Origin: an archaeon GW2011_AR10
GTDB taxonomy: Archaea; Iainarchaeota; Iainarchaeia; Iainarchaeales; GW2011-AR10
NCBI GenBank assembly: GCA_000830275.1
Contig: CP010424.1
Span: 540,001 to 572,000 of the forward strand
Length of the DNA stretch: 32,000 bases
Direction of reading: 5' to 3'
In this document: in pieces, positions 1-32,000 of the stretch
Layout of the letters: each line of letters begins with the position of its first letter
How positions within the stretch are numbered: the first letter of the stretch is position 1
Position numbers and translations under genes: made by a program
Notes under the pieces: model-generated
Database searches by the model: none
Told to the model about the DNA's origin: nothing
Seen by the model: only the letters and a program-made list of their open reading frames with translations

Positions 1-2
1 AG

Positions 3-1106
3 GAAGGTTTTGCCTACAACGTGGAAGGCAATGACTTAACCATTAGAGTTGTTTCGTTTAATGATTCGCGCTGCCCTGAAGGGGTTCAGTGCGTTTGGGC
101 TGGAGAGCTTGGAGTAACACTGACAGTCAGTTCCGGGACCAATGCTCCGGACACAATTGGTTACAAGGAATCGCAAATCATTTTAGGGGAGACAACAAAT
201 CCTAGTGTGATTGTATTTAATCGGTACAGCTTTGAGTTAATTTCCATTGATTTTGAAGCAAAGGAAGCGCAAATAAAAGTCACGGAATGGAACCAAAGAG
301 AGCCGAATGAAAAGGAATGGTTTTCAATTGAGCCAATTCAGTGCCAAGGGAACTTATGGGATGAATGGGATGCAAAAGAATTGAATAAGAGAAAATGGGA
401 GGGTGAGGAAGAGCTTATTACTGTCTGGCTTGAGATCGTGAACGGAGTAAGGGTTTACGATTACGCTTCAAAGCAGGTTTACGAGATTGTGTGCTTGGCC
501 TGCTCGTGCCCGCGCGGCGACAGGATAGCTGTATTGGTTAACAGCAGCAATTCAGCAAAAATGCTGGAGCTTGGCTGGGAAAAAATGGATAGCATCGCAT
601 GCACTGAGGAAGCAAAGCTCTGCCCTGATGGAAGCGCTGTTGGAAGGGAAGCGCCTTTCTGTGATTTTGCTCCCTGCCCTGGAGGAATTGAACCAGAGCA
701 ACCGCCTGAGGAAGAATTCTTCATCCAAAAAACAAATGTGCCTGGATTCACGATTGACCCATCTGTACTTACAACAACAATTTATTTGGACGGGCAGGTT
801 ATGATTGAGGAGGAACAAAGTTTTCCTGTCGGCGGCGATACACCTGTTTCAGTTGAATTGCGCCAAATCAGCACTGAAAGCGTTGCTGAACTAAAGCAAG
901 TGATAAATGGAACGAATTTCTTTGAATTAACGGAAGAAGATGCAAGGCAGTGCGTTGCTGATGCTCCCACAATTACGCTTGAAATAAACCTTGAGGAAAA
1001 CTCTAACTCTGTTTACGGCATTGGCTCTGAATGCGAGCAGGAAAAACTTGTAGCCGCATACGAAATTCTCAGCGCAATTGATGAATTGCAGTTTTTAACT
1101 GAGTGA
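3..1106 (+). CDS. Cysteine-rich secreted/hypothetical protein, probably 5'-partial
   Basis: ORF track 21..1106. The frame stays open back to nt 3 (EGFAYN precedes the GTG), so the N-terminus probably lies outside the window. Paired-Cys motifs are SRCPEGVQCVWAG and CPDGSAVGREAPFCDFAPCP. No family recognised. Confidence 0.6.
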   Translation, partial: EGFAYNVEGNDLTIRVVSFNDSRCPEGVQCVWAGELGVTLTVSSGTNAPDTIGYKESQIILGETTNPSVIVFNRYSFELISIDFEAKEAQIKVTEWNQREPNEKEWFSIEPIQCQGNLWDEWDAKELNKRKWEGEEELITVWLEIVNGVRVYDYASKQVYEIVCLACSCPRGDRIAVLVNSSNSAKMLELGWEKMDSIACTEEAKLCPDGSAVGREAPFCDFAPCPGGIEPEQPPEEEFFIQKTNVPGFTIDPSVLTTTIYLDGQVMIEEEQSFPVGGDTPVSVELRQISTESVAELKQVINGTNFFELTEEDARQCVADAPTITLEINLEENSNSVYGIGSECEQEKLVAAYEILSAIDELQFLTE

Positions 1107-1117
1107 TTCTTTAGAAG

Positions 1118-1213
1118 CTATAGCAGGCGACATTAATTTTTGAACATTTATTGTAGCCTGATAGATAGCAAATGACCTTATTTGTTCAACTATTTTTGTC
1201 ATTTGCTATAACT
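1118..1213. repeat. Two-hairpin copy (types IV + I) of the CTATAG-bounded hairpin family
   Basis: Hairpin 1a: CAGGCGACA 1124-1132 pairs with TGTAGCCTG 1152-1160 (one mismatch); the loop contains TTAATTTTTGAACATTTA. Hairpin 1b: ATAGCAAATGAC 1165-1176 pairs with GTCATTTGCTAT 1198-1209 (12 bp, perfect). The copy ends in TTGCTATAACT (1203-1213). Confidence 0.8.
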
Positions 1214-1229
1214 GTTGAAGCCAGTCCTT

Positions 1230-1625
1230 CTAGATGATTTCTTTTTTTATGTTCGTGAATCTTTGAAAATGTTTGTCTTTTGTGAGCACAGTGAGATCGT
1301 TTTCCCCAGCGGTTGCAGCTATTATGCAGTCTATCAGGCCAACTTGGCGACCGCTCTTTTTAATGCCCTTATTGGCTTCGAACCACATCTTGCCAGCTGT
1401 GAATTCACCTGCACGGGAACTATTGAGAATTCCACTGCAGGAGGTTTCCACTCTTGGAAGTATCTGCGCTGCAGCAAAGTTGTTTGAGTGGCACCATTTG
1501 CTCATCTCCACTATTGTTACTGCACATGCATAGCGGTCTTTGCCTGCAATTTTTTTCATTGCGTTTTTTCCGCTTTCCGTTTCCCGAAAAATATCTATCC
1601 ATACGGATGTGTCAACCAAGTACAT
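1230..1625 (-). CDS. vapC: PIN-domain toxin (VapC family)
   Basis: The ORF track extends to 1652, but the ATG at 1625 gives MYLVDTSVWIDIF, a typical PIN N-terminus with the conserved Asp. It lies 1 nt after the stop of the upstream AbrB-type ORF. The later LIDCIIAATA and VLTKD segments fit the PIN fold. Confidence 0.8.
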   Translation of the reverse strand: MYLVDTSVWIDIFRETESGKNAMKKIAGKDRYACAVTIVEMSKWCHSNNFAAAQILPRVETSCSGILNSSRAGEFTAGKMWFEANKGIKKSGRQVGLIDCIIAATAGENDLTVLTKDKHFQRFTNIKKEII

Positions 1626-1626
1626 T

Positions 1627-1842
1627 TCAGAAAACCCTGTCTTTTTCCTCACGCTTAAATGGCTTTGCTCCCTTGGCTATGCCGAATAGTTCTGATAGAG
1701 CCCTTTCATTGTCCTGCCTTATGACGCTTATTTTCAATGTTTGGTTGAATTTCAGTTTGTTTTCTTTCAAATCCTTCTTTTTGATGGCAATTGCTGCAGA
1801 ATTGCCAAGCCTTACCACTTTGCCTTCAATCATATCAATCAC
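1627..1842 (-). CDS. vapB: AbrB/SpoVT-type antitoxin (VapB-like)
   Basis: 71 aa. GKVVRLGNSAAIAIKKKDL resembles the swapped-hairpin AbrB/SpoVT DNA-binding motif. It sits immediately upstream of the PIN gene on the same strand. Confidence 0.7.
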   Translation of the reverse strand: MIDMIEGKVVRLGNSAAIAIKKKDLKENKLKFNQTLKISVIRQDNERALSELFGIAKGAKPFKREEKDRVF

Positions 1843-1849
1843 CTATGTA

Positions 1850-1861
1850 ATAACTTGTTAT
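1850..1861. promoter_or_regulatory. Short inverted repeat ATAAC-TT-GTTAT upstream of vapB (candidate operator)
   Basis: A 5-bp-arm palindrome lies 8-19 nt upstream of the vapB ATG at 1842. AbrB-type antitoxins usually autoregulate through palindromes. The repeat is short, so support is weak. Confidence 0.25.
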
Positions 1862-1931
1862 AACTATTTTTAATATGTTTTGTGTCCTGCAAGACAGTTA
1901 GCTGCTGAGGAAGTTATGCGGATTTGTAAGG

Positions 1932-1939
1932 TTTTTATA
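1932..1939 (+). promoter_or_regulatory. TATA-like box (TTTTTATA) about 26 nt upstream of the 1962 ATG
   Basis: The spacing fits an archaeal TATA box driving a leaderless or near-leaderless mRNA. No Shine-Dalgarno-like purine run lies between the box and the ATG. Confidence 0.45.
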
Positions 1940-1961
1940 GTGGTTTTATGTATTTTTTTCT

Positions 1962-2660
1962 ATGGTAAAGCAAGCATTCATTCTCGCAGGCGGTAAAGGG
2001 GAAAGGCTGAAGCCATTAACGAACGAAATGCCTAAACCCCTGTTGGATGTGGATGGCAAGCCGATACTGCAGCACGTAGTGGAGGGGTTAACGGAGCAAG
2101 GCATTAATGAAATCGTGCTCGCGGTTGGCTACAAGCACGAAAAAATCAAAAAATTTTTTGGAAGCGGAGAAAAATTCGGCGCAAAAATCAAGTACATTGT
2201 TGAAAAAGAATTTCTAGGCACTGGAGGGGCGCTTAAAAACGCGGAGCGAATGCTACACGAAAGGTTTTTGATGCTGAACGGCGACAATCTTGCTGATTTT
2301 GATTATAGTGCAATGGAGAAACTGCACGAACAAGAAAAAGCGCTTGCAACAATTGCATTGGTGGAAGTTGCAGACCCCAGCGCATACGGAGTAGCAGAAC
2401 TCCAAGGAAAAAAAATAATCAGGTTCATTGAAAAGCCCCCTAAAGGAAAAGCGCCAAGCAACCTAATCAATGCCGGGGCATACGTGCTGGAAAAAAAAGC
2501 GCTGAAATTCCTGCCAAGCGGTTTTAATCTGATTGAGAAAACGCTTTTCCCTGAGCTCGCAAAACAGGATAGGCTCGCTGGTTACAGGCATTCAGGAAAA
2601 TGGTTTGCGCTTGACACAAAAGAAAAACTTGAGGAAGCAAAGCGCGAGTGGAAAAAATAG
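1962..2660 (+). CDS. Sugar-1-phosphate nucleotidyltransferase (short NTP_transferase type, Glc-1-P/Man-1-P family)
   Basis: The N-terminal signature is AFILAGGKGERLKPLTNEMPKPLL (GxGxRL...K). LMLNGDN and INAGAYV are typical of the family. 232 aa. Confidence 0.85.
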   Translation: MVKQAFILAGGKGERLKPLTNEMPKPLLDVDGKPILQHVVEGLTEQGINEIVLAVGYKHEKIKKFFGSGEKFGAKIKYIVEKEFLGTGGALKNAERMLHERFLMLNGDNLADFDYSAMEKLHEQEKALATIALVEVADPSAYGVAELQGKKIIRFIEKPPKGKAPSNLINAGAYVLEKKALKFLPSGFNLIEKTLFPELAKQDRLAGYRHSGKWFALDTKEKLEEAKREWKK

Positions 2661-2670
2661 CCGGGAAATG

Positions 2671-2687
2671 AAAAGCAACCTGCTTTT
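2671..2687. terminator. Small hairpin AAAAGC-aacct-GCTTTT between convergent genes
   Basis: A 6-bp perfect stem with a 5-nt loop lies in the 44-nt gap between the 2660 (+) and 2705 (-) gene ends. The T-run on the + strand and A-run on the other side make it a candidate bidirectional terminator. Confidence 0.3.
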
Positions 2688-2704
2688 ACAATTGCCACGC
2701 CAAA

Positions 2705-3076
2705 TTATTTAACGAATTCCACGTTTGGCATGCCTTCAAATGCTTTATCCCCTGTAACAAACATTAATCTGTTTTCTTTTGCCAGCACATAACCTATAGA
2801 GTCAATGTAGGAAAACTTTTTCCTGGAATTTTCTTTTCTAAAAATCGCTATTTTTGAAACTTGGCCTTCCTGTATTTCGAGTGCAGTGAACTTCGTAGAA
2901 TCAAGTATTTTTAATGCATTTTCCTTTGAAAATGATTTAAACAAGTGATAGGCGACTTCCACAAGGTTAATTCTGGTTGAAAAAGGAATTGCACCTGAAA
3001 ACTTATCATAGTTCGGGTTGCCCCTGAGAATCTCGATTATTGCATAAGAGTCAAGAAAATAGCTTTTCTCTTTCAT
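2705..3076 (-). CDS. vapC: PIN-domain toxin (VapC family)
   Basis: SYFLDSYAIIEIL (N-terminal Asp) and FVTGDKAF near the C-terminus are typical PIN features. 123 aa. It lies directly downstream of, and overlaps, an AbrB-type ORF. Confidence 0.75.
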   Translation of the reverse strand: MKEKSYFLDSYAIIEILRGNPNYDKFSGAIPFSTRINLVEVAYHLFKSFSKENALKILDSTKFTALEIQEGQVSKIAIFRKENSRKKFSYIDSIGYVLAKENRLMFVTGDKAFEGMPNVEFVK

Positions 3077-3290
3077 GGTCCTCTTCCCTAAGTTTGCCCT
3101 TTAGTTTTTGCGCATCTATTTTCCAGCCAGCGGCAAGGCCGAAAAAATCCTTCACCGTTGACTTTTTTTCCTTATGAAAGTCTATGAAAAATTTTTCATT
3201 TTCTTTGATGCCTTCTTTTTCTACGGCTTCCTTTGGCAAGGTAACACCCAAAGAATTCCCCCATTTTCTTGCTATAACTTCTACTTCCAT
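3051..3290 (-). CDS. vapB: AbrB/MazE-type antitoxin (VapB-like)
   Basis: The motif is ARKWGNSLGVTLPKEAVEKEGIKE (SpoVT/AbrB fold). 79 aa. Its 3' end overlaps the PIN gene start by 26 nt. Confidence 0.75.
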   Translation of the reverse strand: MEVEVIARKWGNSLGVTLPKEAVEKEGIKENEKFFIDFHKEKKSTVKDFFGLAAGWKIDAQKLKGKLREEDHEREKLFS

Positions 3291-3301
3291 AAAAACACCT
3301 A

Positions 3302-3325
3302 AATATAATTTGATATAATTATATT
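3302..3325. promoter_or_regulatory. Inverted repeat AATATAATT-N6-AATTATATT upstream of vapB (promoter/operator candidate)
   Basis: 9-bp perfect arms lie 12-35 nt upstream of the 3290 start. The repeat overlaps TATA-like sequence on the minus strand. Confidence 0.4.
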
Positions 3326-3393
3326 AAAAACCTTTCTTCATCGCTTCACTCGCCAAAAAATTTCGGAAGCAAAGCGCGGGTGGAACTAAGCAG

Positions 3394-3873
3394 CTATTTT
3401 CTTCTCCTGAACCTGCTGCGCAGCTTTGCAAAAACAGATTTTTTGCGCAGAGATGATTCACGGCGTTGTTTTTGCAGTTTCTTCAAGTCAAGCGGCGCTG
3501 GAACCTTCAATATTTCTCCAAGTCCGCCAATTGACCCCCTCTTTATTTCTCTGGCCAAGAGTCTTTTACCGGACTGTGAAAGTCTCACCGAATTCATTAT
3601 AGGAACAATTGTCGTGCAGCCCTTTGATTTGCCCCACTTAATAACTCTAACGAGAAGCTCCTGCATAGGAGTTCTGCCTTCGCCAGTAACTTTCTTGGTT
3701 AATCTGAAAAAAGAAAGATTTGAGCTAATATTTTCAGATCCGATTGATGTAATGACAATAAAATTGCCGGGTGCATCTACAGCATGTAAAGCAGCAACTA
3801 TTTTTCCATTATCATAAAACCGAAACCCAACTCCATTTCCAAAATGAAATTCCCTTATTTCAAACCTCGCCAT
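3394..3873 (-). CDS. Hypothetical protein, weakly GNAT-like core with a strongly basic C-terminal tail
   Basis: ATG start. TGEGRTPMQELLVRVIKWGKSKGCTTIV loosely resembles GNAT motif A. The tail is QKQRRESSLRKKSVFAKLRSRFRRRK. The antisense ORF 3380..3817 looks like a shadow frame. Confidence 0.55.
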   Translation of the reverse strand: MARFEIREFHFGNGVGFRFYDNGKIVAALHAVDAPGNFIVITSIGSENISSNLSFFRLTKKVTGEGRTPMQELLVRVIKWGKSKGCTTIVPIMNSVRLSQSGKRLLAREIKRGSIGGLGEILKVPAPLDLKKLQKQRRESSLRKKSVFAKLRSRFRRRK

Positions 3874-3907
3874 AATATAATTAAACGATTCCGAGTATTA
3901 AACATTT

Positions 3908-3946
3908 CTTATAAAGGAATCTTATAAAGGAATCTTATAAAGGAAT
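3908..3946. repeat. Perfect tandem repeat, 3 x 13 bp (CTTATAAAGGAAT)
   Basis: Read directly from the sequence. Each unit carries TTTATAA on the minus strand (TATA-box-like). The nearest unit lies about 36-42 nt upstream of the 3873 ATG. Confidence 0.9.
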
Positions 3947-4208
3947 GACCAAACAAAATCTAGTGCGGTAAAACCTCGGAAAAGAGCCAGATTGATGCAA
4001 GCGCAACAGCAACCAAAAAAACTTCCGCCGTGTTAAGGTTGATGCCGCAAATTATTGGGCTGTGCAGCTCAACCCAAGGCAGAAAATCAAGAAAAATTAT
4101 TGCCAAAAAGGTTATGTATATCCATCAATTTTTCCCGGAAAGTTGATCGCCGGCAAAAAATAATTTTTTTTGATTATGTATCAGAACAATATCAAGGTTT
4201 TTAAAAAG

Positions 4209-4216
4209 TTTTATAC
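4209..4216 (+). promoter_or_regulatory. TATA-like box (TTTTATAC) upstream of the surface-protein gene
   Basis: It lies about 35 nt upstream of the TTG at 4247 and about 50 nt upstream of the TTG at 4262. An A-rich stretch precedes it. Confidence 0.35.
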
Positions 4217-4246
4217 ACGCTTTACTTTAATTTCTCGTGCTTTTAT

Positions 4247-7200
4247 TTGGGGGAAACACAATTGAGTCATGCTAAACTGTTCCTTTGCCTTTTCCTGCTC
4301 TTCGGAGTGCTGCAGGTTTCAGCTGCAGTTCCAAGCGTTTCAGTTGTGAGCCCAAGCGCTGACGGCAACTATCTAAAAGGCACAGCCGGCATTGTTTTCA
4401 CTGTTTTGGACTCTGATGCGCCAGCAGACATTAACGCGAACATATATTATAGCAGTTCAGCTGGAGCGCACACCAATGCAGTTCAGCTGAATTATGCCTT
4501 GAACGCCTCCAGTTGCGATGGCACAGACTTCACCTCAACAAGAACCTGCTCTTACAGCTGGAACACAACAGGAGCAGCTGACGGGAACTACTTTATTGAT
4601 GTTAACGTTGTAACAAGCATTGACTCCGCGGAAGACTCCTCTGACAACGATTTCAGGGTTGACAACACTGCTCCTTCAACAAGCTCTGATGTTAATTCAG
4701 GCACATGGCAAAAATTTGATTTCACAATTACTCTTACTTGCACAGACTCTGGCGGCTGCTCTTCCACTGCTTACAGGGTTGATTCAGGAGCATGGAGCAC
4801 TGGCAACAGCGTTTCCATAACAACTGACGGCAACCACCAAGTGGATTTCAATTCAACAGACCTTGCTAGAAACGTGGAAAGCACTAAAACTGTTTACGCT
4901 TTGCGCGACACAACCATTCCAACGATTTCTATTTCATCTCCTGCAAATGGGAGCACAACTTCAGGCAACACAGTTGCATTTGACTTAAATGATGCATTGG
5001 GAGCAGTTAACCTGAGCAGCATTGCGGTTGACATTAACGGCACTGCCTCAACTGCATTCAGTTCAAGCAGTTGCTCTGATGTAAACGGCCAAGCGCACTG
5101 CTCTTACACTGAAACAAAGTTTGACACAAACAGTGCTGACTACAATGTTGCTGTGAGAGCCTCAGACAAGGCAGGCAACAAGGCAGCACAAGCTCAATCC
5201 TTGTTCAAATACCTTGACTCTGCTGCTCCAAGCCAAGTAACAGGCTTTACTTCCGCCTCTGGCAACGGGCAAATCCAATTGAGTTGGACTGCTAACAGCG
5301 CAACAGACCTAAACCATTACAATGTTTACATGAGCACTTCATCTGGCTTTGCAACTGACGGCAACACTTTAATCGCTGTTGTTGCTGCCGGCACAAATTC
5401 TTACACTAAAACAGGCCTAAGCAACGGGACAACCTATTACTTTAAGGTCAGCGCTGAAGACAAAACAGGGAATGAGGGAGCAGACTCTGACCAGATAAAT
5501 GCGGCTCCAACCGCTGGCGGCTCTGGTTTAAGCTCTCCAAGCATTTCAAGTTCAACCCACACGCATGACTCTTGGAGCACTAACAACCTGCCTTCTTTTT
5601 CTTGGGGCTCGGTTTCAGGCGCTGACAACTACAGCTACGAATTCAACCAGTCAAGCGATTCAACGCCTGACACTTCATCTGACACTTCGGGCACTTCTTA
5701 CAGCCCCGGCACCAAAGATGATGGCATATGGTATTTCCATGTGAGGGCGTGCGCTTCAGGAAGCTGCGGGAGCACCTCGCATTTCACTGTTAAGATTGAC
5801 ACTACCGGGCCAGAGCAGGTAACTGACCTGACAATCAACGCTAATGCTGATGGCACAATGGACCTTGAATGGGATTCAGCATCTGACAGGCCATCAGGCA
5901 ACAACTCTGGAGTGAAAGAGTACTGGGTTTACAGGGACAACGAAAATGATTTCAGCGTGAGCAATACAAAGAGGGTTGGCATTACCAGTTCAAGCAATTT
6001 CACTGATGACGGCAGTGACCTCATAAAAGATGTAAGGTATTATTACAAGGTGCGGGCAGTTGACAACGCAGGAAACTCTGGCCAGATAAGCGCTGAGGTT
6101 TCAGCTCAGGCGAGTAAGACTGGCGCATGCGACTTTGATGTTTCATTCAGCTTTGACGAGTTTGTCGGCTCCGGCAAAATAACAGTTGGGGCAAGCTCTA
6201 ATTCCTCAATGTCAGACATTGTTTTCAGGCTGCGAGTTCCGGGAATTGGCTACCTTAAAGAGGAAAGCATTGACTCTTCCTCCAGAAGCGTAACAGCAAC
6301 GTATGATGTTAACTCTAACTTTGACGGGAAAACAGCGGAGTTTTCTTTGAGCGCAAAGGACAACTCTGGCAATGAATGTTTTTTCAGGGCTACGCCAAAA
6401 ATTGACGGCAAAGCCCCTTCGGTTGACTGGCTGAGCCCATTAGAAGAAGCAGAGCTTGACTTGAGCAGGGAGCAGTCACTTGAAGTGAGTGTAACTGATG
6501 AAGGCTCCGGAGTGAAAGAGGTTGAATTTTTTTACGATAGCGGTTCAGGGTTTGTTTCATTAGGGAAAGATTCAAGCGGTGTTTCAGGCAAGTATTCAAT
6601 TGAAACTTCAAGCATTCAGGCAGGAGAGAACGGCTTAAAGCTGAAAGCAGTTGCAACTGATAATGCTGGAAACGAAGCGGAAGCAGAAATCCAAACATCG
6701 GTTGAGCGTGCCTCAATTGTCGTGCTTACTTCAAACCAGAAAGAGTACGGAAGCCAAAGCTTTAATTACTCTGATGCAGACATTCCAACACTGCTTGCTG
6801 ATGCAGGACTCCAAGATTCGCTGATTGAAGAAGCTGAAGCCCTGTTCAATGAAAACACTGTTGAAAGGAACCTTGTTGTTTTAGAGGAAAATGGAACATT
6901 CACTGCAAGCGTTATTTTAATCGTGCGCAACAATTCAGCTGAAACACTTGACTTGCAGGTGGTTGAGGTTATTCCAAAAGAGTTCGCGCAGAAAGCTTCT
7001 GATATTGAGTCAAGCCGCTCTTTTGATGTTTTAAACTCTGATCCCGTAATAAAGTTTTTGCTGGAGGGCATTGAACCTGATGAAACGATTCTGATAACAT
7101 ATCAGTTGAAGGGTTCATTTAGTCAAGCAAAAGCAGACAGCATTCTTTCAAGTAGCATGACTGAAAAGTTCGCTGCTCCCCCAATAGTTCTCGGAGCAGA

Positions 7201-7474
7201 CAGTGAACTGGGAGACAGCTTTAAAGAAGAAACATCTCTTTCAGGGTTTTTGGCGCTCATTGCTTTAATCATTGTTTTGCTGGTTGCCATAATTGTTTTG
7301 CTGGCTGTTCTCGGCGGCGGCCTGTTCCTGCACCAAAGGAAAAGGCAAGGATTTGGGGCAACAACTGCACTGCACTATAGGAGGGACGACATGTTCGGAA
7401 AATTAAAGAAAGCACTCGAAGGGCAAGAAGTTATAGGGCCTAAACGAGGCAAGTTCGCTTGGAAAGGCAAATGA
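4247..7474 (+). CDS. Large cell-surface (S-layer-like) protein with Ig/FN3-like repeats and a C-terminal TM anchor
   Basis: It has a signal-like segment LFLCLFLLFGVLQVSAAVP. Ser/Thr/Asn/Asp-rich beta repeats include GTNSYTKTGLSNGTTYYFKVSAEDKTGNEG and VRYYYKVRAVDNAGNSG. A single C-terminal TM (LALIALIIVLLVAIIVLLAVLGGGLFL) is followed by a basic tail. The track start is TTG; the in-frame TTG at 4262, preceded by GGGGG, is an alternative start. Confidence 0.85.
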   Translation: MGETQLSHAKLFLCLFLLFGVLQVSAAVPSVSVVSPSADGNYLKGTAGIVFTVLDSDAPADINANIYYSSSAGAHTNAVQLNYALNASSCDGTDFTSTRTCSYSWNTTGAADGNYFIDVNVVTSIDSAEDSSDNDFRVDNTAPSTSSDVNSGTWQKFDFTITLTCTDSGGCSSTAYRVDSGAWSTGNSVSITTDGNHQVDFNSTDLARNVESTKTVYALRDTTIPTISISSPANGSTTSGNTVAFDLNDALGAVNLSSIAVDINGTASTAFSSSSCSDVNGQAHCSYTETKFDTNSADYNVAVRASDKAGNKAAQAQSLFKYLDSAAPSQVTGFTSASGNGQIQLSWTANSATDLNHYNVYMSTSSGFATDGNTLIAVVAAGTNSYTKTGLSNGTTYYFKVSAEDKTGNEGADSDQINAAPTAGGSGLSSPSISSSTHTHDSWSTNNLPSFSWGSVSGADNYSYEFNQSSDSTPDTSSDTSGTSYSPGTKDDGIWYFHVRACASGSCGSTSHFTVKIDTTGPEQVTDLTINANADGTMDLEWDSASDRPSGNNSGVKEYWVYRDNENDFSVSNTKRVGITSSSNFTDDGSDLIKDVRYYYKVRAVDNAGNSGQISAEVSAQASKTGACDFDVSFSFDEFVGSGKITVGASSNSSMSDIVFRLRVPGIGYLKEESIDSSSRSVTATYDVNSNFDGKTAEFSLSAKDNSGNECFFRATPKIDGKAPSVDWLSPLEEAELDLSREQSLEVSVTDEGSGVKEVEFFYDSGSGFVSLGKDSSGVSGKYSIETSSIQAGENGLKLKAVATDNAGNEAEAEIQTSVERASIVVLTSNQKEYGSQSFNYSDADIPTLLADAGLQDSLIEEAEALFNENTVERNLVVLEENGTFTASVILIVRNNSAETLDLQVVEVIPKEFAQKASDIESSRSFDVLNSDPVIKFLLEGIEPDETILITYQLKGSFSQAKADSILSSSMTEKFAAPPIVLGADSELGDSFKEETSLSGFLALIALIIVLLVAIIVLLAVLGGGLFLHQRKRQGFGATTALHYRRDDMFGKLKKALEGQEVIGPKRGKFAWKGK

Positions 7475-7540
7475 GTAACCCGCCAATCCAAAAATAGAAA
7501 AGCCCAATCAAAGCATTTAGCTTGCGCAACCACTAAGAGT

Positions 7541-7627
7541 TATAGCAAAATGCTTATGTGTTTGAATTAAAATCGCATTTTGCAACCAGCAAATTAAATG
7601 TTCAAAAATTAAAGCTGTTTGCTATAG
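7541..7627. repeat. Two-hairpin copy (types II + III, inverted orientation) of the CTATAG-bounded hairpin family
   Basis: Hairpin 3a: GCAAAATGC 7545-7553 pairs with GCATTTTGC 7575-7583 (perfect). Hairpin 3b: GCAACCAGC 7582-7590 pairs with GCTGTTTGC 7614-7622 (one mismatch). The 3b loop is the reverse complement of the TTAATTTTTGAACATTTA motif. A T8 run follows at 7637-7644. Confidence 0.8.
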
Positions 7628-7693
7628 TTCCCAAACTTTTTTTTGCACCCCGTTTTCGGCTTATGGAAATCAGGTGCTTTGGCTTTAAGGCAT

Positions 7694-8767
7694 TCATTTC
7701 AGCACAGAATTAACGGCTTCGCAGACCTTTTCAGCGTCCTCAATTTTCAGTGAAGGGTAAATTGGGAGTGAAACAACAAGCTTTGCAAGGTTTTCCGAGG
7801 CAGGAAACTCTCCGCCTTTGAAGCCAAGCGCATCCATGAACGCGGGTTGCAAGTGGATTGGCTTGGCGTAGTGGACTGCATAGCCTATGCCTTCCGCTTC
7901 AAGCACTCTTAAGAGTTTTTCTCTTTCAGTTGCCTTAATCGCAAAAACGTTGTAGGAGTGGGTTGAACCCTTAATCTGCGAGAAGAAAGCGTTTTGTGGC
8001 AAATTTTTTTGATAGATGGAGGCAATTTTTTGGCGTTTCTCAACCCATTTATCCAAGTATTTGAGTTGCACTAAGCCGATTGCTGCATTCACTGTGTTTA
8101 AGCGCTCTGTAAAGCCAATCAACCCATGACTATCAGTGGAAACCCTGCCACAGTCACGGTAAGAGCGGGCTTTTTCAGCCATTTCCTCGTTGTTTGTTGC
8201 AATCATTCCACCGTCGCCGCCAACGTTCATGTTTTTTGTAGGGTAAAAAGAAAAGCAGCCTGCGTCCCCAAAGCTTCCTGCCTTTTTTCCATTGAATTCT
8301 GCACCGTGGGCCTGGCACGCATCCTCCACCAATAACAGCTTGTTGTCCTTGCAGAAGTCCAGTAGTTCGTTCATTTTGCAGCTCTGGCCATAGAGGTGCA
8401 CTGGCATAACTGCTGCAAGCCTATCGGCACTTTTAAGAGAGGCGGGTTCAATTAATGCTGTTTCCTCGCTGACATCAACCAGCAGTGGCTTGGAACCAGC
8501 ATGTATTACGGATGTGGCGCTTGCAATAAAGCTCCAAGCAGGAACAAGCACTTTCTGTTTTGGTTTAATGCCAAGCGAGAGTAAAGCAATTTTTAGTGCG
8601 GCTGTTCCGGAGCTGACTGCAACCGCTTCTTTTACTCCAAGGTACTCTGCGAATGCCTCCTCGAACCTTAACACTGATTCGCCTAAAACAAACTTTTCGC
8701 TTTCAAGGGCCGACAAAGCAGCCTGCTTCATTTCCTCGTTGAACTCCTGCCGAAAGAAGGGAATCAT
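7694..8767 (-). CDS. DegT/DnrJ/EryC1/StrS-family PLP-dependent sugar aminotransferase (ArnB-like)
   Basis: EKFVLGESVLRFEEAFAEYLGVKEAVAVSSGTAAL and LVEDACQAHGA are family motifs. FSFYPTKNM carries the putative PLP lysine. 357 aa. Confidence 0.9.
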   Translation of the reverse strand: MIPFFRQEFNEEMKQAALSALESEKFVLGESVLRFEEAFAEYLGVKEAVAVSSGTAALKIALLSLGIKPKQKVLVPAWSFIASATSVIHAGSKPLLVDVSEETALIEPASLKSADRLAAVMPVHLYGQSCKMNELLDFCKDNKLLLVEDACQAHGAEFNGKKAGSFGDAGCFSFYPTKNMNVGGDGGMIATNNEEMAEKARSYRDCGRVSTDSHGLIGFTERLNTVNAAIGLVQLKYLDKWVEKRQKIASIYQKNLPQNAFFSQIKGSTHSYNVFAIKATEREKLLRVLEAEGIGYAVHYAKPIHLQPAFMDALGFKGGEFPASENLAKLVVSLPIYPSLKIEDAEKVCEAVNSVLK

Positions 8768-8832
8768 GGTTTCGCCTTGCCCTATTTTTCCAACAAGGTT
8801 GCTTTAAACAATTTGTTTTTCAAGGTTTCTGG

Positions 8833-8841
8833 TTTAAAATA
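8833..8841 (+). promoter_or_regulatory. TATA-like box (TTTAAAATA) about 33 nt upstream of the 8870 ATG
   Basis: It lies in the 100-nt divergent gap between the DegT and GT2 genes. A second palindromic TTTAAA at 8803-8808 lies about 38 nt from the DegT ATG on the other strand. Confidence 0.35.
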
Positions 8842-8869
8842 ATTTTCAGCCTAATAAGTTTTGGTCAGC

Positions 8870-9574
8870 ATGAAAAAAGACTTTGTTTCTTTTGTTGTTC
8901 CTGTCTTCAATGAAGAGGAAAACATTGAAAAAATAGCAAACCGTTTAGTTCAGGTGGGGAGAAAAAAATTTTATGAATTTGAAGTGATTTTGGTAAATGA
9001 CAACAGCACCGACAATACATATGCTATCATGCAAAAACTCAAAAAAAAGTTCAAAGAGGTTGAAGTGCTTTCAAGAGCCGATAGCAGCAAAGGAATGGGT
9101 TATGCGCTTGTTGACGGAACAAGGAAAGCAAAAGGCAGCATTGTTGTGTGGACAATGGCTGATTTATCGGATGACGTTCTAACGTATCCAAAATTGGTTG
9201 AAAAAATTAACAAGGGGTTCGACCTTGTTGTTGCCTCACGCTGGATTGACGGGGGTTCACGTGGAACACTTGGAAAAGGAAAAGCGTTTCTGAGCAAAAA
9301 CTGCAGTGCATTTTATCGGCTTGTTTTTGGTTTGCCGGTTCATGATTTAACAAATGCATTTCGGGCATTCAGAAAAGAGATTTTTGATGCAGTGCAATTG
9401 GAGTCAGGGGACTTTGCAATTTCTCCGGAGTTTGCGATTAAAGCCCATAAAAAAGGTTTTCAGGTGGGAGAAGTACCAACTACTTACACTGACCGATACG
9501 CAGGAAAAAGCAAGTTCAGTTTTGCAAAAATGGGGCTGCGGTATTTTAGTTTGCTCAAGTACAGGTTTTACTGA
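8870..9574 (+). CDS. GT2 glycosyltransferase, polyprenyl-phosphate sugar synthase type (DPM1/ArnC/GtrB-like)
   Basis: FVSFVVPVFNEEENIEKI...ILVNDNSTDNT and MADLSDD (DxD-like) are the GT2 motifs. It is small and soluble. The track starts at the TTG at 8861; the ATG at 8870 (MKKDF) is preferred. Confidence 0.8.
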   Translation: MKKDFVSFVVPVFNEEENIEKIANRLVQVGRKKFYEFEVILVNDNSTDNTYAIMQKLKKKFKEVEVLSRADSSKGMGYALVDGTRKAKGSIVVWTMADLSDDVLTYPKLVEKINKGFDLVVASRWIDGGSRGTLGKGKAFLSKNCSAFYRLVFGLPVHDLTNAFRAFRKEIFDAVQLESGDFAISPEFAIKAHKKGFQVGEVPTTYTDRYAGKSKFSFAKMGLRYFSLLKYRFY

Positions 9575-10348
9575 ATGCCAAAAAATAGTTTAGCCAGAAA
9601 AATTGTTCACCACTTTTTCGGTTTACTGGACAGGGCATTTGTGTTGAGAGCCATCAGGATGGTATTCGGCTACAGGGGAGCCATTGTGCTAATGTACCAT
9701 GACATCCCGGGAAAAGAGTTTGAACAGCAGCTGGAGTTCCTGAAAAGAAACTTTGATATCATACCAGTTGAAGAACTAGTGAAGGGGCTAGAGGTTCGCG
9801 GAAGCATGCAGGGAAAATGCGTTCTAACTTTTGATGACGGCTATAAGTCATTCCATTCAGATATCTTTCCGGTTATAAAAAAGCATTCAGTGCCGGTAAC
9901 TGTTTTCCTTATTGCTGGCGCGATAGGAAAAAAGTTCAATGAAAAAAACCTAATGAACTGGACGGAAATCTTGGAACTGCAGGAAACCGGCCTTGTTTCT
10001 TTTGGCTCGCACAGTTTAAGTCATCCTCACTTAAACAAATTAAGCAGGGCACAGCTTGACAGGGAATTGTCAGAATCAAAAAAGGCACTTGAAAAAAAGC
10101 TTGGAAAAAAAATTGAGTTCTTTGCTGCACCTTATGGGGAATATTCAGCAAACCATTTGAATGCTTTCAGCAAAGCAGGGTATAGGGCTGCACTAACTGT
10201 TGTTGAAGGGGACAATATTGCAGGGGGAAATCTTCTGGAATTAAAGCGCATAACAGTTGAAAAATTGCATAAGCCAACCCACATTTATTTCACAACAAGC
10301 GGCCTTAACCGCTTCTTTCAAAAACCCGGACTCCTGAAAAAGATTTGA
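9575..10348 (+). CDS. Polysaccharide deacetylase (CE4/NodB-homology, ArnD-like)
   Basis: CE4 motif 1 is LTFDDGY and motif 2 is HSLSHPH. Its ATG directly abuts the stop of the preceding GT2 (TGAATG). Confidence 0.85.
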   Translation: MPKNSLARKIVHHFFGLLDRAFVLRAIRMVFGYRGAIVLMYHDIPGKEFEQQLEFLKRNFDIIPVEELVKGLEVRGSMQGKCVLTFDDGYKSFHSDIFPVIKKHSVPVTVFLIAGAIGKKFNEKNLMNWTEILELQETGLVSFGSHSLSHPHLNKLSRAQLDRELSESKKALEKKLGKKIEFFAAPYGEYSANHLNAFSKAGYRAALTVVEGDNIAGGNLLELKRITVEKLHKPTHIYFTTSGLNRFFQKPGLLKKI

Positions 10349-11885
10349 CAGGAGCGTAGTTCTGCATAACGTAATTGTGAAGTTTTGGCGAGAAATCTGA
10401 AAGCTTTTTGCCGTCAACTTCCGAATCAGAATAAACTATGTAGCGGGGCTTTTTTTCCTCCAGCGCCGAAATTATTTCATCAATTTCCTGTTCAGTGTTG
10501 TAAGGGTACACAAGCATGTGCCTTGAAGGGTTTGGGCGCTGCAGGAAATAATAGTAAAGCGGTTCAGTGGGCAGCACAAACACAGGCTCATTTTCGCTTG
10601 TGTTCCGGTGAATGAATTCAACCAATTCCTTTTGCTCTGCTGAAAGGAATTCCTCCTGCAACTGCTGGAAAGATACAATTCTGTTGCCGAGCGGATTATT
10701 TAATGCGTTTAGCCCATCAATTGTTTTCTGGAGAAAGCCGCCGTTTACAAAAAAGTATATAAAAAACAAAAAAACAAAAATTATTGCAATAATCGCAGGA
10801 ATTTTTCTCCCAAATTTTGCACTGAAATCCTTGGCTGCATTAATCGAAATTTTTTCCAGCATGAAAACAAGCAGAATGTAGGCTGGCGCTACAGCAAAAG
10901 CAACATGCGAAAAATCAACTCGAGTAGTTGCGGACTTGAAAAGGAAAACCCCGAACAGGAAAACAAGTAGTGCAAAAAAATCGGTTTGGGAAAATTGTTT
11001 GCTTCGGTGTTTTTGAACAAAATATATTGCTGAAACAAGGTAAACCGCAATAGGAAAGTAGAACTTGAATGAAAGCCCTGCAAGCGCTAAGCCCACTGAG
11101 TGGAGGTCAAGTGCTTGTGGAAGCAGCCCGGCCAAAGGAGGAATGGGCCTCGAAATTGTTTCAGCAAAGCGGGGAACGTAAAGCACTAAATCATCAAACG
11201 CGTAACCCAGTGCTCCGTTTATGGCAAGCCACAAAATGAACAGAGCAACCGCTAAAACACCCGGAAAGAAAAAAAATTTTGTTTCCATTAAATTTTTTGT
11301 GGTTTTGAATTTTTGTTTCAGCACAAAAAAATCCAGGAGAAAAAAAACTGTTGAAGCAGCAATAAGGTAAACGAAAATTTCGTGCGAAAGCAGGAAAATG
11401 ATTCCTGCCATCACGCCTGCAAGTGCAAGGAACCATTTTTTTCCTTTTTCAAAAAAATAAATCAGAAAAAGAATAGAGAGAATGGCAGGGTAAACCCTTA
11501 CAGTCAGCCAGTAAATGCCAAGCACTCCAAGGAATGCAGCAAGGAAAGCGAAAAGGCTTGTTTTCATTAATTTTCTCGCAAGAAGGAAAACAACCAGCGG
11601 GCCTACGATCAGGCTGTTCAATAGGCCAAACGACTCAACAACCGAAATTATGCTGATGCCGGAAACGGAATAAATTGCAGCCATCAAATAAAACTGCAGC
11701 GGCATGTAAATTGTTGCAAAGTCAAGGTACGGAATTTTGCCTGCAGCAACCCATTCAACGCTTTGAACGTATATGCCTGTGTCAAAAAAATTCAGGGGTT
11801 TCTGTGGCGGGGCACCAATAAAGAAAAGCAAGCCAAAAAAAAACAGGAGAATTGCGAAAAATCCTTTAGGAAGGGATTGCATCAC
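10305..11885 (-). CDS. Multi-pass membrane protein with a C-terminal soluble domain, putative GT-C-fold glycosyltransferase
   Basis: 526 aa. Many hydrophobic helices are followed by a roughly 140-aa polar C-terminal domain. The first loop reads GKIPYLDFATIYMPL. The start overlaps the upstream SDR stop (ATGA). The family assignment is an inference from architecture and context. Confidence 0.6.
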   Translation of the reverse strand: MMQSLPKGFFAILLFFFGLLFFIGAPPQKPLNFFDTGIYVQSVEWVAAGKIPYLDFATIYMPLQFYLMAAIYSVSGISIISVVESFGLLNSLIVGPLVVFLLARKLMKTSLFAFLAAFLGVLGIYWLTVRVYPAILSILFLIYFFEKGKKWFLALAGVMAGIIFLLSHEIFVYLIAASTVFFLLDFFVLKQKFKTTKNLMETKFFFFPGVLAVALFILWLAINGALGYAFDDLVLYVPRFAETISRPIPPLAGLLPQALDLHSVGLALAGLSFKFYFPIAVYLVSAIYFVQKHRSKQFSQTDFFALLVFLFGVFLFKSATTRVDFSHVAFAVAPAYILLVFMLEKISINAAKDFSAKFGRKIPAIIAIIFVFLFFIYFFVNGGFLQKTIDGLNALNNPLGNRIVSFQQLQEEFLSAEQKELVEFIHRNTSENEPVFVLPTEPLYYYFLQRPNPSRHMLVYPYNTEQEIDEIISALEEKKPRYIVYSDSEVDGKKLSDFSPKLHNYVMQNYAPVKSFSGVRVFERSG

Positions 11886-12811
11886 TCTGCACCTTTCTGT
11901 GCCCTGAAAACCCTTGCAATTCCTTCATCCAGGGAAATCCTTGCGCTCCAGCCGAGTTCCTTGTTTGCCCTTAAAACATCAAAAACGTGCTTTTCCGGAT
12001 CAGCCCTGCTTTCAGTGCGGATTATTTTGGACTTTGAGTTGGTTATTTGCCTCACTTTTTCTGCGAGCTCGTTAAGGGTTATGCCTTTTCCCGTGCCAAT
12101 GTTGAACAGCCTTGATTTTGTCTTCATGAAAGCCGCTTTTGCAGCTGCAGTTGCGATGTCCTCTGCATGCGTCAAATCCCTTACAGTGCTTCCATCACCA
12201 AAAATCTCGATTGGCTTGCCTTGAATTGCGCTGAAAACAAAGTTGTTTATTACCCCTGTTTTTGATGTCATTGCCTGTCTTTCACCATAGGCAGCGGTTG
12301 GGCGCAAAACAGCATAGTTTAGACCGCTGGTTAGGCGGAATAATTCCAAGTAGTTTTCAATTGCAATTTTTGATGCAGCGTAAGGTGTAATAGGATTTGT
12401 TTTGTGCGTTTCGGTTATCGGAATTTTTTCCGGGTTACCGTAAACCGCAATTGAGCTAATGTAAACGATTTTTTCCACGTTTTCTTTAACAGCACTTTCC
12501 ATGAGCGAAACAGAAGGAACAATGTTGGTTTGCGCATCAAACAGCGCTTTGCCAACGCTTTCCCTTGGAAAAGTGGAATGAATGCAGTGGAAAACAATCT
12601 CGTTTCCTTTCAGTGCTTCTCGTACCTCTGCAGAATTTTGAAAATCCCCTTTTACAAATTTAGTTTTATCTAAAACTCCTGCAAGGTTTTTTTTATTCAG
12701 TGTTTTGTCAAAAACAGTTACATCATTTTCAAGCAAAACTAGCTGCTCTGTTATGTGGCTGCCGATAAAGCCGCTTCCACCAAGCACCAAACAACTTGCC
12801 AATTTCACCAC
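11882..12811 (-). CDS. NAD-dependent epimerase/dehydratase (extended SDR, GalE/UXS/ArnA-C-like)
   Basis: The Rossmann motif is LGGSGFIGSH and the catalytic YxxxK is YAASKIA. The track start is GTG. Confidence 0.85.
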   Translation of the reverse strand: MVKLASCLVLGGSGFIGSHITEQLVLLENDVTVFDKTLNKKNLAGVLDKTKFVKGDFQNSAEVREALKGNEIVFHCIHSTFPRESVGKALFDAQTNIVPSVSLMESAVKENVEKIVYISSIAVYGNPEKIPITETHKTNPITPYAASKIAIENYLELFRLTSGLNYAVLRPTAAYGERQAMTSKTGVINNFVFSAIQGKPIEIFGDGSTVRDLTHAEDIATAAAKAAFMKTKSRLFNIGTGKGITLNELAEKVRQITNSKSKIIRTESRADPEKHVFDVLRANKELGWSARISLDEGIARVFRAQKGAE

Positions 12812-13719
12812 TGTAAAAGGTTAATTTTTATGAGCTCCAAAACAAGTTTGGCGCGGGAAAAATTAAATAACAATACACTTACAATCAATTCCGCAATATT
12901 GCTAGGCAACACAACCAGTTTAAGCAAAACAAGGTTTAAGAGACCGTGGTGCTTCCTGAAAAACTTGTTTAAGTTAGTATAATACATTATGTATCTGGCG
13001 TCAGGCGTTTTGCTTGAAGCCCCGCCAAGATGGATGACCCTGCTGTCAGGGCTGAAGAAAATCTTCCAGCCTGCTTTCTTCATGCGGTAAAACCAATCAG
13101 TCTCTTCTACATAAACAAAGTAGTTTTCATCGAATCCTCCCACTTCTTCAATTGCCTCTCCACTAACAATATAGCACGCACCGGTGAAAGAGTCAACTTC
13201 CTGCAACTTATCGTAATTGAATTTTGTTTCAGCGAACCTTTTTCCAAGGAATGGAATGCGCAGCAGCAGCTCCCTTGAAACACTCGGGAAAGGGTGAACG
13301 TTTTTCTGAACGCTTTTGTCCTTGTTGAGGAGCTTGCAGGAAACCGCAGCGGCTTTTTCGTTTTGCTGCATGAATTCAACAATTGGTTTCAGGGAATCAA
13401 GGAAAATTATGTCGGAGCTGACAATTGCGATGAAAGGAGCATGAGATGAATGAATGGCCTGATTGAATGCTTTGCCAAAGCCAAGGTTTTCCTTATTGGC
13501 AATAAGTTTTGCTTTGGGAAACTTTTTTTTCACGAGCACAATGCTGCCGTCAGTGCTGCCGTTGTCAACCACAATTACCTCAAAACCAATATTATTTAGT
13601 TTTTTGTAAGCAGAATTAAGGCACTGCTCCAGCAAAGCCCTTGTGTTCCAGTTAACCACTGCAACAGTTAAAACTCTTTCCCCATTTTTGCCTGAAAAAG
13701 CTTTTTTTGGTTTTTCCAC
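12805..13719 (-). CDS. GT2 glycosyltransferase (rhamnosyl/galactosyl-transferase-like)
   Basis: LTVAVVNWNTRALLEQCL...VIVVDNGSTDGS and NLGFGKAFNQA are the motifs. 304 aa. Confidence 0.85.
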   Translation of the reverse strand: MEKPKKAFSGKNGERVLTVAVVNWNTRALLEQCLNSAYKKLNNIGFEVIVVDNGSTDGSIVLVKKKFPKAKLIANKENLGFGKAFNQAIHSSHAPFIAIVSSDIIFLDSLKPIVEFMQQNEKAAAVSCKLLNKDKSVQKNVHPFPSVSRELLLRIPFLGKRFAETKFNYDKLQEVDSFTGACYIVSGEAIEEVGGFDENYFVYVEETDWFYRMKKAGWKIFFSPDSRVIHLGGASSKTPDARYIMYYTNLNKFFRKHHGLLNLVLLKLVVLPSNIAELIVSVLLFNFSRAKLVLELIKINLLQW

Positions 13720-13759
13720 AAAAAGAAATTGCTATAAAAATATTAAAACCTGAACTGGT

Positions 13760-14476
13760 TCAGTTTCCTTTTGAGAAAAGTGTTTCAAGCCTTACGCGCA
13801 GCAGGTCGCGGGCGGTTTTCTTGATGCGGTTAAAGCCAAAGCACTGGCTGCTGCCGAATTCCCGTTCAAGGTGCTTCACCGGCACCTCCGCAATTTTGAA
13901 GCCGGCTTTCTTAGCCTTGTAAACCAATTCCGCACTGAAAAAACCGCTTTTTGAAGTAAGGGTTATTTTGTCGAAAATTTTCCTGCGCGCAAGCTTGTAG
14001 CTGCAATCAAGGTCCTTAACCGCAAAACCGAATGAAAGAAAAATGAGGAGCTTGTAGATTTTCTGGAAAAATTTTCTCTGGAAGCCTTCAACCCTGTTGG
14101 TTCTGTAGCCTATCACCAAATCTGCATCCTGCATTGCTTCCATAAATTTTGGCAGGTCTTCAACACTGTACTGCGCGTCACCATCAGTAAACCCAACGAA
14201 CTCTTTTTTGCCTGAAAGGAAACCGGTTGTTAGAGCCCCACCGTAATCCATGTTTTTTTCGTGGTGGATTACGCGCATTCTGCCGAGTTTTTTCGCAAGC
14301 TTTTCTGCGACCTCGCCTGACTTATCAGGGGAGGCATCATTTACAACAATCAGCTCGAAGTCGCGGCCGCTTTTTTTCAGAAAACTGTGAAATTTTGGGA
14401 CAATTTTTGGAAGCGACTTCTCATCATGGTAAGCCGGAAAGAAAAAAGAAACGCTTTCCATGCCTTCTGCAGCCAT
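13760..14476 (-). CDS. GT2, polyprenyl-phosphate glycosyltransferase type (GtrB/ArnC-like), paralog of 29378..30082
   Basis: SVSFFFPAYHDEKSLP...LIVVNDASPDKS and FTDGDAQY (DxD) are the GT2 motifs. The C-terminal PVKHLEREFGSSQ resembles the ArnC/GtrB HxxREFGxSK motif. Confidence 0.85.
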   Translation of the reverse strand: MAAEGMESVSFFFPAYHDEKSLPKIVPKFHSFLKKSGRDFELIVVNDASPDKSGEVAEKLAKKLGRMRVIHHEKNMDYGGALTTGFLSGKKEFVGFTDGDAQYSVEDLPKFMEAMQDADLVIGYRTNRVEGFQRKFFQKIYKLLIFLSFGFAVKDLDCSYKLARRKIFDKITLTSKSGFFSAELVYKAKKAGFKIAEVPVKHLEREFGSSQCFGFNRIKKTARDLLRVRLETLFSKGN

Positions 14477-14497
14477 ACCCTAATTTTTTCTCAATCC

Positions 14498-14517
14498 TAT
14501 TAAAAAATGTGATATCA
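14498..14517 (-). promoter_or_regulatory. TATA-like box (TTTTTTAATA on the minus strand) plus adjacent 8-bp palindrome TGATATCA
   Basis: The TATA-like centre is about 26 nt upstream of the 14476 ATG, a leaderless geometry. The palindrome at 14510-14517 lies just upstream of it and could be a regulator site. Confidence 0.4.
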
Positions 14518-14518
14518 T

Positions 14519-14536
14519 CCACACCCAAAGGTGTGG
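14519..14536. other. GC-rich hairpin alpha: CCACACC-caaa-GGTGTGG
   Basis: A 7-bp perfect stem with a 4-nt loop, read directly from the sequence. Confidence 0.7.
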
Positions 14537-14583
14537 GCTTCCTGCCACATGGAAAAGTCAAAAGGTAATTGAAGAGACTTTAT

Positions 14584-14607
14584 CCAACATCTGAAGATGT
14601 TGGTTTT
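14584..14607 (+). other. Hairpin beta: CCAACATC-tgaa-GATGTTGG followed by TTTT
   Basis: An 8-bp perfect stem with a 4-nt loop, then T4. Its 5' flank (ATCCA) and shape resemble hairpin alpha 65 nt upstream. Confidence 0.7.
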
Positions 14608-14663
14608 CGCCAGCCTCTTCCTAAAAGGCTGATGGAGTTTTTCGAAAGCACCCAAAGCAGAAT

Positions 14664-14848
14664 TATAGCAAAAGACATTAGTTTCGGTAATTTCTTAATG
14701 TCTTTTGCGACTATAGCAAACAGCCAATATTTTTGAACTTTTTATTGCTGTTTGCTAGATGCAAAACGCAGTTTCAATGTTCAATTACTTAAGCGTTTTG
14801 CTATAGCGAATGACTTGTTTTCTACCATTATTAAAGTCATTCGCTATT
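14664..14848. repeat. Array of four abutting different hairpins (types IV-III-II-I) joined by CTATAG
   Basis: A: 14668-14680 pairs with 14696-14708 (13 bp). B: 14714-14724 pairs with 14747-14757 (11 bp). C: 14761-14769 pairs with 14793-14801 (9 bp). D: 14803-14815 pairs with 14835-14847 (13 bp). All four stems are perfect. Junction hexamers are CTATAG at 14711-14716 and 14801-14806, and CTAGAT at 14755-14760. Confidence 0.85.
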
Positions 14849-14921
14849 AATAAAAACAATTGGAGACTAAAAGGGTTACAGGGCTTAACATAATCTTGCA
14901 AAAAAATGTCAGGCAAAAAGC

Positions 14922-15854
14922 ATGAAAAAAATGAAGCCATTTGTTTCAGTAGTAGTTGTAGGATTCAACGGCGAAAAGTTCATTGCAAAGCTGCTTGAAT
15001 CACTTGAAAGCCAGTCATACCCTAGAAACAGGTTCGAAGTAATTCTTGTGGACAACGCTTCAACAGACAATACTTCAAAAATTGCTGAGAGTTTCCAGAA
15101 GGCGGAAATAATTCAATTAAAAGAGAACACGGGTTTTGCCGCTGGAAACAATGAGGGAATAAAAAAAAGCAAAGGAGAATTTGTTGTTCTTGTCAGCCAG
15201 GACGTGTGGGTGGAAAAAAACTTTTTATCTGAACTGGTGAAAACAATGCAGGAAAAACCAGAAGCAGGAATTGTGGGAGCAGCAGAGCACCCATACGATG
15301 GAACAATTCCCAAGGCAAAAAAAATTGTTGAAAGCAGCTGGATGGGCGGCGGGGCAATGATGATAAGACGAAAAGCTCTCGAAGAAGAGCTCTTTGACGA
15401 AAACTATTTTGCGTACTGCGAGGACATGGACCTTTCCTGGAGAATGAAAATGAAGGGCTGGAGGATTTTTCTCAATACGGCTTCTATATGGCACCATGCA
15501 GGCTTTGACAGAAGCGACATAAGCAGTTGGGCTGCCGCAATTGCAATCAGAAACCGGGTTCTCTTATTGCTGACATACGGAAGCATGGGGCAAATTATAA
15601 AGTCGATTAATTTTATGGGAACTGCAAATTCGAATTCAAGCAGGGAAAAAAACAACTCTCATAAAAATAGAGGCTCCAGCTCAAGAGAAAAAAAGAAAGT
15701 TTCTTCACTCAGCCTATTTTTCTCTGTCCTGCCCTTATTGCCTTCAACCATTGCAAAAAGGTTTTCAGTTATGCAGAACAAAAAAGTTTCGCAGCAGGAA
15801 ATCGACTCGTGGATTCGGGAAACAGACAAGCAGCTGTGGGGGAAGGAAAGTTGA
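14922..15854 (+). CDS. GT2 glycosyltransferase with a low-complexity Ser/Lys/Asn-rich C-terminal region
   Basis: FVSVVVVGFNGEKFIAKLLESL...VILVDNASTDNT and NTGFAAGNNEG are the GT2 motifs. The C-terminal third contains NSNSSREKNNSHKNRGSSSREKKK. Confidence 0.85.
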   Translation: MKKMKPFVSVVVVGFNGEKFIAKLLESLESQSYPRNRFEVILVDNASTDNTSKIAESFQKAEIIQLKENTGFAAGNNEGIKKSKGEFVVLVSQDVWVEKNFLSELVKTMQEKPEAGIVGAAEHPYDGTIPKAKKIVESSWMGGGAMMIRRKALEEELFDENYFAYCEDMDLSWRMKMKGWRIFLNTASIWHHAGFDRSDISSWAAAIAIRNRVLLLLTYGSMGQIIKSINFMGTANSNSSREKNNSHKNRGSSSREKKKVSSLSLFFSVLPLLPSTIAKRFSVMQNKKVSQQEIDSWIRETDKQLWGKES

Positions 15855-16966
15855 AAAAACTTGCAAAAATTGCAGAGCTGGCCAAGGCAAAAGTAACTCC
15901 GCTTGACTACCTTCACAAAAAGGACAGAGGAAAACTGAACATTGGCTGGTGCTCTTACTTCCCTCCGTCAGAGAACGGGGTTGCAGCAGCAACATATTCT
16001 ATTGCAAATGCATTAAACAAAATGGCAGGGTTTTCAGTTTACGCGATTCCCGCAGATGGCCTTATTGACAGGAGCTTATTTCCGAACATGAAAGTTGCAA
16101 AAATTGATGACAAAGAACTTGATGCAGTAATTTTTTTCTGTCTTGGGGAAAAAACAATAAATTTTGTTGAAAAAAGCAAATCAAAAAATTTTGTCTGGCA
16201 AACGGTCCATGAACCCCCATTGACGGATAAATCTGAAAAACAAATATTTGAACAACTGAAGAAATTTGAAAACGTTTTTTTGGTATCCAAATGGGCAACG
16301 AAAGAGTACAATAAAGCTGGCGTGAAAGCAAAATACCTGCCCATCGCCGTAGATATAAATAAATTTGTGCCCAGAAGGAATGAATCATTTGAGGTTTTGT
16401 TTGTGAGCAGAATCCACCACTTCAAGGGCGTGATCACTTTCTTAAAAACAATTCCGCACGTTCTGAGAAACCATTCGCATGTGAAATTCAGGCTTCACGC
16501 GCCAATTGACAGGTTCTCTCCTCACTTGCATGAAATTTTGTCAGAAATTGAAAAAGCAAAGAAAGCTTATCCGAACAATTTTTTGTTTGAAGAATCGTGG
16601 ATTGATTATGATGAAATGCCTAAAAAGTACGCTAATTCAAGTGTTCTGGTTTTTCCTAGTGCCAGTGAAGGGTTTGGAGTGCCGCTGATTGAGGCAATGA
16701 GCTGTGGAATTCCCTGCATTGTTGCAGACAAGAAGCCGATGAATGAAATCATTGAAAACAATAAAACTGGTTTTTGTTTGCCTCAAAGAGAGAGAATTCA
16801 TGACCACTTTTTCCCAAGCGCGGAAGAAATTTCTGAAAAAATAAATTATTTGTTTGAAAACAAATCTGTTTTTGAAAAAATGCAGCGGAACGCAAGGCAA
16901 AAAGCTGAAAAAGAATACTCTAGAGATGCAGTTTTGGAAAAACTAGTTAAAGAGCTGAGTAAATAA
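15809..16966 (+). CDS. GT4 (GT-B, Glycos_transf_1) glycosyltransferase
   Basis: The EX7E motif is EGFGVPLIEAMSCGIPCIV. No in-frame ATG lies upstream of the catalytic core, so the start must be GTG (15809 or 15836) or the TTG at 15851. The TTG forms a TTGA overlap with the upstream stop. Confidence 0.8.
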   Translation: MDSGNRQAAVGEGKLKKLAKIAELAKAKVTPLDYLHKKDRGKLNIGWCSYFPPSENGVAAATYSIANALNKMAGFSVYAIPADGLIDRSLFPNMKVAKIDDKELDAVIFFCLGEKTINFVEKSKSKNFVWQTVHEPPLTDKSEKQIFEQLKKFENVFLVSKWATKEYNKAGVKAKYLPIAVDINKFVPRRNESFEVLFVSRIHHFKGVITFLKTIPHVLRNHSHVKFRLHAPIDRFSPHLHEILSEIEKAKKAYPNNFLFEESWIDYDEMPKKYANSSVLVFPSASEGFGVPLIEAMSCGIPCIVADKKPMNEIIENNKTGFCLPQRERIHDHFFPSAEEISEKINYLFENKSVFEKMQRNARQKAEKEYSRDAVLEKLVKELSK

Positions 16967-17043
16967 AATCGAAATGCTTTTAAGCAGGAACACTGATTTT
17001 AAAAATTAGAGGAAATGTGTTTTGAAATTAGTCTTGTGATTGC

Positions 17044-17937
17044 ATGAGCAAAATCCTTATAACTGGCGGAGCTGGCTTTATTGGAACCAATTTGGCAGAG
17101 CACATGGAGGCTCAAGGCAATGAAGTACTGATTCTGGATAAGAGGAAAAGTAAATTCAGCCCTTCAATCAGGGCGGACGTTACAAAAAAAAATTGGCATT
17201 CAAAAGTTGGAAAACCCGAAATAATTTACCACTTGGCTGCAATTGTAGGAGTTGATTATGTTTCAACGCACCCATTTGAAACAATGAATACAGAAATTAT
17301 GGGAATCAACAATGTAATAAAATTCGCAGAAAGAACCAGGCCAGAAAAAATAATCTTTTCCTCCACCTCTGCTGTTTATGGAACAGCCTTACCAAATCAG
17401 TTTTTAAGCGAGGACATCAAAACTTTTCCCATTACAAGTTATGCGACAGCAAAAATAATGGCGGAACACTATCTCAAAGAAATGAAGAAAATCCACAATA
17501 TTGACTTTACAGTTTTAAGGTACTTCAATGCCTATGGAAAGTACCAGGACCCAAAAATGGTTATTGCAAGATTTATGGAAGCTGCAAAAGAAAGCAAGCC
17601 AATAGTTGTTTTTAATAACGGAGAACAGACAAGAGACTTTACATATATTGACGATGTAATGAAAGCAACAGAACTGGTTGCCTTCACCGACAAAACAAAT
17701 AGCCAAATCATTAATGTTGGAACAGGTGTGGCAACAAAAATCAGAGATGTTGCCTTGCTGGTTAAAAAGATTTCCGGTTCTCAATCAAAAATTTTATTTG
17801 AAAAACCACCAGAACCAAGAGAACATTTTGAAATACAGAGAAGGGTCTGTGACAAGCGAAGGCTGAAAAAACTAATTGGGTTTGAATGCAAAACAACTTT
17901 GAGCCAAGGATTAAAAAAGCTCATGCAAGAACAATAG
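17044..17937 (+). CDS. NAD-dependent epimerase/dehydratase (extended SDR, UDP-sugar 4-epimerase/decarboxylase-like)
   Basis: The motifs are ILITGGAGFIGTN and YATAKIMAE (YxxxK). 297 aa. Confidence 0.85.
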   Translation: MSKILITGGAGFIGTNLAEHMEAQGNEVLILDKRKSKFSPSIRADVTKKNWHSKVGKPEIIYHLAAIVGVDYVSTHPFETMNTEIMGINNVIKFAERTRPEKIIFSSTSAVYGTALPNQFLSEDIKTFPITSYATAKIMAEHYLKEMKKIHNIDFTVLRYFNAYGKYQDPKMVIARFMEAAKESKPIVVFNNGEQTRDFTYIDDVMKATELVAFTDKTNSQIINVGTGVATKIRDVALLVKKISGSQSKILFEKPPEPREHFEIQRRVCDKRRLKKLIGFECKTTLSQGLKKLMQEQ

Positions 17938-17938
17938 A

Positions 17939-19549
17939 TTACCAAATCTTTTCCGAATAAAGAGAAGCATAGTTGCCATATTTCTCTGTGAATAAAATAT
18001 CATATTCATTTACATCAAGTTGTTGTATAGAATTTTTCCCATTTTTCGATGAAATAAAAAGCAAATCCTTATTTTCTCTTTTAACTACTGCAGCTAGTGA
18101 CTGTGCTTGAGGCAATTCATCCTTTAAGTTTAGGTAAGCTGTTTCACTAAGCACGATTAAATCTGCTTTTTCCGCAGTTCTATTGAAAAAATCCCTGAAT
18201 TCACTCAAACTTAAATCGTATTCTGCAATTGGTTCTCTGCCGAAATAAATTCTGGCCACAGAAGGCTCGAAATCTGTTAATATTAAAACTTCCTCTGAAA
18301 AATTTTCCCGAATAAAATAACCGGCTGTCCTAAGGCCCCTTCCCGCAGAATTTTCGAGGTCATTTGCCACATATGTCGGGGTAAAAAAATAAGAGAAAGT
18401 TACAATAATGAGAAGAAAAGCTGCAAAAGGCGACAAAAAATGGATACGCAAATTATTTGTTTTTTTTCTAATAAAATCAAAAAGATCAGTCAACAAAATT
18501 GACGCAAGAATTGTGGATGAAAATGCCGCACCGATGAGGTACATGCCTGGCCCTGTTAAAGATGGCGGGAGCAGAAAAAAGTAAGGGATTGAATAAACAA
18601 GAAACCAAATGAAAAAAATGCTTTTTTTCTCAAGCCTTATAGCTGAATAAAGACCAGTAAGTAACGAGAAAGGCAATAATAGCAGTAATGCGCCGCCAAG
18701 ATAATCTTTCAATAATCCGAGAATATAAAAAACATAAAAGCCAGGAGAGAGAGTCTTCTCCAAGAAATGCCCCAGAAAGCCATACTGGGGGGTTCCTTGG
18801 TTTGCGTAATAAAGGAACTGCAATAATACTGGTGAAAAAATTAGGAAAAAAATCACAAAAAATTTAGGGGAGAATATCAGAAATGTTTCTTTTATCCTAT
18901 CAAACAAATTTTTTCTATCCTGAAATAATAAGGAAGTAAATATAAGCAGGGGAATTATCCCCAAAAACTGGTTATCAGTTAAAAAATAAAGAGCGATTAG
19001 AAAAGGAGTAATAACTGAATACCTACTGCCTGAGGACTTTGCATATTCTGCAAAAAAGTAAAGCGAGGCCATTAAAAGGGTTGCTGCAATGAGCCAGTTT
19101 CCTCCGGGCCTGACTGATTGGATTATGTGAATTGGCAAAACGGTTACCAGCAAAGCAGAAAGAACAGCAGACTTTTCATTGTGGAATCTCTTAACAAAAA
19201 AGAATGCAACAATTGGGGAGATTGCCCCAAAAAAAATAAATGGCAACCTTAAAACAAATTCACTAAGAGGAATATTTAAAATTGAAAAAAATGCAACGTT
19301 TATAACTGTTACAAAAATTGTGAATGGCCCCCAACCGAATGCAGCCAATCTAAAAGAATAAATAATCAAATTTTCAATTGAAGGCTCATCAAAAAAATGA
19401 AAAAAATCCAATCCTGCAAGTAAAAAACCCGCATCATCACTAGTTGAAAAAGTCTGAAAGGCCAAGGGATAAAAAATGCTTAATAGCAACGAAAAAAAGA
19501 AAACAAACGACAAAAAAAGTAGAAGTTTACTGCCATGAAGCTTGTTCAT
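17939..19549 (-). CDS. Multi-pass membrane protein, putative GT-C-fold (ArnT/PMT-like) glycosyltransferase
   Basis: 536 aa. The first extracytoplasmic loop carries acidic residues (FSTSDDAGF). About a dozen hydrophobic helices precede a polar C-terminal domain. It lies downstream of a polyprenyl-P-type GT2 on the same strand. Confidence 0.6.
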   Translation of the reverse strand: MNKLHGSKLLLFLSFVFFFSLLLSIFYPLAFQTFSTSDDAGFLLAGLDFFHFFDEPSIENLIIYSFRLAAFGWGPFTIFVTVINVAFFSILNIPLSEFVLRLPFIFFGAISPIVAFFFVKRFHNEKSAVLSALLVTVLPIHIIQSVRPGGNWLIAATLLMASLYFFAEYAKSSGSRYSVITPFLIALYFLTDNQFLGIIPLLIFTSLLFQDRKNLFDRIKETFLIFSPKFFVIFFLIFSPVLLQFLYYANQGTPQYGFLGHFLEKTLSPGFYVFYILGLLKDYLGGALLLLLPFSLLTGLYSAIRLEKKSIFFIWFLVYSIPYFFLLPPSLTGPGMYLIGAAFSSTILASILLTDLFDFIRKKTNNLRIHFLSPFAAFLLIIVTFSYFFTPTYVANDLENSAGRGLRTAGYFIRENFSEEVLILTDFEPSVARIYFGREPIAEYDLSLSEFRDFFNRTAEKADLIVLSETAYLNLKDELPQAQSLAAVVKRENKDLLFISSKNGKNSIQQLDVNEYDILFTEKYGNYASLYSEKIW

Positions 19550-19573
19550 TGTCTCTGCCCAAAATAATTCAGC

Positions 19574-19580
19574 TATAAAA
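19574..19580 (-). promoter_or_regulatory. TATA-like box (TTTTATA on the minus strand) about 28 nt upstream of the 19549 ATG
   Basis: The geometry fits a leaderless archaeal promoter for the GT-C gene. Confidence 0.4.
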
Positions 19581-19608
19581 GAGAATAAAAAAGCTCTGCC
19601 AATCTACA

Positions 19609-19711
19609 TATAGTAAAAGAGTAAAAGACATTAATTTTTGAACATTTTATGGTCTTTTACTATCTATCAAGGACGATATTTGTCCAATTATTAATGCCCC
19701 TTGCTATAACT
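19609..19711. repeat. Two-hairpin copy (type IV + degenerate type I) of the CTATAG-bounded hairpin family
   Basis: Hairpin 5a: AGTAAAAGAC 19620-19629 pairs with GTCTTTTACT 19652-19661 (perfect). Its segment GACATTAATTTTTGAACATTT (stem end plus loop) is identical over 21 nt to 1129-1149. Hairpin 5b is weak: CAAGG 19668-19672 pairs with CCTTG 19699-19703. The copy ends in TTGCTATAACT (19701-19711). Confidence 0.75.
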
Positions 19712-19720
19712 AAAAGTTAT

Positions 19721-20410
19721 TTAATCTGTAAATTTGAATTTTATCATAAGCAAAAGTGCCTTTATTCCGTCTATCGCGGTAATTTTTTTTCCTTCCTTAT
19801 AAGTTCTCGAAGAAGAAACAACAGGAATCTCTTTAATGGACAGGCCTTTTTTCAAAAACTTTGAAGTAATTTCGGGTTCAAAGTCAAAGCCTCTTGCTTT
19901 AAGAGTAATCCCATCTAAAGCAGTTCTCTTAAATGCTTTATATCCTGTTTCCATATCAGTAATTTTTGAATTGTAAAGAAATGAAGTGGCAAATGAAAGG
20001 AATATATTTCCGAACTCATGAAATAAAACAACTTGCTTGTTTCCCTCTTTCAAAAACCTAGAACCATAAACAATCTCGCTTTTTCCTTTTACTATAGGTT
20101 CAAGAATGAAAGGAATATATTTAGGATTGCATTCCAAATCAGCATCTTGAATTATGATTATTTCTCCATTGGAACTGGAAATCCCTGTTTTTACAGCAGC
20201 CCCCTTGCCTTTATTACTTGAATGATTGAATAGTTTTATTCCCTTAATGCCTGAAAGAATTTTTTTTGACCCATCTGTGCTTCCATCGTTTACAACAACT
20301 ATTTCTTTTTTTACCTCGAGCCTTCTCAAATCAAGCTGTTTGAGTTTTGTTAAAACAAGCCCCAAAGTTTTTTCTTCATTGAAAACTGGAACAATTATAT
20401 TTACTTTCAT
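19721..20410 (-). CDS. GT2, polyprenyl-phosphate glycosyltransferase type (DPM1/GtrB-like)
   Basis: The motifs are KVNIIVPVFNEEKTLGLVL...VVVNDGSTDGS and IIQDADLE (DxD). 229 aa, soluble. Confidence 0.85.
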   Translation of the reverse strand: MKVNIIVPVFNEEKTLGLVLTKLKQLDLRRLEVKKEIVVVNDGSTDGSKKILSGIKGIKLFNHSSNKGKGAAVKTGISSSNGEIIIIQDADLECNPKYIPFILEPIVKGKSEIVYGSRFLKEGNKQVVLFHEFGNIFLSFATSFLYNSKITDMETGYKAFKRTALDGITLKARGFDFEPEITSKFLKKGLSIKEIPVVSSSRTYKEGKKITAIDGIKALLLMIKFKFTD

Positions 20411-20552
20411 GCCATATCCCGTCTCATATTTTAAAAATCTACAGAATGATTCATACTAGCCTATGCCAGCTATGGCTTGATCTTGAATTTATAGCTATTC
20501 AATATCAAAAGGAAATAAAAAAAGCTCTTGCGGGATTTATTTTAGGGTTCTG

Positions 20553-21713
20553 ATGAATATTTTTATAGTTAATGATTTCGGGTTGAAAGGTGGGGGGGCA
20601 GAAAAAAGAACGCTACTGCTGCTTCAGCAGATGTTAAAAGAGGGTAAACTTGGAGAAGTTCATGTAATTGAAAAATTTTCCTCGCAGGAAAAACCAAAGG
20701 GAAAATTTTTCTTTTATAAAGCTGTCGACAGAAAGGCGGAAAGTGAAAAACTATTTAATAGAATCTTGGATGAGAAAAAAATAGGTATTGTTCAGGTCCA
20801 TAACTCTCTCTATCTTCCAACTAATTTTGTAAGAATTGCAAAAAACAAAAATATTCCGGTTGTTTTTTTCGCGCATGACTACTGGCCTGTATGCGGGTGG
20901 CGTTCTTTTATAAACCCTGAAAGGTTTTTCGAAGCCGAGTCATGCGAGAAAAGCCACACAGGAATCCCAAAATGCGCCAAGCCCCTGACTTTAGTGAAGC
21001 TGAAGCTAATGCAGAGAGAACTCAACAACGCTGATGCAGGAATTGCACCAAGCGATTTTGCAGTTAACAAGTTTTCCTCATTCGGCTTGCTCAAAGGGAA
21101 GTGGAAAAAGGTTCTGCCTTGGATTAATCTCAAGGAATTTTTTCCGCCTGCAAAAGAGCACAGGGAAAAATTTGTTTTGTTCGTGGGCTCGCTTAAGGCG
21201 TACAAAGGGGCATTTGTTTTGGTTAACGCGTTCAGGGAAATTTCTGAAAAATTTCCTGGAGTGCAGCTGGTTTTTGCTGGGCACGAGGAAGGGGCCCCTC
21301 TTGCAAAAATGAAAGAATTTGTGAATGGAAAATGGCTAGGGAAAAGGGTTAAGTTTTTGGGAAAGAAAAGTGAAAAAGAGCTCCGGGAACTCTACCAACA
21401 GGCAGGCCTGCTTGTGTTTCCAAGCACATGCATGGAAATGTTTGGAAGCATTTGGGCTGAGGCAATGGCTTGCGGCTGCCCCATAATAGCAAGCGATGTT
21501 GCAGGAATGAAGGAGCTGGCAGGCGGAAAAGTCGTTTTGTTTGAAAACGGCAATTCCTCTGACTTGCAGGAAAAAATTATTGAATTGCTGGAAGATAGGA
21601 TAAAAGCATCTGCTGGAGGAAAAAGCGGAACTGGTTATGCAACGAAAAGTTTTGATGTCAGGAGGGCTTCCAAGGAAATGAAATCAATTTACGATGAAAT
21701 AATCCAAAGGTGA
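20553..21713 (+). CDS. GT4 (GT-B) glycosyltransferase
   Basis: The motifs are VLFVGSLKAYKG and the EX7E motif EMFGSIWAEAMACGCPIIASD. 386 aa. Confidence 0.85.
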   Translation: MNIFIVNDFGLKGGGAEKRTLLLLQQMLKEGKLGEVHVIEKFSSQEKPKGKFFFYKAVDRKAESEKLFNRILDEKKIGIVQVHNSLYLPTNFVRIAKNKNIPVVFFAHDYWPVCGWRSFINPERFFEAESCEKSHTGIPKCAKPLTLVKLKLMQRELNNADAGIAPSDFAVNKFSSFGLLKGKWKKVLPWINLKEFFPPAKEHREKFVLFVGSLKAYKGAFVLVNAFREISEKFPGVQLVFAGHEEGAPLAKMKEFVNGKWLGKRVKFLGKKSEKELRELYQQAGLLVFPSTCMEMFGSIWAEAMACGCPIIASDVAGMKELAGGKVVLFENGNSSDLQEKIIELLEDRIKASAGGKSGTGYATKSFDVRRASKEMKSIYDEIIQR

Positions 21714-21727
21714 ACTGACAAGAATTA

Positions 21728-22573
21728 TTGTCGGGCAGGGCAGAATTAATAAAAACAACTGAAAGTAATTCAGTTAAAGAGGCAGCATTTTGGCTTGGCT
21801 TCAGCGGTGTTTTAATGCCTGTGTTCGGTAAAAGTTTTTTGTTTGCAGAGCAGCACAATTTTTTTTCAAGGCTCGGCTTTCAGCTTTACGGTTACCCTTT
21901 TGTCGGGGGATGGCTGCGCAGCGTTTACTTCCGGAAAGCAATTTCAGACCTGAAACCTAGCAGGATTCTTGATGCTGGTTGCGGTGCAGGCGAGTACAGT
22001 TTTTACTTGGCGGAAAAATTTCCTGAATTGCAAGCGGAGGCCTGTGACCTGTTCGCGGAGGCAGTAAAAAAAAACAGGGAAACGCAGAAAAAAATGAATT
22101 TAAGCAGCATAGAGTTTTTTCAGGCAGACATCAGGAAACAGTTAAGCAGAAACCAATACGACTTGATTTTCTCAATTGATGTGCTTCAAGGAATCAGGGA
22201 AAAAGAAAAAGTGTTCAAGGCGTTTAATTTGGCACTGAAAAAAGGCGGCCACTTGTTCCTGCACATTCCGTTTCAGAACACCAAAATCACAGTCAGCAAA
22301 AAAGGCCTCCCAATTGATGTTGGAATAAAGAGCACTGTTTCTGAAGGCGAATTGCTTCAGGCAATAAAAAATGCGGGGTTCAGCATAATTGAATCAAGGA
22401 AAACATTCGGTTTTTTTGGCGCAACTGCATGGAAATCCGACAATTTTTTGATGCAGAAAAAAGCAGGCATAATGAGAGCCGCTGCACTTCCTTTCTTGAA
22501 ATTTTTTGCGTACTTTGACACATTAGCTGAAAACAGGGAAGGGAAAAGCCTTATGGTTCTTGCAAGAAAATAA
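21728..22573 (+). CDS. Class I SAM-dependent methyltransferase
   Basis: SAM motif I is ILDAGCGAGEYSF. The track start is TTG; the first in-frame ATG is at 21815, so the N-terminus is uncertain. Confidence 0.8.
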   Translation: MSGRAELIKTTESNSVKEAAFWLGFSGVLMPVFGKSFLFAEQHNFFSRLGFQLYGYPFVGGWLRSVYFRKAISDLKPSRILDAGCGAGEYSFYLAEKFPELQAEACDLFAEAVKKNRETQKKMNLSSIEFFQADIRKQLSRNQYDLIFSIDVLQGIREKEKVFKAFNLALKKGGHLFLHIPFQNTKITVSKKGLPIDVGIKSTVSEGELLQAIKNAGFSIIESRKTFGFFGATAWKSDNFLMQKKAGIMRAAALPFLKFFAYFDTLAENREGKSLMVLARK

Positions 22574-22586
22574 GCGTGAACGGGAA

Positions 22587-24347
22587 ATGAAAACAATTTT
22601 TTTGGCAGAAAACAGGAAACAGCTTGAGCCAGCCAAAGCGCCTAAAGAAAATTCTTTCTCTCTTGAAGAATCAGTTGAATTAAGCGGAAAGGAATTCAGA
22701 GAAATCGATTCAGCTGCAAGGCACATTTCAGAAAACTGGTTCAAGGAGATTGAACCAGAAATCAGGGAACTAATAACATATAAAGGAATAAACCTCGGCT
22801 ACCTCGCATCCTACAACCTGATGAGAAACATTGTAATAGAATTCTCTAAAATAGAAAAAACCAAGAAAATTCTTTTCAAGGAAAAGCCTGAAAAAATAAT
22901 TGCGCCTTCAGGAAGCTTAATCAAAAAAATGCTTGAATTGCTTGAGTTTAAAGGCGAAGTTAAAGAAACCCCCGCTCACAGAAATTTTTTTGGCTTTTCA
23001 GATTTCAGGCAACTAGTTTTGGGATTAACAAGTGACAGAACAGCTTATTGGCGTTACCTTCTGCTTCATTTACTAAAGCGTTTCTCTTTTCCAAAAAAAA
23101 GCAGCAAAAATTCACTTTTAATCAGTTCTCCTTACTTTCCCCGCTTTACCTCGTTGATGGACAGGCTTTCAAGCAGGCATGAATTGATTCTGCTAGACAA
23201 CGACCCAAGATACGTTGATTACCTTCTTTCAAAAAATTGCAGTTTTTCTGTTTTTTCTGAAAGCCTAATTTCAAATGAAGTGAAAAGAGAGGCTGAATCA
23301 AAAAGAGGCGACCTAGCAAAAGCCTCTTTGTTGCTTTCAAAAAGCAAGAAATTGAATGAAGTTGTGCGCTTCAATGGAGTGAATGCTTTCCCGCTGCTAG
23401 AAAAATTGTTTAAGAATATTGTTGAAGGAGACTTTTATTCTTCAGTGCTTTACATTGAGGCAACAAAAAAAATAGCATCTGAAAAAAATGTTTCCGGCAT
23501 TGTTGTGTGGTCCGACATTCCGCTTTTTGAAAGGTCAGTTGTGGCTGCATGCAAAAGAAACAGCATTCCAAGCATTGTAATCCAGCATGGAATAAGTGAA
23601 GGCGACAAAACAGGCTTTTTGCCCCTGTTCGCAGACAAGTTTGCGGCATGGGATGAAAGCAGCAGGGAGCAGTTCATTAGACTCGGAATGGACAGGAAAA
23701 GGATTGACGTAATAGGCAATCCAAGGTTTGACGTGCTGCCAGCCATAAAGTTTGACAGGAGAAAAACCCTGCAGGGACTTGGAATTTCTCCAGAAAAAAA
23801 AGTTGTTTTGTTTGCAAGCCAGCCTGTTTTAATTGATTACGCATACAATAACAAAAAAGTCAGGGAAGAAAGAAACAATATTGTAATCAGTTCAGCTGAA
23901 AAAATCGGGGGAACTCACCTTGTAATATTGTGCCATATGGCTGAAAGCAAGGAAGAGTTTGCAGGGCTTGTGAAAGGCAGAAAAAATGTTACAGTTTTAA
24001 AGCCAAAGGAAAGCGATTCAGTTTTCCACCTGATAAACGCATGCGATGCACTAGTAACATGCACTTCAACCACCACAATAGAGGCAATACTTTTGGGAAA
24101 ACCGCTGCTAATAGTTAACCCTTCAGCAGAAAAATGCCCGGTGATTTTCCCAAAGGAAGGGGTCGCGATTGAAGTGAAAAATGAAAAGGAATTCGCAGAG
24201 AAAATAAAAAAAGTACTGTTTGATGCGGAAACGCAAAACAGGCTGAGAGAATCAAGGAAAAAATTCCTGAAAAAAAATTACTCCAACATTGATGGAAAAG
24301 CAACTGAAAGAATTGTTGAACTGATTGAAAAAACTGCAAAGAAATAA
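22587..24347 (+). CDS. Polysaccharide-biosynthesis protein with a GT-B-like C-terminal half (capsule-synthesis/TagF-like), family uncertain
   Basis: The C-terminal segment LINACDALVTCTSTTTIEAILLGKPLLIVNP resembles the nucleotide-sugar-binding half of KpsS/TagF-type enzymes. The N-terminal roughly 300 aa are not recognised. The ATG at 22587 is preferred over the overlapping TTG at 22560. Confidence 0.55.
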   Translation: MKTIFLAENRKQLEPAKAPKENSFSLEESVELSGKEFREIDSAARHISENWFKEIEPEIRELITYKGINLGYLASYNLMRNIVIEFSKIEKTKKILFKEKPEKIIAPSGSLIKKMLELLEFKGEVKETPAHRNFFGFSDFRQLVLGLTSDRTAYWRYLLLHLLKRFSFPKKSSKNSLLISSPYFPRFTSLMDRLSSRHELILLDNDPRYVDYLLSKNCSFSVFSESLISNEVKREAESKRGDLAKASLLLSKSKKLNEVVRFNGVNAFPLLEKLFKNIVEGDFYSSVLYIEATKKIASEKNVSGIVVWSDIPLFERSVVAACKRNSIPSIVIQHGISEGDKTGFLPLFADKFAAWDESSREQFIRLGMDRKRIDVIGNPRFDVLPAIKFDRRKTLQGLGISPEKKVVLFASQPVLIDYAYNNKKVREERNNIVISSAEKIGGTHLVILCHMAESKEEFAGLVKGRKNVTVLKPKESDSVFHLINACDALVTCTSTTTIEAILLGKPLLIVNPSAEKCPVIFPKEGVAIEVKNEKEFAEKIKKVLFDAETQNRLRESRKKFLKKNYSNIDGKATERIVELIEKTAKK

Positions 24348-24351
24348 GGTA

Positions 24352-25872
24352 ATGGAAATGGCTTCACTGAAACGGCTGATATTCAGGAACACTCTCTTCA
24401 ACAGCTTCAGTTTCATCTGGAGCATCCTGCTAAACATACTGCTTCTCCCATTCATGATAGAGCACATAGGCATCGTAGGTTTCGGAGTATATGTTCTTGT
24501 TATCTCAATAACCGGCTACTTTGCCCTGCTTGATTTGGGCATTGGAGTTTCGCTTGTAAAACTTATAGCTGAGCACAATGCAAAAAAGCAGTTTGAAAAG
24601 ATGAATGAAATAATTAGCACTGCTTTTTTCACTTACGCAATTATTGGGCTGATTGTTGCGGCGGGACTTTTTTCAATTGCAACACTTTTTCTTGGAGTAT
24701 TCAACATGCCGCAGGAATTCTACTCCCAAGCCCAGACAATACTTTATATTGTCGGCATTACCTCAATTTTTTCTTTTCCATTACTTGCACTCAACGGGGT
24801 GCTCAGCGGCCTGCAGAGGTATGATCTTACAGCACTTATTGGTTTTATTACCGCAACACTGAGCGCAATTGTTACTGTTGCAGTGCTTTTGGCCGGCTTC
24901 GGAATAGTTGAGCTTGTGCTGTTCATTTCAATCACGCAGATGCTTTGCTCGCTGCTCAACCTTTTCTTTGCAAAAAAGCTTTTTCCTTTCCTAAGAATTA
25001 GCCCGGCCCTAGTCAGCAAAAAACCGCTGAAAACAATTTTTAGTTTCAGCCTACTCATGTTTTTGCTTTCCTTGACAGGAATGATTACTTTTGAAACAGA
25101 CAGAATTGTAATAGGGATTTTCCTTACAGTTGGGCTCATTACGTTCTATGAAGTGAACCTGAAGCTTAACCTAATCACAAGACGGGTTTTCCACATGCTG
25201 CGTGCAGCAATAATCCCTACTGCCTCTGACCTCAACGCAAAAGGGGATTTTAAGGGCATACAGAGGCTTTACCTTGACTCAAGCAAATACCTCAATTTCC
25301 TGTTTTTTCCTTTTGTGCTGATTCTGATGGTTCTTGCAAAGCCGATTATTGCTTACTGGGTTGGCGCAGAGTTTGCAGAATACTACCTTGTTGCAGAAAT
25401 TTTATTGACGGCATGGTTTTTTGTTTCAGACATGAGTGACCCAATCCTAACAGGAATCGGAAAAATTCACTTCATGCTGTTTTTTGCACTGCTGCACTCA
25501 ATTTCAAACCTGATTCTAAGCATTTGGCTTGTTGGCCCATTTGGCCTGATTGGGGTTGCGCTTGGAACTGCTTTGCCTGCAGTGGTTTTCGGGCCAACAA
25601 TTTTCCTGCCCTATGTTTTGAAAACGCTTAAAATCTCGTTCAGAGAATTTTTTAGGGAAATTTATGTAAGGCAGATAATTTTTTCTGGGCTGATGGCAAC
25701 AATTCTTTTGCTCGCAGTGCAGATTCATTACCCGCAGAACATAATTGAAACAGGCATTTACGGAGCAGCGGCTTTCGCATTCTATTTTTGGGTAATTCTT
25801 TCAGTTGGATTGCGGAAGGATGAACGGGAATTCATTTTAAGCCTGCTGGCATTCAAGCAGGCCAAGATTTGA
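24352..25872 (+). CDS. Wzx-like oligosaccharide flippase (MOP/polysaccharide biosynthesis protein family)
   Basis: The protein is polytopic. The N-terminal LKRLIFRNTLFNSFSFIWSILLNILLLPFMIEHIGIVGFGVY is typical of Wzx/RfbX-type proteins. The ATG at 24352 follows the upstream stop; the track ORF starts at 24325. Confidence 0.8.
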   Translation: MEMASLKRLIFRNTLFNSFSFIWSILLNILLLPFMIEHIGIVGFGVYVLVISITGYFALLDLGIGVSLVKLIAEHNAKKQFEKMNEIISTAFFTYAIIGLIVAAGLFSIATLFLGVFNMPQEFYSQAQTILYIVGITSIFSFPLLALNGVLSGLQRYDLTALIGFITATLSAIVTVAVLLAGFGIVELVLFISITQMLCSLLNLFFAKKLFPFLRISPALVSKKPLKTIFSFSLLMFLLSLTGMITFETDRIVIGIFLTVGLITFYEVNLKLNLITRRVFHMLRAAIIPTASDLNAKGDFKGIQRLYLDSSKYLNFLFFPFVLILMVLAKPIIAYWVGAEFAEYYLVAEILLTAWFFVSDMSDPILTGIGKIHFMLFFALLHSISNLILSIWLVGPFGLIGVALGTALPAVVFGPTIFLPYVLKTLKISFREFFREIYVRQIIFSGLMATILLLAVQIHYPQNIIETGIYGAAAFAFYFWVILSVGLRKDEREFILSLLAFKQAKI

Positions 25873-25873
25873 G

Positions 25874-27163
25874 TTAGCAGTGTTCCAAAAAAGAGCCGAC
25901 CTTTTCAGCGGTTTTTTTTGCAAGCTCAATTGAGTAATTAAGGCTCCTGTCAAAAGGGTAAATGTAGGCAGTGTTGGACACAAAAACTCCTTTAACAGGT
26001 GTTTCCATCGGCGGGATTTTCTTTGAATGGTTTACAGCGTAAATCGGGGTGGCAAACCGGTTCCTGAAAAAATTTATTTTTTTTATTGAACTCAAATCCG
26101 CTTCAGGAAAAACTTTTTTTAATCCATCAAGGTATTTTTTTTCAACGGTTTGCTCTGAATCATTGAATATTTTGTCATCCCAAGAACAGTAATTGAAAAG
26201 GTAAAACAAATGCGTTCCATACCGTTCCTTCGGAATGAAGTTTGTGTGCTCAATTATTCCTCCAAACGGAAGCTCATTAGTGCCAAGGTTAAGCCAGTAA
26301 ATGCTGCTTAACGGTTTTTCTGACTCAAAAGTCATGCACTGAACACCAAGGTAATCCACTCCAAGAATTTTTTTTGCATAGGAATCTAAGCGAAAAGATT
26401 TTGTGATGTTTAAAAAAATCGGGAACGGAACAGTGAAAACTATGGAATCAAAACCCCCAAAAGCATCCAAGAAAAATTTTCCGTTCCTGCGTTTAATTGA
26501 CATGATTTTAGACTTGGTTATTTCAACGCCTTTTTCTTTGAGAACTGAAACCAGTTTTTCAAAAAGTTTCTGCATTGAGCCATCAATGTAGCCAAGCAGT
26601 TCCTTGTTAATGCCTCGGGACTTGGCCCTGAGATTAATTCTGCCCCAAATCCAAGACATTGACACTTTTTCGGCTTTTGAGCCGAACTTTGTCCTCAAAA
26701 GCGGGAGCCAAATGGTGTTGAAAACGTTTTCGCCACAAACTTTCCTGAGCCAGTCCGCTGCCTTAATCTCTTCCAGTTTTCTCCAGTCATTCTCAAAGCG
26801 AAGGTAAAGAATGCATAAACCAAACCGAATCTTGTCAATGAAGTTTAATCCGGGAAAAAACAGAAGGCTTGACTCAGTGCCAAAATCGAAAACCTTGTTG
26901 TTCCAGTAAAACCCCATTGTTGCTTTCCTGAACTCGTATTTCAGACCTAGCTCTTCAAGAAGGGAAATTAATTCCAAATCAGTTTTGAACATATGGTGAT
27001 AAGTTTCCTCAAGAAATTCCCCCTTTTTTGTTTTAAAAGAGCTTGCAAGGCCGCCGATTTTTTCGCCCTCAAAAACTGAAACAGCATAGCCTTTTTTTAC
27101 CAACTCTAGTGCGGTTGCCAAGCCTGTTATTCCTCCTCCAACAATTCCAACTTTTTTTGGCAT
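25874..27163 (-). CDS. FAD/NAD(P)-binding oxidoreductase (amine-oxidase/phytoene-desaturase/PPO-like fold)
   Basis: The N-terminal dinucleotide-binding motif is KVGIVGGGITGLATALELVKKGYAVSVFEGEKIGGLA. 429 aa. Confidence 0.8.
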   Translation of the reverse strand: MPKKVGIVGGGITGLATALELVKKGYAVSVFEGEKIGGLASSFKTKKGEFLEETYHHMFKTDLELISLLEELGLKYEFRKATMGFYWNNKVFDFGTESSLLFFPGLNFIDKIRFGLCILYLRFENDWRKLEEIKAADWLRKVCGENVFNTIWLPLLRTKFGSKAEKVSMSWIWGRINLRAKSRGINKELLGYIDGSMQKLFEKLVSVLKEKGVEITKSKIMSIKRRNGKFFLDAFGGFDSIVFTVPFPIFLNITKSFRLDSYAKKILGVDYLGVQCMTFESEKPLSSIYWLNLGTNELPFGGIIEHTNFIPKERYGTHLFYLFNYCSWDDKIFNDSEQTVEKKYLDGLKKVFPEADLSSIKKINFFRNRFATPIYAVNHSKKIPPMETPVKGVFVSNTAYIYPFDRSLNYSIELAKKTAEKVGSFLEHC

Positions 27164-27227
27164 TAGACAGAATTATTTTGTTAAGATTATTTAAACCAAT
27201 CTCGCTCTAATATTATTGAGGCATTCG

Positions 27228-29381
27228 ATGGATAAAATCAGGATTAAGGCCGCTTATTTTGTTCTTTTCCTTGCACTGATTTTTTTGCTGGTTCAGACGG
27301 CATTCTTTGCGGTGCCATTGCAGCACACGCTGCAATTCTACATTGTGGGCTTTTTTGTTTTCTTTGTTCCAGGCCATGTTATTTTAAGAGCAGCCAGGCA
27401 GGAGTTCCAGATATTCAAGAGCATGGCATTTTCCACTTCAGCAGGAATTGTTTTTTCCGTGCTTGCGTTTTTCATGTTCAGCATGATTGGAATGCAGAAC
27501 TTTTTCTTTGTTTTCCCGGCTATTTTAACAATAATTTTTCTGCACTGGCCCGGAAATTTTTTTAAGCACCTAACAGGGGATTTAATCGAACTCAGCAAAG
27601 AAAACATTGCAGTTATCATTGTAATTTTCTTGCTGCTGGTTTCAGGAGCGCTTTTCTTTTACCCAAATGCGATTTTTTCTGGCAGCGGAACAGAAATTTT
27701 TGAAGAAAACGCAGGGGACTCGCTTTTCCACCTCTCCCTAGCACAAAATATGCTATATAATGTTCCTCCAGAAACGCCTGGTTTTACAGGAGCTTCACTG
27801 AAAGGCTACCATTTTTATTCAATGGCCCCAGTTTCAATAGTTAAAAACCTTTCCCCGGAAATAAGCATTTTTGACATTTTTTTCAGGCTCATGCCAACGC
27901 TCTACATTTTTTTGCTTGGCTTGAACCTCCTGTTTTTTTTGAAACTGTTTTTCGGTAACGCGAAAAAGGAAATTATTGCATTGTTTCTGGTTTTGTTCGG
28001 CGCCGGTTTCTCGTTTCTTGTTCCACTGCTCACTGAATGGAACCAGTCAAAAAACTTTGCGGGCATTTTTGGGGAAATAAACATTGCAAGCATACTAAAC
28101 TACACTTCGTTAAGTTCACTGGCAGTAATGTTCGCAGGAATGTATTTCCTGTTGCTTTACCTTAACGGCAACAAAAACCTTTCAACAAACCCAAGCAAAA
28201 TCAGGGATTTTGCGGGCCACGTAAAACCAAAGGTTTTACATGGAGGTTTGCGAAAAATGGCCTACGGCAAAAACCTTTCAATCATTTCAGGGCTTTTTTT
28301 TGGCTCGCTTATAGGGTTTAAAACATATTCAGGGGTTTTGATTTTCTCTGCTCTTGCATTTGCAGCATTATTTGAATTTTTGAAGCACCGCAACACAAAA
28401 CTTTTCAAGGTGCTTGTTTTTTCCCTTTTGGTTGCGTCGCCGGTTTTAATCATGAACATGGGTGCTGCAGGCAGCTCATTCAGTTTTTCCCCGTTATTCA
28501 TTCCAATGCACTATTTTCTTAAAGCCGGCATTGCGCCAATAGATGAAATAACTTCGTTAACTGAAATGCCTTTTGCAAAAGTTCTTTTGTTTGCTTTTGC
28601 GGCATTGTTTTTCCTTGCAGGGGCAATTGGCTTCAGGGCACTTGGCTTCCAGAGCGTCGGAAAACGGCTTTCAGAGCAGAAAGCTTTTGGAACATTCCTT
28701 TTTTTCTTCATGGCATTAGCTTTTGTTTTGGCTTTCTTCTTCAAGGCCGCTTCTCCCATACACCAGTGGAACACTGAGCAGTTCTTCTTTTACTTTTTGA
28801 TTGGTCTGACATTTTTTGCAGCAGACAATATTGCAGAAATAATTGAAAAACCAAACAGCAAAACCAAGAAAGCGCTTTTTATTGCAATTGTGCTGGCTGC
28901 CGCGCTGCCCAGCTCCGTGCAGTATGTTGTTGCAGAATCCTCCTTGCTCGGAAACCCGTACTCGGTTAAAATAACCCAAGCGGAGCTCAACGCTCTTGCC
29001 TTCATAAAACAAAACTCAAGTTACGGTGATGTATTGCTGCACAATCTTGCAGATTTCAACGCAGAAGACAGAACAGGAAACAAAGTTGTTTTCGGCAACA
29101 GGAACTCAATGGCAGAAGTTTTTTCCTCTCGCAATTCTGTCTTGGGCGAACGATGGATTGCAATGCTTCTTTCGCTTTCATGGGAGGAGCGCGCGGAAGA
29201 TGTCGAAAAATTTTTTTCAACAAGCAAAAGCGATGAAGCAAAAAAGATAATCGAAAAATATTCAGTGGATTTTGTGTTTGTCCAAAAAGGGCAGGGGCTT
29301 GATTTTGACGGAACAGGATTTCTTGAAAAAGTTTTTGAACAGGACGGCATCAGGGTTTACAGGACCAGAATGCAAAATTAG
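27228..29381 (+). CDS. Large multi-pass membrane protein with a C-terminal soluble domain, putative GT-C-like glycosyltransferase or polymerase
   Basis: About 717 aa from the ATG at 27228 (the track TTG is at 27216). Many TM helices precede a polar roughly 150-aa C-terminus. An early loop carries acidic residues (EENAGDSLFH). No WWD motif is present. Confidence 0.55.
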   Translation: MDKIRIKAAYFVLFLALIFLLVQTAFFAVPLQHTLQFYIVGFFVFFVPGHVILRAARQEFQIFKSMAFSTSAGIVFSVLAFFMFSMIGMQNFFFVFPAILTIIFLHWPGNFFKHLTGDLIELSKENIAVIIVIFLLLVSGALFFYPNAIFSGSGTEIFEENAGDSLFHLSLAQNMLYNVPPETPGFTGASLKGYHFYSMAPVSIVKNLSPEISIFDIFFRLMPTLYIFLLGLNLLFFLKLFFGNAKKEIIALFLVLFGAGFSFLVPLLTEWNQSKNFAGIFGEINIASILNYTSLSSLAVMFAGMYFLLLYLNGNKNLSTNPSKIRDFAGHVKPKVLHGGLRKMAYGKNLSIISGLFFGSLIGFKTYSGVLIFSALAFAALFEFLKHRNTKLFKVLVFSLLVASPVLIMNMGAAGSSFSFSPLFIPMHYFLKAGIAPIDEITSLTEMPFAKVLLFAFAALFFLAGAIGFRALGFQSVGKRLSEQKAFGTFLFFFMALAFVLAFFFKAASPIHQWNTEQFFFYFLIGLTFFAADNIAEIIEKPNSKTKKALFIAIVLAAALPSSVQYVVAESSLLGNPYSVKITQAELNALAFIKQNSSYGDVLLHNLADFNAEDRTGNKVVFGNRNSMAEVFSSRNSVLGERWIAMLLSLSWEERAEDVEKFFSTSKSDEAKKIIEKYSVDFVFVQKGQGLDFDGTGFLEKVFEQDGIRVYRTRMQN

Positions 29382-30082
29382 CGGAGAGTATTAATTCTGA
29401 ATTTAATCAAGTCAGCTATTGTTTCAATTATTTTCCCATAGCCAATGCATCGGCTTGTCCCGTACTTTCTTTTCAGGTGCCTTACCGGAACTTCCTTAAT
29501 TCTTAGGCCATTTTTTTTTGCCCTGTAAATGAATTCAGCACTGAAAAAACCGCTGTTAGAATCAACAGTGAGCCCATTCAGCGCTTTTCTTCTCACAAGC
29601 TTGAATGCGCAATCAGGGTCCTTAACATTCAGGCTGAGAACCAAAAGAAGGGCAAGGCTGTAGCATTTCTGAATAATATGCCTTCTAAAGCCTTCAGCCC
29701 TCTTTGTTCGATAGCCTATTACAAGGTCCGCATCCATAATTTCATCTAGAAATTTGGTAAAATCTTCAACAGTGAACTGGGCATCACCATCAGTAAAGCC
29801 AATCAATTCTTTTTTTGCTGAAGAAAGCCCTGACTTTAGCGCGCCGCCATAGCCCCTGTTTTTTTTGTGGTGAACTACTCTTACATTTTCAAACTTTTTT
29901 GCAAGCCTGTCTGCAACTTTTCCTGTATTGTCTGGAGAACAGTCATCCACTACAATTATCTCAAACTCCCTGCCGCTTTTGCTTAACGAAGAGTTAAAGT
30001 CCTCTACAAGGCCGGGAATGCTTTTTTCGTCAAAGTATGCGGGAAAGAAAAAAGAAACGCTTTCTTTGGAAGTTTTCGCCAT
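29378..30082 (-). CDS. GT2, polyprenyl-phosphate glycosyltransferase type (GtrB/ArnC-like), paralog of 13760..14476
   Basis: The motifs are SVSFFFPAYFDEKSIP...IIVVDDCSPDNT, FTDGDAQF and PVRHLKRKYGTSR. Its 3' end overlaps the convergent membrane-protein gene by 4 nt. Confidence 0.85.
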   Translation of the reverse strand: MAKTSKESVSFFFPAYFDEKSIPGLVEDFNSSLSKSGREFEIIVVDDCSPDNTGKVADRLAKKFENVRVVHHKKNRGYGGALKSGLSSAKKELIGFTDGDAQFTVEDFTKFLDEIMDADLVIGYRTKRAEGFRRHIIQKCYSLALLLVLSLNVKDPDCAFKLVRRKALNGLTVDSNSGFFSAEFIYRAKKNGLRIKEVPVRHLKRKYGTSRCIGYGKIIETIADLIKFRINTLR

Positions 30083-30122
30083 AAAACTCTGTTTCCGCTT
30101 TCAAAAAAAAATCATTGGAAAG

Positions 30123-31256
30123 TTATTTATTTGGTTTGGTTTCCTCGATTATTTTTTTCAGCTCAAAGCCGATTTTTTCCGCTGTAAAATTCTGCCTGAA
30201 AACCCTGAATGCATTTGAAGAAATGCTTCTTCTTAGAGGCGGGTTGCTTTTGAGGAAAAGAATTTTTTGCGCAAGCGAGGAAGCATTTCCGCCTTTGCAG
30301 AAAACAATGCTTTCATTCTCCTTGAAGAACTCTCTTGCTGCGGGAGTGTCAGCGTTGATTACAGGCTTTTTCATTGCGATTGACTGGAATATTTTGTGGC
30401 CGATGAATATGTTTGCCCTCTCGGTTTTCCCGAACTGCCCCAAGCAAATGTCAGCTGACGCAATTTCTTCCGGAAGATTTTCCTCAGGCACCCAGCCCAA
30501 AAACTCAACATTTGCAAGGCTTTTCTGTTCTGCCATTGCCTTAACTTCGTTGAAAAGCAGACCCTTGCCTAGCAGCTTGAACCTTATGTCTTTTTCGTTT
30601 TTAAGCTTCTCGGCTGCACCGATTATGTATTCTAATCCCTGCAAAGGAATGAACGAACCGAAAAAAAGAACATTGAAGTTTTTGCTTTTTTTTGCTGGGC
30701 GGGAAAAAAATTTTTCTTCCTCCGCACCAAGGTAAAGAACCCTCATCTTTTCTTTTGGAACCTTAAGGGTTTTTGAAAGGGAATCTGCATGGGTTTTTGT
30801 CTGCACCAATACTTTATCAGAAAGCGCGAATGAAAGCCTATCCTTCCACAAATTCCATTCTGCTGAAAAAGATTTTTCAGGGAAAACCCTGCTTTCAAGA
30901 ACTAATGTAGCGTATTTTGAGTTGAAGATGTCGAAAACAAGTTTTTTTCCGAAAAGCTTCGCAAAAAACCATGCAAGGAAAACATCGTACTCCCATTCAA
31001 ACGGAACAATGATTGAATCACATTTCCTTCCGCCCCTTAAAAATTTAAAAAAAAGTTTGGTATAACATTTTGAAAAAACAAGGGACCTTTTGACAATGAA
31101 TTCTGCAAGGCCAAGCTTTCCTTCTCTGCTGATTTTTATTTGTGGAAGCGAAACATTGCATTCAATTACTTCCACGCCATTTTTTTGCAGGCCTTTCCTT
31201 AAAACAATGTTTCTCGGATAGGAAGGATCGTAAGTTCCAAAAAAGCAGACCCTCAT
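30123..31256 (-). CDS. GT-B-fold glycosyltransferase (GT4/GT1-like)
   Basis: The N-terminus MRVCFFGTYDPSYPRNIVLRKGL is typical of a GT-B subgroup in glycan clusters. The ATG at 31256 overlaps the upstream stop (ATGA); the track ORF starts at the TTG at 31271. Confidence 0.75.
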   Translation of the reverse strand: MRVCFFGTYDPSYPRNIVLRKGLQKNGVEVIECNVSLPQIKISREGKLGLAEFIVKRSLVFSKCYTKLFFKFLRGGRKCDSIIVPFEWEYDVFLAWFFAKLFGKKLVFDIFNSKYATLVLESRVFPEKSFSAEWNLWKDRLSFALSDKVLVQTKTHADSLSKTLKVPKEKMRVLYLGAEEEKFFSRPAKKSKNFNVLFFGSFIPLQGLEYIIGAAEKLKNEKDIRFKLLGKGLLFNEVKAMAEQKSLANVEFLGWVPEENLPEEIASADICLGQFGKTERANIFIGHKIFQSIAMKKPVINADTPAAREFFKENESIVFCKGGNASSLAQKILFLKSNPPLRRSISSNAFRVFRQNFTAEKIGFELKKIIEETKPNK

Positions 31257-32000
31257 TTTTTTGGCCTCCAACGCAGTGCTGAAGCAGTTCCTGAAAGAAC
31301 TGCATGAACCGACTGAAGGTAACTGATTGGGTTGCGCGGAATCATGTAAAGGTAGTCCAAAAAAATTAGTTTTGGCGTATGGAAAAAAATGTTTTTCAGT
31401 AATGCTTTCGGATAAAACTTCCTCTGAAAAATTATTAGGCTGCGCTGGCTGTGAAAAAGGTTGTTGTAATTGCTCATTGCAGTGCTGATTCCCATATGGG
31501 TTACGAGCGCGTCAGGCAAAACATTGAGCTTATAATTGGTTTCTCTCCTTATTCGCTCGCTGAAATCGCAGTCCTCGTATTTCGCGAAATAGTCCTCTGA
31601 AACCAACCCAATCTCCCGAAAAACTTTTTTGCGGATGAACGCAGAGCCAAGGCAGACGTGCTCTGTTTCCTTAACCTCTTTCAAGTCCTCATAGGTGTCA
31701 AATGGAAAACCTGTGTGCAGTACGCCATTGGAAAAATAAATGCCGCCGCTTTTGTTAAGGAACTTGCATCCAAGCACTGCTGTTGAAGGGATTTCCTCCA
31801 AAAAATCAACGTGCTTTTTCAGATAATTTTTGTCAACTATTGTATCTTGGTTAAGGAGGCAGACATATTTTCCTCTCGTCCTCTTTATTCCCCTATTAAC
31901 TGATTTTGCAAAGCCGAGGTTTTCATTATTTTTAACCTGAACAAGTTTTGGGAATTTTTTTAGTAGTGATTCGACTTTGGAATCCTTTGGGTCATCGTTT
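31253..32000 (-). CDS. GT2 glycosyltransferase, 5'-partial (continues beyond the window end)
   Basis: The track ORF 31253..31801 starts at an internal TTG. The same frame stays open to nt 31999 and reads NENLGFAKSVNRGIKRTRGKYVCLLNQDTIV, a classic GT2 core, so the true start lies outside the window. Confidence 0.8.
   Translation of the reverse strand, partial: NDDPKDSKVESLLKKFPKLVQVKNNENLGFAKSVNRGIKRTRGKYVCLLNQDTIVDKNYLKKHVDFLEEIPSTAVLGCKFLNKSGGIYFSNGVLHTGFPFDTYEDLKEVKETEHVCLGSAFIRKKVFREIGLVSEDYFAKYEDCDFSERIRRETNYKLNVLPDALVTHMGISTAMSNYNNLFHSQRSLIIFQRKFYPKALLKNIFFHTPKLIFLDYLYMIPRNPISYLQSVHAVLSGTASALRWRPKK

Follow-up and report, generated by a model that had tools for sequence, protein, structure and literature searches.

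The stretch analysed here (the window) comprises 32,000 nucleotides of the genome of the archaeon GW2011_AR10 and contains a variable glycosylation gene cluster. Hairpins are present at four of its intergenic sites, as proposed in a preliminary description. They amount to ten units (Table 1) rather than the "at least 11" counted there; an unfiltered covariance-model search of all 32 kb gave no further match at E<0.5.

Ten hairpin units at four intergenic sites

Every unit follows the layout TATA-GCAAAxyzC, a loop of 21–23 nt, and Gz'y'x'TTTGC-TATA. The units had been described as bounded by CTATAG. The conserved frame stands, while its borders have to be redrawn as (C/T)TATA-GCAAA...TTTGC-TATA(G/A). 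In CTATAG, the G already belongs to the stem, as its first base, and only four of the seven CTATAG occurrences in the window (1.8 expected) lie at hairpins. The stem pairings originally given for 1b versus 4D (type I), 3a versus 4C (type II) and 3b versus 4B (type III, with one mismatch in 3b) are correct, and GACATTA is indeed common to 1a, 4A and 5a (type IV). The loop stretch said to be identical over 18–21 nt at three sites is a 17-mer, TTAATTTTTGAACATTT, located at 1133–1149, 19631–19647 and, on the − strand, 7596–7612 (three matches versus 0.01 expected).

The units are stable when folded as RNA and as single-stranded DNA, with DNA folding energies of −9 to −12.6 kcal/mol per unit and z-scores of −3.8 to −7.6. 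Their density, earlier given as four loci in 20 kb, is high only locally: four sites lie within 19 kb, followed by none in 29 kb, and neither the other 12 kb of the window nor the 8 kb beyond either end holds a unit. These host counts refer to the 48 kb covered of the 1.24-Mb genome.

Table 1. Hairpin arrays and units, with window positions, stem arms and covariance-model scores
Feature	Position	Strand	Stem arms	Pairing	Bits	Loop, setting and remarks
Array 1	1118..1211					One double-hairpin element (1a, 1b); convergent genes, DUF6438 protein gene ending at 1106 and PIN toxin gene ending at 1230
Unit 1a	1123..1161	+	GCAGGCGAC/GTAGCCTGA	7/9	53.9	ATTAATTTTTGAACATTTATT, T-run, "alpha" class
Unit 1b	1168..1206	−	GCAAATGAC/GTCATTTGC	9/9; 12 bp counting ATA/TAT flanks	59.7	TTGAAC in loop on − strand
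Array 3	7541..7627					One double-hairpin element (3a, 3b; 2-nt overlap); convergent genes, Ig-domain surface protein gene ending at 7474 and DegT aminotransferase gene ending at 7694
Unit 3a	7545..7583	+	GCAAAATGC/GCATTTTGC	9/9	50.2	Diverged
Unit 3b	7582..7622	−	GCAAACAGC/GCTGGTTGC (− strand)	8/9	59.9	Alpha, TTTAATTTTTGAACATTTAATTT; stem perfect in strain L003
Array 4	14663..14849					Four units (4A–4D) between divergent glycosyltransferase genes
Unit 4A	14668..14708	uncertain	GCAAAAGAC(ATTA)/(TAAT)GTCTTTTGC	13 bp	44.2 on −, 28.6 on +	Atypical, lacks TTGAAC
Unit 4B	14716..14755	+	GCAAACAGC/GCTGTTTGC		54.8	Alpha
Unit 4C	14761..14801	−	GCAAAACGC/GCGTTTTGC			"Beta", AGTAATTGAAC on − strand
Unit 4D	14806..14844	uncertain	GCGAATGAC(TT)/(AA)GTCATTCGC	14 bp		Atypical
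Array 5	19610..19711					One element (5a, decayed 5b) between two − strand genes; 9-nt duplicate of the 5a 5' arm in front of it
Unit 5a	19621..19660	+	GTAAAAGAC/GTCTTTTAC		55.5	Alpha; stem position 2 changed from C:G to T:A, identical stem in L171
Unit 5b	19665..19704	−	GCAAGGGGC versus 3' arm minus one base	degenerate	44.5	Beta-type, AATAATTGGAC

Complementary changes in the stems

The compensatory stem changes reported earlier are real and highly significant, both in the window and in a larger set of 117 distinct units that adds 93 metagenome contigs to the window. Among the ten window units, 94% of stem cells are paired and seven of nine pairs vary on both sides; none of 500 shuffles matched the observed pairing and covariation. 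The family pattern has three matches in the window against 0.00 expected. For the 117 units, 97.9% of stem cells form Watson–Crick pairs compared with 81.8% in shuffles, seven of nine pairs again change on both sides, and columns 12/46 and 13/45 feature all four pair types at about equal frequency. Shifting the 3' partner by 1–3 columns reduced the paired cells to 29–49%. As an unbiased test, a database pattern was used in which three stem positions per arm were left free. All three were complementary in 44 of 57 distinct matches, where chance predicts 1/64, and 20 different triplets occurred among the distinct matches.

Non-Watson–Crick stem cells consist of 10 G·T and 9 A·C plus C·A. Because G·T shows no excess over A·C, the constraint looks to act at the level of DNA rather than RNA. 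Within young families, diversity is 1.2% in stems and 1.8% in loops, with stems changing roughly two thirds as fast as loops, and none of the within-family variants inspected carried a compensated stem change. The proposed selection on the folded form does not act on each individual copy; compensation appears between lineages, as expected if only copies with an intact hairpin get copied. Window units 1a, 3b and 5b are decayed copies. Despite a fixed A·G mismatch, one family reached 13–14 copies.

A dispersed double hairpin

The repeating unit is a pair of hairpins of ~95 bp in fixed inverted order ("+−" in 48 cases, "−+" in none). It consists of two ~47-bp stem-loop units separated by a TA-rich spacer of 4–7 bp and bordered by T-W-A-T-A ... 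T-A-T-W-A. One half carries the T-run loop ATTTTTGAAC and the other a AATAATTGAAC-type loop, and one alpha and one beta loop are combined in 31 of 35 doublets. The three base pairs at the top of the stem are never the same in the two halves (0 of 40 doublets have a triplet common to both). Flank conservation stops abruptly at positions ±6.

The same doublet recurs at 96–99% identity in 6–14 unrelated flanking contexts: the CTG/GAG doublet in 12 different contexts (96% identity), ACG/T(A/C)T in 13–14 (99%; split 7 + 6 in one count) and TTG/TCT in six. The window pair 4B–4C recurs with unrelated flanks on contigs L160 (98.9% identity) and L171 (91.5%), which have no other sequence in common with the window. 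We read array 4 as an older 4A/4D element whose spacer has taken up 4B–4C, which is flanked by TATA on either side. Similarly, a doublet on contig L168 lies within the loop of another hairpin, and that loop is uninterrupted on contig L215. These data show that the doublet is copied as a unit, that its boundaries are sharp, and that it forms a dispersed repeat whose copies nest.

A pattern scan found the repeat on at least 93 contigs, with 26 assemblies among the 80 matches listed. On the pattern-matched contigs the covariance model gave 173 matches, compared with none in 743 kb of unrelated control genomes. Some of the contigs are labelled Diapherotrites, Woesearchaeota or plain "archaeon" in NCBI; the hosts are the DPANN archaeon GW2011_AR10/Ca. 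Iainarchaeum (window) and its relatives. A loop core of 13 nt is conserved on many contigs, as are the stem bases. Adjacent genes are unrelated, archaeal-type housekeeping genes, and the 56 scored sites comprise 27 tandem, 18 convergent and 11 divergent spacers. The elements show no preferred orientation with respect to transcription (7 versus 6). One doublet is interrupted by an unrelated insertion sequence (IS) with an 11-bp duplication, resembling the insertion of some bacterial IS into REPs mentioned in PMC8450116. Together with the decay after insertion, these features are typical of selfish DNA.

A probable mobile repeat and its alternatives

On balance, the hairpins are probably copies of a non-coding, non-autonomous, REP/BIME-like mobile DNA repeat of DPANN archaea. 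Among the three roles suggested in the preliminary description, REP/BIME-like anatomy fits best, given the intergenic palindromes, inverted hetero-doublets and arrays, covarying stems, dispersed identical copies and the IS in one of them. The accompanying suggestion of a Y1/HUH enzyme found no counterpart: such a motif is absent from ~0.55 Mb of element-bearing contigs. The statement that no described repeat has this architecture was too strong, as bacterial REP families display complementary stem changes and head-head/tail-tail hetero-dimers (PMC3733652). There are differences nonetheless. The conserved loops span 21–23 nt here, versus mostly 2–5 and at most ~20 nt in REPs (PMC3733652); ATAG/CTAT tags flank both sides of the unit, whereas the GTAG of REPs is one-sided; and from Archaea only IS200-type TnpA has been reported, RAYT classes have not (PMC6006769). 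We count the larger loops, the two-sided tag and the lack of an archaeal RAYT report against a REP-like element. The missing Y1/HUH motif likewise counts against mobility, as do the lack of a transposase encoded in the window, of a recurrent neighbouring gene at element sites and of any observed autonomous element with the same ends. Neither a Y1/HUH transposase nor a tyrosine recombinase was found in the available sequence. Neither a clean target duplication nor a clean occupied/empty orthologous pair could be demonstrated: for the pair, the L168/L215 candidate is ~10% diverged, and further comparisons turned up occupied sites only.

As a mobile repeat, the doublet would place new copies in TA-rich intergenic DNA, older copies included, which would generate arrays such as 4A-[4B-4C]-4D. 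We infer that copying requires each unit to fold on itself as a DNA hairpin, either in single-stranded DNA or as a cruciform, and that a protein acting in trans reads the folded unit. This protein would recognize the stem base GCAAA/TTTGC as well as the closing C:G pair and the loop, whereas the intervening three base pairs would go unread; there, lineages could then drift via paired changes only. Once inserted, individual copies would be free to decay. The most likely candidate for the enzyme would be an HUH/Y1-type single-strand nuclease/transposase with specificity for hairpins, in which case the element would work like REP/BIME/REPIN.

A classical MITE is the next explanation to consider, and we regard it as possible but rather unlikely. 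The doublet would then be the paired terminal inverted repeats, ~47 bp each, of an insertion sequence that is lost or distant, and a DDE transposase would move it as double-stranded DNA while duplicating TA or TWA at the target; palindromy within each end would be a binding-site feature, or would be maintained by arm-to-arm repair, rather than marking a folded substrate. Seen from the outer end, both halves do run with the same polarity, the geometry of terminal inverted repeats, and the termini T-W-A-T-A-G-C-A-A-A / T-T-T-G-C-T-A-T-W-A are conserved. Identical TWA flanks TAGC...GCTA on both sides at 30 of 51 sites versus 15 expected, but this signal is pseudo-replicated, being carried by two families with a constant flank. 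TA flanks most copies of family A on either side, as TA/TATA flanks the nested 4B–4C, yet TWA matches in only 2 of the 11 family A cases. All 13 copies of family B carry TAA..TAA in one orientation, where a palindromic-strand target hit both ways predicts a mix. L215 differs by one base from TTGTTATGTC, the empty site that L168 predicts. However, no parent IS with these ends occurs in the 0.55 Mb, and the sole IS found has unrelated ends. A double-stranded binding site also leaves unexplained why the stem triplets vary freely, remain complementary and never match those of the other half. The same free but complementary positions argue against double-stranded sites for a host DNA-binding protein (in nucleoid organisation, replication or regulation), kept by the host and spread by recombination. 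The conserved loop core and stem bases and the two-fold symmetry of the doublets would suit such sites, but the young families with 99% identity at unrelated sites point to recent copying, the distribution is patchy, and copies decay after insertion; we consider this very improbable.

Oligo-T tracts terminate archaeal transcription, and a T5 run is present on each strand in every doublet. Selection in transcripts, whether as a two-way stop, for protection of mRNA 3' ends or as a small RNA, would also agree with the stability of the RNA folds, with at least one gene end facing the element at 45 of 56 scored sites, and with such secondary roles ascribed to bacterial REPs (PMC3733652). The proposed structured-RNA or 3'-end role is nevertheless improbable and gained no support: there is neither a wobble excess nor an orientation bias, all spacer types are used, including those between divergent genes, stems decay uncompensated within families at near the loop rate, near-identical copies adjoin unrelated genes, and an Rfam search returned no match. 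Structure-specified recombination sites such as integron attC or dif would delimit exchangeable cassettes of the glycosylation island. Recognition of folded DNA with variable sequence is a property of attC that the hairpins recall, and gene-content differences start at the outer edge of 4D (assemblies L005 and L006) and inside array 3 (L003). The latter junction may be an assembly mis-join, because a sister contig ends inside 3b. We consider this role highly unlikely: R''/R' core sites (GTTRRRY) are absent from the units, the sites are neither one per gene nor co-oriented, most copies adjoin housekeeping genes rather than cassettes, and integrase or tyrosine recombinase genes were not found in the window or its flanks. 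Moreover, ordinary homologous recombination at dispersed repeats predicts rearrangement.

Variable positions between strains are 13 times denser in the arrays, and a synteny break falls exactly at the outer edge of 4D (14847/14848) in two independent assemblies. As a side effect, the repeats are hot spots of sequence variation and of rearrangement between strains.

Hairpin units in the window and in related contigs

Stem-loop units of one family are present at all four intergenic sites named in the preliminary description (arrays 1, 3, 4 and 5), and every arm sequence and paired difference that it reported was correct on re-checking. Its count of at least 11 hairpins was too high: we count ten units. 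A covariance model built from these ten (R1) and run with filters off found no further unit in the 32-kb window, and none lies in the 8 kb past either end. Read in register, a unit consists of (C/T)TATA, G-C-A-A-A-x-y-z-C, a loop of 21–23 nt, G-z'-y'-x'-T-T-T-G-C and TATA(G/A), where x-y-z is the 3-bp stem top below the closing C:G pair. A shared loop 17-mer occurs three times in the window, against 0.01 expected. Every unit folds stably both as RNA and as single-stranded DNA, with DNA folding energies of −9 to −12.6 kcal/mol and z-scores of −3.8 to −7.6. Rfam 15, searched at gathering-score and E-value thresholds, gave no match to the window at the gathering score and around array 4 sub-threshold chance matches only; a tRNA search found none.

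Stem-loop units of the family in the window, with their coordinates and state of preservation
Unit	Window coordinates	Array	Remark
1a	1123-1161	1	decayed, two mismatches
1b	1168-1206	1	
3a	7545-7583	3	
3b	7582-7622	3	decayed, one mismatch
4A	14668-14708	4	
4B	14716-14755	4	
4C	14761-14801	4	
4D	14806-14844	4	
5a	19621-19660	5	
5b	19665-19704	5	decayed, lost base

Arrays 1 and 3 are located between convergent genes, array 4 between divergent genes and array 5 between co-directional ones. By Pfam annotation of its large ORFs, the window is a cluster of glycosylation genes that also includes two PIN toxin pairs; no transposase or recombinase was found among any of these ORFs. The PIN-domain toxin genes (window 1230-1873 and 2705-3290) flank a sugar nucleotidyltransferase gene, one being adjoined by a MazE-like antitoxin gene and the other by a small unannotated ORF; array 1 directly adjoins the first PIN gene at its 3' end. 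Two family-2 glycosyltransferase paralogues (window 13760-14476 and 29378-30082) lie 15,606 nt apart and share 73–85% nucleotide identity over stretches of 41–122 nt (repeats D1, D15 and D16). About 4–7 kb left of the window start, on contig L222 (3099-5774), a UDP-glucose dehydrogenase gene is split by an intein with a LAGLIDADG domain, the product being 891 aa long. At array 5, nine nucleotides from the 5' arm of unit 5a are duplicated (TATAGTAAAAG/AGTAAAAGAC, window 19612-19630), which displaces the TATA flank of that unit. Three short perfect hairpins with loops of 4–9 nt are found left of array 4 (window 14500-14640): CCACACC-caaa-GGTGTGG, CCAACATC-tgaa-GATGTTGG and CAGCCT...AGGCTG. Similar short-loop hairpins occur beside or between units on other contigs (L135 750-800, L141 6250-6300, L152 530-590, L155 5050-5100, L176 990-1050 and L202 760-820), and together they may form a second, unrelated class of hairpin repeat.

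Metagenome contigs were scanned with the pattern ATAGCAAA NNN C N7-9 TTGAAC N7-9 G NNN TTTGC, which matches the window three times against 0.00 expected. The pattern is present in at least 93 contigs, and the 80 matches listed come from 26 assemblies, including Rifle and Hainich groundwater and sediments. On the 93 contigs, R1 detected 173 units at E<0.01; on 743 kb of unrelated genome stretches, it detected none. Nearly all units lie outside long ORFs. Their neighbours are ordinary housekeeping genes of archaeal type, among them those for A-type ATPase subunit D, archaeal FBPase, RtcB, tRNA synthetases, primase and a RecJ-like protein; where NCBI names are present for the sources of these genes, they read Woesearchaeota, Nanoarchaeia or 'archaeon'. 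Scanning the genome collection with the loop 17-mer gave, among the matches listed, chance ones only and none that was family-like, and viral contigs scanned with the family pattern gave no match. We found no description of such repeats in DPANN or AR10 in the literature. Generic intergenic palindromes have been reported for some Euryarchaeota and Crenarchaeota in a survey of 2025; they are not this family, and DPANN go unmentioned there (PMC12306157).

Paired stem changes and the inverted doublet

In an alignment of 117 distinct units, 97.9% of the stem cells hold Watson–Crick pairs, compared with 81.8% in shuffles, and sliding the 3' partner by 1–3 columns leaves 29–49% of the cells paired. 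Seven of the nine stem pairs change on both sides. Two stem positions use all four pairs, with U:A, C:G, A:U and G:C occurring 33, 29, 27 and 25 times at one and 41, 28, 27 and 15 times at the other. Because this alignment had been fitted to the model, an unbiased test was added that relies on the database pattern, which leaves x, y and z free on both arms. All three positions are complementary in 44 of the 57 distinct pattern matches, where chance would give 1 in 64, and twenty different x-y-z triplets occur. Both the covariation counts and the triplet test thus demonstrate that the compensatory stem changes claimed in the preliminary description are real. Among the stem cells that are not Watson–Crick, G·T occurs 10 times and A·C plus C·A 9 times. 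If an RNA made from one strand were under selection, G·U should be accepted in its stem but A·C should not; the observed symmetry therefore points to pairing at the level of DNA.

The orientation of each unit was read from its TTGAAC loop core. Neighbouring units stand in the order '+ then −' in 48 pairs and in the opposite order in none, and in the window this rule is obeyed by arrays 1, 3 and 5 and by the pair 4B–4C. Owing to this fixed order, both halves of a doublet have the same polarity relative to its outer end, an arrangement resembling the two ends of a transposon. Doublets are ~95 bp long, with 4–7 bp between the halves and conserved termini, TWATAGCAAA and TTTGCTATWA; conservation covers T-W-A-T-A on the left flank and T-A-T-W-A on the right, and the sequence is random from ±6. 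Arrays of three to four units occur, and solitary units appear to be what is left of doublets.

The x-y-z triplet is common to both halves in none of 40 distinct doublets, and in 31 of 35 doublets one loop belongs to the T-run class (ATTTTTGAAC) and the other to the AATAATTGAAC type. With the halves unlike in both triplet and loop class, two separate hairpins are favoured, and the covariation supports these rather than one long hairpin of the REPIN type. A long single fold is predicted for arrays 1 and 3 only, and contains internal loops. One doublet is present both in contigs L141 (6201-6348) and L145 (451-593) and in contig L147 (3118-3203), with the loop of one unit flipped. In L141 and L145 its halves are parted by 59 nt of short hairpins. 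The flipped loop may have arisen when the segment between the stem arms was inverted, or through a rearrangement.

Dispersal, strain variation and candidate target sites

Near-identical doublets are found in many unrelated settings. The doublet with stem triplets CTG/GAG occurs in 12 flanking contexts at 96% identity, ACG/T(A/C)T in 13–14 contexts at 99% identity (split 7 + 6 in one count) and TTG/TCT in six contexts. The window pair 4B–4C is 98.9% identical to a copy on contig L160 and 91.5% identical to one on L171, contigs that share nothing else with the window. Units also change partner, as CTG is found with GAG, AAG, GGG or CCA. Pair 4B–4C is itself nested, with TATA on each side, in the 7-nt spacer of 4A/4D, which is of the normal type. 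On contig L168, a doublet interrupts a loop of a different double-hairpin repeat (L168 4560-4750; L215 1217-1313), a loop that is uninterrupted on L215; the two contigs are otherwise unrelated. This other repeat reads GAAAGACA..TGTCTTTC followed by TTTTAGTAGCGG..CCGCTACTAAAA, and the main-family doublet sits in the first loop of the L168 copy. We consider it very probable that the hairpins constitute a mobile, dispersed repeat.

In the three largest families, pairwise comparison of the members gives a diversity of 1.2% for stems, 1.8% for loops and 3.0% for spacers. The within-family stem variants that we inspected are single, uncompensated changes, and one family has multiplied to 13–14 copies despite an A·G mismatch fixed in its members. 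The orientation of doublets relative to transcription shows no preference (7 versus 6), and doublets lie in intergenic spacers of tandem (27), convergent (18) and divergent (11) type. This pattern is one of selection acting on lineages and not on each copy. It is what a selfish replicator that must fold to be copied would show, and not what a host element would show if its function were maintained at all sites.

Six contigs carrying the DegT gene found in the window are 99.8–99.98% identical to the window. The density of variable positions is 13-fold higher in the arrays (15 in 368 nt versus 60 in 18,532 nt), with 10 of the 15 array positions stemming from one replaced unit in L003. In two independent assemblies, represented by contigs L005 and L006, synteny stops exactly at the outer edge of 4D (window 14847/14848; L005 3921; L006 134): glycosyltransferase genes follow to the right in the window, and AliA, TRM5 and adenylate kinase genes in those assemblies, a structural polymorphism among near-identical strains. 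Synteny with L003 stops between 3b and 3a. Since the genome to which L003 belongs is a metagenome assembly in which a second contig terminates within 3b, this junction may be an assembly mis-join. An apparent 135-nt 'deletion' of array 4 units in L003 was rejected, as it is a scaffold gap of NN. Elsewhere in L003 (14719-14799), a 41-nt unit containing a hairpin (GAAAAGGTT ... AACCTTTTA) is tandemly duplicated between a TBP gene and an aquaporin-family gene. Beside a doublet on contigs L198 (3700-3790) and L226 (470-560), a stretch of ~90 nt in which distant segments pair (AACAATATTGTTCTCCG ... CGTGGAGAACAATGTT) could encode a small RNA.

Many metagenome contigs end in or beside repeats, for example L225 (15622-15665), L006 (1-134) and the Hainich contigs L129, L148, L163 and L178. 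The repeats thus seem to break short-read DPANN assemblies, and mis-joins could also arise from them.

An identical TWA on both sides of TAGC...GCTA was observed at 30 of 51 sites against 15 expected, an excess driven by two families with fixed flanks. All copies of family B have TAA..TAA in one orientation, and TWA matches in 2 of 11 cases in family A. Given these two families, the TWA match may be part of the element, and we rejected it as firm evidence of a target duplication since the sites are not independent at the family level. Probes made from joined flanks yielded one candidate empty site, on L215, which is ~10% diverged and one base off the TA/TTA prediction. A homologue search and a contig look-up at a neighbour of a young family returned, in two look-ups, occupied sites only.

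On contig L161 (1491-3127), an IS is inserted into a doublet that is intact on L153 and L126. It encodes a 479-aa transposase with a weak DDE_Tnp_1 match. These separated doublet halves, the one such case, were rejected as an autonomous element, because the IS is unrelated, with inverted repeats of its own (GCTGTGTTGCATAA) and an 11-bp target duplication (ATAGCAAATAT).

The ~0.55 Mb of element-bearing contigs contained no REP-associated transposase, no TnpA motif, no autonomous copy or parent IS with the same ends and, among six-frame ORFs of at least 80 aa, no HUH...Y motif. Y1_Tnp was absent from the Pfam matches listed for the large ORFs of the window and for 140 ORFs beside elements. In the host, the ~48 kb searched of the 1.24-Mb genome contained no RAYT. 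Clustering of 547 ORFs from the 93 contigs, and Pfam on the 140 ORFs beside elements, revealed no recurrent neighbour gene.

Relation to known hairpin repeats and biological meaning

The closest parallels are with REP/BIME elements. Bacterial REP families show complementary stem changes, head-to-head and tail-to-tail dimers, hetero-dimers, clusters and strain variability (PMC3733652). The present family is likewise a short intergenic palindrome in many copies, with complementary stem changes between members; it forms inverted dimers and larger clusters whose partners differ in stem or loop (48 versus 0 pairs; no triplet shared in 40 doublets), and it resembles REPs in its short conserved tag at the stem foot, its strain variability and the insertion of an unrelated IS, as some bacterial IS insert into REPs (PMC8450116). 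The tag itself differs: REPs have a one-sided GTAG (or CGTC), whereas it is symmetric here, with (T)ATAG at the 5' end and CTAT(A) at the 3' end, and ATAG is not among the GTAG variants listed for REPs (PMC3733652). Also unlike REPs, most of which have loops of 2–5 nt, the units have loops of 21–23 nt with a conserved 13-nt core, and they are AT-rich rather than GC-rich, have a 4–7-bp spacer and reside in an archaeal host. As in REPIN–RAYT systems, in which a single-copy Y1/HUH transposase (RAYT), typically with repeats on its flanks, copies the REP doublets, the multiplying entity is an inverted palindromic doublet of ~100 bp that is non-coding, lies outside genes and has many near-identical copies. 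A REPIN, however, comprises two near-identical REPs thought to fold as one long hairpin, whereas the halves here differ in the triplet in all 40 doublets and in loop class in 31 of 35. On two defining tests, the tag and near-identical halves, membership of REP/REPIN–RAYT fails. REPINs have been stated to be undetected in archaea (bioRxiv 10.1101/2021.07.10.451892).

Other known systems match in part. The elements have the terminal inverted repeats, small ORF-less and non-coding body, TA-rich intergenic sites and young many-copy families of MITEs, and a MITE-like TA or TWA duplication is possible; unlike MITEs, they have almost no internal sequence, consisting of two 47-bp ends that are each a covarying palindrome, and the searched sequence held no parent element. 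Subterminal hairpins read as folded single-stranded DNA are also a feature of the ends of IS200/IS605 elements and of their miniature derivatives, PATEs, which make no target duplication. These elements, of which IS608 is an example, are asymmetric and have both hairpins on one strand, pointing the same way; the units here are always inverted. The IS200/IS605 family is present in archaea (PMC6006769). As in integron attC sites, the folded single strand and not the sequence would define the substrate, and paired changes keep the fold. The units lack R/L boxes, the GTTRRRY core and extrahelical bases, they occupy sites between genes of any orientation rather than one co-oriented site per cassette, and neither the window nor its flanks yielded an integrase. 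In shape, the family comes nearest to mitochondrial double-hairpin and repetitive hairpin-forming elements; mitochondrial GC clusters are comparable. All of these are small, mobile-looking repeats with one or two hairpins that spread into the spacers between genes, nest and coincide with rearrangement points, and no dedicated transposase is known for them. They belong to organelles, have no sequence relationship to the units and are mostly GC-rich within AT-rich genomes, whereas the present family has conserved loops and resides on a free archaeal chromosome.

Taken together, the best explanation, and in our view a fairly probable one, is a non-autonomous mobile double-hairpin DNA repeat working like REP/BIME elements. 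That its copying requires a folded DNA hairpin, read by a hairpin-specific enzyme, has about even chances. A more speculative and rather doubtful reading is that the family represents the first REPIN-like replicator described in Archaea: a population of double-hairpin DNAs persisting vertically and horizontally in DPANN, copied via folded single-stranded hairpins by a non-RAYT enzyme. The enzyme would not be a RAYT because only IS200-type Y1 proteins (TnpA) have been reported from Archaea (PMC6006769); it could be a hairpin-specific nuclease of a new kind or a host protein recruited to the task. What defines an element lineage would be the covarying 3-bp stem top and the obligatory combination of two unlike halves.

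For genome analysis, the covariance model can serve to mask or annotate the repeats, which would explain contig breaks and possible mis-joins in DPANN assemblies. They can also be used as a strain-typing marker and to point out rearrangement hot spots of glycosylation islands. Elements of the REP/REPIN type belong to the classic features of bacterial genomes and are still poorly understood. Here, a sharply defined and abundant family is found in very small DPANN genomes (1.24 Mb in the host), a type usually regarded as streamlined and repeat-poor. It provides clean covariation evidence for lineage-level selection on DNA hairpins, with no known mobilising enzyme in sight, and makes testable the question of what moves hairpin repeats in archaea.

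Follow-up and report, generated by a model that had tools for sequence, protein, structure and literature searches.

In the LgmA/B/C and FlmF2/NaxD/FlmK systems, a family 2 glycosyltransferase (GT2) loads N-acetylhexosamine (HexNAc) on polyprenyl phosphate; the amine is then freed by a deacetylase, and the resulting hexosamine (HexN) is transferred by a GT-C enzyme. The Francisella FlmF2/NaxD/FlmK system adds galactosamine (GalN) to lipid A, and NaxD comes from a deacetylase family other than CE4. For the GlcN modification of Bordetella lipid A, lgmABC is cited as required (PMC4993483). In Haloferax volcanii AglD/AglR/AglS, made up of a Dol-P-mannose synthase, a Wzx-like flippase factor and a Dol-P-Man mannosyltransferase, a GT2 loads a sugar on its own dolichyl phosphate in the cytoplasm, the lipid is flipped, and a multi-pass transferase (the AglS-type step) adds the sugar outside the cell to the already attached glycan (PMC3871713). 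The GalN of mycobacterial and corynebacterial arabinogalactan involves Rv3634c, a UDP-Gal/GalNAc 4-epimerase, PpgS, a small polyprenyl-P-HexNAc synthase without transmembrane (TM) segments, Rv3632, and the GT-C protein Rv3779, which puts the free-amine hexosamine on the wall polymer (PMC9671496). In GpgSDF of P. aeruginosa (PMC12713373) and HexSDF of C. difficile (PMC10128005), a glycosyltransferase puts HexNAc on a membrane lipid and an adjacent deacetylase turns the product into a cationic surface lipid, GlcN-phosphatidylglycerol or an aminohexosyl glycolipid, respectively; these two systems and lgmABC (PMC4993483) are precedents for cytoplasmic deacetylation of lipid-linked HexNAc.

The seven-gene block and its transcription units

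The window, that is, the whole stretch of 32,000 nt analysed here, comes from archaeon GW2011_AR10 (Ca. Iainarchaeum; Diapherotrites, DPANN), a small groundwater archaeon, of which a strain-variant contig encodes TBP and AglB. Since the host is archaeal it has no lipid A, as a sequence-only reading of this DNA had supposed when it likened five adjacent genes to the logic of the bacterial arnBCADT pathway. The features discussed below are:

4247-7474, plus strand: surface protein of 1075 aa with fn3/Ig-like domains (Pfam fn3, Big_7)
About 7541-14847: seven-gene block, intact in strain variants, with differing flanks (blastn, window against strain-variant contigs)
7694-8767, minus strand: DegT-family PLP sugar aminotransferase, 357 aa (Pfam PF01041 DegT_DnrJ_EryC1, E 1.3e-107)
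8768-8869: divergent intergenic region, A/T-rich, read from the sequence
8870-9574, plus strand: GT2a, a small GT2 of the dolichyl/polyprenyl-phosphate sugar synthase type, 234 aa (Pfam GT2, 4.4e-27)
9575-10348, plus strand: CE4 (NodB-fold) de-N-acetylase of the PgaB/IcaB type, 257 aa (Pfam PF01522 Polysacc_deac_1, E 6.5e-31)
10305-11885, minus strand: membrane glycosyltransferase with a GT-C fold (AF2 and Foldseek), 525/526 aa, last gene of the minus-strand operon
11882-12811, minus strand: extended SDR of the GalE (4-epimerase) type, 309 aa (NCBIfam, PDB, residue comparison)
12805-13719, minus strand: GT2L, a GT2 of 304 aa with C-terminal hydrophobic TM-like segments (Pfam GT2, Glyco_tranf_2_3)
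13760-14476, minus strand: GT2b, a second small GT2 of the polyprenyl-phosphate type, 238 aa, first gene of the minus-strand operon
24325-25872, plus strand: multi-pass protein of the Wzx/AglR type with 14 TM-like segments (Pfam Polysacc_synt_3, Polysacc_synt, MatE)

The seven-gene block is a unit kept through strain rearrangements: in blastn, one strain variant (L002) has sequence in common with the window only from 7541 onwards, and two others (L004 and L005) only over 1-14847. The 1075-aa surface protein, which has a signal peptide, a C-terminal TM anchor, 15 N-X-S/T sequons and 23% Ser+Thr, is missing upstream of the block in L002; it is a possible acceptor, whose linkage to the block varies among strains.

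All five genes of the sequence-only reading are present and adjacent, and its superfamily labels hold for each of them, but they belong to three transcription units within the block and not to one operon. The aminotransferase stands alone on the minus strand, GT2a and CE4 form a plus-strand unit, and GT2b-GT2L-SDR-GT-C form a minus-strand unit that runs towards CE4, the two overlapping by 44 nt at their 3' ends. GT2L and the ArnC-like GT2b had been missed earlier. The aminotransferase is transcribed divergently from GT2a, and the intergenic region between them, with TATA-like boxes (tttaaa and tttaaaataa) ~30-40 nt ahead of either start codon, is probably a promoter region serving both divergent units. 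The GT2a ORF opens at TTG 8861, while other assemblies use the ATG at 8870. Its TGA is directly abutted by the ATG of CE4 ('tac tga atg'), just as had been described. The SDR and GT-C genes are translationally coupled, through a junction that reads 'gag tga tgc', a GTGA or TGATG overlap and not the ATGA given before.

The window is a dense glycosylation island with four small GT2s, two GT4s, further GT2s and up to three GT-C candidates. The protein previously named a Wzx-type flippase does belong to the Polysacc_synt/MatE families; the window has no other flippase candidate, and this one is encoded outside the block, at a distance of about 10 kb. The ORF at 3394-3873, once called weakly GNAT-like, had no Pfam or NCBIfam match.

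Comparison of the block with the Arn pathway

A true Arn-like pathway would build a polyprenyl-P-4-amino-4-deoxy-pentose (Ara4N-like) and pass it to an acceptor other than lipid A. The five genes represent the same superfamilies as ArnB, ArnC, ArnD, ArnT and the C-terminal domain of ArnA and share the general carrier-lipid logic of E. coli ArnB/C/A/D/T/E/F, and BLASTP against E. coli proteins gave matches to ArnB (27% identity, E 2e-44) and ArnC (25% identity, E 5e-19). Specific homology to Arn proteins nevertheless fails: all scores against the Arn equivalog models of NCBIfam are far under the cut-offs, and the individual proteins point elsewhere.

For the aminotransferase, earlier described as DegT/ArnB-type, the DegT part stands. 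The protein falls below every NCBIfam equivalog cut-off (score/cut-off: PseC 269/423, ArnB 177/631), and its PDB matches are 7b0d (best, 271 bits) and QdtB (243 bits), against 128-152 bits for ArnB; by these scores it resembles QdtB/DesV-type enzymes, which are 3-aminotransferases, more than ArnB. The best NCBIfam model for the SDR is GalE (152 bits, compared with 39 bits for ArnA), and its best PDB match is a UDP-glucose 4-epimerase (4zrm, 169 bits). Its YxxxK is present, and its SSIAVYG motif has Ala where E434 of ArnA and E135 of RmlB sit. The SDR thus looks like a GalE-type epimerase; because it is without the catalytic Glu and best matches UDP-glucose 4-epimerase, it would not provide the decarboxylase/dehydratase step to which it had been compared.

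The TFDDG (residues 85-89) and HSLSH (146-150) motifs of CE4 are intact, as reported, but they do not make it ArnD-like, since E. coli ArnD has neither and carries RIDVDT and HAWDH instead. The best NCBIfam models are PgaB (84 bits) and IcaB (77 bits), with no match to the ArnD model; IcaB 4wcj and 6dq3 rank first in the PDB; hhalign gave 99.8% (E 1.6e-27) for the PgaB N-domain vs 41% for ArnD; and the BLASTP match to E. coli ArnD, in a five-protein database, was not significant (E 0.057). Judged by these comparisons, CE4 is a member of the PgaB/IcaB branch and groups with polysaccharide deacetylases, not with ArnD.

The membrane protein at 10305-11885 has about 12 TM segments, a C-terminal alpha/beta domain and no Pfam match of its own; its family counts 2255 representatives at E<=1e-3, and PMT_2 is matched by 52 of 78 aligned members. 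In the AF2 model (pLDDT 89, pTM 0.90) the 526-aa protein adopts a GT-C fold, in line with the first assignment: the top 17 Foldseek PDB matches are all GT-C enzymes (probability 1.0), and the matches include AglB, STT3, DPY19, ArnT, PglB, Pmt4 and EmbB, with ArnT no nearer than OST or DPY19. D35 and D55, in the first outside loop (loop 1), are conserved. Three charged residues kept in the family, E36, R/K54 and R83, are missing from the window protein, a loss that might point to a changed specificity or to reduced activity.

As had been noted, no Ugd, formyltransferase or ArnE/F was found: the 32,000-nt window yielded neither of the first two genes, nor any small ArnE/F- or GtrA-like membrane ORF. 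With the SDR, CE4 and aminotransferase comparisons, these absences contradict an Ara4N pathway, which we regard as very improbable.

GT2a is, by its relatives, a polyprenyl-phosphate-type GT2, as first proposed. Its best NCBIfam matches are ArnC, PgfS, AglJ and a Dol-P-hexose transferase, and in the PDB they are the Dol-P-Man synthase of P. furiosus (5mlz, 91 bits), followed by ArnC and GtrB; no TM segment was found in it. GT2b gave ArnC as an NCBIfam match (86 bits, under the cut-off) and as best PDB match (80 bits), followed by Dol-P-Man synthase, and has a paralogue in the GT2 encoded at 29378-30082 (68% DNA identity to 29440-30064). The PpgS model is matched weakly (32-40 bits) by the TM-less GT2s of the window. 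GT2L has an EETDW motif and no QxxRW motif, which suggests a non-processive enzyme. Three members of the block, the aminotransferase, GT2L and GT2b, move together with it, and we assign them no place in the chemistry; in particular, no enzyme was identified that would form a keto sugar and so give the aminotransferase an evident role.

The deacetylase and its setting in related loci

CE4 keeps the family-invariant H42, D87, D88, H146, H150 and R225, and with its catalytic and metal residues all present it is catalytically complete. Its nearest relative outside the species-level lineage is 37% identical. PgaB and IcaB, whose N-terminal His motif preceding TFDD and full domain it shares, are exported enzymes with a secreted polymer as substrate. 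The CE4 of the window might likewise work outside the cell, where it would, once exported, partially de-N-acetylate a surface polymer or glycan that contains GlcNAc, as both its sequence family and the N-terminal TM-like segment in 41 of 120 homologues would allow. We consider this unlikely: the window CE4 showed neither a signal peptide nor a TM segment, its ORF is not extendable upstream, and the block holds no processive PgaC/NodC- or PNAG-type synthase. The N-terminus is instead cationic and amphipathic (hydrophobic moment 0.56 over residues 5-22; net charge +6 over residues 1-35).

A check of neighbourhood conservation gave a divided result. The five-gene neighbourhood as a whole is not conserved: the GT2/GT-C/SDR cassette recurs in relatives, but no CE4 gene turned up in any of the 11 loci that were compared (eight with GT-C-family homologues, three with GT2a orthologues). 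GT2a orthologues, 50-56% identical, occur in Woesearchaeota, Altiarchaeota and Nanoarchaeota. In one locus (L026), a GT2a orthologue (56% identical) converges with a GT-C gene that is followed by a 309-aa SDR; this is the layout of the window minus CE4, which in the window occupies the exact junction between the two genes. Other arrangements are GtrA-Ugd-SDR-GT2-GT-C (L013; GT2 with 31% identity to GT2a, GT-C from the family of the window protein), SDR-GT2::GtrA-GT-C (L015) and arrays of GT2 + GT-C pairs (L027). Because CE4 is missing from the loci examined, it is a lineage-specific insertion, and what links GT2a, CE4 and GT-C is that the genes are neighbours in a single species-level lineage.

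Homologues of CE4 are found in diverse settings: in an O-antigen-like cluster (L018), among LPS-gene neighbours (L023) and as an isolated gene (L017). Genes of this CE4 clade also lie repeatedly beside glycosyltransferase genes. In three bacterial loci an upstream GT2 overlaps the start of the CE4-clade gene by 4 nt; these GT2s had no BLASTP match to GT2a at E<=1e-3 and represent a different GT2 subfamily. The closest homologues lie in two loci of one lineage (proteins 68-78% identical) in the order GT4-CE4-(GT-C::GT4 fusion).

These observations also bear on an ordinary Dol-P-sugar/GT-C system with a non-amino sugar, in which CE4 would serve another substrate of the same glycosylation island, such as GlcNAc of a Dol-P/PP N-glycan precursor made by GT2b and GT2L or, as with GpgSDF/HexSDF, a membrane lipid that bears GlcNAc. 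The adjacency of CE4 to GT2a and GT-C would then reflect island packing and no common intermediate. The CE4-free relatives, the varied contexts of the homologues, the dense packing of the window and GT2a itself, which is most similar to a Dol-P-Man synthase and is widespread in DPANN without CE4, all speak for such a system, as does a known archaeal gene context of COG0392 flippase, polysaccharide deacetylase and glycosyltransferase (PMC5898192). It fits less well with the abutting GT2a and CE4 genes, which make up a two-gene transcription unit of their own, with the position of CE4 at the junction seen in L026, and with the GT-C-containing protein that also adjoins the two closest CE4 homologues; moreover, no MprF/COG0392-type flippase was found in the window, nor a lipid-GlcNAc GT4 adjacent to CE4. 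We regard such a system as a serious, if rather doubtful, possibility.

A possible route to a free-amine surface sugar

The reading that we prefer, tentatively and at somewhat less than an even chance, is a dolichyl-phosphate-sugar/GT-C surface glycosylation cassette with an inserted PgaB/IcaB-type CE4 acting on lipid-linked HexNAc. The GalE-type SDR would supply a 4-epimerised UDP-HexNAc, e.g. UDP-GalNAc, and soluble GT2a would load the sugar on dolichyl phosphate at the cytoplasmic face. CE4, presumably made from the same transcript, with a start codon that follows the GT2a stop directly and with no export signal, would strip the N-acetyl group in the cytoplasm and convert Dol-P-HexNAc to Dol-P-HexN. 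The lipid might then be flipped by the Wzx/AglR-like protein ~10 kb off, or by another protein, and GT-C would move the sugar to an extracellular acceptor, either a surface-protein glycan or a lipid.

By analogy, the best reading is that the cassette works like AglD/AglR/AglS, Rv3634c/PpgS/Rv3779 or LgmABC and not like Arn. The H. volcanii system is archaeal too and resembles the window by its parts (GT2, GT-C and a Wzx-like protein), whereas the deacetylase is found only in the window, where the flippase candidate is distant. The mycobacterial GalN system shares, at the level of families only, an epimerase-type SDR, TM-less GT2s and GT-C, and its logic of epimerase, PpgS and GT-C would fit the preferred reading; to our knowledge no deacetylase has been assigned to it, whereas the window has a CE4 candidate and no Rv3632-like small membrane partner. 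LgmABC and FlmF2/NaxD/FlmK are alike in pathway logic, and their acceptor, lipid A, is missing from the host. GpgSDF and HexSDF also pair a glycosyltransferase with an adjacent deacetylase that frees the amine of a lipid-linked HexNAc; unlike the route proposed here, they use a membrane phospho- or glycolipid, no carrier and no subsequent GT-C step, and they employ an MprF-like flippase.

Several points count against the preferred reading: CE4 is missing from the related cassettes, and its nearest relative outside the lineage is distant; GT2a is nearest to a Dol-P-mannose synthase, so that its use of a HexNAc donor is conjectural; the bacterial GT2s coupled to CE4 homologues are of another subfamily; the operon structure puts GT-C with GT2b and not with GT2a; no dedicated flippase was found within the seven-gene block; GT-C has lost the three charged residues; and the aminotransferase has no evident role. 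Of the original proposal, the Arn homology is not supported, while the GT-C fold, the CE4 residues and the missing signal peptide agree with it, and deacetylation on a lipid carrier followed by GT-C transfer of a free-amine sugar is a live hypothesis. The cassette is ordinary-looking apart from the embedded sugar deacetylase gene; if the proposed route is true, this archaeon may carry a free-amine, positively charged sugar on its cell surface.

Gene order, host and strain variants

ORF and Pfam annotation revealed the window to be a dense glycosylation island. The five genes that the sequence-only reading had likened to the bacterial arnBCADT pathway, in which Ara4N is added to lipid A, were all present, and its observation of a gene cluster was largely confirmed. 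Together with two further glycosyltransferase genes they make up a block of seven genes:

7694-8767, minus strand: DegT-family aminotransferase (Pfam E 1.3e-107)
8870-9574, plus strand: small glycosyltransferase of 234 aa (GT2a)
9575-10348, plus strand: CE4 deacetylase (PF01522, E 6.5e-31)
10305-11885, minus strand: multi-pass membrane protein of 526 aa, no Pfam match (GT-C)
11882-12811, minus strand: extended SDR
12805-13719, minus strand: glycosyltransferase GT2L
13760-14476, minus strand: small glycosyltransferase GT2b

The block comprises three transcription units, namely the aminotransferase alone, GT2a-CE4, and a minus-strand operon GT2b-GT2L-SDR-membrane protein whose 3' end runs 44 nt into that of the convergent CE4 gene. 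The start codon of CE4 abuts the GT2a stop codon, as had been noticed (the sequence reads 'tac tga atg'). The ATGA overlap described for the SDR/GT-C junction was misread: the sequence there is 'gag tga tgc', a GTGA/TGATG overlap of the SDR stop and the GT-C start.

The proteins encoded in the window are identical to those of 'archaeon GW2011_AR10'/Candidatus Iainarchaeum (Diapherotrites, DPANN), known from a 1.24-Mb groundwater genome, and the host was therefore rightly supposed to be without lipid A. Genes for TBP and AglB/STT3 are carried nearby on a strain-variant contig. Our search of the literature on Iainarchaeum and DPANN glycosylation returned no account of this particular locus.

We compared the window with contigs of other samples that bear an identical CE4; since these represent near-identical strains (above 99.7%), the comparison reports on modularity, not on deep conservation. 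One strain variant (NCBI DUFG01000021.1) matched the window only from position 7541 onwards and had wholly different genes upstream of it, and two others matched only at 1-14847 and then ran into housekeeping genes. The sequence common to all strain variants contains exactly seven genes, from the aminotransferase through GT2b. The population-level rearrangement breakpoints lie at 7541 and 14690-14847, indicating that outside the block the island varies between near-identical strains. Adjoining the block is a gene for a 1075-aa surface protein that carries a signal peptide and is anchored C-terminally; this protein, which contains fn3/Ig domains as well as 15 sequons, is a candidate acceptor, although it is unlinked to the block in some strains.

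Several other genes of the window were annotated in passing. Just upstream of the island lie two PIN-domain toxin genes, 1230-1652 and 2705-3076 (minus strand), whose partners according to the public gene calls are a MazE-type antitoxin for one and a 68-aa ORF for the other. The ORF at 3394-3873 (minus strand), formerly regarded as weakly GNAT-like, has no match in Pfam or NCBIfam; its product ends in a very basic C-terminal tail (KKSVFAKLRSRFRRRK). Within the island, 25874-27163 (minus strand) encodes a 429-aa FAD amine-oxidase-family protein; a similar one is encoded beside the GT2/GT-C array of L027, a related locus from a DPANN relative. In the 595-aa protein encoded at 22560-24347, a match to PF04464 (E 4.4e-11) marks a CDP-glycerol glycerophosphotransferase domain like that of TagF, and Epimerase_2 similarity was seen as well; the TagF-like domain is a hint of an archaeal polymer resembling teichoic acid.

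Family assignment of the enzymes

Alignment of the SDR with E. coli GalE, RmlB and the C-terminal domain of ArnA showed that the catalytic residues S119/S120, Y144 and K148 are aligned (Tyr-x3-Lys is kept), and that in the segment SSIAVYG the catalytic Glu of the other activities (RmlB E135, ArnA E434) is replaced by Ala. Its best PDB matches are two UDP-glucose 4-epimerases, 4zrm with 169 bits and 7ys8 with 140 bits, and in NCBIfam the GalE model scored 152 bits, under its equivalog cut-off of 262, versus 39 bits for ArnA. By these sequence features the SDR is assigned to the GalE-type 4-epimerase class and is predicted to be neither a decarboxylase nor a dehydratase; the suggested ArnA C-terminal-type step was accordingly abandoned on the grounds of the missing Glu and the model scores. 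The aminotransferase did not behave as an ArnB either, scoring 243-271 bits against QdtB-type enzymes versus 128-152 bits against ArnB, with 177 bits for the ArnB model (cut-off 631).

The best solved relatives of GT2a are the Pyrococcus Dol-P-Man synthase (5mlz, 91 bits), ArnC (55 bits) and GtrB (51 bits), and those of GT2b are ArnC (80 bits) and Dol-P-Man synthase (51 bits). For both proteins the nearest characterised relatives are thus polyprenyl-phosphate GT2 enzymes across the whole catalytic domain. The top NCBIfam matches of the small GT2s (ArnC, PgfS, AglJ, Dol-P-hexose transferase and PpgS) are all far under the equivalog cut-offs; the ArnC model in particular gave 70 and 86 bits with a cut-off of 529, and the ArnC assignment does not hold. 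Judged by these relationships, the small GT2s are predicted carrier-lipid loaders. All four encoded in the window are devoid of TM segments. GT2a has many orthologues of 50-56% identity in Woesearchaeota, Altiarchaeota and Nanoarchaeota. A reading of the cluster as a PNAG/Nod-type pair of processive synthase and CE4 was rejected because GT2L is without the QxxRW motif.

Besides GT2a, small TM-less polyprenyl-phosphate-type GT2s are encoded at 13760-14476 (GT2b), 19721-20410 and 29378-30082, the first and the last being 68% identical at the DNA level. Large multi-pass proteins stand beside small GT2s at 17939-19549 (PMT_2/STT3 matches and a weak Agl23 match) and 27216-29381 (13 TM segments and a weak chlor_Arch_YYY match), so that the window holds several GT2/GT-C pairs.

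The CE4 protein matched PF01522 with 107 bits (cut-off 23.1). Both motifs reported for it are present (TFDDG and HSLSH), but the comparison 'as in ArnD' failed, for E. coli ArnD has neither. It has H42, D87, D88, H146, H150 and R225, which vary little or not at all across 40 homologues; with the Asp-His-His metal triad and the catalytic Asp and His in place, CE4 is catalytically complete. A profile of 40 CE4 sequences spanned the entire PgaB deacetylase domain (hhalign, 99.8%, E 1.6e-27), which places the protein in the PgaB/IcaB branch of the CE4/NodB-fold de-N-acetylases. ArnD-family membership was refuted: there was no match to the ArnD model at E<=0.01, BLASTP against E. coli ArnD gave E 0.057, and hhalign gave 41% over 109 columns. 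No TM or signal segment was found in CE4, whose ORF is not extendable upstream; its first 35 residues have a net charge of +6, and amphipathicity along the protein peaks within them. The N-terminus and the lack of an export signal fit a cytoplasmic enzyme of the membrane surface.

For the 526-aa membrane protein, a word-indexed homologue search returned only its own cluster and one weak match; scanning 1.84 billion representatives in full with HMMER retrieved 2255 full-length relatives at 25-30% identity. Among 78 aligned members of the family, 52 match PMT_2 (PF13231). The AlphaFold (AF2) model built from the family alignment had a pLDDT of 89 and a pTM of 0.90, compared with an unusable single-sequence model without the alignment (pLDDT 48.5). 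The best 17 Foldseek matches in the PDB were all GT-C enzymes (probability 1.0, TM about 0.5), including AglB, STT3, DPY19, ArnT (E 3.5e-6), PglB, Pmt4 and EmbB, and the predicted GT-C fold was thereby borne out. The likeness to ArnT was not: the protein is no nearer ArnT than OST or DPY19 by fold and has no sequence match to ArnT. Acidic residues of the first extracytoplasmic loop are kept, namely D35 (71/78 of the family) and D55 (76/78). The GT-C of the window alone replaces three conserved charged residues (E36 by T, R/K54 by L and R83 by V, each conserved in 67-74 of the 78 members), which could reflect a changed donor preference or reduced activity. In 10 longer family members searched for Rosetta-stone fusions, the one additional domain was of F5/8 type C and was not informative. 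Since polyprenyl-phosphate-type GT2 genes are adjacent both here and in relatives, we infer that the GT-C probably uses a polyprenyl-phosphate-linked sugar donor.

As had been stated, Ugd, a formyltransferase domain and ArnE/F are absent among the ORFs of the window. The locus therefore falls outside the Arn pathway in its lack of these functions, of the decarboxylase, of the ArnD deformylase, of ArnB, ArnC and ArnT equivalogs and of a lipid A acceptor. The Arn proposal is partly supported, in that its general logic is possible, but specific Arn homology is refuted.

Recurrence of the cassette and insertion of the deacetylase

The loci of the closest GT-C homologues contain a polyprenyl-phosphate-type GT2 directly upstream, nucleotide-sugar enzymes and a flippase-type protein. 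The related loci with GT-C homologues or GT2a orthologues are organised as follows:

L013: GtrA, Ugd, SDR, methyltransferase, GT2 (31% identical to GT2a), GT-C
L015: SDR, GT2::GtrA fusion, GT-C
L026: NTP-transferase, GT2a orthologue (56%), convergent with GT-C and then a 309-aa SDR
L027: EamA-like small membrane proteins, GT2a orthologue, Dpy19-like GT-C; two more GT2/GT-C pairs
L028: COG0392-type flippase (LPG_synthase_TM), GT2a orthologue

L026 reproduces the layout of the window minus CE4, with a GT-C of a different subfamily. A 4-sequence GT-C alignment used as a query retrieved no more than 4 loci from genomes and 3 from metagenomes, and the four from genomes, which are bacterial/CPR, contained no module genes. 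The expected conservation of the five-gene neighbourhood was thus found in part: the GT2/GT-C/SDR cassette recurs, but a CE4 of the window's family occurs in 0 of the 11 related loci examined. Among 5.8 billion clusters CE4 has no relatives at identities between 100% and 37%. On both counts, CE4 is a lineage-specific insertion into a recurrent GT2/GT-C/SDR cassette. Its named relatives are bacterial. Its base composition gave no indication of recent transfer (GC 0.415, against 0.407 for the window).

The window also lacks the dedicated flippase of a three-component system: no free-standing small multi-TM ORF of the GtrA or ArnEF type was found in it, only a Wzx-like gene (24325-25872), whereas the relatives have GtrA (L013, L015), EamA-like proteins (L027) or LPG_synthase_TM (L028). 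The EamA-like proteins of L027 (4298-7501), of 117 and 115 aa, lie immediately before the GT2a orthologue and are reminiscent of ArnE/ArnF, an arrangement nearer that of the Arn flippase than anything in the window.

The two closest homologues of CE4, from two related organisms, have the gene order GT4-CE4-(GT-C::GT4 fusion), and others are found in an O-antigen-like cluster or standing alone. Three bacterial loci have a GT2 upstream whose end shares 4 nt with the start of the CE4 homologue, so that coupling to glycosyltransferases is seen repeatedly among the homologues. From the stop/start abutment, the absent export signal and the GT-CE4 coupling in homologue loci, we infer that CE4 may act on polyprenyl-phosphate-linked HexNAc (N-acetylated hexosamine) supplied by GT2a.

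The bacterial arrangement forms a conserved unit of its own (L023, 5087-7563; L024, 4489-7562; L025, 5252-6768), in which a GT2 of about 250-305 aa overlaps the CE4 start and a second, diverged CE4 often follows downstream. It adjoins LpxK, a lipid A acyltransferase or an LPG_synthase_TM (MprF-type) flippase domain. The GT2s of this unit were rejected as GT2a-like because they belong to a different GT2 subfamily, and NCBIfam holds no curated name for them. The unit may carry out an uncharacterised step in which HexNAc is added to a lipid-linked glycan and then deacetylated.

A possible route to a free-amine surface sugar

Three-component systems, consisting of a carrier-lipid GT2, a flippase and a GT-C, are widespread (PMC11127046, PMC8035078), with AglD/AglR/AglS as the archaeal precedent (PMC3871713). 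The best match to the parts list of the window is the mycobacterial/corynebacterial GalN system, with the UDP-Gal/GalNAc epimerase Rv3634c, PpgS and the GT-C Rv3779 (PMC9671496). Lipid-level deacetylation has precedents in lgmABC (PMC4993483), GpgSDF (PMC12713373) and HexSDF (PMC10128005), and an archaeal context of flippase, CE4 and GT was noted earlier (PMC5898192). The locus is a variant of these known systems; what is new is the insertion of a PgaB-branch CE4 in an archaeal Dol-P-sugar/GT-C cassette.

In the proposed mechanism, the epimerase-type SDR would provide a UDP-HexNAc epimer, GT2a would transfer its sugar to dolichyl phosphate, CE4 would strip the acetyl group at the cytoplasmic face, the loaded lipid would be flipped, and the GT-C would pass the free-amine sugar to a surface acceptor. 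This scheme builds on the observed folds, family assignments, gene couplings, absent export signal and cassette recurrence; the assignments of sugar, flippase, acceptor and CE4 substrate are putative, and the key CE4 step rests on adjacency within a single lineage. We tentatively suggest, while considering it rather unlikely, that a DPANN archaeon independently built a strategy of loading HexNAc on a carrier lipid, deacetylating it there and transferring the free-amine sugar outside by a GT-C, and that it did so when a PgaB-type CE4 was inserted to separate a conserved Dol-P-sugar synthase from the GT-C that it serves. The loss of E36, R/K54 and R83, conserved charged residues of the active-site region of the GT-C, would then possibly serve to accept a cationic donor, the outcome would be a positively charged archaeal surface sugar, and the deacetylase step of comparable systems could be modelled on CE4.

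To our knowledge, carrier-lipid deacetylation followed by GT-C transfer has so far been described for the Arn, Lgm and Flm modifications of lipid A, and the mycobacterial GalN modification is suspected to work in this way. If CE4 is unrelated to the GT-C step, the locus is just another variable glycosylation island. The practical value is modest: GT2a and CE4, with or without the GT-C, make a small, well-delimited target for heterologous expression and lipid mass spectrometry. Surface charge is important to episymbiotic DPANN cells, both for host attachment and for withstanding cationic or anionic stresses. If CE4 does deacetylate Dol-P-HexNAc, this would be the first archaeal de-N-acetylation at the level of the carrier lipid that feeds a GT-C, and the free-amine surface sugar strategy would have evolved convergently, from a CE4 branch other than that of ArnD.

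Follow-up and report, generated by a model that had tools for sequence, protein, structure and literature searches.

What is a block of four perfect hairpins (14663-14850) doing between two divergent glycosyltransferase genes, and was it made for them? The block lies in the window, the whole stretch of 32,000 nucleotides of the groundwater archaeon GW2011_AR10 (Ca. Iainarchaeum; AR10) that was analysed, in an intergenic region of 445 bp (14477-14921) flanked by divergent GT2 genes (13760-14476, minus strand; 14922-15854, plus strand), whose size and flanking genes are as the original prediction had given them. The array probably consists of two nested copies of a mobile, non-autonomous, palindromic double-hairpin element that is MITE/REP-like and ~95 bp long. 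It is no regulatory structure built for the glycosyltransferase genes beside it, and any effect on them, as terminator, insulator or source of stray TATA-like sequences, is secondary.

On re-measurement all four hairpins are present with perfect stems and loops of 15–23 nt, and the four hairpin types distinguished earlier are real. The stem lengths first given as 13, 11, 9 and 13 bp hold for hairpins A, B and C, while D measures 14 bp. Similarly, the hairpins had been described as abutting through a common CTATAG; this hexamer is found at two of the three junctions (14711-14716 and 14801-14806), the left end at 14663 reads TTATAG, and the stems are separated by spacers of 5, 3 and 1 nt (A-B, B-C and C-D, respectively). 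Structure prediction in both orientations, suggested at the outset, yields the four hairpins, the predicted fold of a 193-nt stretch being exactly A-D. As DNA, the plus strand folds at -45.3 kcal/mol against -15.7 +/- 2.7 in shuffles (z = -10.9), the minus strand as RNA gives z = -8.2, and 0 of 200 shuffles of this stretch fold equally well. The head CTATAGCAAA, with at most one mismatch, occurs 10 times in the window against an expectation of 3.1 +/- 1.5, a count reached by none of 100 shuffles.

The basic unit of the repeat is a hairpin of 47–50 nt, composed of a TATAGCAAA head, a variable inner stem and a conserved TTTGAAC loop, with the consensus nnTATAGCAAA-nnGC-(loop ...TTTTTGAAC...)-GCnn-TTTGCTATA. 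Units nearly always occur in convergent pairs, which form an element of 93–98 bp with the termini TATAGCAAA...TTTGCTATA. Within the pair the heads face outward as terminal inverted repeats, seen on essentially all of the 78 pairs found, and the tails join at ...TTTGCTATATGCAAA... across a linker of 0–5 nt. Long forms of 147–148 bp also exist, and the only open reading frames (ORFs) to overlap the elements are short, spurious ones. AR10 harbors at least two sub-families, X (stem types IV + I) and Y (III + II). A covariance model built from 10 window units returned, over the window, 10 units with E values from 3e-10 to 1e-4 and nothing else credible; the window holds five elements, three X-type and two Y-type, and every related locus reported earlier was recovered by the model.

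Table 1. Repeat units, elements and hairpins in the window (window coordinates)
Feature	Coordinates	Strand	Description
U5, type IV, left half of outer X	14663..14710	+	hairpin 14668-14708; head TTATAGCAAA at 14663-14672; 41.8 bits, E = 1e-6
U6, type III, left unit of inner Y	14711..14760	+	head CTATAGCAAA; stem TAGCAAACAGC/GCTGTTTGCTA; loop with TTTTTGAAC; 55 bits
U7, type II, right unit of inner Y	14757..14806	-	stem GCAAAACGC/GCGTTTTGC; loop with GTTCAA; head CTATAG at 14801-14806; 50.6 bits
U8, type I, right half of outer X	14801..14850	-	hairpin 14803-14847, 14-bp stem; terminus GCTATTAA; 32.3 and 29.5 bits
X-type element, intact (U1 type IV +, U2 type I -)	1118..1213	+	between convergent genes 21-1106(+) and 1230-1652(-)
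Y-type element (U3 type II +, U4 type III -)	7540..7628	-	orientation opposite to the Y of the array
X-type element (U9 type IV +, U10 type I -)	19609..19712	+	between two minus-strand genes
Hairpin A	arms 14668-14680 / 14696-14708		perfect 13-bp stem; 15-nt loop
Hairpin B	arms 14714-14724 / 14747-14757		perfect 11-bp stem; 22-nt loop
Hairpin C	arms 14761-14769 / 14793-14801		perfect 9-bp stem; 23-nt loop
Hairpin D	arms 14803-14816 / 14834-14847		perfect 14-bp stem; 17-nt loop

Within the block these sub-families are arranged one inside the other. When the window is compared by BLAST with loci of other genomes, one complete Y is delimited at 14710/12-14805/06, where the alignment stops, and this Y matches more than 35 loci in other genomes at 77–86% identity. 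The outer two hairpins have stems in common with the X copies at 1118-1213 and 19609-19712; the U5 stem matches those of the type IV units at 1118-1164 and 19609-19664, and the U8 stem (ATAGCGAATGAC) matches U2 (ATAGCAAATGAC). In the outer units the loops have decayed, the TTGAAC motif being lost from U5 (GTTTCGGTAATTTCT) and the loop of U8 being degenerate and devoid of GTTCAA. The array is a Y element (14711-14806) nested in the exact centre of a degenerate X (14663-14710 and 14807-14850). It had been regarded as a master array of which the other loci were sub-assemblies, a relationship that the counts reverse, as the two-hairpin pair is the form that recurs (78 pairs, about 130 loci) and the four-hairpin form is unique here, no further four-unit array being found in those loci from genomes and metagenomes. 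A recombination or insertion hotspot came closest among the options first listed. The remaining window copies carry their own marks. The X element at 1118 shares 95.7% identity with an X copy that has unrelated flanks in a different Ca. Iainarchaeum MAG (L047). The X element at 19609 has a short internal duplication in its left arm (TATAGTAAAAGAGTAAAAGAC) and shares 89.6% identity with an X copy of L087, and the tail arm of U4 has, compared with L004, a deletion of 7 bp.

The 78 convergent pairs are found in DPANN archaeal MAGs and groundwater metagenomes. Among genome loci, the covariance model detected 109 units in 99 loci, all of them in archaeal MAGs labelled DPANN, with labels as deposited and possibly unreliable, and 0 in bacterial chance matches. 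Nearly all of these units form adjacent convergent (+,-) pairs of 93–98 bp, and the metagenome scan agrees. Given the tiny genomes and presumed host dependence of DPANN archaea, the density in AR10, roughly one copy per 6–10 kb in 48 kb sampled, is worthy of note. The flanks of the copies are mutually unrelated, and the element sequence is 77–96% identical across genomes whose surrounding DNA does not align. Within one population, 26 distinct Y copies at different loci with different flanks are 88–100% identical, some of them completely so. Furthermore, in two related species with genes that are 66–76% identical, each genome carries an element in a syntenic intergenic position at which the other lacks one, and their non-orthologous copies are ~90% identical in a comparison by eye. 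In three unrelated loci (L100, L164 and L167) the long form carries a shared insertion of ~53 nt, placed at one and the same internal position. Neighbouring genes are unrelated housekeeping genes, including those for DNA polymerase D large subunit DP2, enolase, ribosomal protein L3 and DapB, among others, in convergent, tandem and divergent contexts. Orientation relative to these genes is random, and a strand-specific function was rejected on this ground. The elements share with MITEs in general a small size (about 50–800 bp in MITEs), absence of coding capacity, terminal inverted repeats and many copies at unrelated loci, and they apparently constitute an undescribed archaeal family of the MITE/REP-like class, no description of the motif or family having been found in the literature searched.

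Two further readings were set aside. A viral vector found no backing in a scan of IMG/VR, which gave two chance matches and no real element. Recombination at the 7541-7627 element was considered from a synteny break in the MAG DUFG01; contig DUFG01000001 of the same MAG ends at the element with the arrangement of the window, so the break is possibly a chimeric join.

The stems have changed while retaining their pairing. Over a set of 107 distinct units, the paired fraction of stem cells is 93.9%, compared with 75.9% in shuffles; changes on both sides are seen in 10 of the 12 stem pairs (228 cells against 75), and the covariation score was reached by 0 of 500 shuffles; in slid registers only 33–51% of cells pair. 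Compensated stems together with conserved loops suggest that the machinery which propagates or retains the element reads a folded form, either hairpin or cruciform.

The ends of the elements point to a preferred target. In 122 pooled non-redundant ends, A is found at -3 in 70 (p = 3e-11) and is also favoured at -4, positions -6 to -8 are T-rich, and G is depleted at -1 (8/122, p = 3.5e-6). The unpooled flanks (48 left and 44 right ends) are mirror images and, taken with the pooled biases, let the target be read as the palindrome ...AAnH|TA|DnTT.... Where a Y abuts another hairpin repeat, Z, the TA beside TAGCAAA completes the Z end (...CCAATA|TA), and the nest site in X, assuming TA duplication, reads C-TA-G; there is a hint in such junctions that the TA may be target-derived. 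TA on both sides of the element is compatible with a 2-bp duplication, and the same letters could belong to the inverted repeat, two cases that are indistinguishable, as the searches recovered no empty site. When metagenomes were scanned for an X site lacking Y, with a gap of 0–10 allowed to cover any duplication model, there were 0 matches, and the joined flanks of all 78 pairs, searched against all fetched DNA, gave no spanning match except an assembly gap. A 196-bp length difference between two strains (L218 and L219), considered as a filled and an empty allele, proved to consist of a stretch of N between duplicated flanks.

From these ends a mechanism may be proposed, in which the pair would move as a single unit, mobilised in trans. 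In the array, Y entered an older X at or beside a TA at the base of both X hairpins. The symmetric, AT-rich, TA-centred flanks and the TA|TAG...CTA|TA ends fit a TA-targeted cut-and-paste insertion of the IS630/Tc1-mariner type, and an apparent bias of insertion towards the feet of other hairpin repeats could give rise to nesting and clustering. Both the TA duplication and the type of enzyme are what we infer here. Against cut-and-paste, a DDE transposase acting on double strands needs no hairpins, and the strong covariation, along with perfect stems in the loop-decayed outer X, suits single-strand or cruciform recognition, or host selection, better.

Known TA-duplicating MITEs of IS630/Tc1-mariner elements include Sulfolobus SM1 (ISC1048-related), pneumococcal RUP and E. 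coli MITEEc1. The archaeal elements resemble such MITEs in size (~80–130 bp), in terminal inverted repeats with a TA on either side, in an AT-rich palindromic target around TA, and in being intergenic, multi-copy and subject to nested insertion. They differ in that the TA duplication is putative here, that no IS630-type transposase with matching ends was found, and that their two halves form separate hairpins, each covarying and with a loop of conserved sequence, a feature of which such MITEs have no need. A second comparison is offered by the Correia repeat-enclosed elements (CREE/NEMIS) of Neisseria, which measure ~100–150 bp, have TATAG... termini and a TA duplication, can alter the expression of neighbours and produce transcripts that fold into hairpins; they have no known cognate transposase. 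Size, TATAG termini flanked by TA and the lack of a recognised transposase are shared with them. However, the sequences are unrelated beyond TATAG, CREE forms one long inverted repeat and not two separate hairpins, and it is bacterial and confined to one genus.

A mobilising enzyme was sought in the DNA surrounding the elements. No transposase lies next to, between or recurrently near them in about 94 archaeal loci (0.52 Mb), in the window itself or in 8–16 kb of DNA to each side of it, and none is encoded by the remaining ORFs of the window. Pfam searches of 121 ORFs at most 1.2 kb from elements gave no transposase family in two or more loci, ORFs between neighbouring elements are ordinary genes, and all-against-all clustering of 373 and then 621 ORFs revealed no recurrent gene beyond spurious frames across the elements themselves. 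In the sampled loci there was neither an arrangement of two units 1–3 kb apart, which would mark an autonomous parent, nor a RAYT (Y1 HUH) gene flanked by repeats; stray TATAGCAAA termini framing 0.5–3 kb were likewise not found, and the sampled DNA contained no IS630/Tc1-mariner DDE transposase with matching inverted repeats.

A different kind of enzyme is possible, if rather unlikely. As with the bacterial REPINs and BIMEs, a single-copy HUH tyrosine enzyme (RAYT or IS200/IS605 TnpA-like) would read folded single-stranded DNA and copy the inverted doublet without target duplication. Archaeal and bacterial elements share one architecture, in which a short linker joins two palindromic units of opposite orientation, totalling about 95 bp here and ~100 bp in the bacterial elements, and both groups are extragenic, non-coding and multi-copy, cluster or nest with other palindromic repeats, and have lineage-specific variants with compensatory stem changes. 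The strong covariation, the lineage-specific stem variants and the conserved loop and foot sequences would suit such an enzyme. The bacterial elements likewise have no parent IS nearby, and the lack of an autonomous parent IS among about 130 loci is what would be expected if the enzyme were a single-copy gene. In addition, the two hairpins are alike on one strand because their stems are palindromic, as are the left-end and right-end hairpins of IS200/IS605, whose reported standing as the most abundant and most widespread IS family in archaeal genomes, Micrarchaeota included, also favours this explanation (PMC13343696). Against it, the units are longer than REPs (47–50 against 20–40 bp), the head is TATAGCAAA and not GTAG or CGTC, no Y1 transposase lies near any unit in the sampled DNA, and the flank consensus, symmetric around TA, suggests a two-fold symmetric attack on duplex DNA. 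REP loops are small, whereas those of the archaeal units are large and conserved (15–23 nt); moreover, the host is an archaeon, and RAYTs are not known from outside bacteria. A full archaeal counterpart of REPIN-RAYT, with double-hairpin replicators read in folded form (TTGAAC loop, TATAGCAAA foot) by a putative single-copy enzyme across several DPANN lineages and with stems co-evolving by lineage, is unlikely. If true, it would be the first REPIN-RAYT-like system known in Archaea, with an enzyme that could be of a new type.

It is distinctly unlikely that the motif is maintained, or even spread, for a host function, whether as a bidirectional terminator or insulator, an mRNA 3'-end stabiliser, or a site for a chromatin or other DNA-binding protein that reads the TTGAAC loop and the TATAGCAAA foot. 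Such a function would suit the modest surplus of gene 3' ends on the sides that face the element (51 against 31), the prevalence of convergent gene pairs as the commonest context (14 of 32 fully scored), the perfect stems that persist in the old outer X despite decayed loops, and the conservation of head and loop across MAGs labelled as different phyla. However, presence and absence vary between related species at syntenic sites, identical copies occupy unrelated loci, and selfish spread is indicated by nesting, by insertions within elements and by truncated copies. Elements are also found in divergent promoter regions like that of the array, a poor place for a terminator, and in archaea transcription generally terminates at oligo-T tracts, not through hairpins.

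Of the original proposals, a multi-hairpin ncRNA with a gene of its own and a structured 5' leader for the 14922 GT2-GT4 operon are both very improbable. The fold is very stable on either strand and the array lies upstream of both divergent genes, as either would have it, but the same elements turn up in about 130 unrelated loci, where they adjoin unrelated housekeeping genes in either orientation and in every gene context. Only this locus has the four-hairpin combination, and its GT2 gene is without a close ortholog elsewhere, no protein homolog above 53% identity being found outside its own population. No Rfam family matches anywhere in the window at its gathering score, the best sub-threshold match in 14450-14950 scoring 22.6 bits against a gathering score of 40. 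TATA-like, promoter-like sequences lie near each start codon, outside the array, in keeping with the earlier view that the flanking genes have promoters next to their own starts. About 380 bp had been counted as unexplained DNA, a count only partly accounted for by the nested repeat (188 bp); the remaining ~150 bp (14512-14660) are unique and moderately structured, with a T-run at 14604-14607.

The earlier judgement that the array is neither a CRISPR nor a tRNA is upheld, as there is no constant direct repeat, the only direct repeats being heads of 9–10 nt, the palindromic units alternate in orientation, and a tRNA/tmRNA search found nothing. Integron attC sites, which are single imperfect palindromes with conserved outer R''/R' (RYYYAAC/GTTRRRY), one to a cassette and uniform in orientation, were also dismissed, since GTTCAA/TTGAAC is located in the loop and not at the stem ends, the units form convergent pairs in either orientation, and there are no cassette arrays.

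That assembly produced the array artificially, for example by collapsing reads or joining chimeras at palindromes, which had been named as a possible refutation, is next to impossible, for although three contigs (L008-L010) terminate within it and one MAG (L004) has an NN gap there, seven independent assemblies (ENA, JGI, NCBI) from different samples and assemblers read through it base for base except for a few loop SNPs, and the window is part of a 1,241,428-bp AR10 contig. Contig ends and gaps at this position are the usual behaviour of a multi-copy repeat, and contigs frequently break within the elements elsewhere.

For annotation, the four-hairpin block is a false lead as a riboregulator or ncRNA of a glycosyltransferase operon and should be masked as a repeat in DPANN genomes, where the elements interrupt assembly and can give rise to chimeric joins in MAGs. 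The identity of the mobilising agent would bear on how mobile DNA persists in reduced archaeal genomes and on whether REPIN-like long-term resident replicators exist outside Bacteria. An automated MITE census, in which MITEEc1_IS630 is mentioned, places the highest archaeal densities in DPANN, with 146 per Mb in Ca. Altiarchaeum hamiconexum and 105 per Mb in a Woesearchaeon (PMC11602168). This census, which describes no individual family, agrees with the abundance of the elements found here.

The four-hairpin array at 14663–14850 lies in the 445-bp spacer of divergent GT2 glycosyltransferase genes, within a large polysaccharide-biosynthesis cluster of a groundwater DPANN archaeon (archaeon GW2011_AR10 / Candidatus Iainarchaeum sp.), to whose proteins those encoded in the window correspond exactly; a neighbouring contig codes for a TATA-binding protein. 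Its hairpins, A to D, are perfect and follow one another at spacings of 5, 3 and 1 nt. Folded as single-stranded DNA the block forms exactly these four hairpins (z = −10.9 against dinucleotide shuffles), and its minus-strand RNA folds with z = −8.2, bearing out in both orientations the back-to-back hairpins of the original prediction, with stem D at 14 bp. Seven independent assemblies give the same sequence, three further contigs break off within it and one MAG is interrupted there by an NN gap, showing that the array is real and acts as a multi-copy repeat; the agreement among assemblies also counters the concern of an assembly artefact. The window matched no Rfam family or tRNA, and the array is none of CRISPR array, attC array or Rfam family, so the earlier view that it is neither a CRISPR nor a tRNA stands.

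Ten hairpin units occur at four loci of the window. Oriented with the loop reading ...TTTTTGAAC..., all ten start yTATAGCAAA and end less regularly in ...TTTGCTA(t/g)at, making the unit directional. Units converge with heads outward at every locus, in the order + + − − within the array. In these ten alone 84.7% of stem cells are paired and 8 of 12 pairs changed on both sides, a covariation equalled by 0 of 500 shuffles, and a covariance model built from them matches only those ten in the window. In the X copy at 19609–19712 a short stretch of the left arm is duplicated in tandem (TATAGTAAAAGAGTAAAAGAC, within 19609–19630), which places the start of the paired stem 11 nt inside the element end.

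Coordinates of hairpins, units, elements and related features (positions in the window, or in other genome or metagenome stretches compared with it, which carry L handles)
Feature	Position	Strand	Details
Hairpin A	14668-14680 / 14696-14708		stem 13 bp, loop 15 nt
Hairpin B	14714-14724 / 14747-14757		stem 11 bp, loop 22 nt
Hairpin C	14761-14769 / 14793-14801		stem 9 bp, loop 23 nt
Hairpin D	14803-14816 / 14834-14847		stem 14 bp, loop 17 nt
Unit pair	1118-1164 / 1163-1213	+ / -	convergent
Unit pair	7540-7585 / 7584-7628	+ / -	convergent
Unit pair	19609-19664 / 19662-19712	+ / -	convergent
X copies	1118-1213, 19609-19712; L047, L087, L129, L163, L208
Y copies	7540-7628 (reversed)		also most copies elsewhere
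~53-nt insertion	L100:7303-7450, L164:1799-1941, L167:415-560		same position
~53-nt insertion	L017:6986-7069, L080, L097:1446-1592		in other unit
Z repeats	L030:1618-1674, L042:2060-2106, L036:3956-4012, L133:2767-2813, L050:2568-2614, L212:804-851
W repeats	L196:127-200, L194:1861-1946, L075:634-709
Promoter-like TTTTTTAATA	14498-14507	-	centre ~26 nt from 14476 start
Hairpin CCACACC..GGTGTGG	14519-14536
Hairpin CCAACATCT-ga-AGATGTTGG	14584-14603	+	then TTTT (T-run to 14607)
Hairpin CAGCCT..AGGCTG	within 14512-14660
Inner-stem variants			ACTGC/GCAGT, ACCGT/ACGGT, AAAGC/GCTTT, AGAGC/GCTCT, ATGAC/GTCAT, GGCGAC/GTCGCC

These double-hairpin mobile repeats are a new, widespread archaeal family. 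One pass over 185,579 species genomes with the pattern TATAGCA-N12-TTTTGAACWTTT matched 99 stretches, in which the covariance model found 109 units, all from archaeal MAGs (labelled Ca. Iainarchaeum in several cases, Micrarchaeota/Bilamarchaeaceae, Woesearchaeota, Pacearchaeota, Altiarchaeota or 'uncultured archaeon'); the isolated bacterial hits of the scan contained no unit by the model and were chance matches. Nearly all units adjoin a convergent partner, forming an element of 93–98 bp laid out as TATAGCAAAnnGC-loop-GCnnTTTGCTATATGCAAAnnGC-loop-GCnnTTTGCTATA. A metagenome scan added at least 25 pairs, giving at least 78 altogether, and among the metagenome matches listed many were Hainich groundwater contigs ending within the element. 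In an alignment of 107 distinct units the stems are paired in 93.9% of cells, with compensatory changes in 10 of 12 pairs (228 cells), which no shuffle or slid register approaches; the alignment was fitted to the model and is biased towards structure, an effect far exceeded by the signal. The head TATAGCAAA, the closing G-C pairs of the inner stem and the loop TTTGAAC are conserved, and inner stems differ between genomes with constant compensation. Many metagenome contigs start (L008–L010) or end (L117, L120, L125, L128, L133, L143, L177) inside an element, the family being a frequent source of assembly breaks in DPANN MAGs.

The hairpin types pair consistently, IV with I (element X) and III with II (element Y). 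The inner two hairpins of the array are a complete Y, on which BLAST matches of more than 35 foreign Y copies begin at 14710–14712 and end at 14805–14806, and the outer two are both halves of one X. From its sequence, the array is thus a Y inserted at the exact centre of an X, where the X tails meet, and we are highly confident that two dispersed repeat elements are nested at this locus. Of the two, the outer X is older: TTGAAC/GTTCAA has disappeared from its loops, and its halves score lowest against the model (41.8 and 32.3 bits). Three or four adjacent units were seen at no other locus among the matches listed (~130 loci), which identifies a rare nested event rather than the "master array" of which other loci had been thought sub-assemblies.

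Several comparisons indicate that the pair is mobile DNA. Copies have unrelated flanks, with ordinary housekeeping genes as neighbours, and one population holds 26 distinct Y copies at different loci, 88–100% identical. The X at 1118–1211 shares 95.7% identity with a copy in another Iainarchaeum MAG, whose fetched loci gave no match to the rest of the window. Two related species (genes 66–76% identical in DNA) show reciprocal presence and absence of elements at syntenic intergenic sites. In a long form the same ~53-nt insertion occupies the same internal position at three unrelated loci, so the whole pair spread after gaining it; solo and truncated units are rare. This insertion, two mini-hairpins within an element arm (e.g., GCAAAGCC..GCTTTGC and GCAAAAGC..GCTTTTGC), looks like an even smaller nested repeat family. 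Synteny with L004:2749-2839 (GCA_013332025.1, DUFG01000021) is lost inside the Y at 7540–7628. On the right, the L004 copy and its flank are identical to the window; on the left, the half-element differs by SNPs and borders unrelated DNA with genes for TBP, a PD-(D/E)XK nuclease and others. In the window, this Y is 7 bp short in the tail arm (CTAGCAAA region), and by its coordinates DUFG01000001 of the same MAG apparently ends at or near this element. The break could have arisen by recombination of one copy with another, or by a chimeric join during assembly.

The elements are intergenic, between convergent (14), tandem (12) or divergent (6) genes, with 51 flanking sides towards a gene 3′ end and 31 towards a 5′ end. 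The asymmetric pair is randomly oriented relative to its neighbours, which argues for a DNA-level element, tolerated mostly at harmless sites, rather than a strand-specific function as RNA. The suggested ncRNA gene or structured leader is unsupported; the locus is a nested insertion of a dispersed repeat.

For the insertion target, 122 non-redundant element ends were pooled with right flanks reverse-complemented. A prevails at −3 (70/122, p = 3e-11) and at −4, positions −6 to −8 are T-rich and G is depleted at −1 (8/122, p = 3.5e-6). The outward pattern is alike at both ends, indicating a palindromic target, ...AAnH-TA-DnTT.... Symmetric TA-centred targets are typical of TA-duplicating Tc1/mariner/IS630 elements; under TA duplication the element proper would be TAGCAAA...TTTGCTA and the nest site within X would be C-TA-G, the preferred target of IS630. 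Where Y abuts the hairpin repeat Z in the Hainich population, the TA beside TAGCAAA completes Z's own end, lending slight support to a target-derived flanking TA and hinting that insertion may favour a position at the foot of another hairpin, which is also the arrangement in the window. Z (~47 bp, a GTCCCGTC..GACGGGAC hairpin) and W (~85 bp, ends TATAGATTGCAATACCAAATTGGCAA), two further palindromic families of this CAYIER01/Hainich population, abut Y at TATA junctions, so that its intergenic DNA is a patchwork of hairpin repeats.

TA-targeted insertion by a DDE enzyme is a reasonable possibility, somewhat less likely than not. Against it, no empty site was recovered from a metagenome scan for Y-less X or from joined pair flanks compared with fetched DNA, the window and the element-bearing archaeal loci examined yielded neither a transposase nor an autonomous parent, and a duplex-binding enzyme leaves the very strong stem covariation unaccounted for. 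These points keep as candidates an HUH or single-strand mechanism resembling REPIN/RAYT, which we consider rather unlikely, and host selection, which may act on the folded form. In form the element is closest to bacterial REPINs/BIMEs, but its unit size (47–50 bp), loop size and head depart from the REP definition. In termini and target it is closest to TA-duplicating MITEs (Sulfolobus SM1, RUP, MITEEc1), although classing it as an IS630-derived MITE would require proof of a target duplication and a parent IS, and to Neisseria Correia elements, which also begin TATAG and have no known transposase. A 2024 census noted that DPANN genomes are very densely populated with MITEs, and described no individual families (PMC11602168); no description of the double-hairpin family was found in the literature searched.

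Promoter-like sequences adjoin both start codons of the divergent spacer, one of them being the TATA-like box proposed for the 14476 gene. Of the ~380 bp originally considered unexplained, the nested repeat accounts for 188 bp (14663–14850), and 14512–14660 makes up the remaining ~150 bp. This stretch is unique among all DNA fetched, matches no Rfam family and is moderately structured (RNA z −2.8 and −3.0), with three further hairpins. Copies of a 9-bp direct repeat, CACCCAAAG, frame the stretch (14522–14530 and 14649–14657), which may encode a small RNA or be left over from another insertion.

Two PIN-domain (VapC-like) genes lie beside repeat copies in the polysaccharide cluster (1230–1652 and 2705–3076, both minus strand; L214:11090-11329 is also listed), one adjoined by a MazE/AbrB-type antitoxin gene. 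A 196-bp strain length difference just past the window end (L219:7730-7830) is a scaffolding gap, an N run with duplicated flanks, which rules out an element polymorphism. Some 5 kb before the window begins, a UDP-glucose/GDP-mannose dehydrogenase gene (L214:3099-5774, 891 aa) matches, in precomputed Pfam annotation, an intein splicing domain and, faintly, a LAGLIDADG endonuclease domain.
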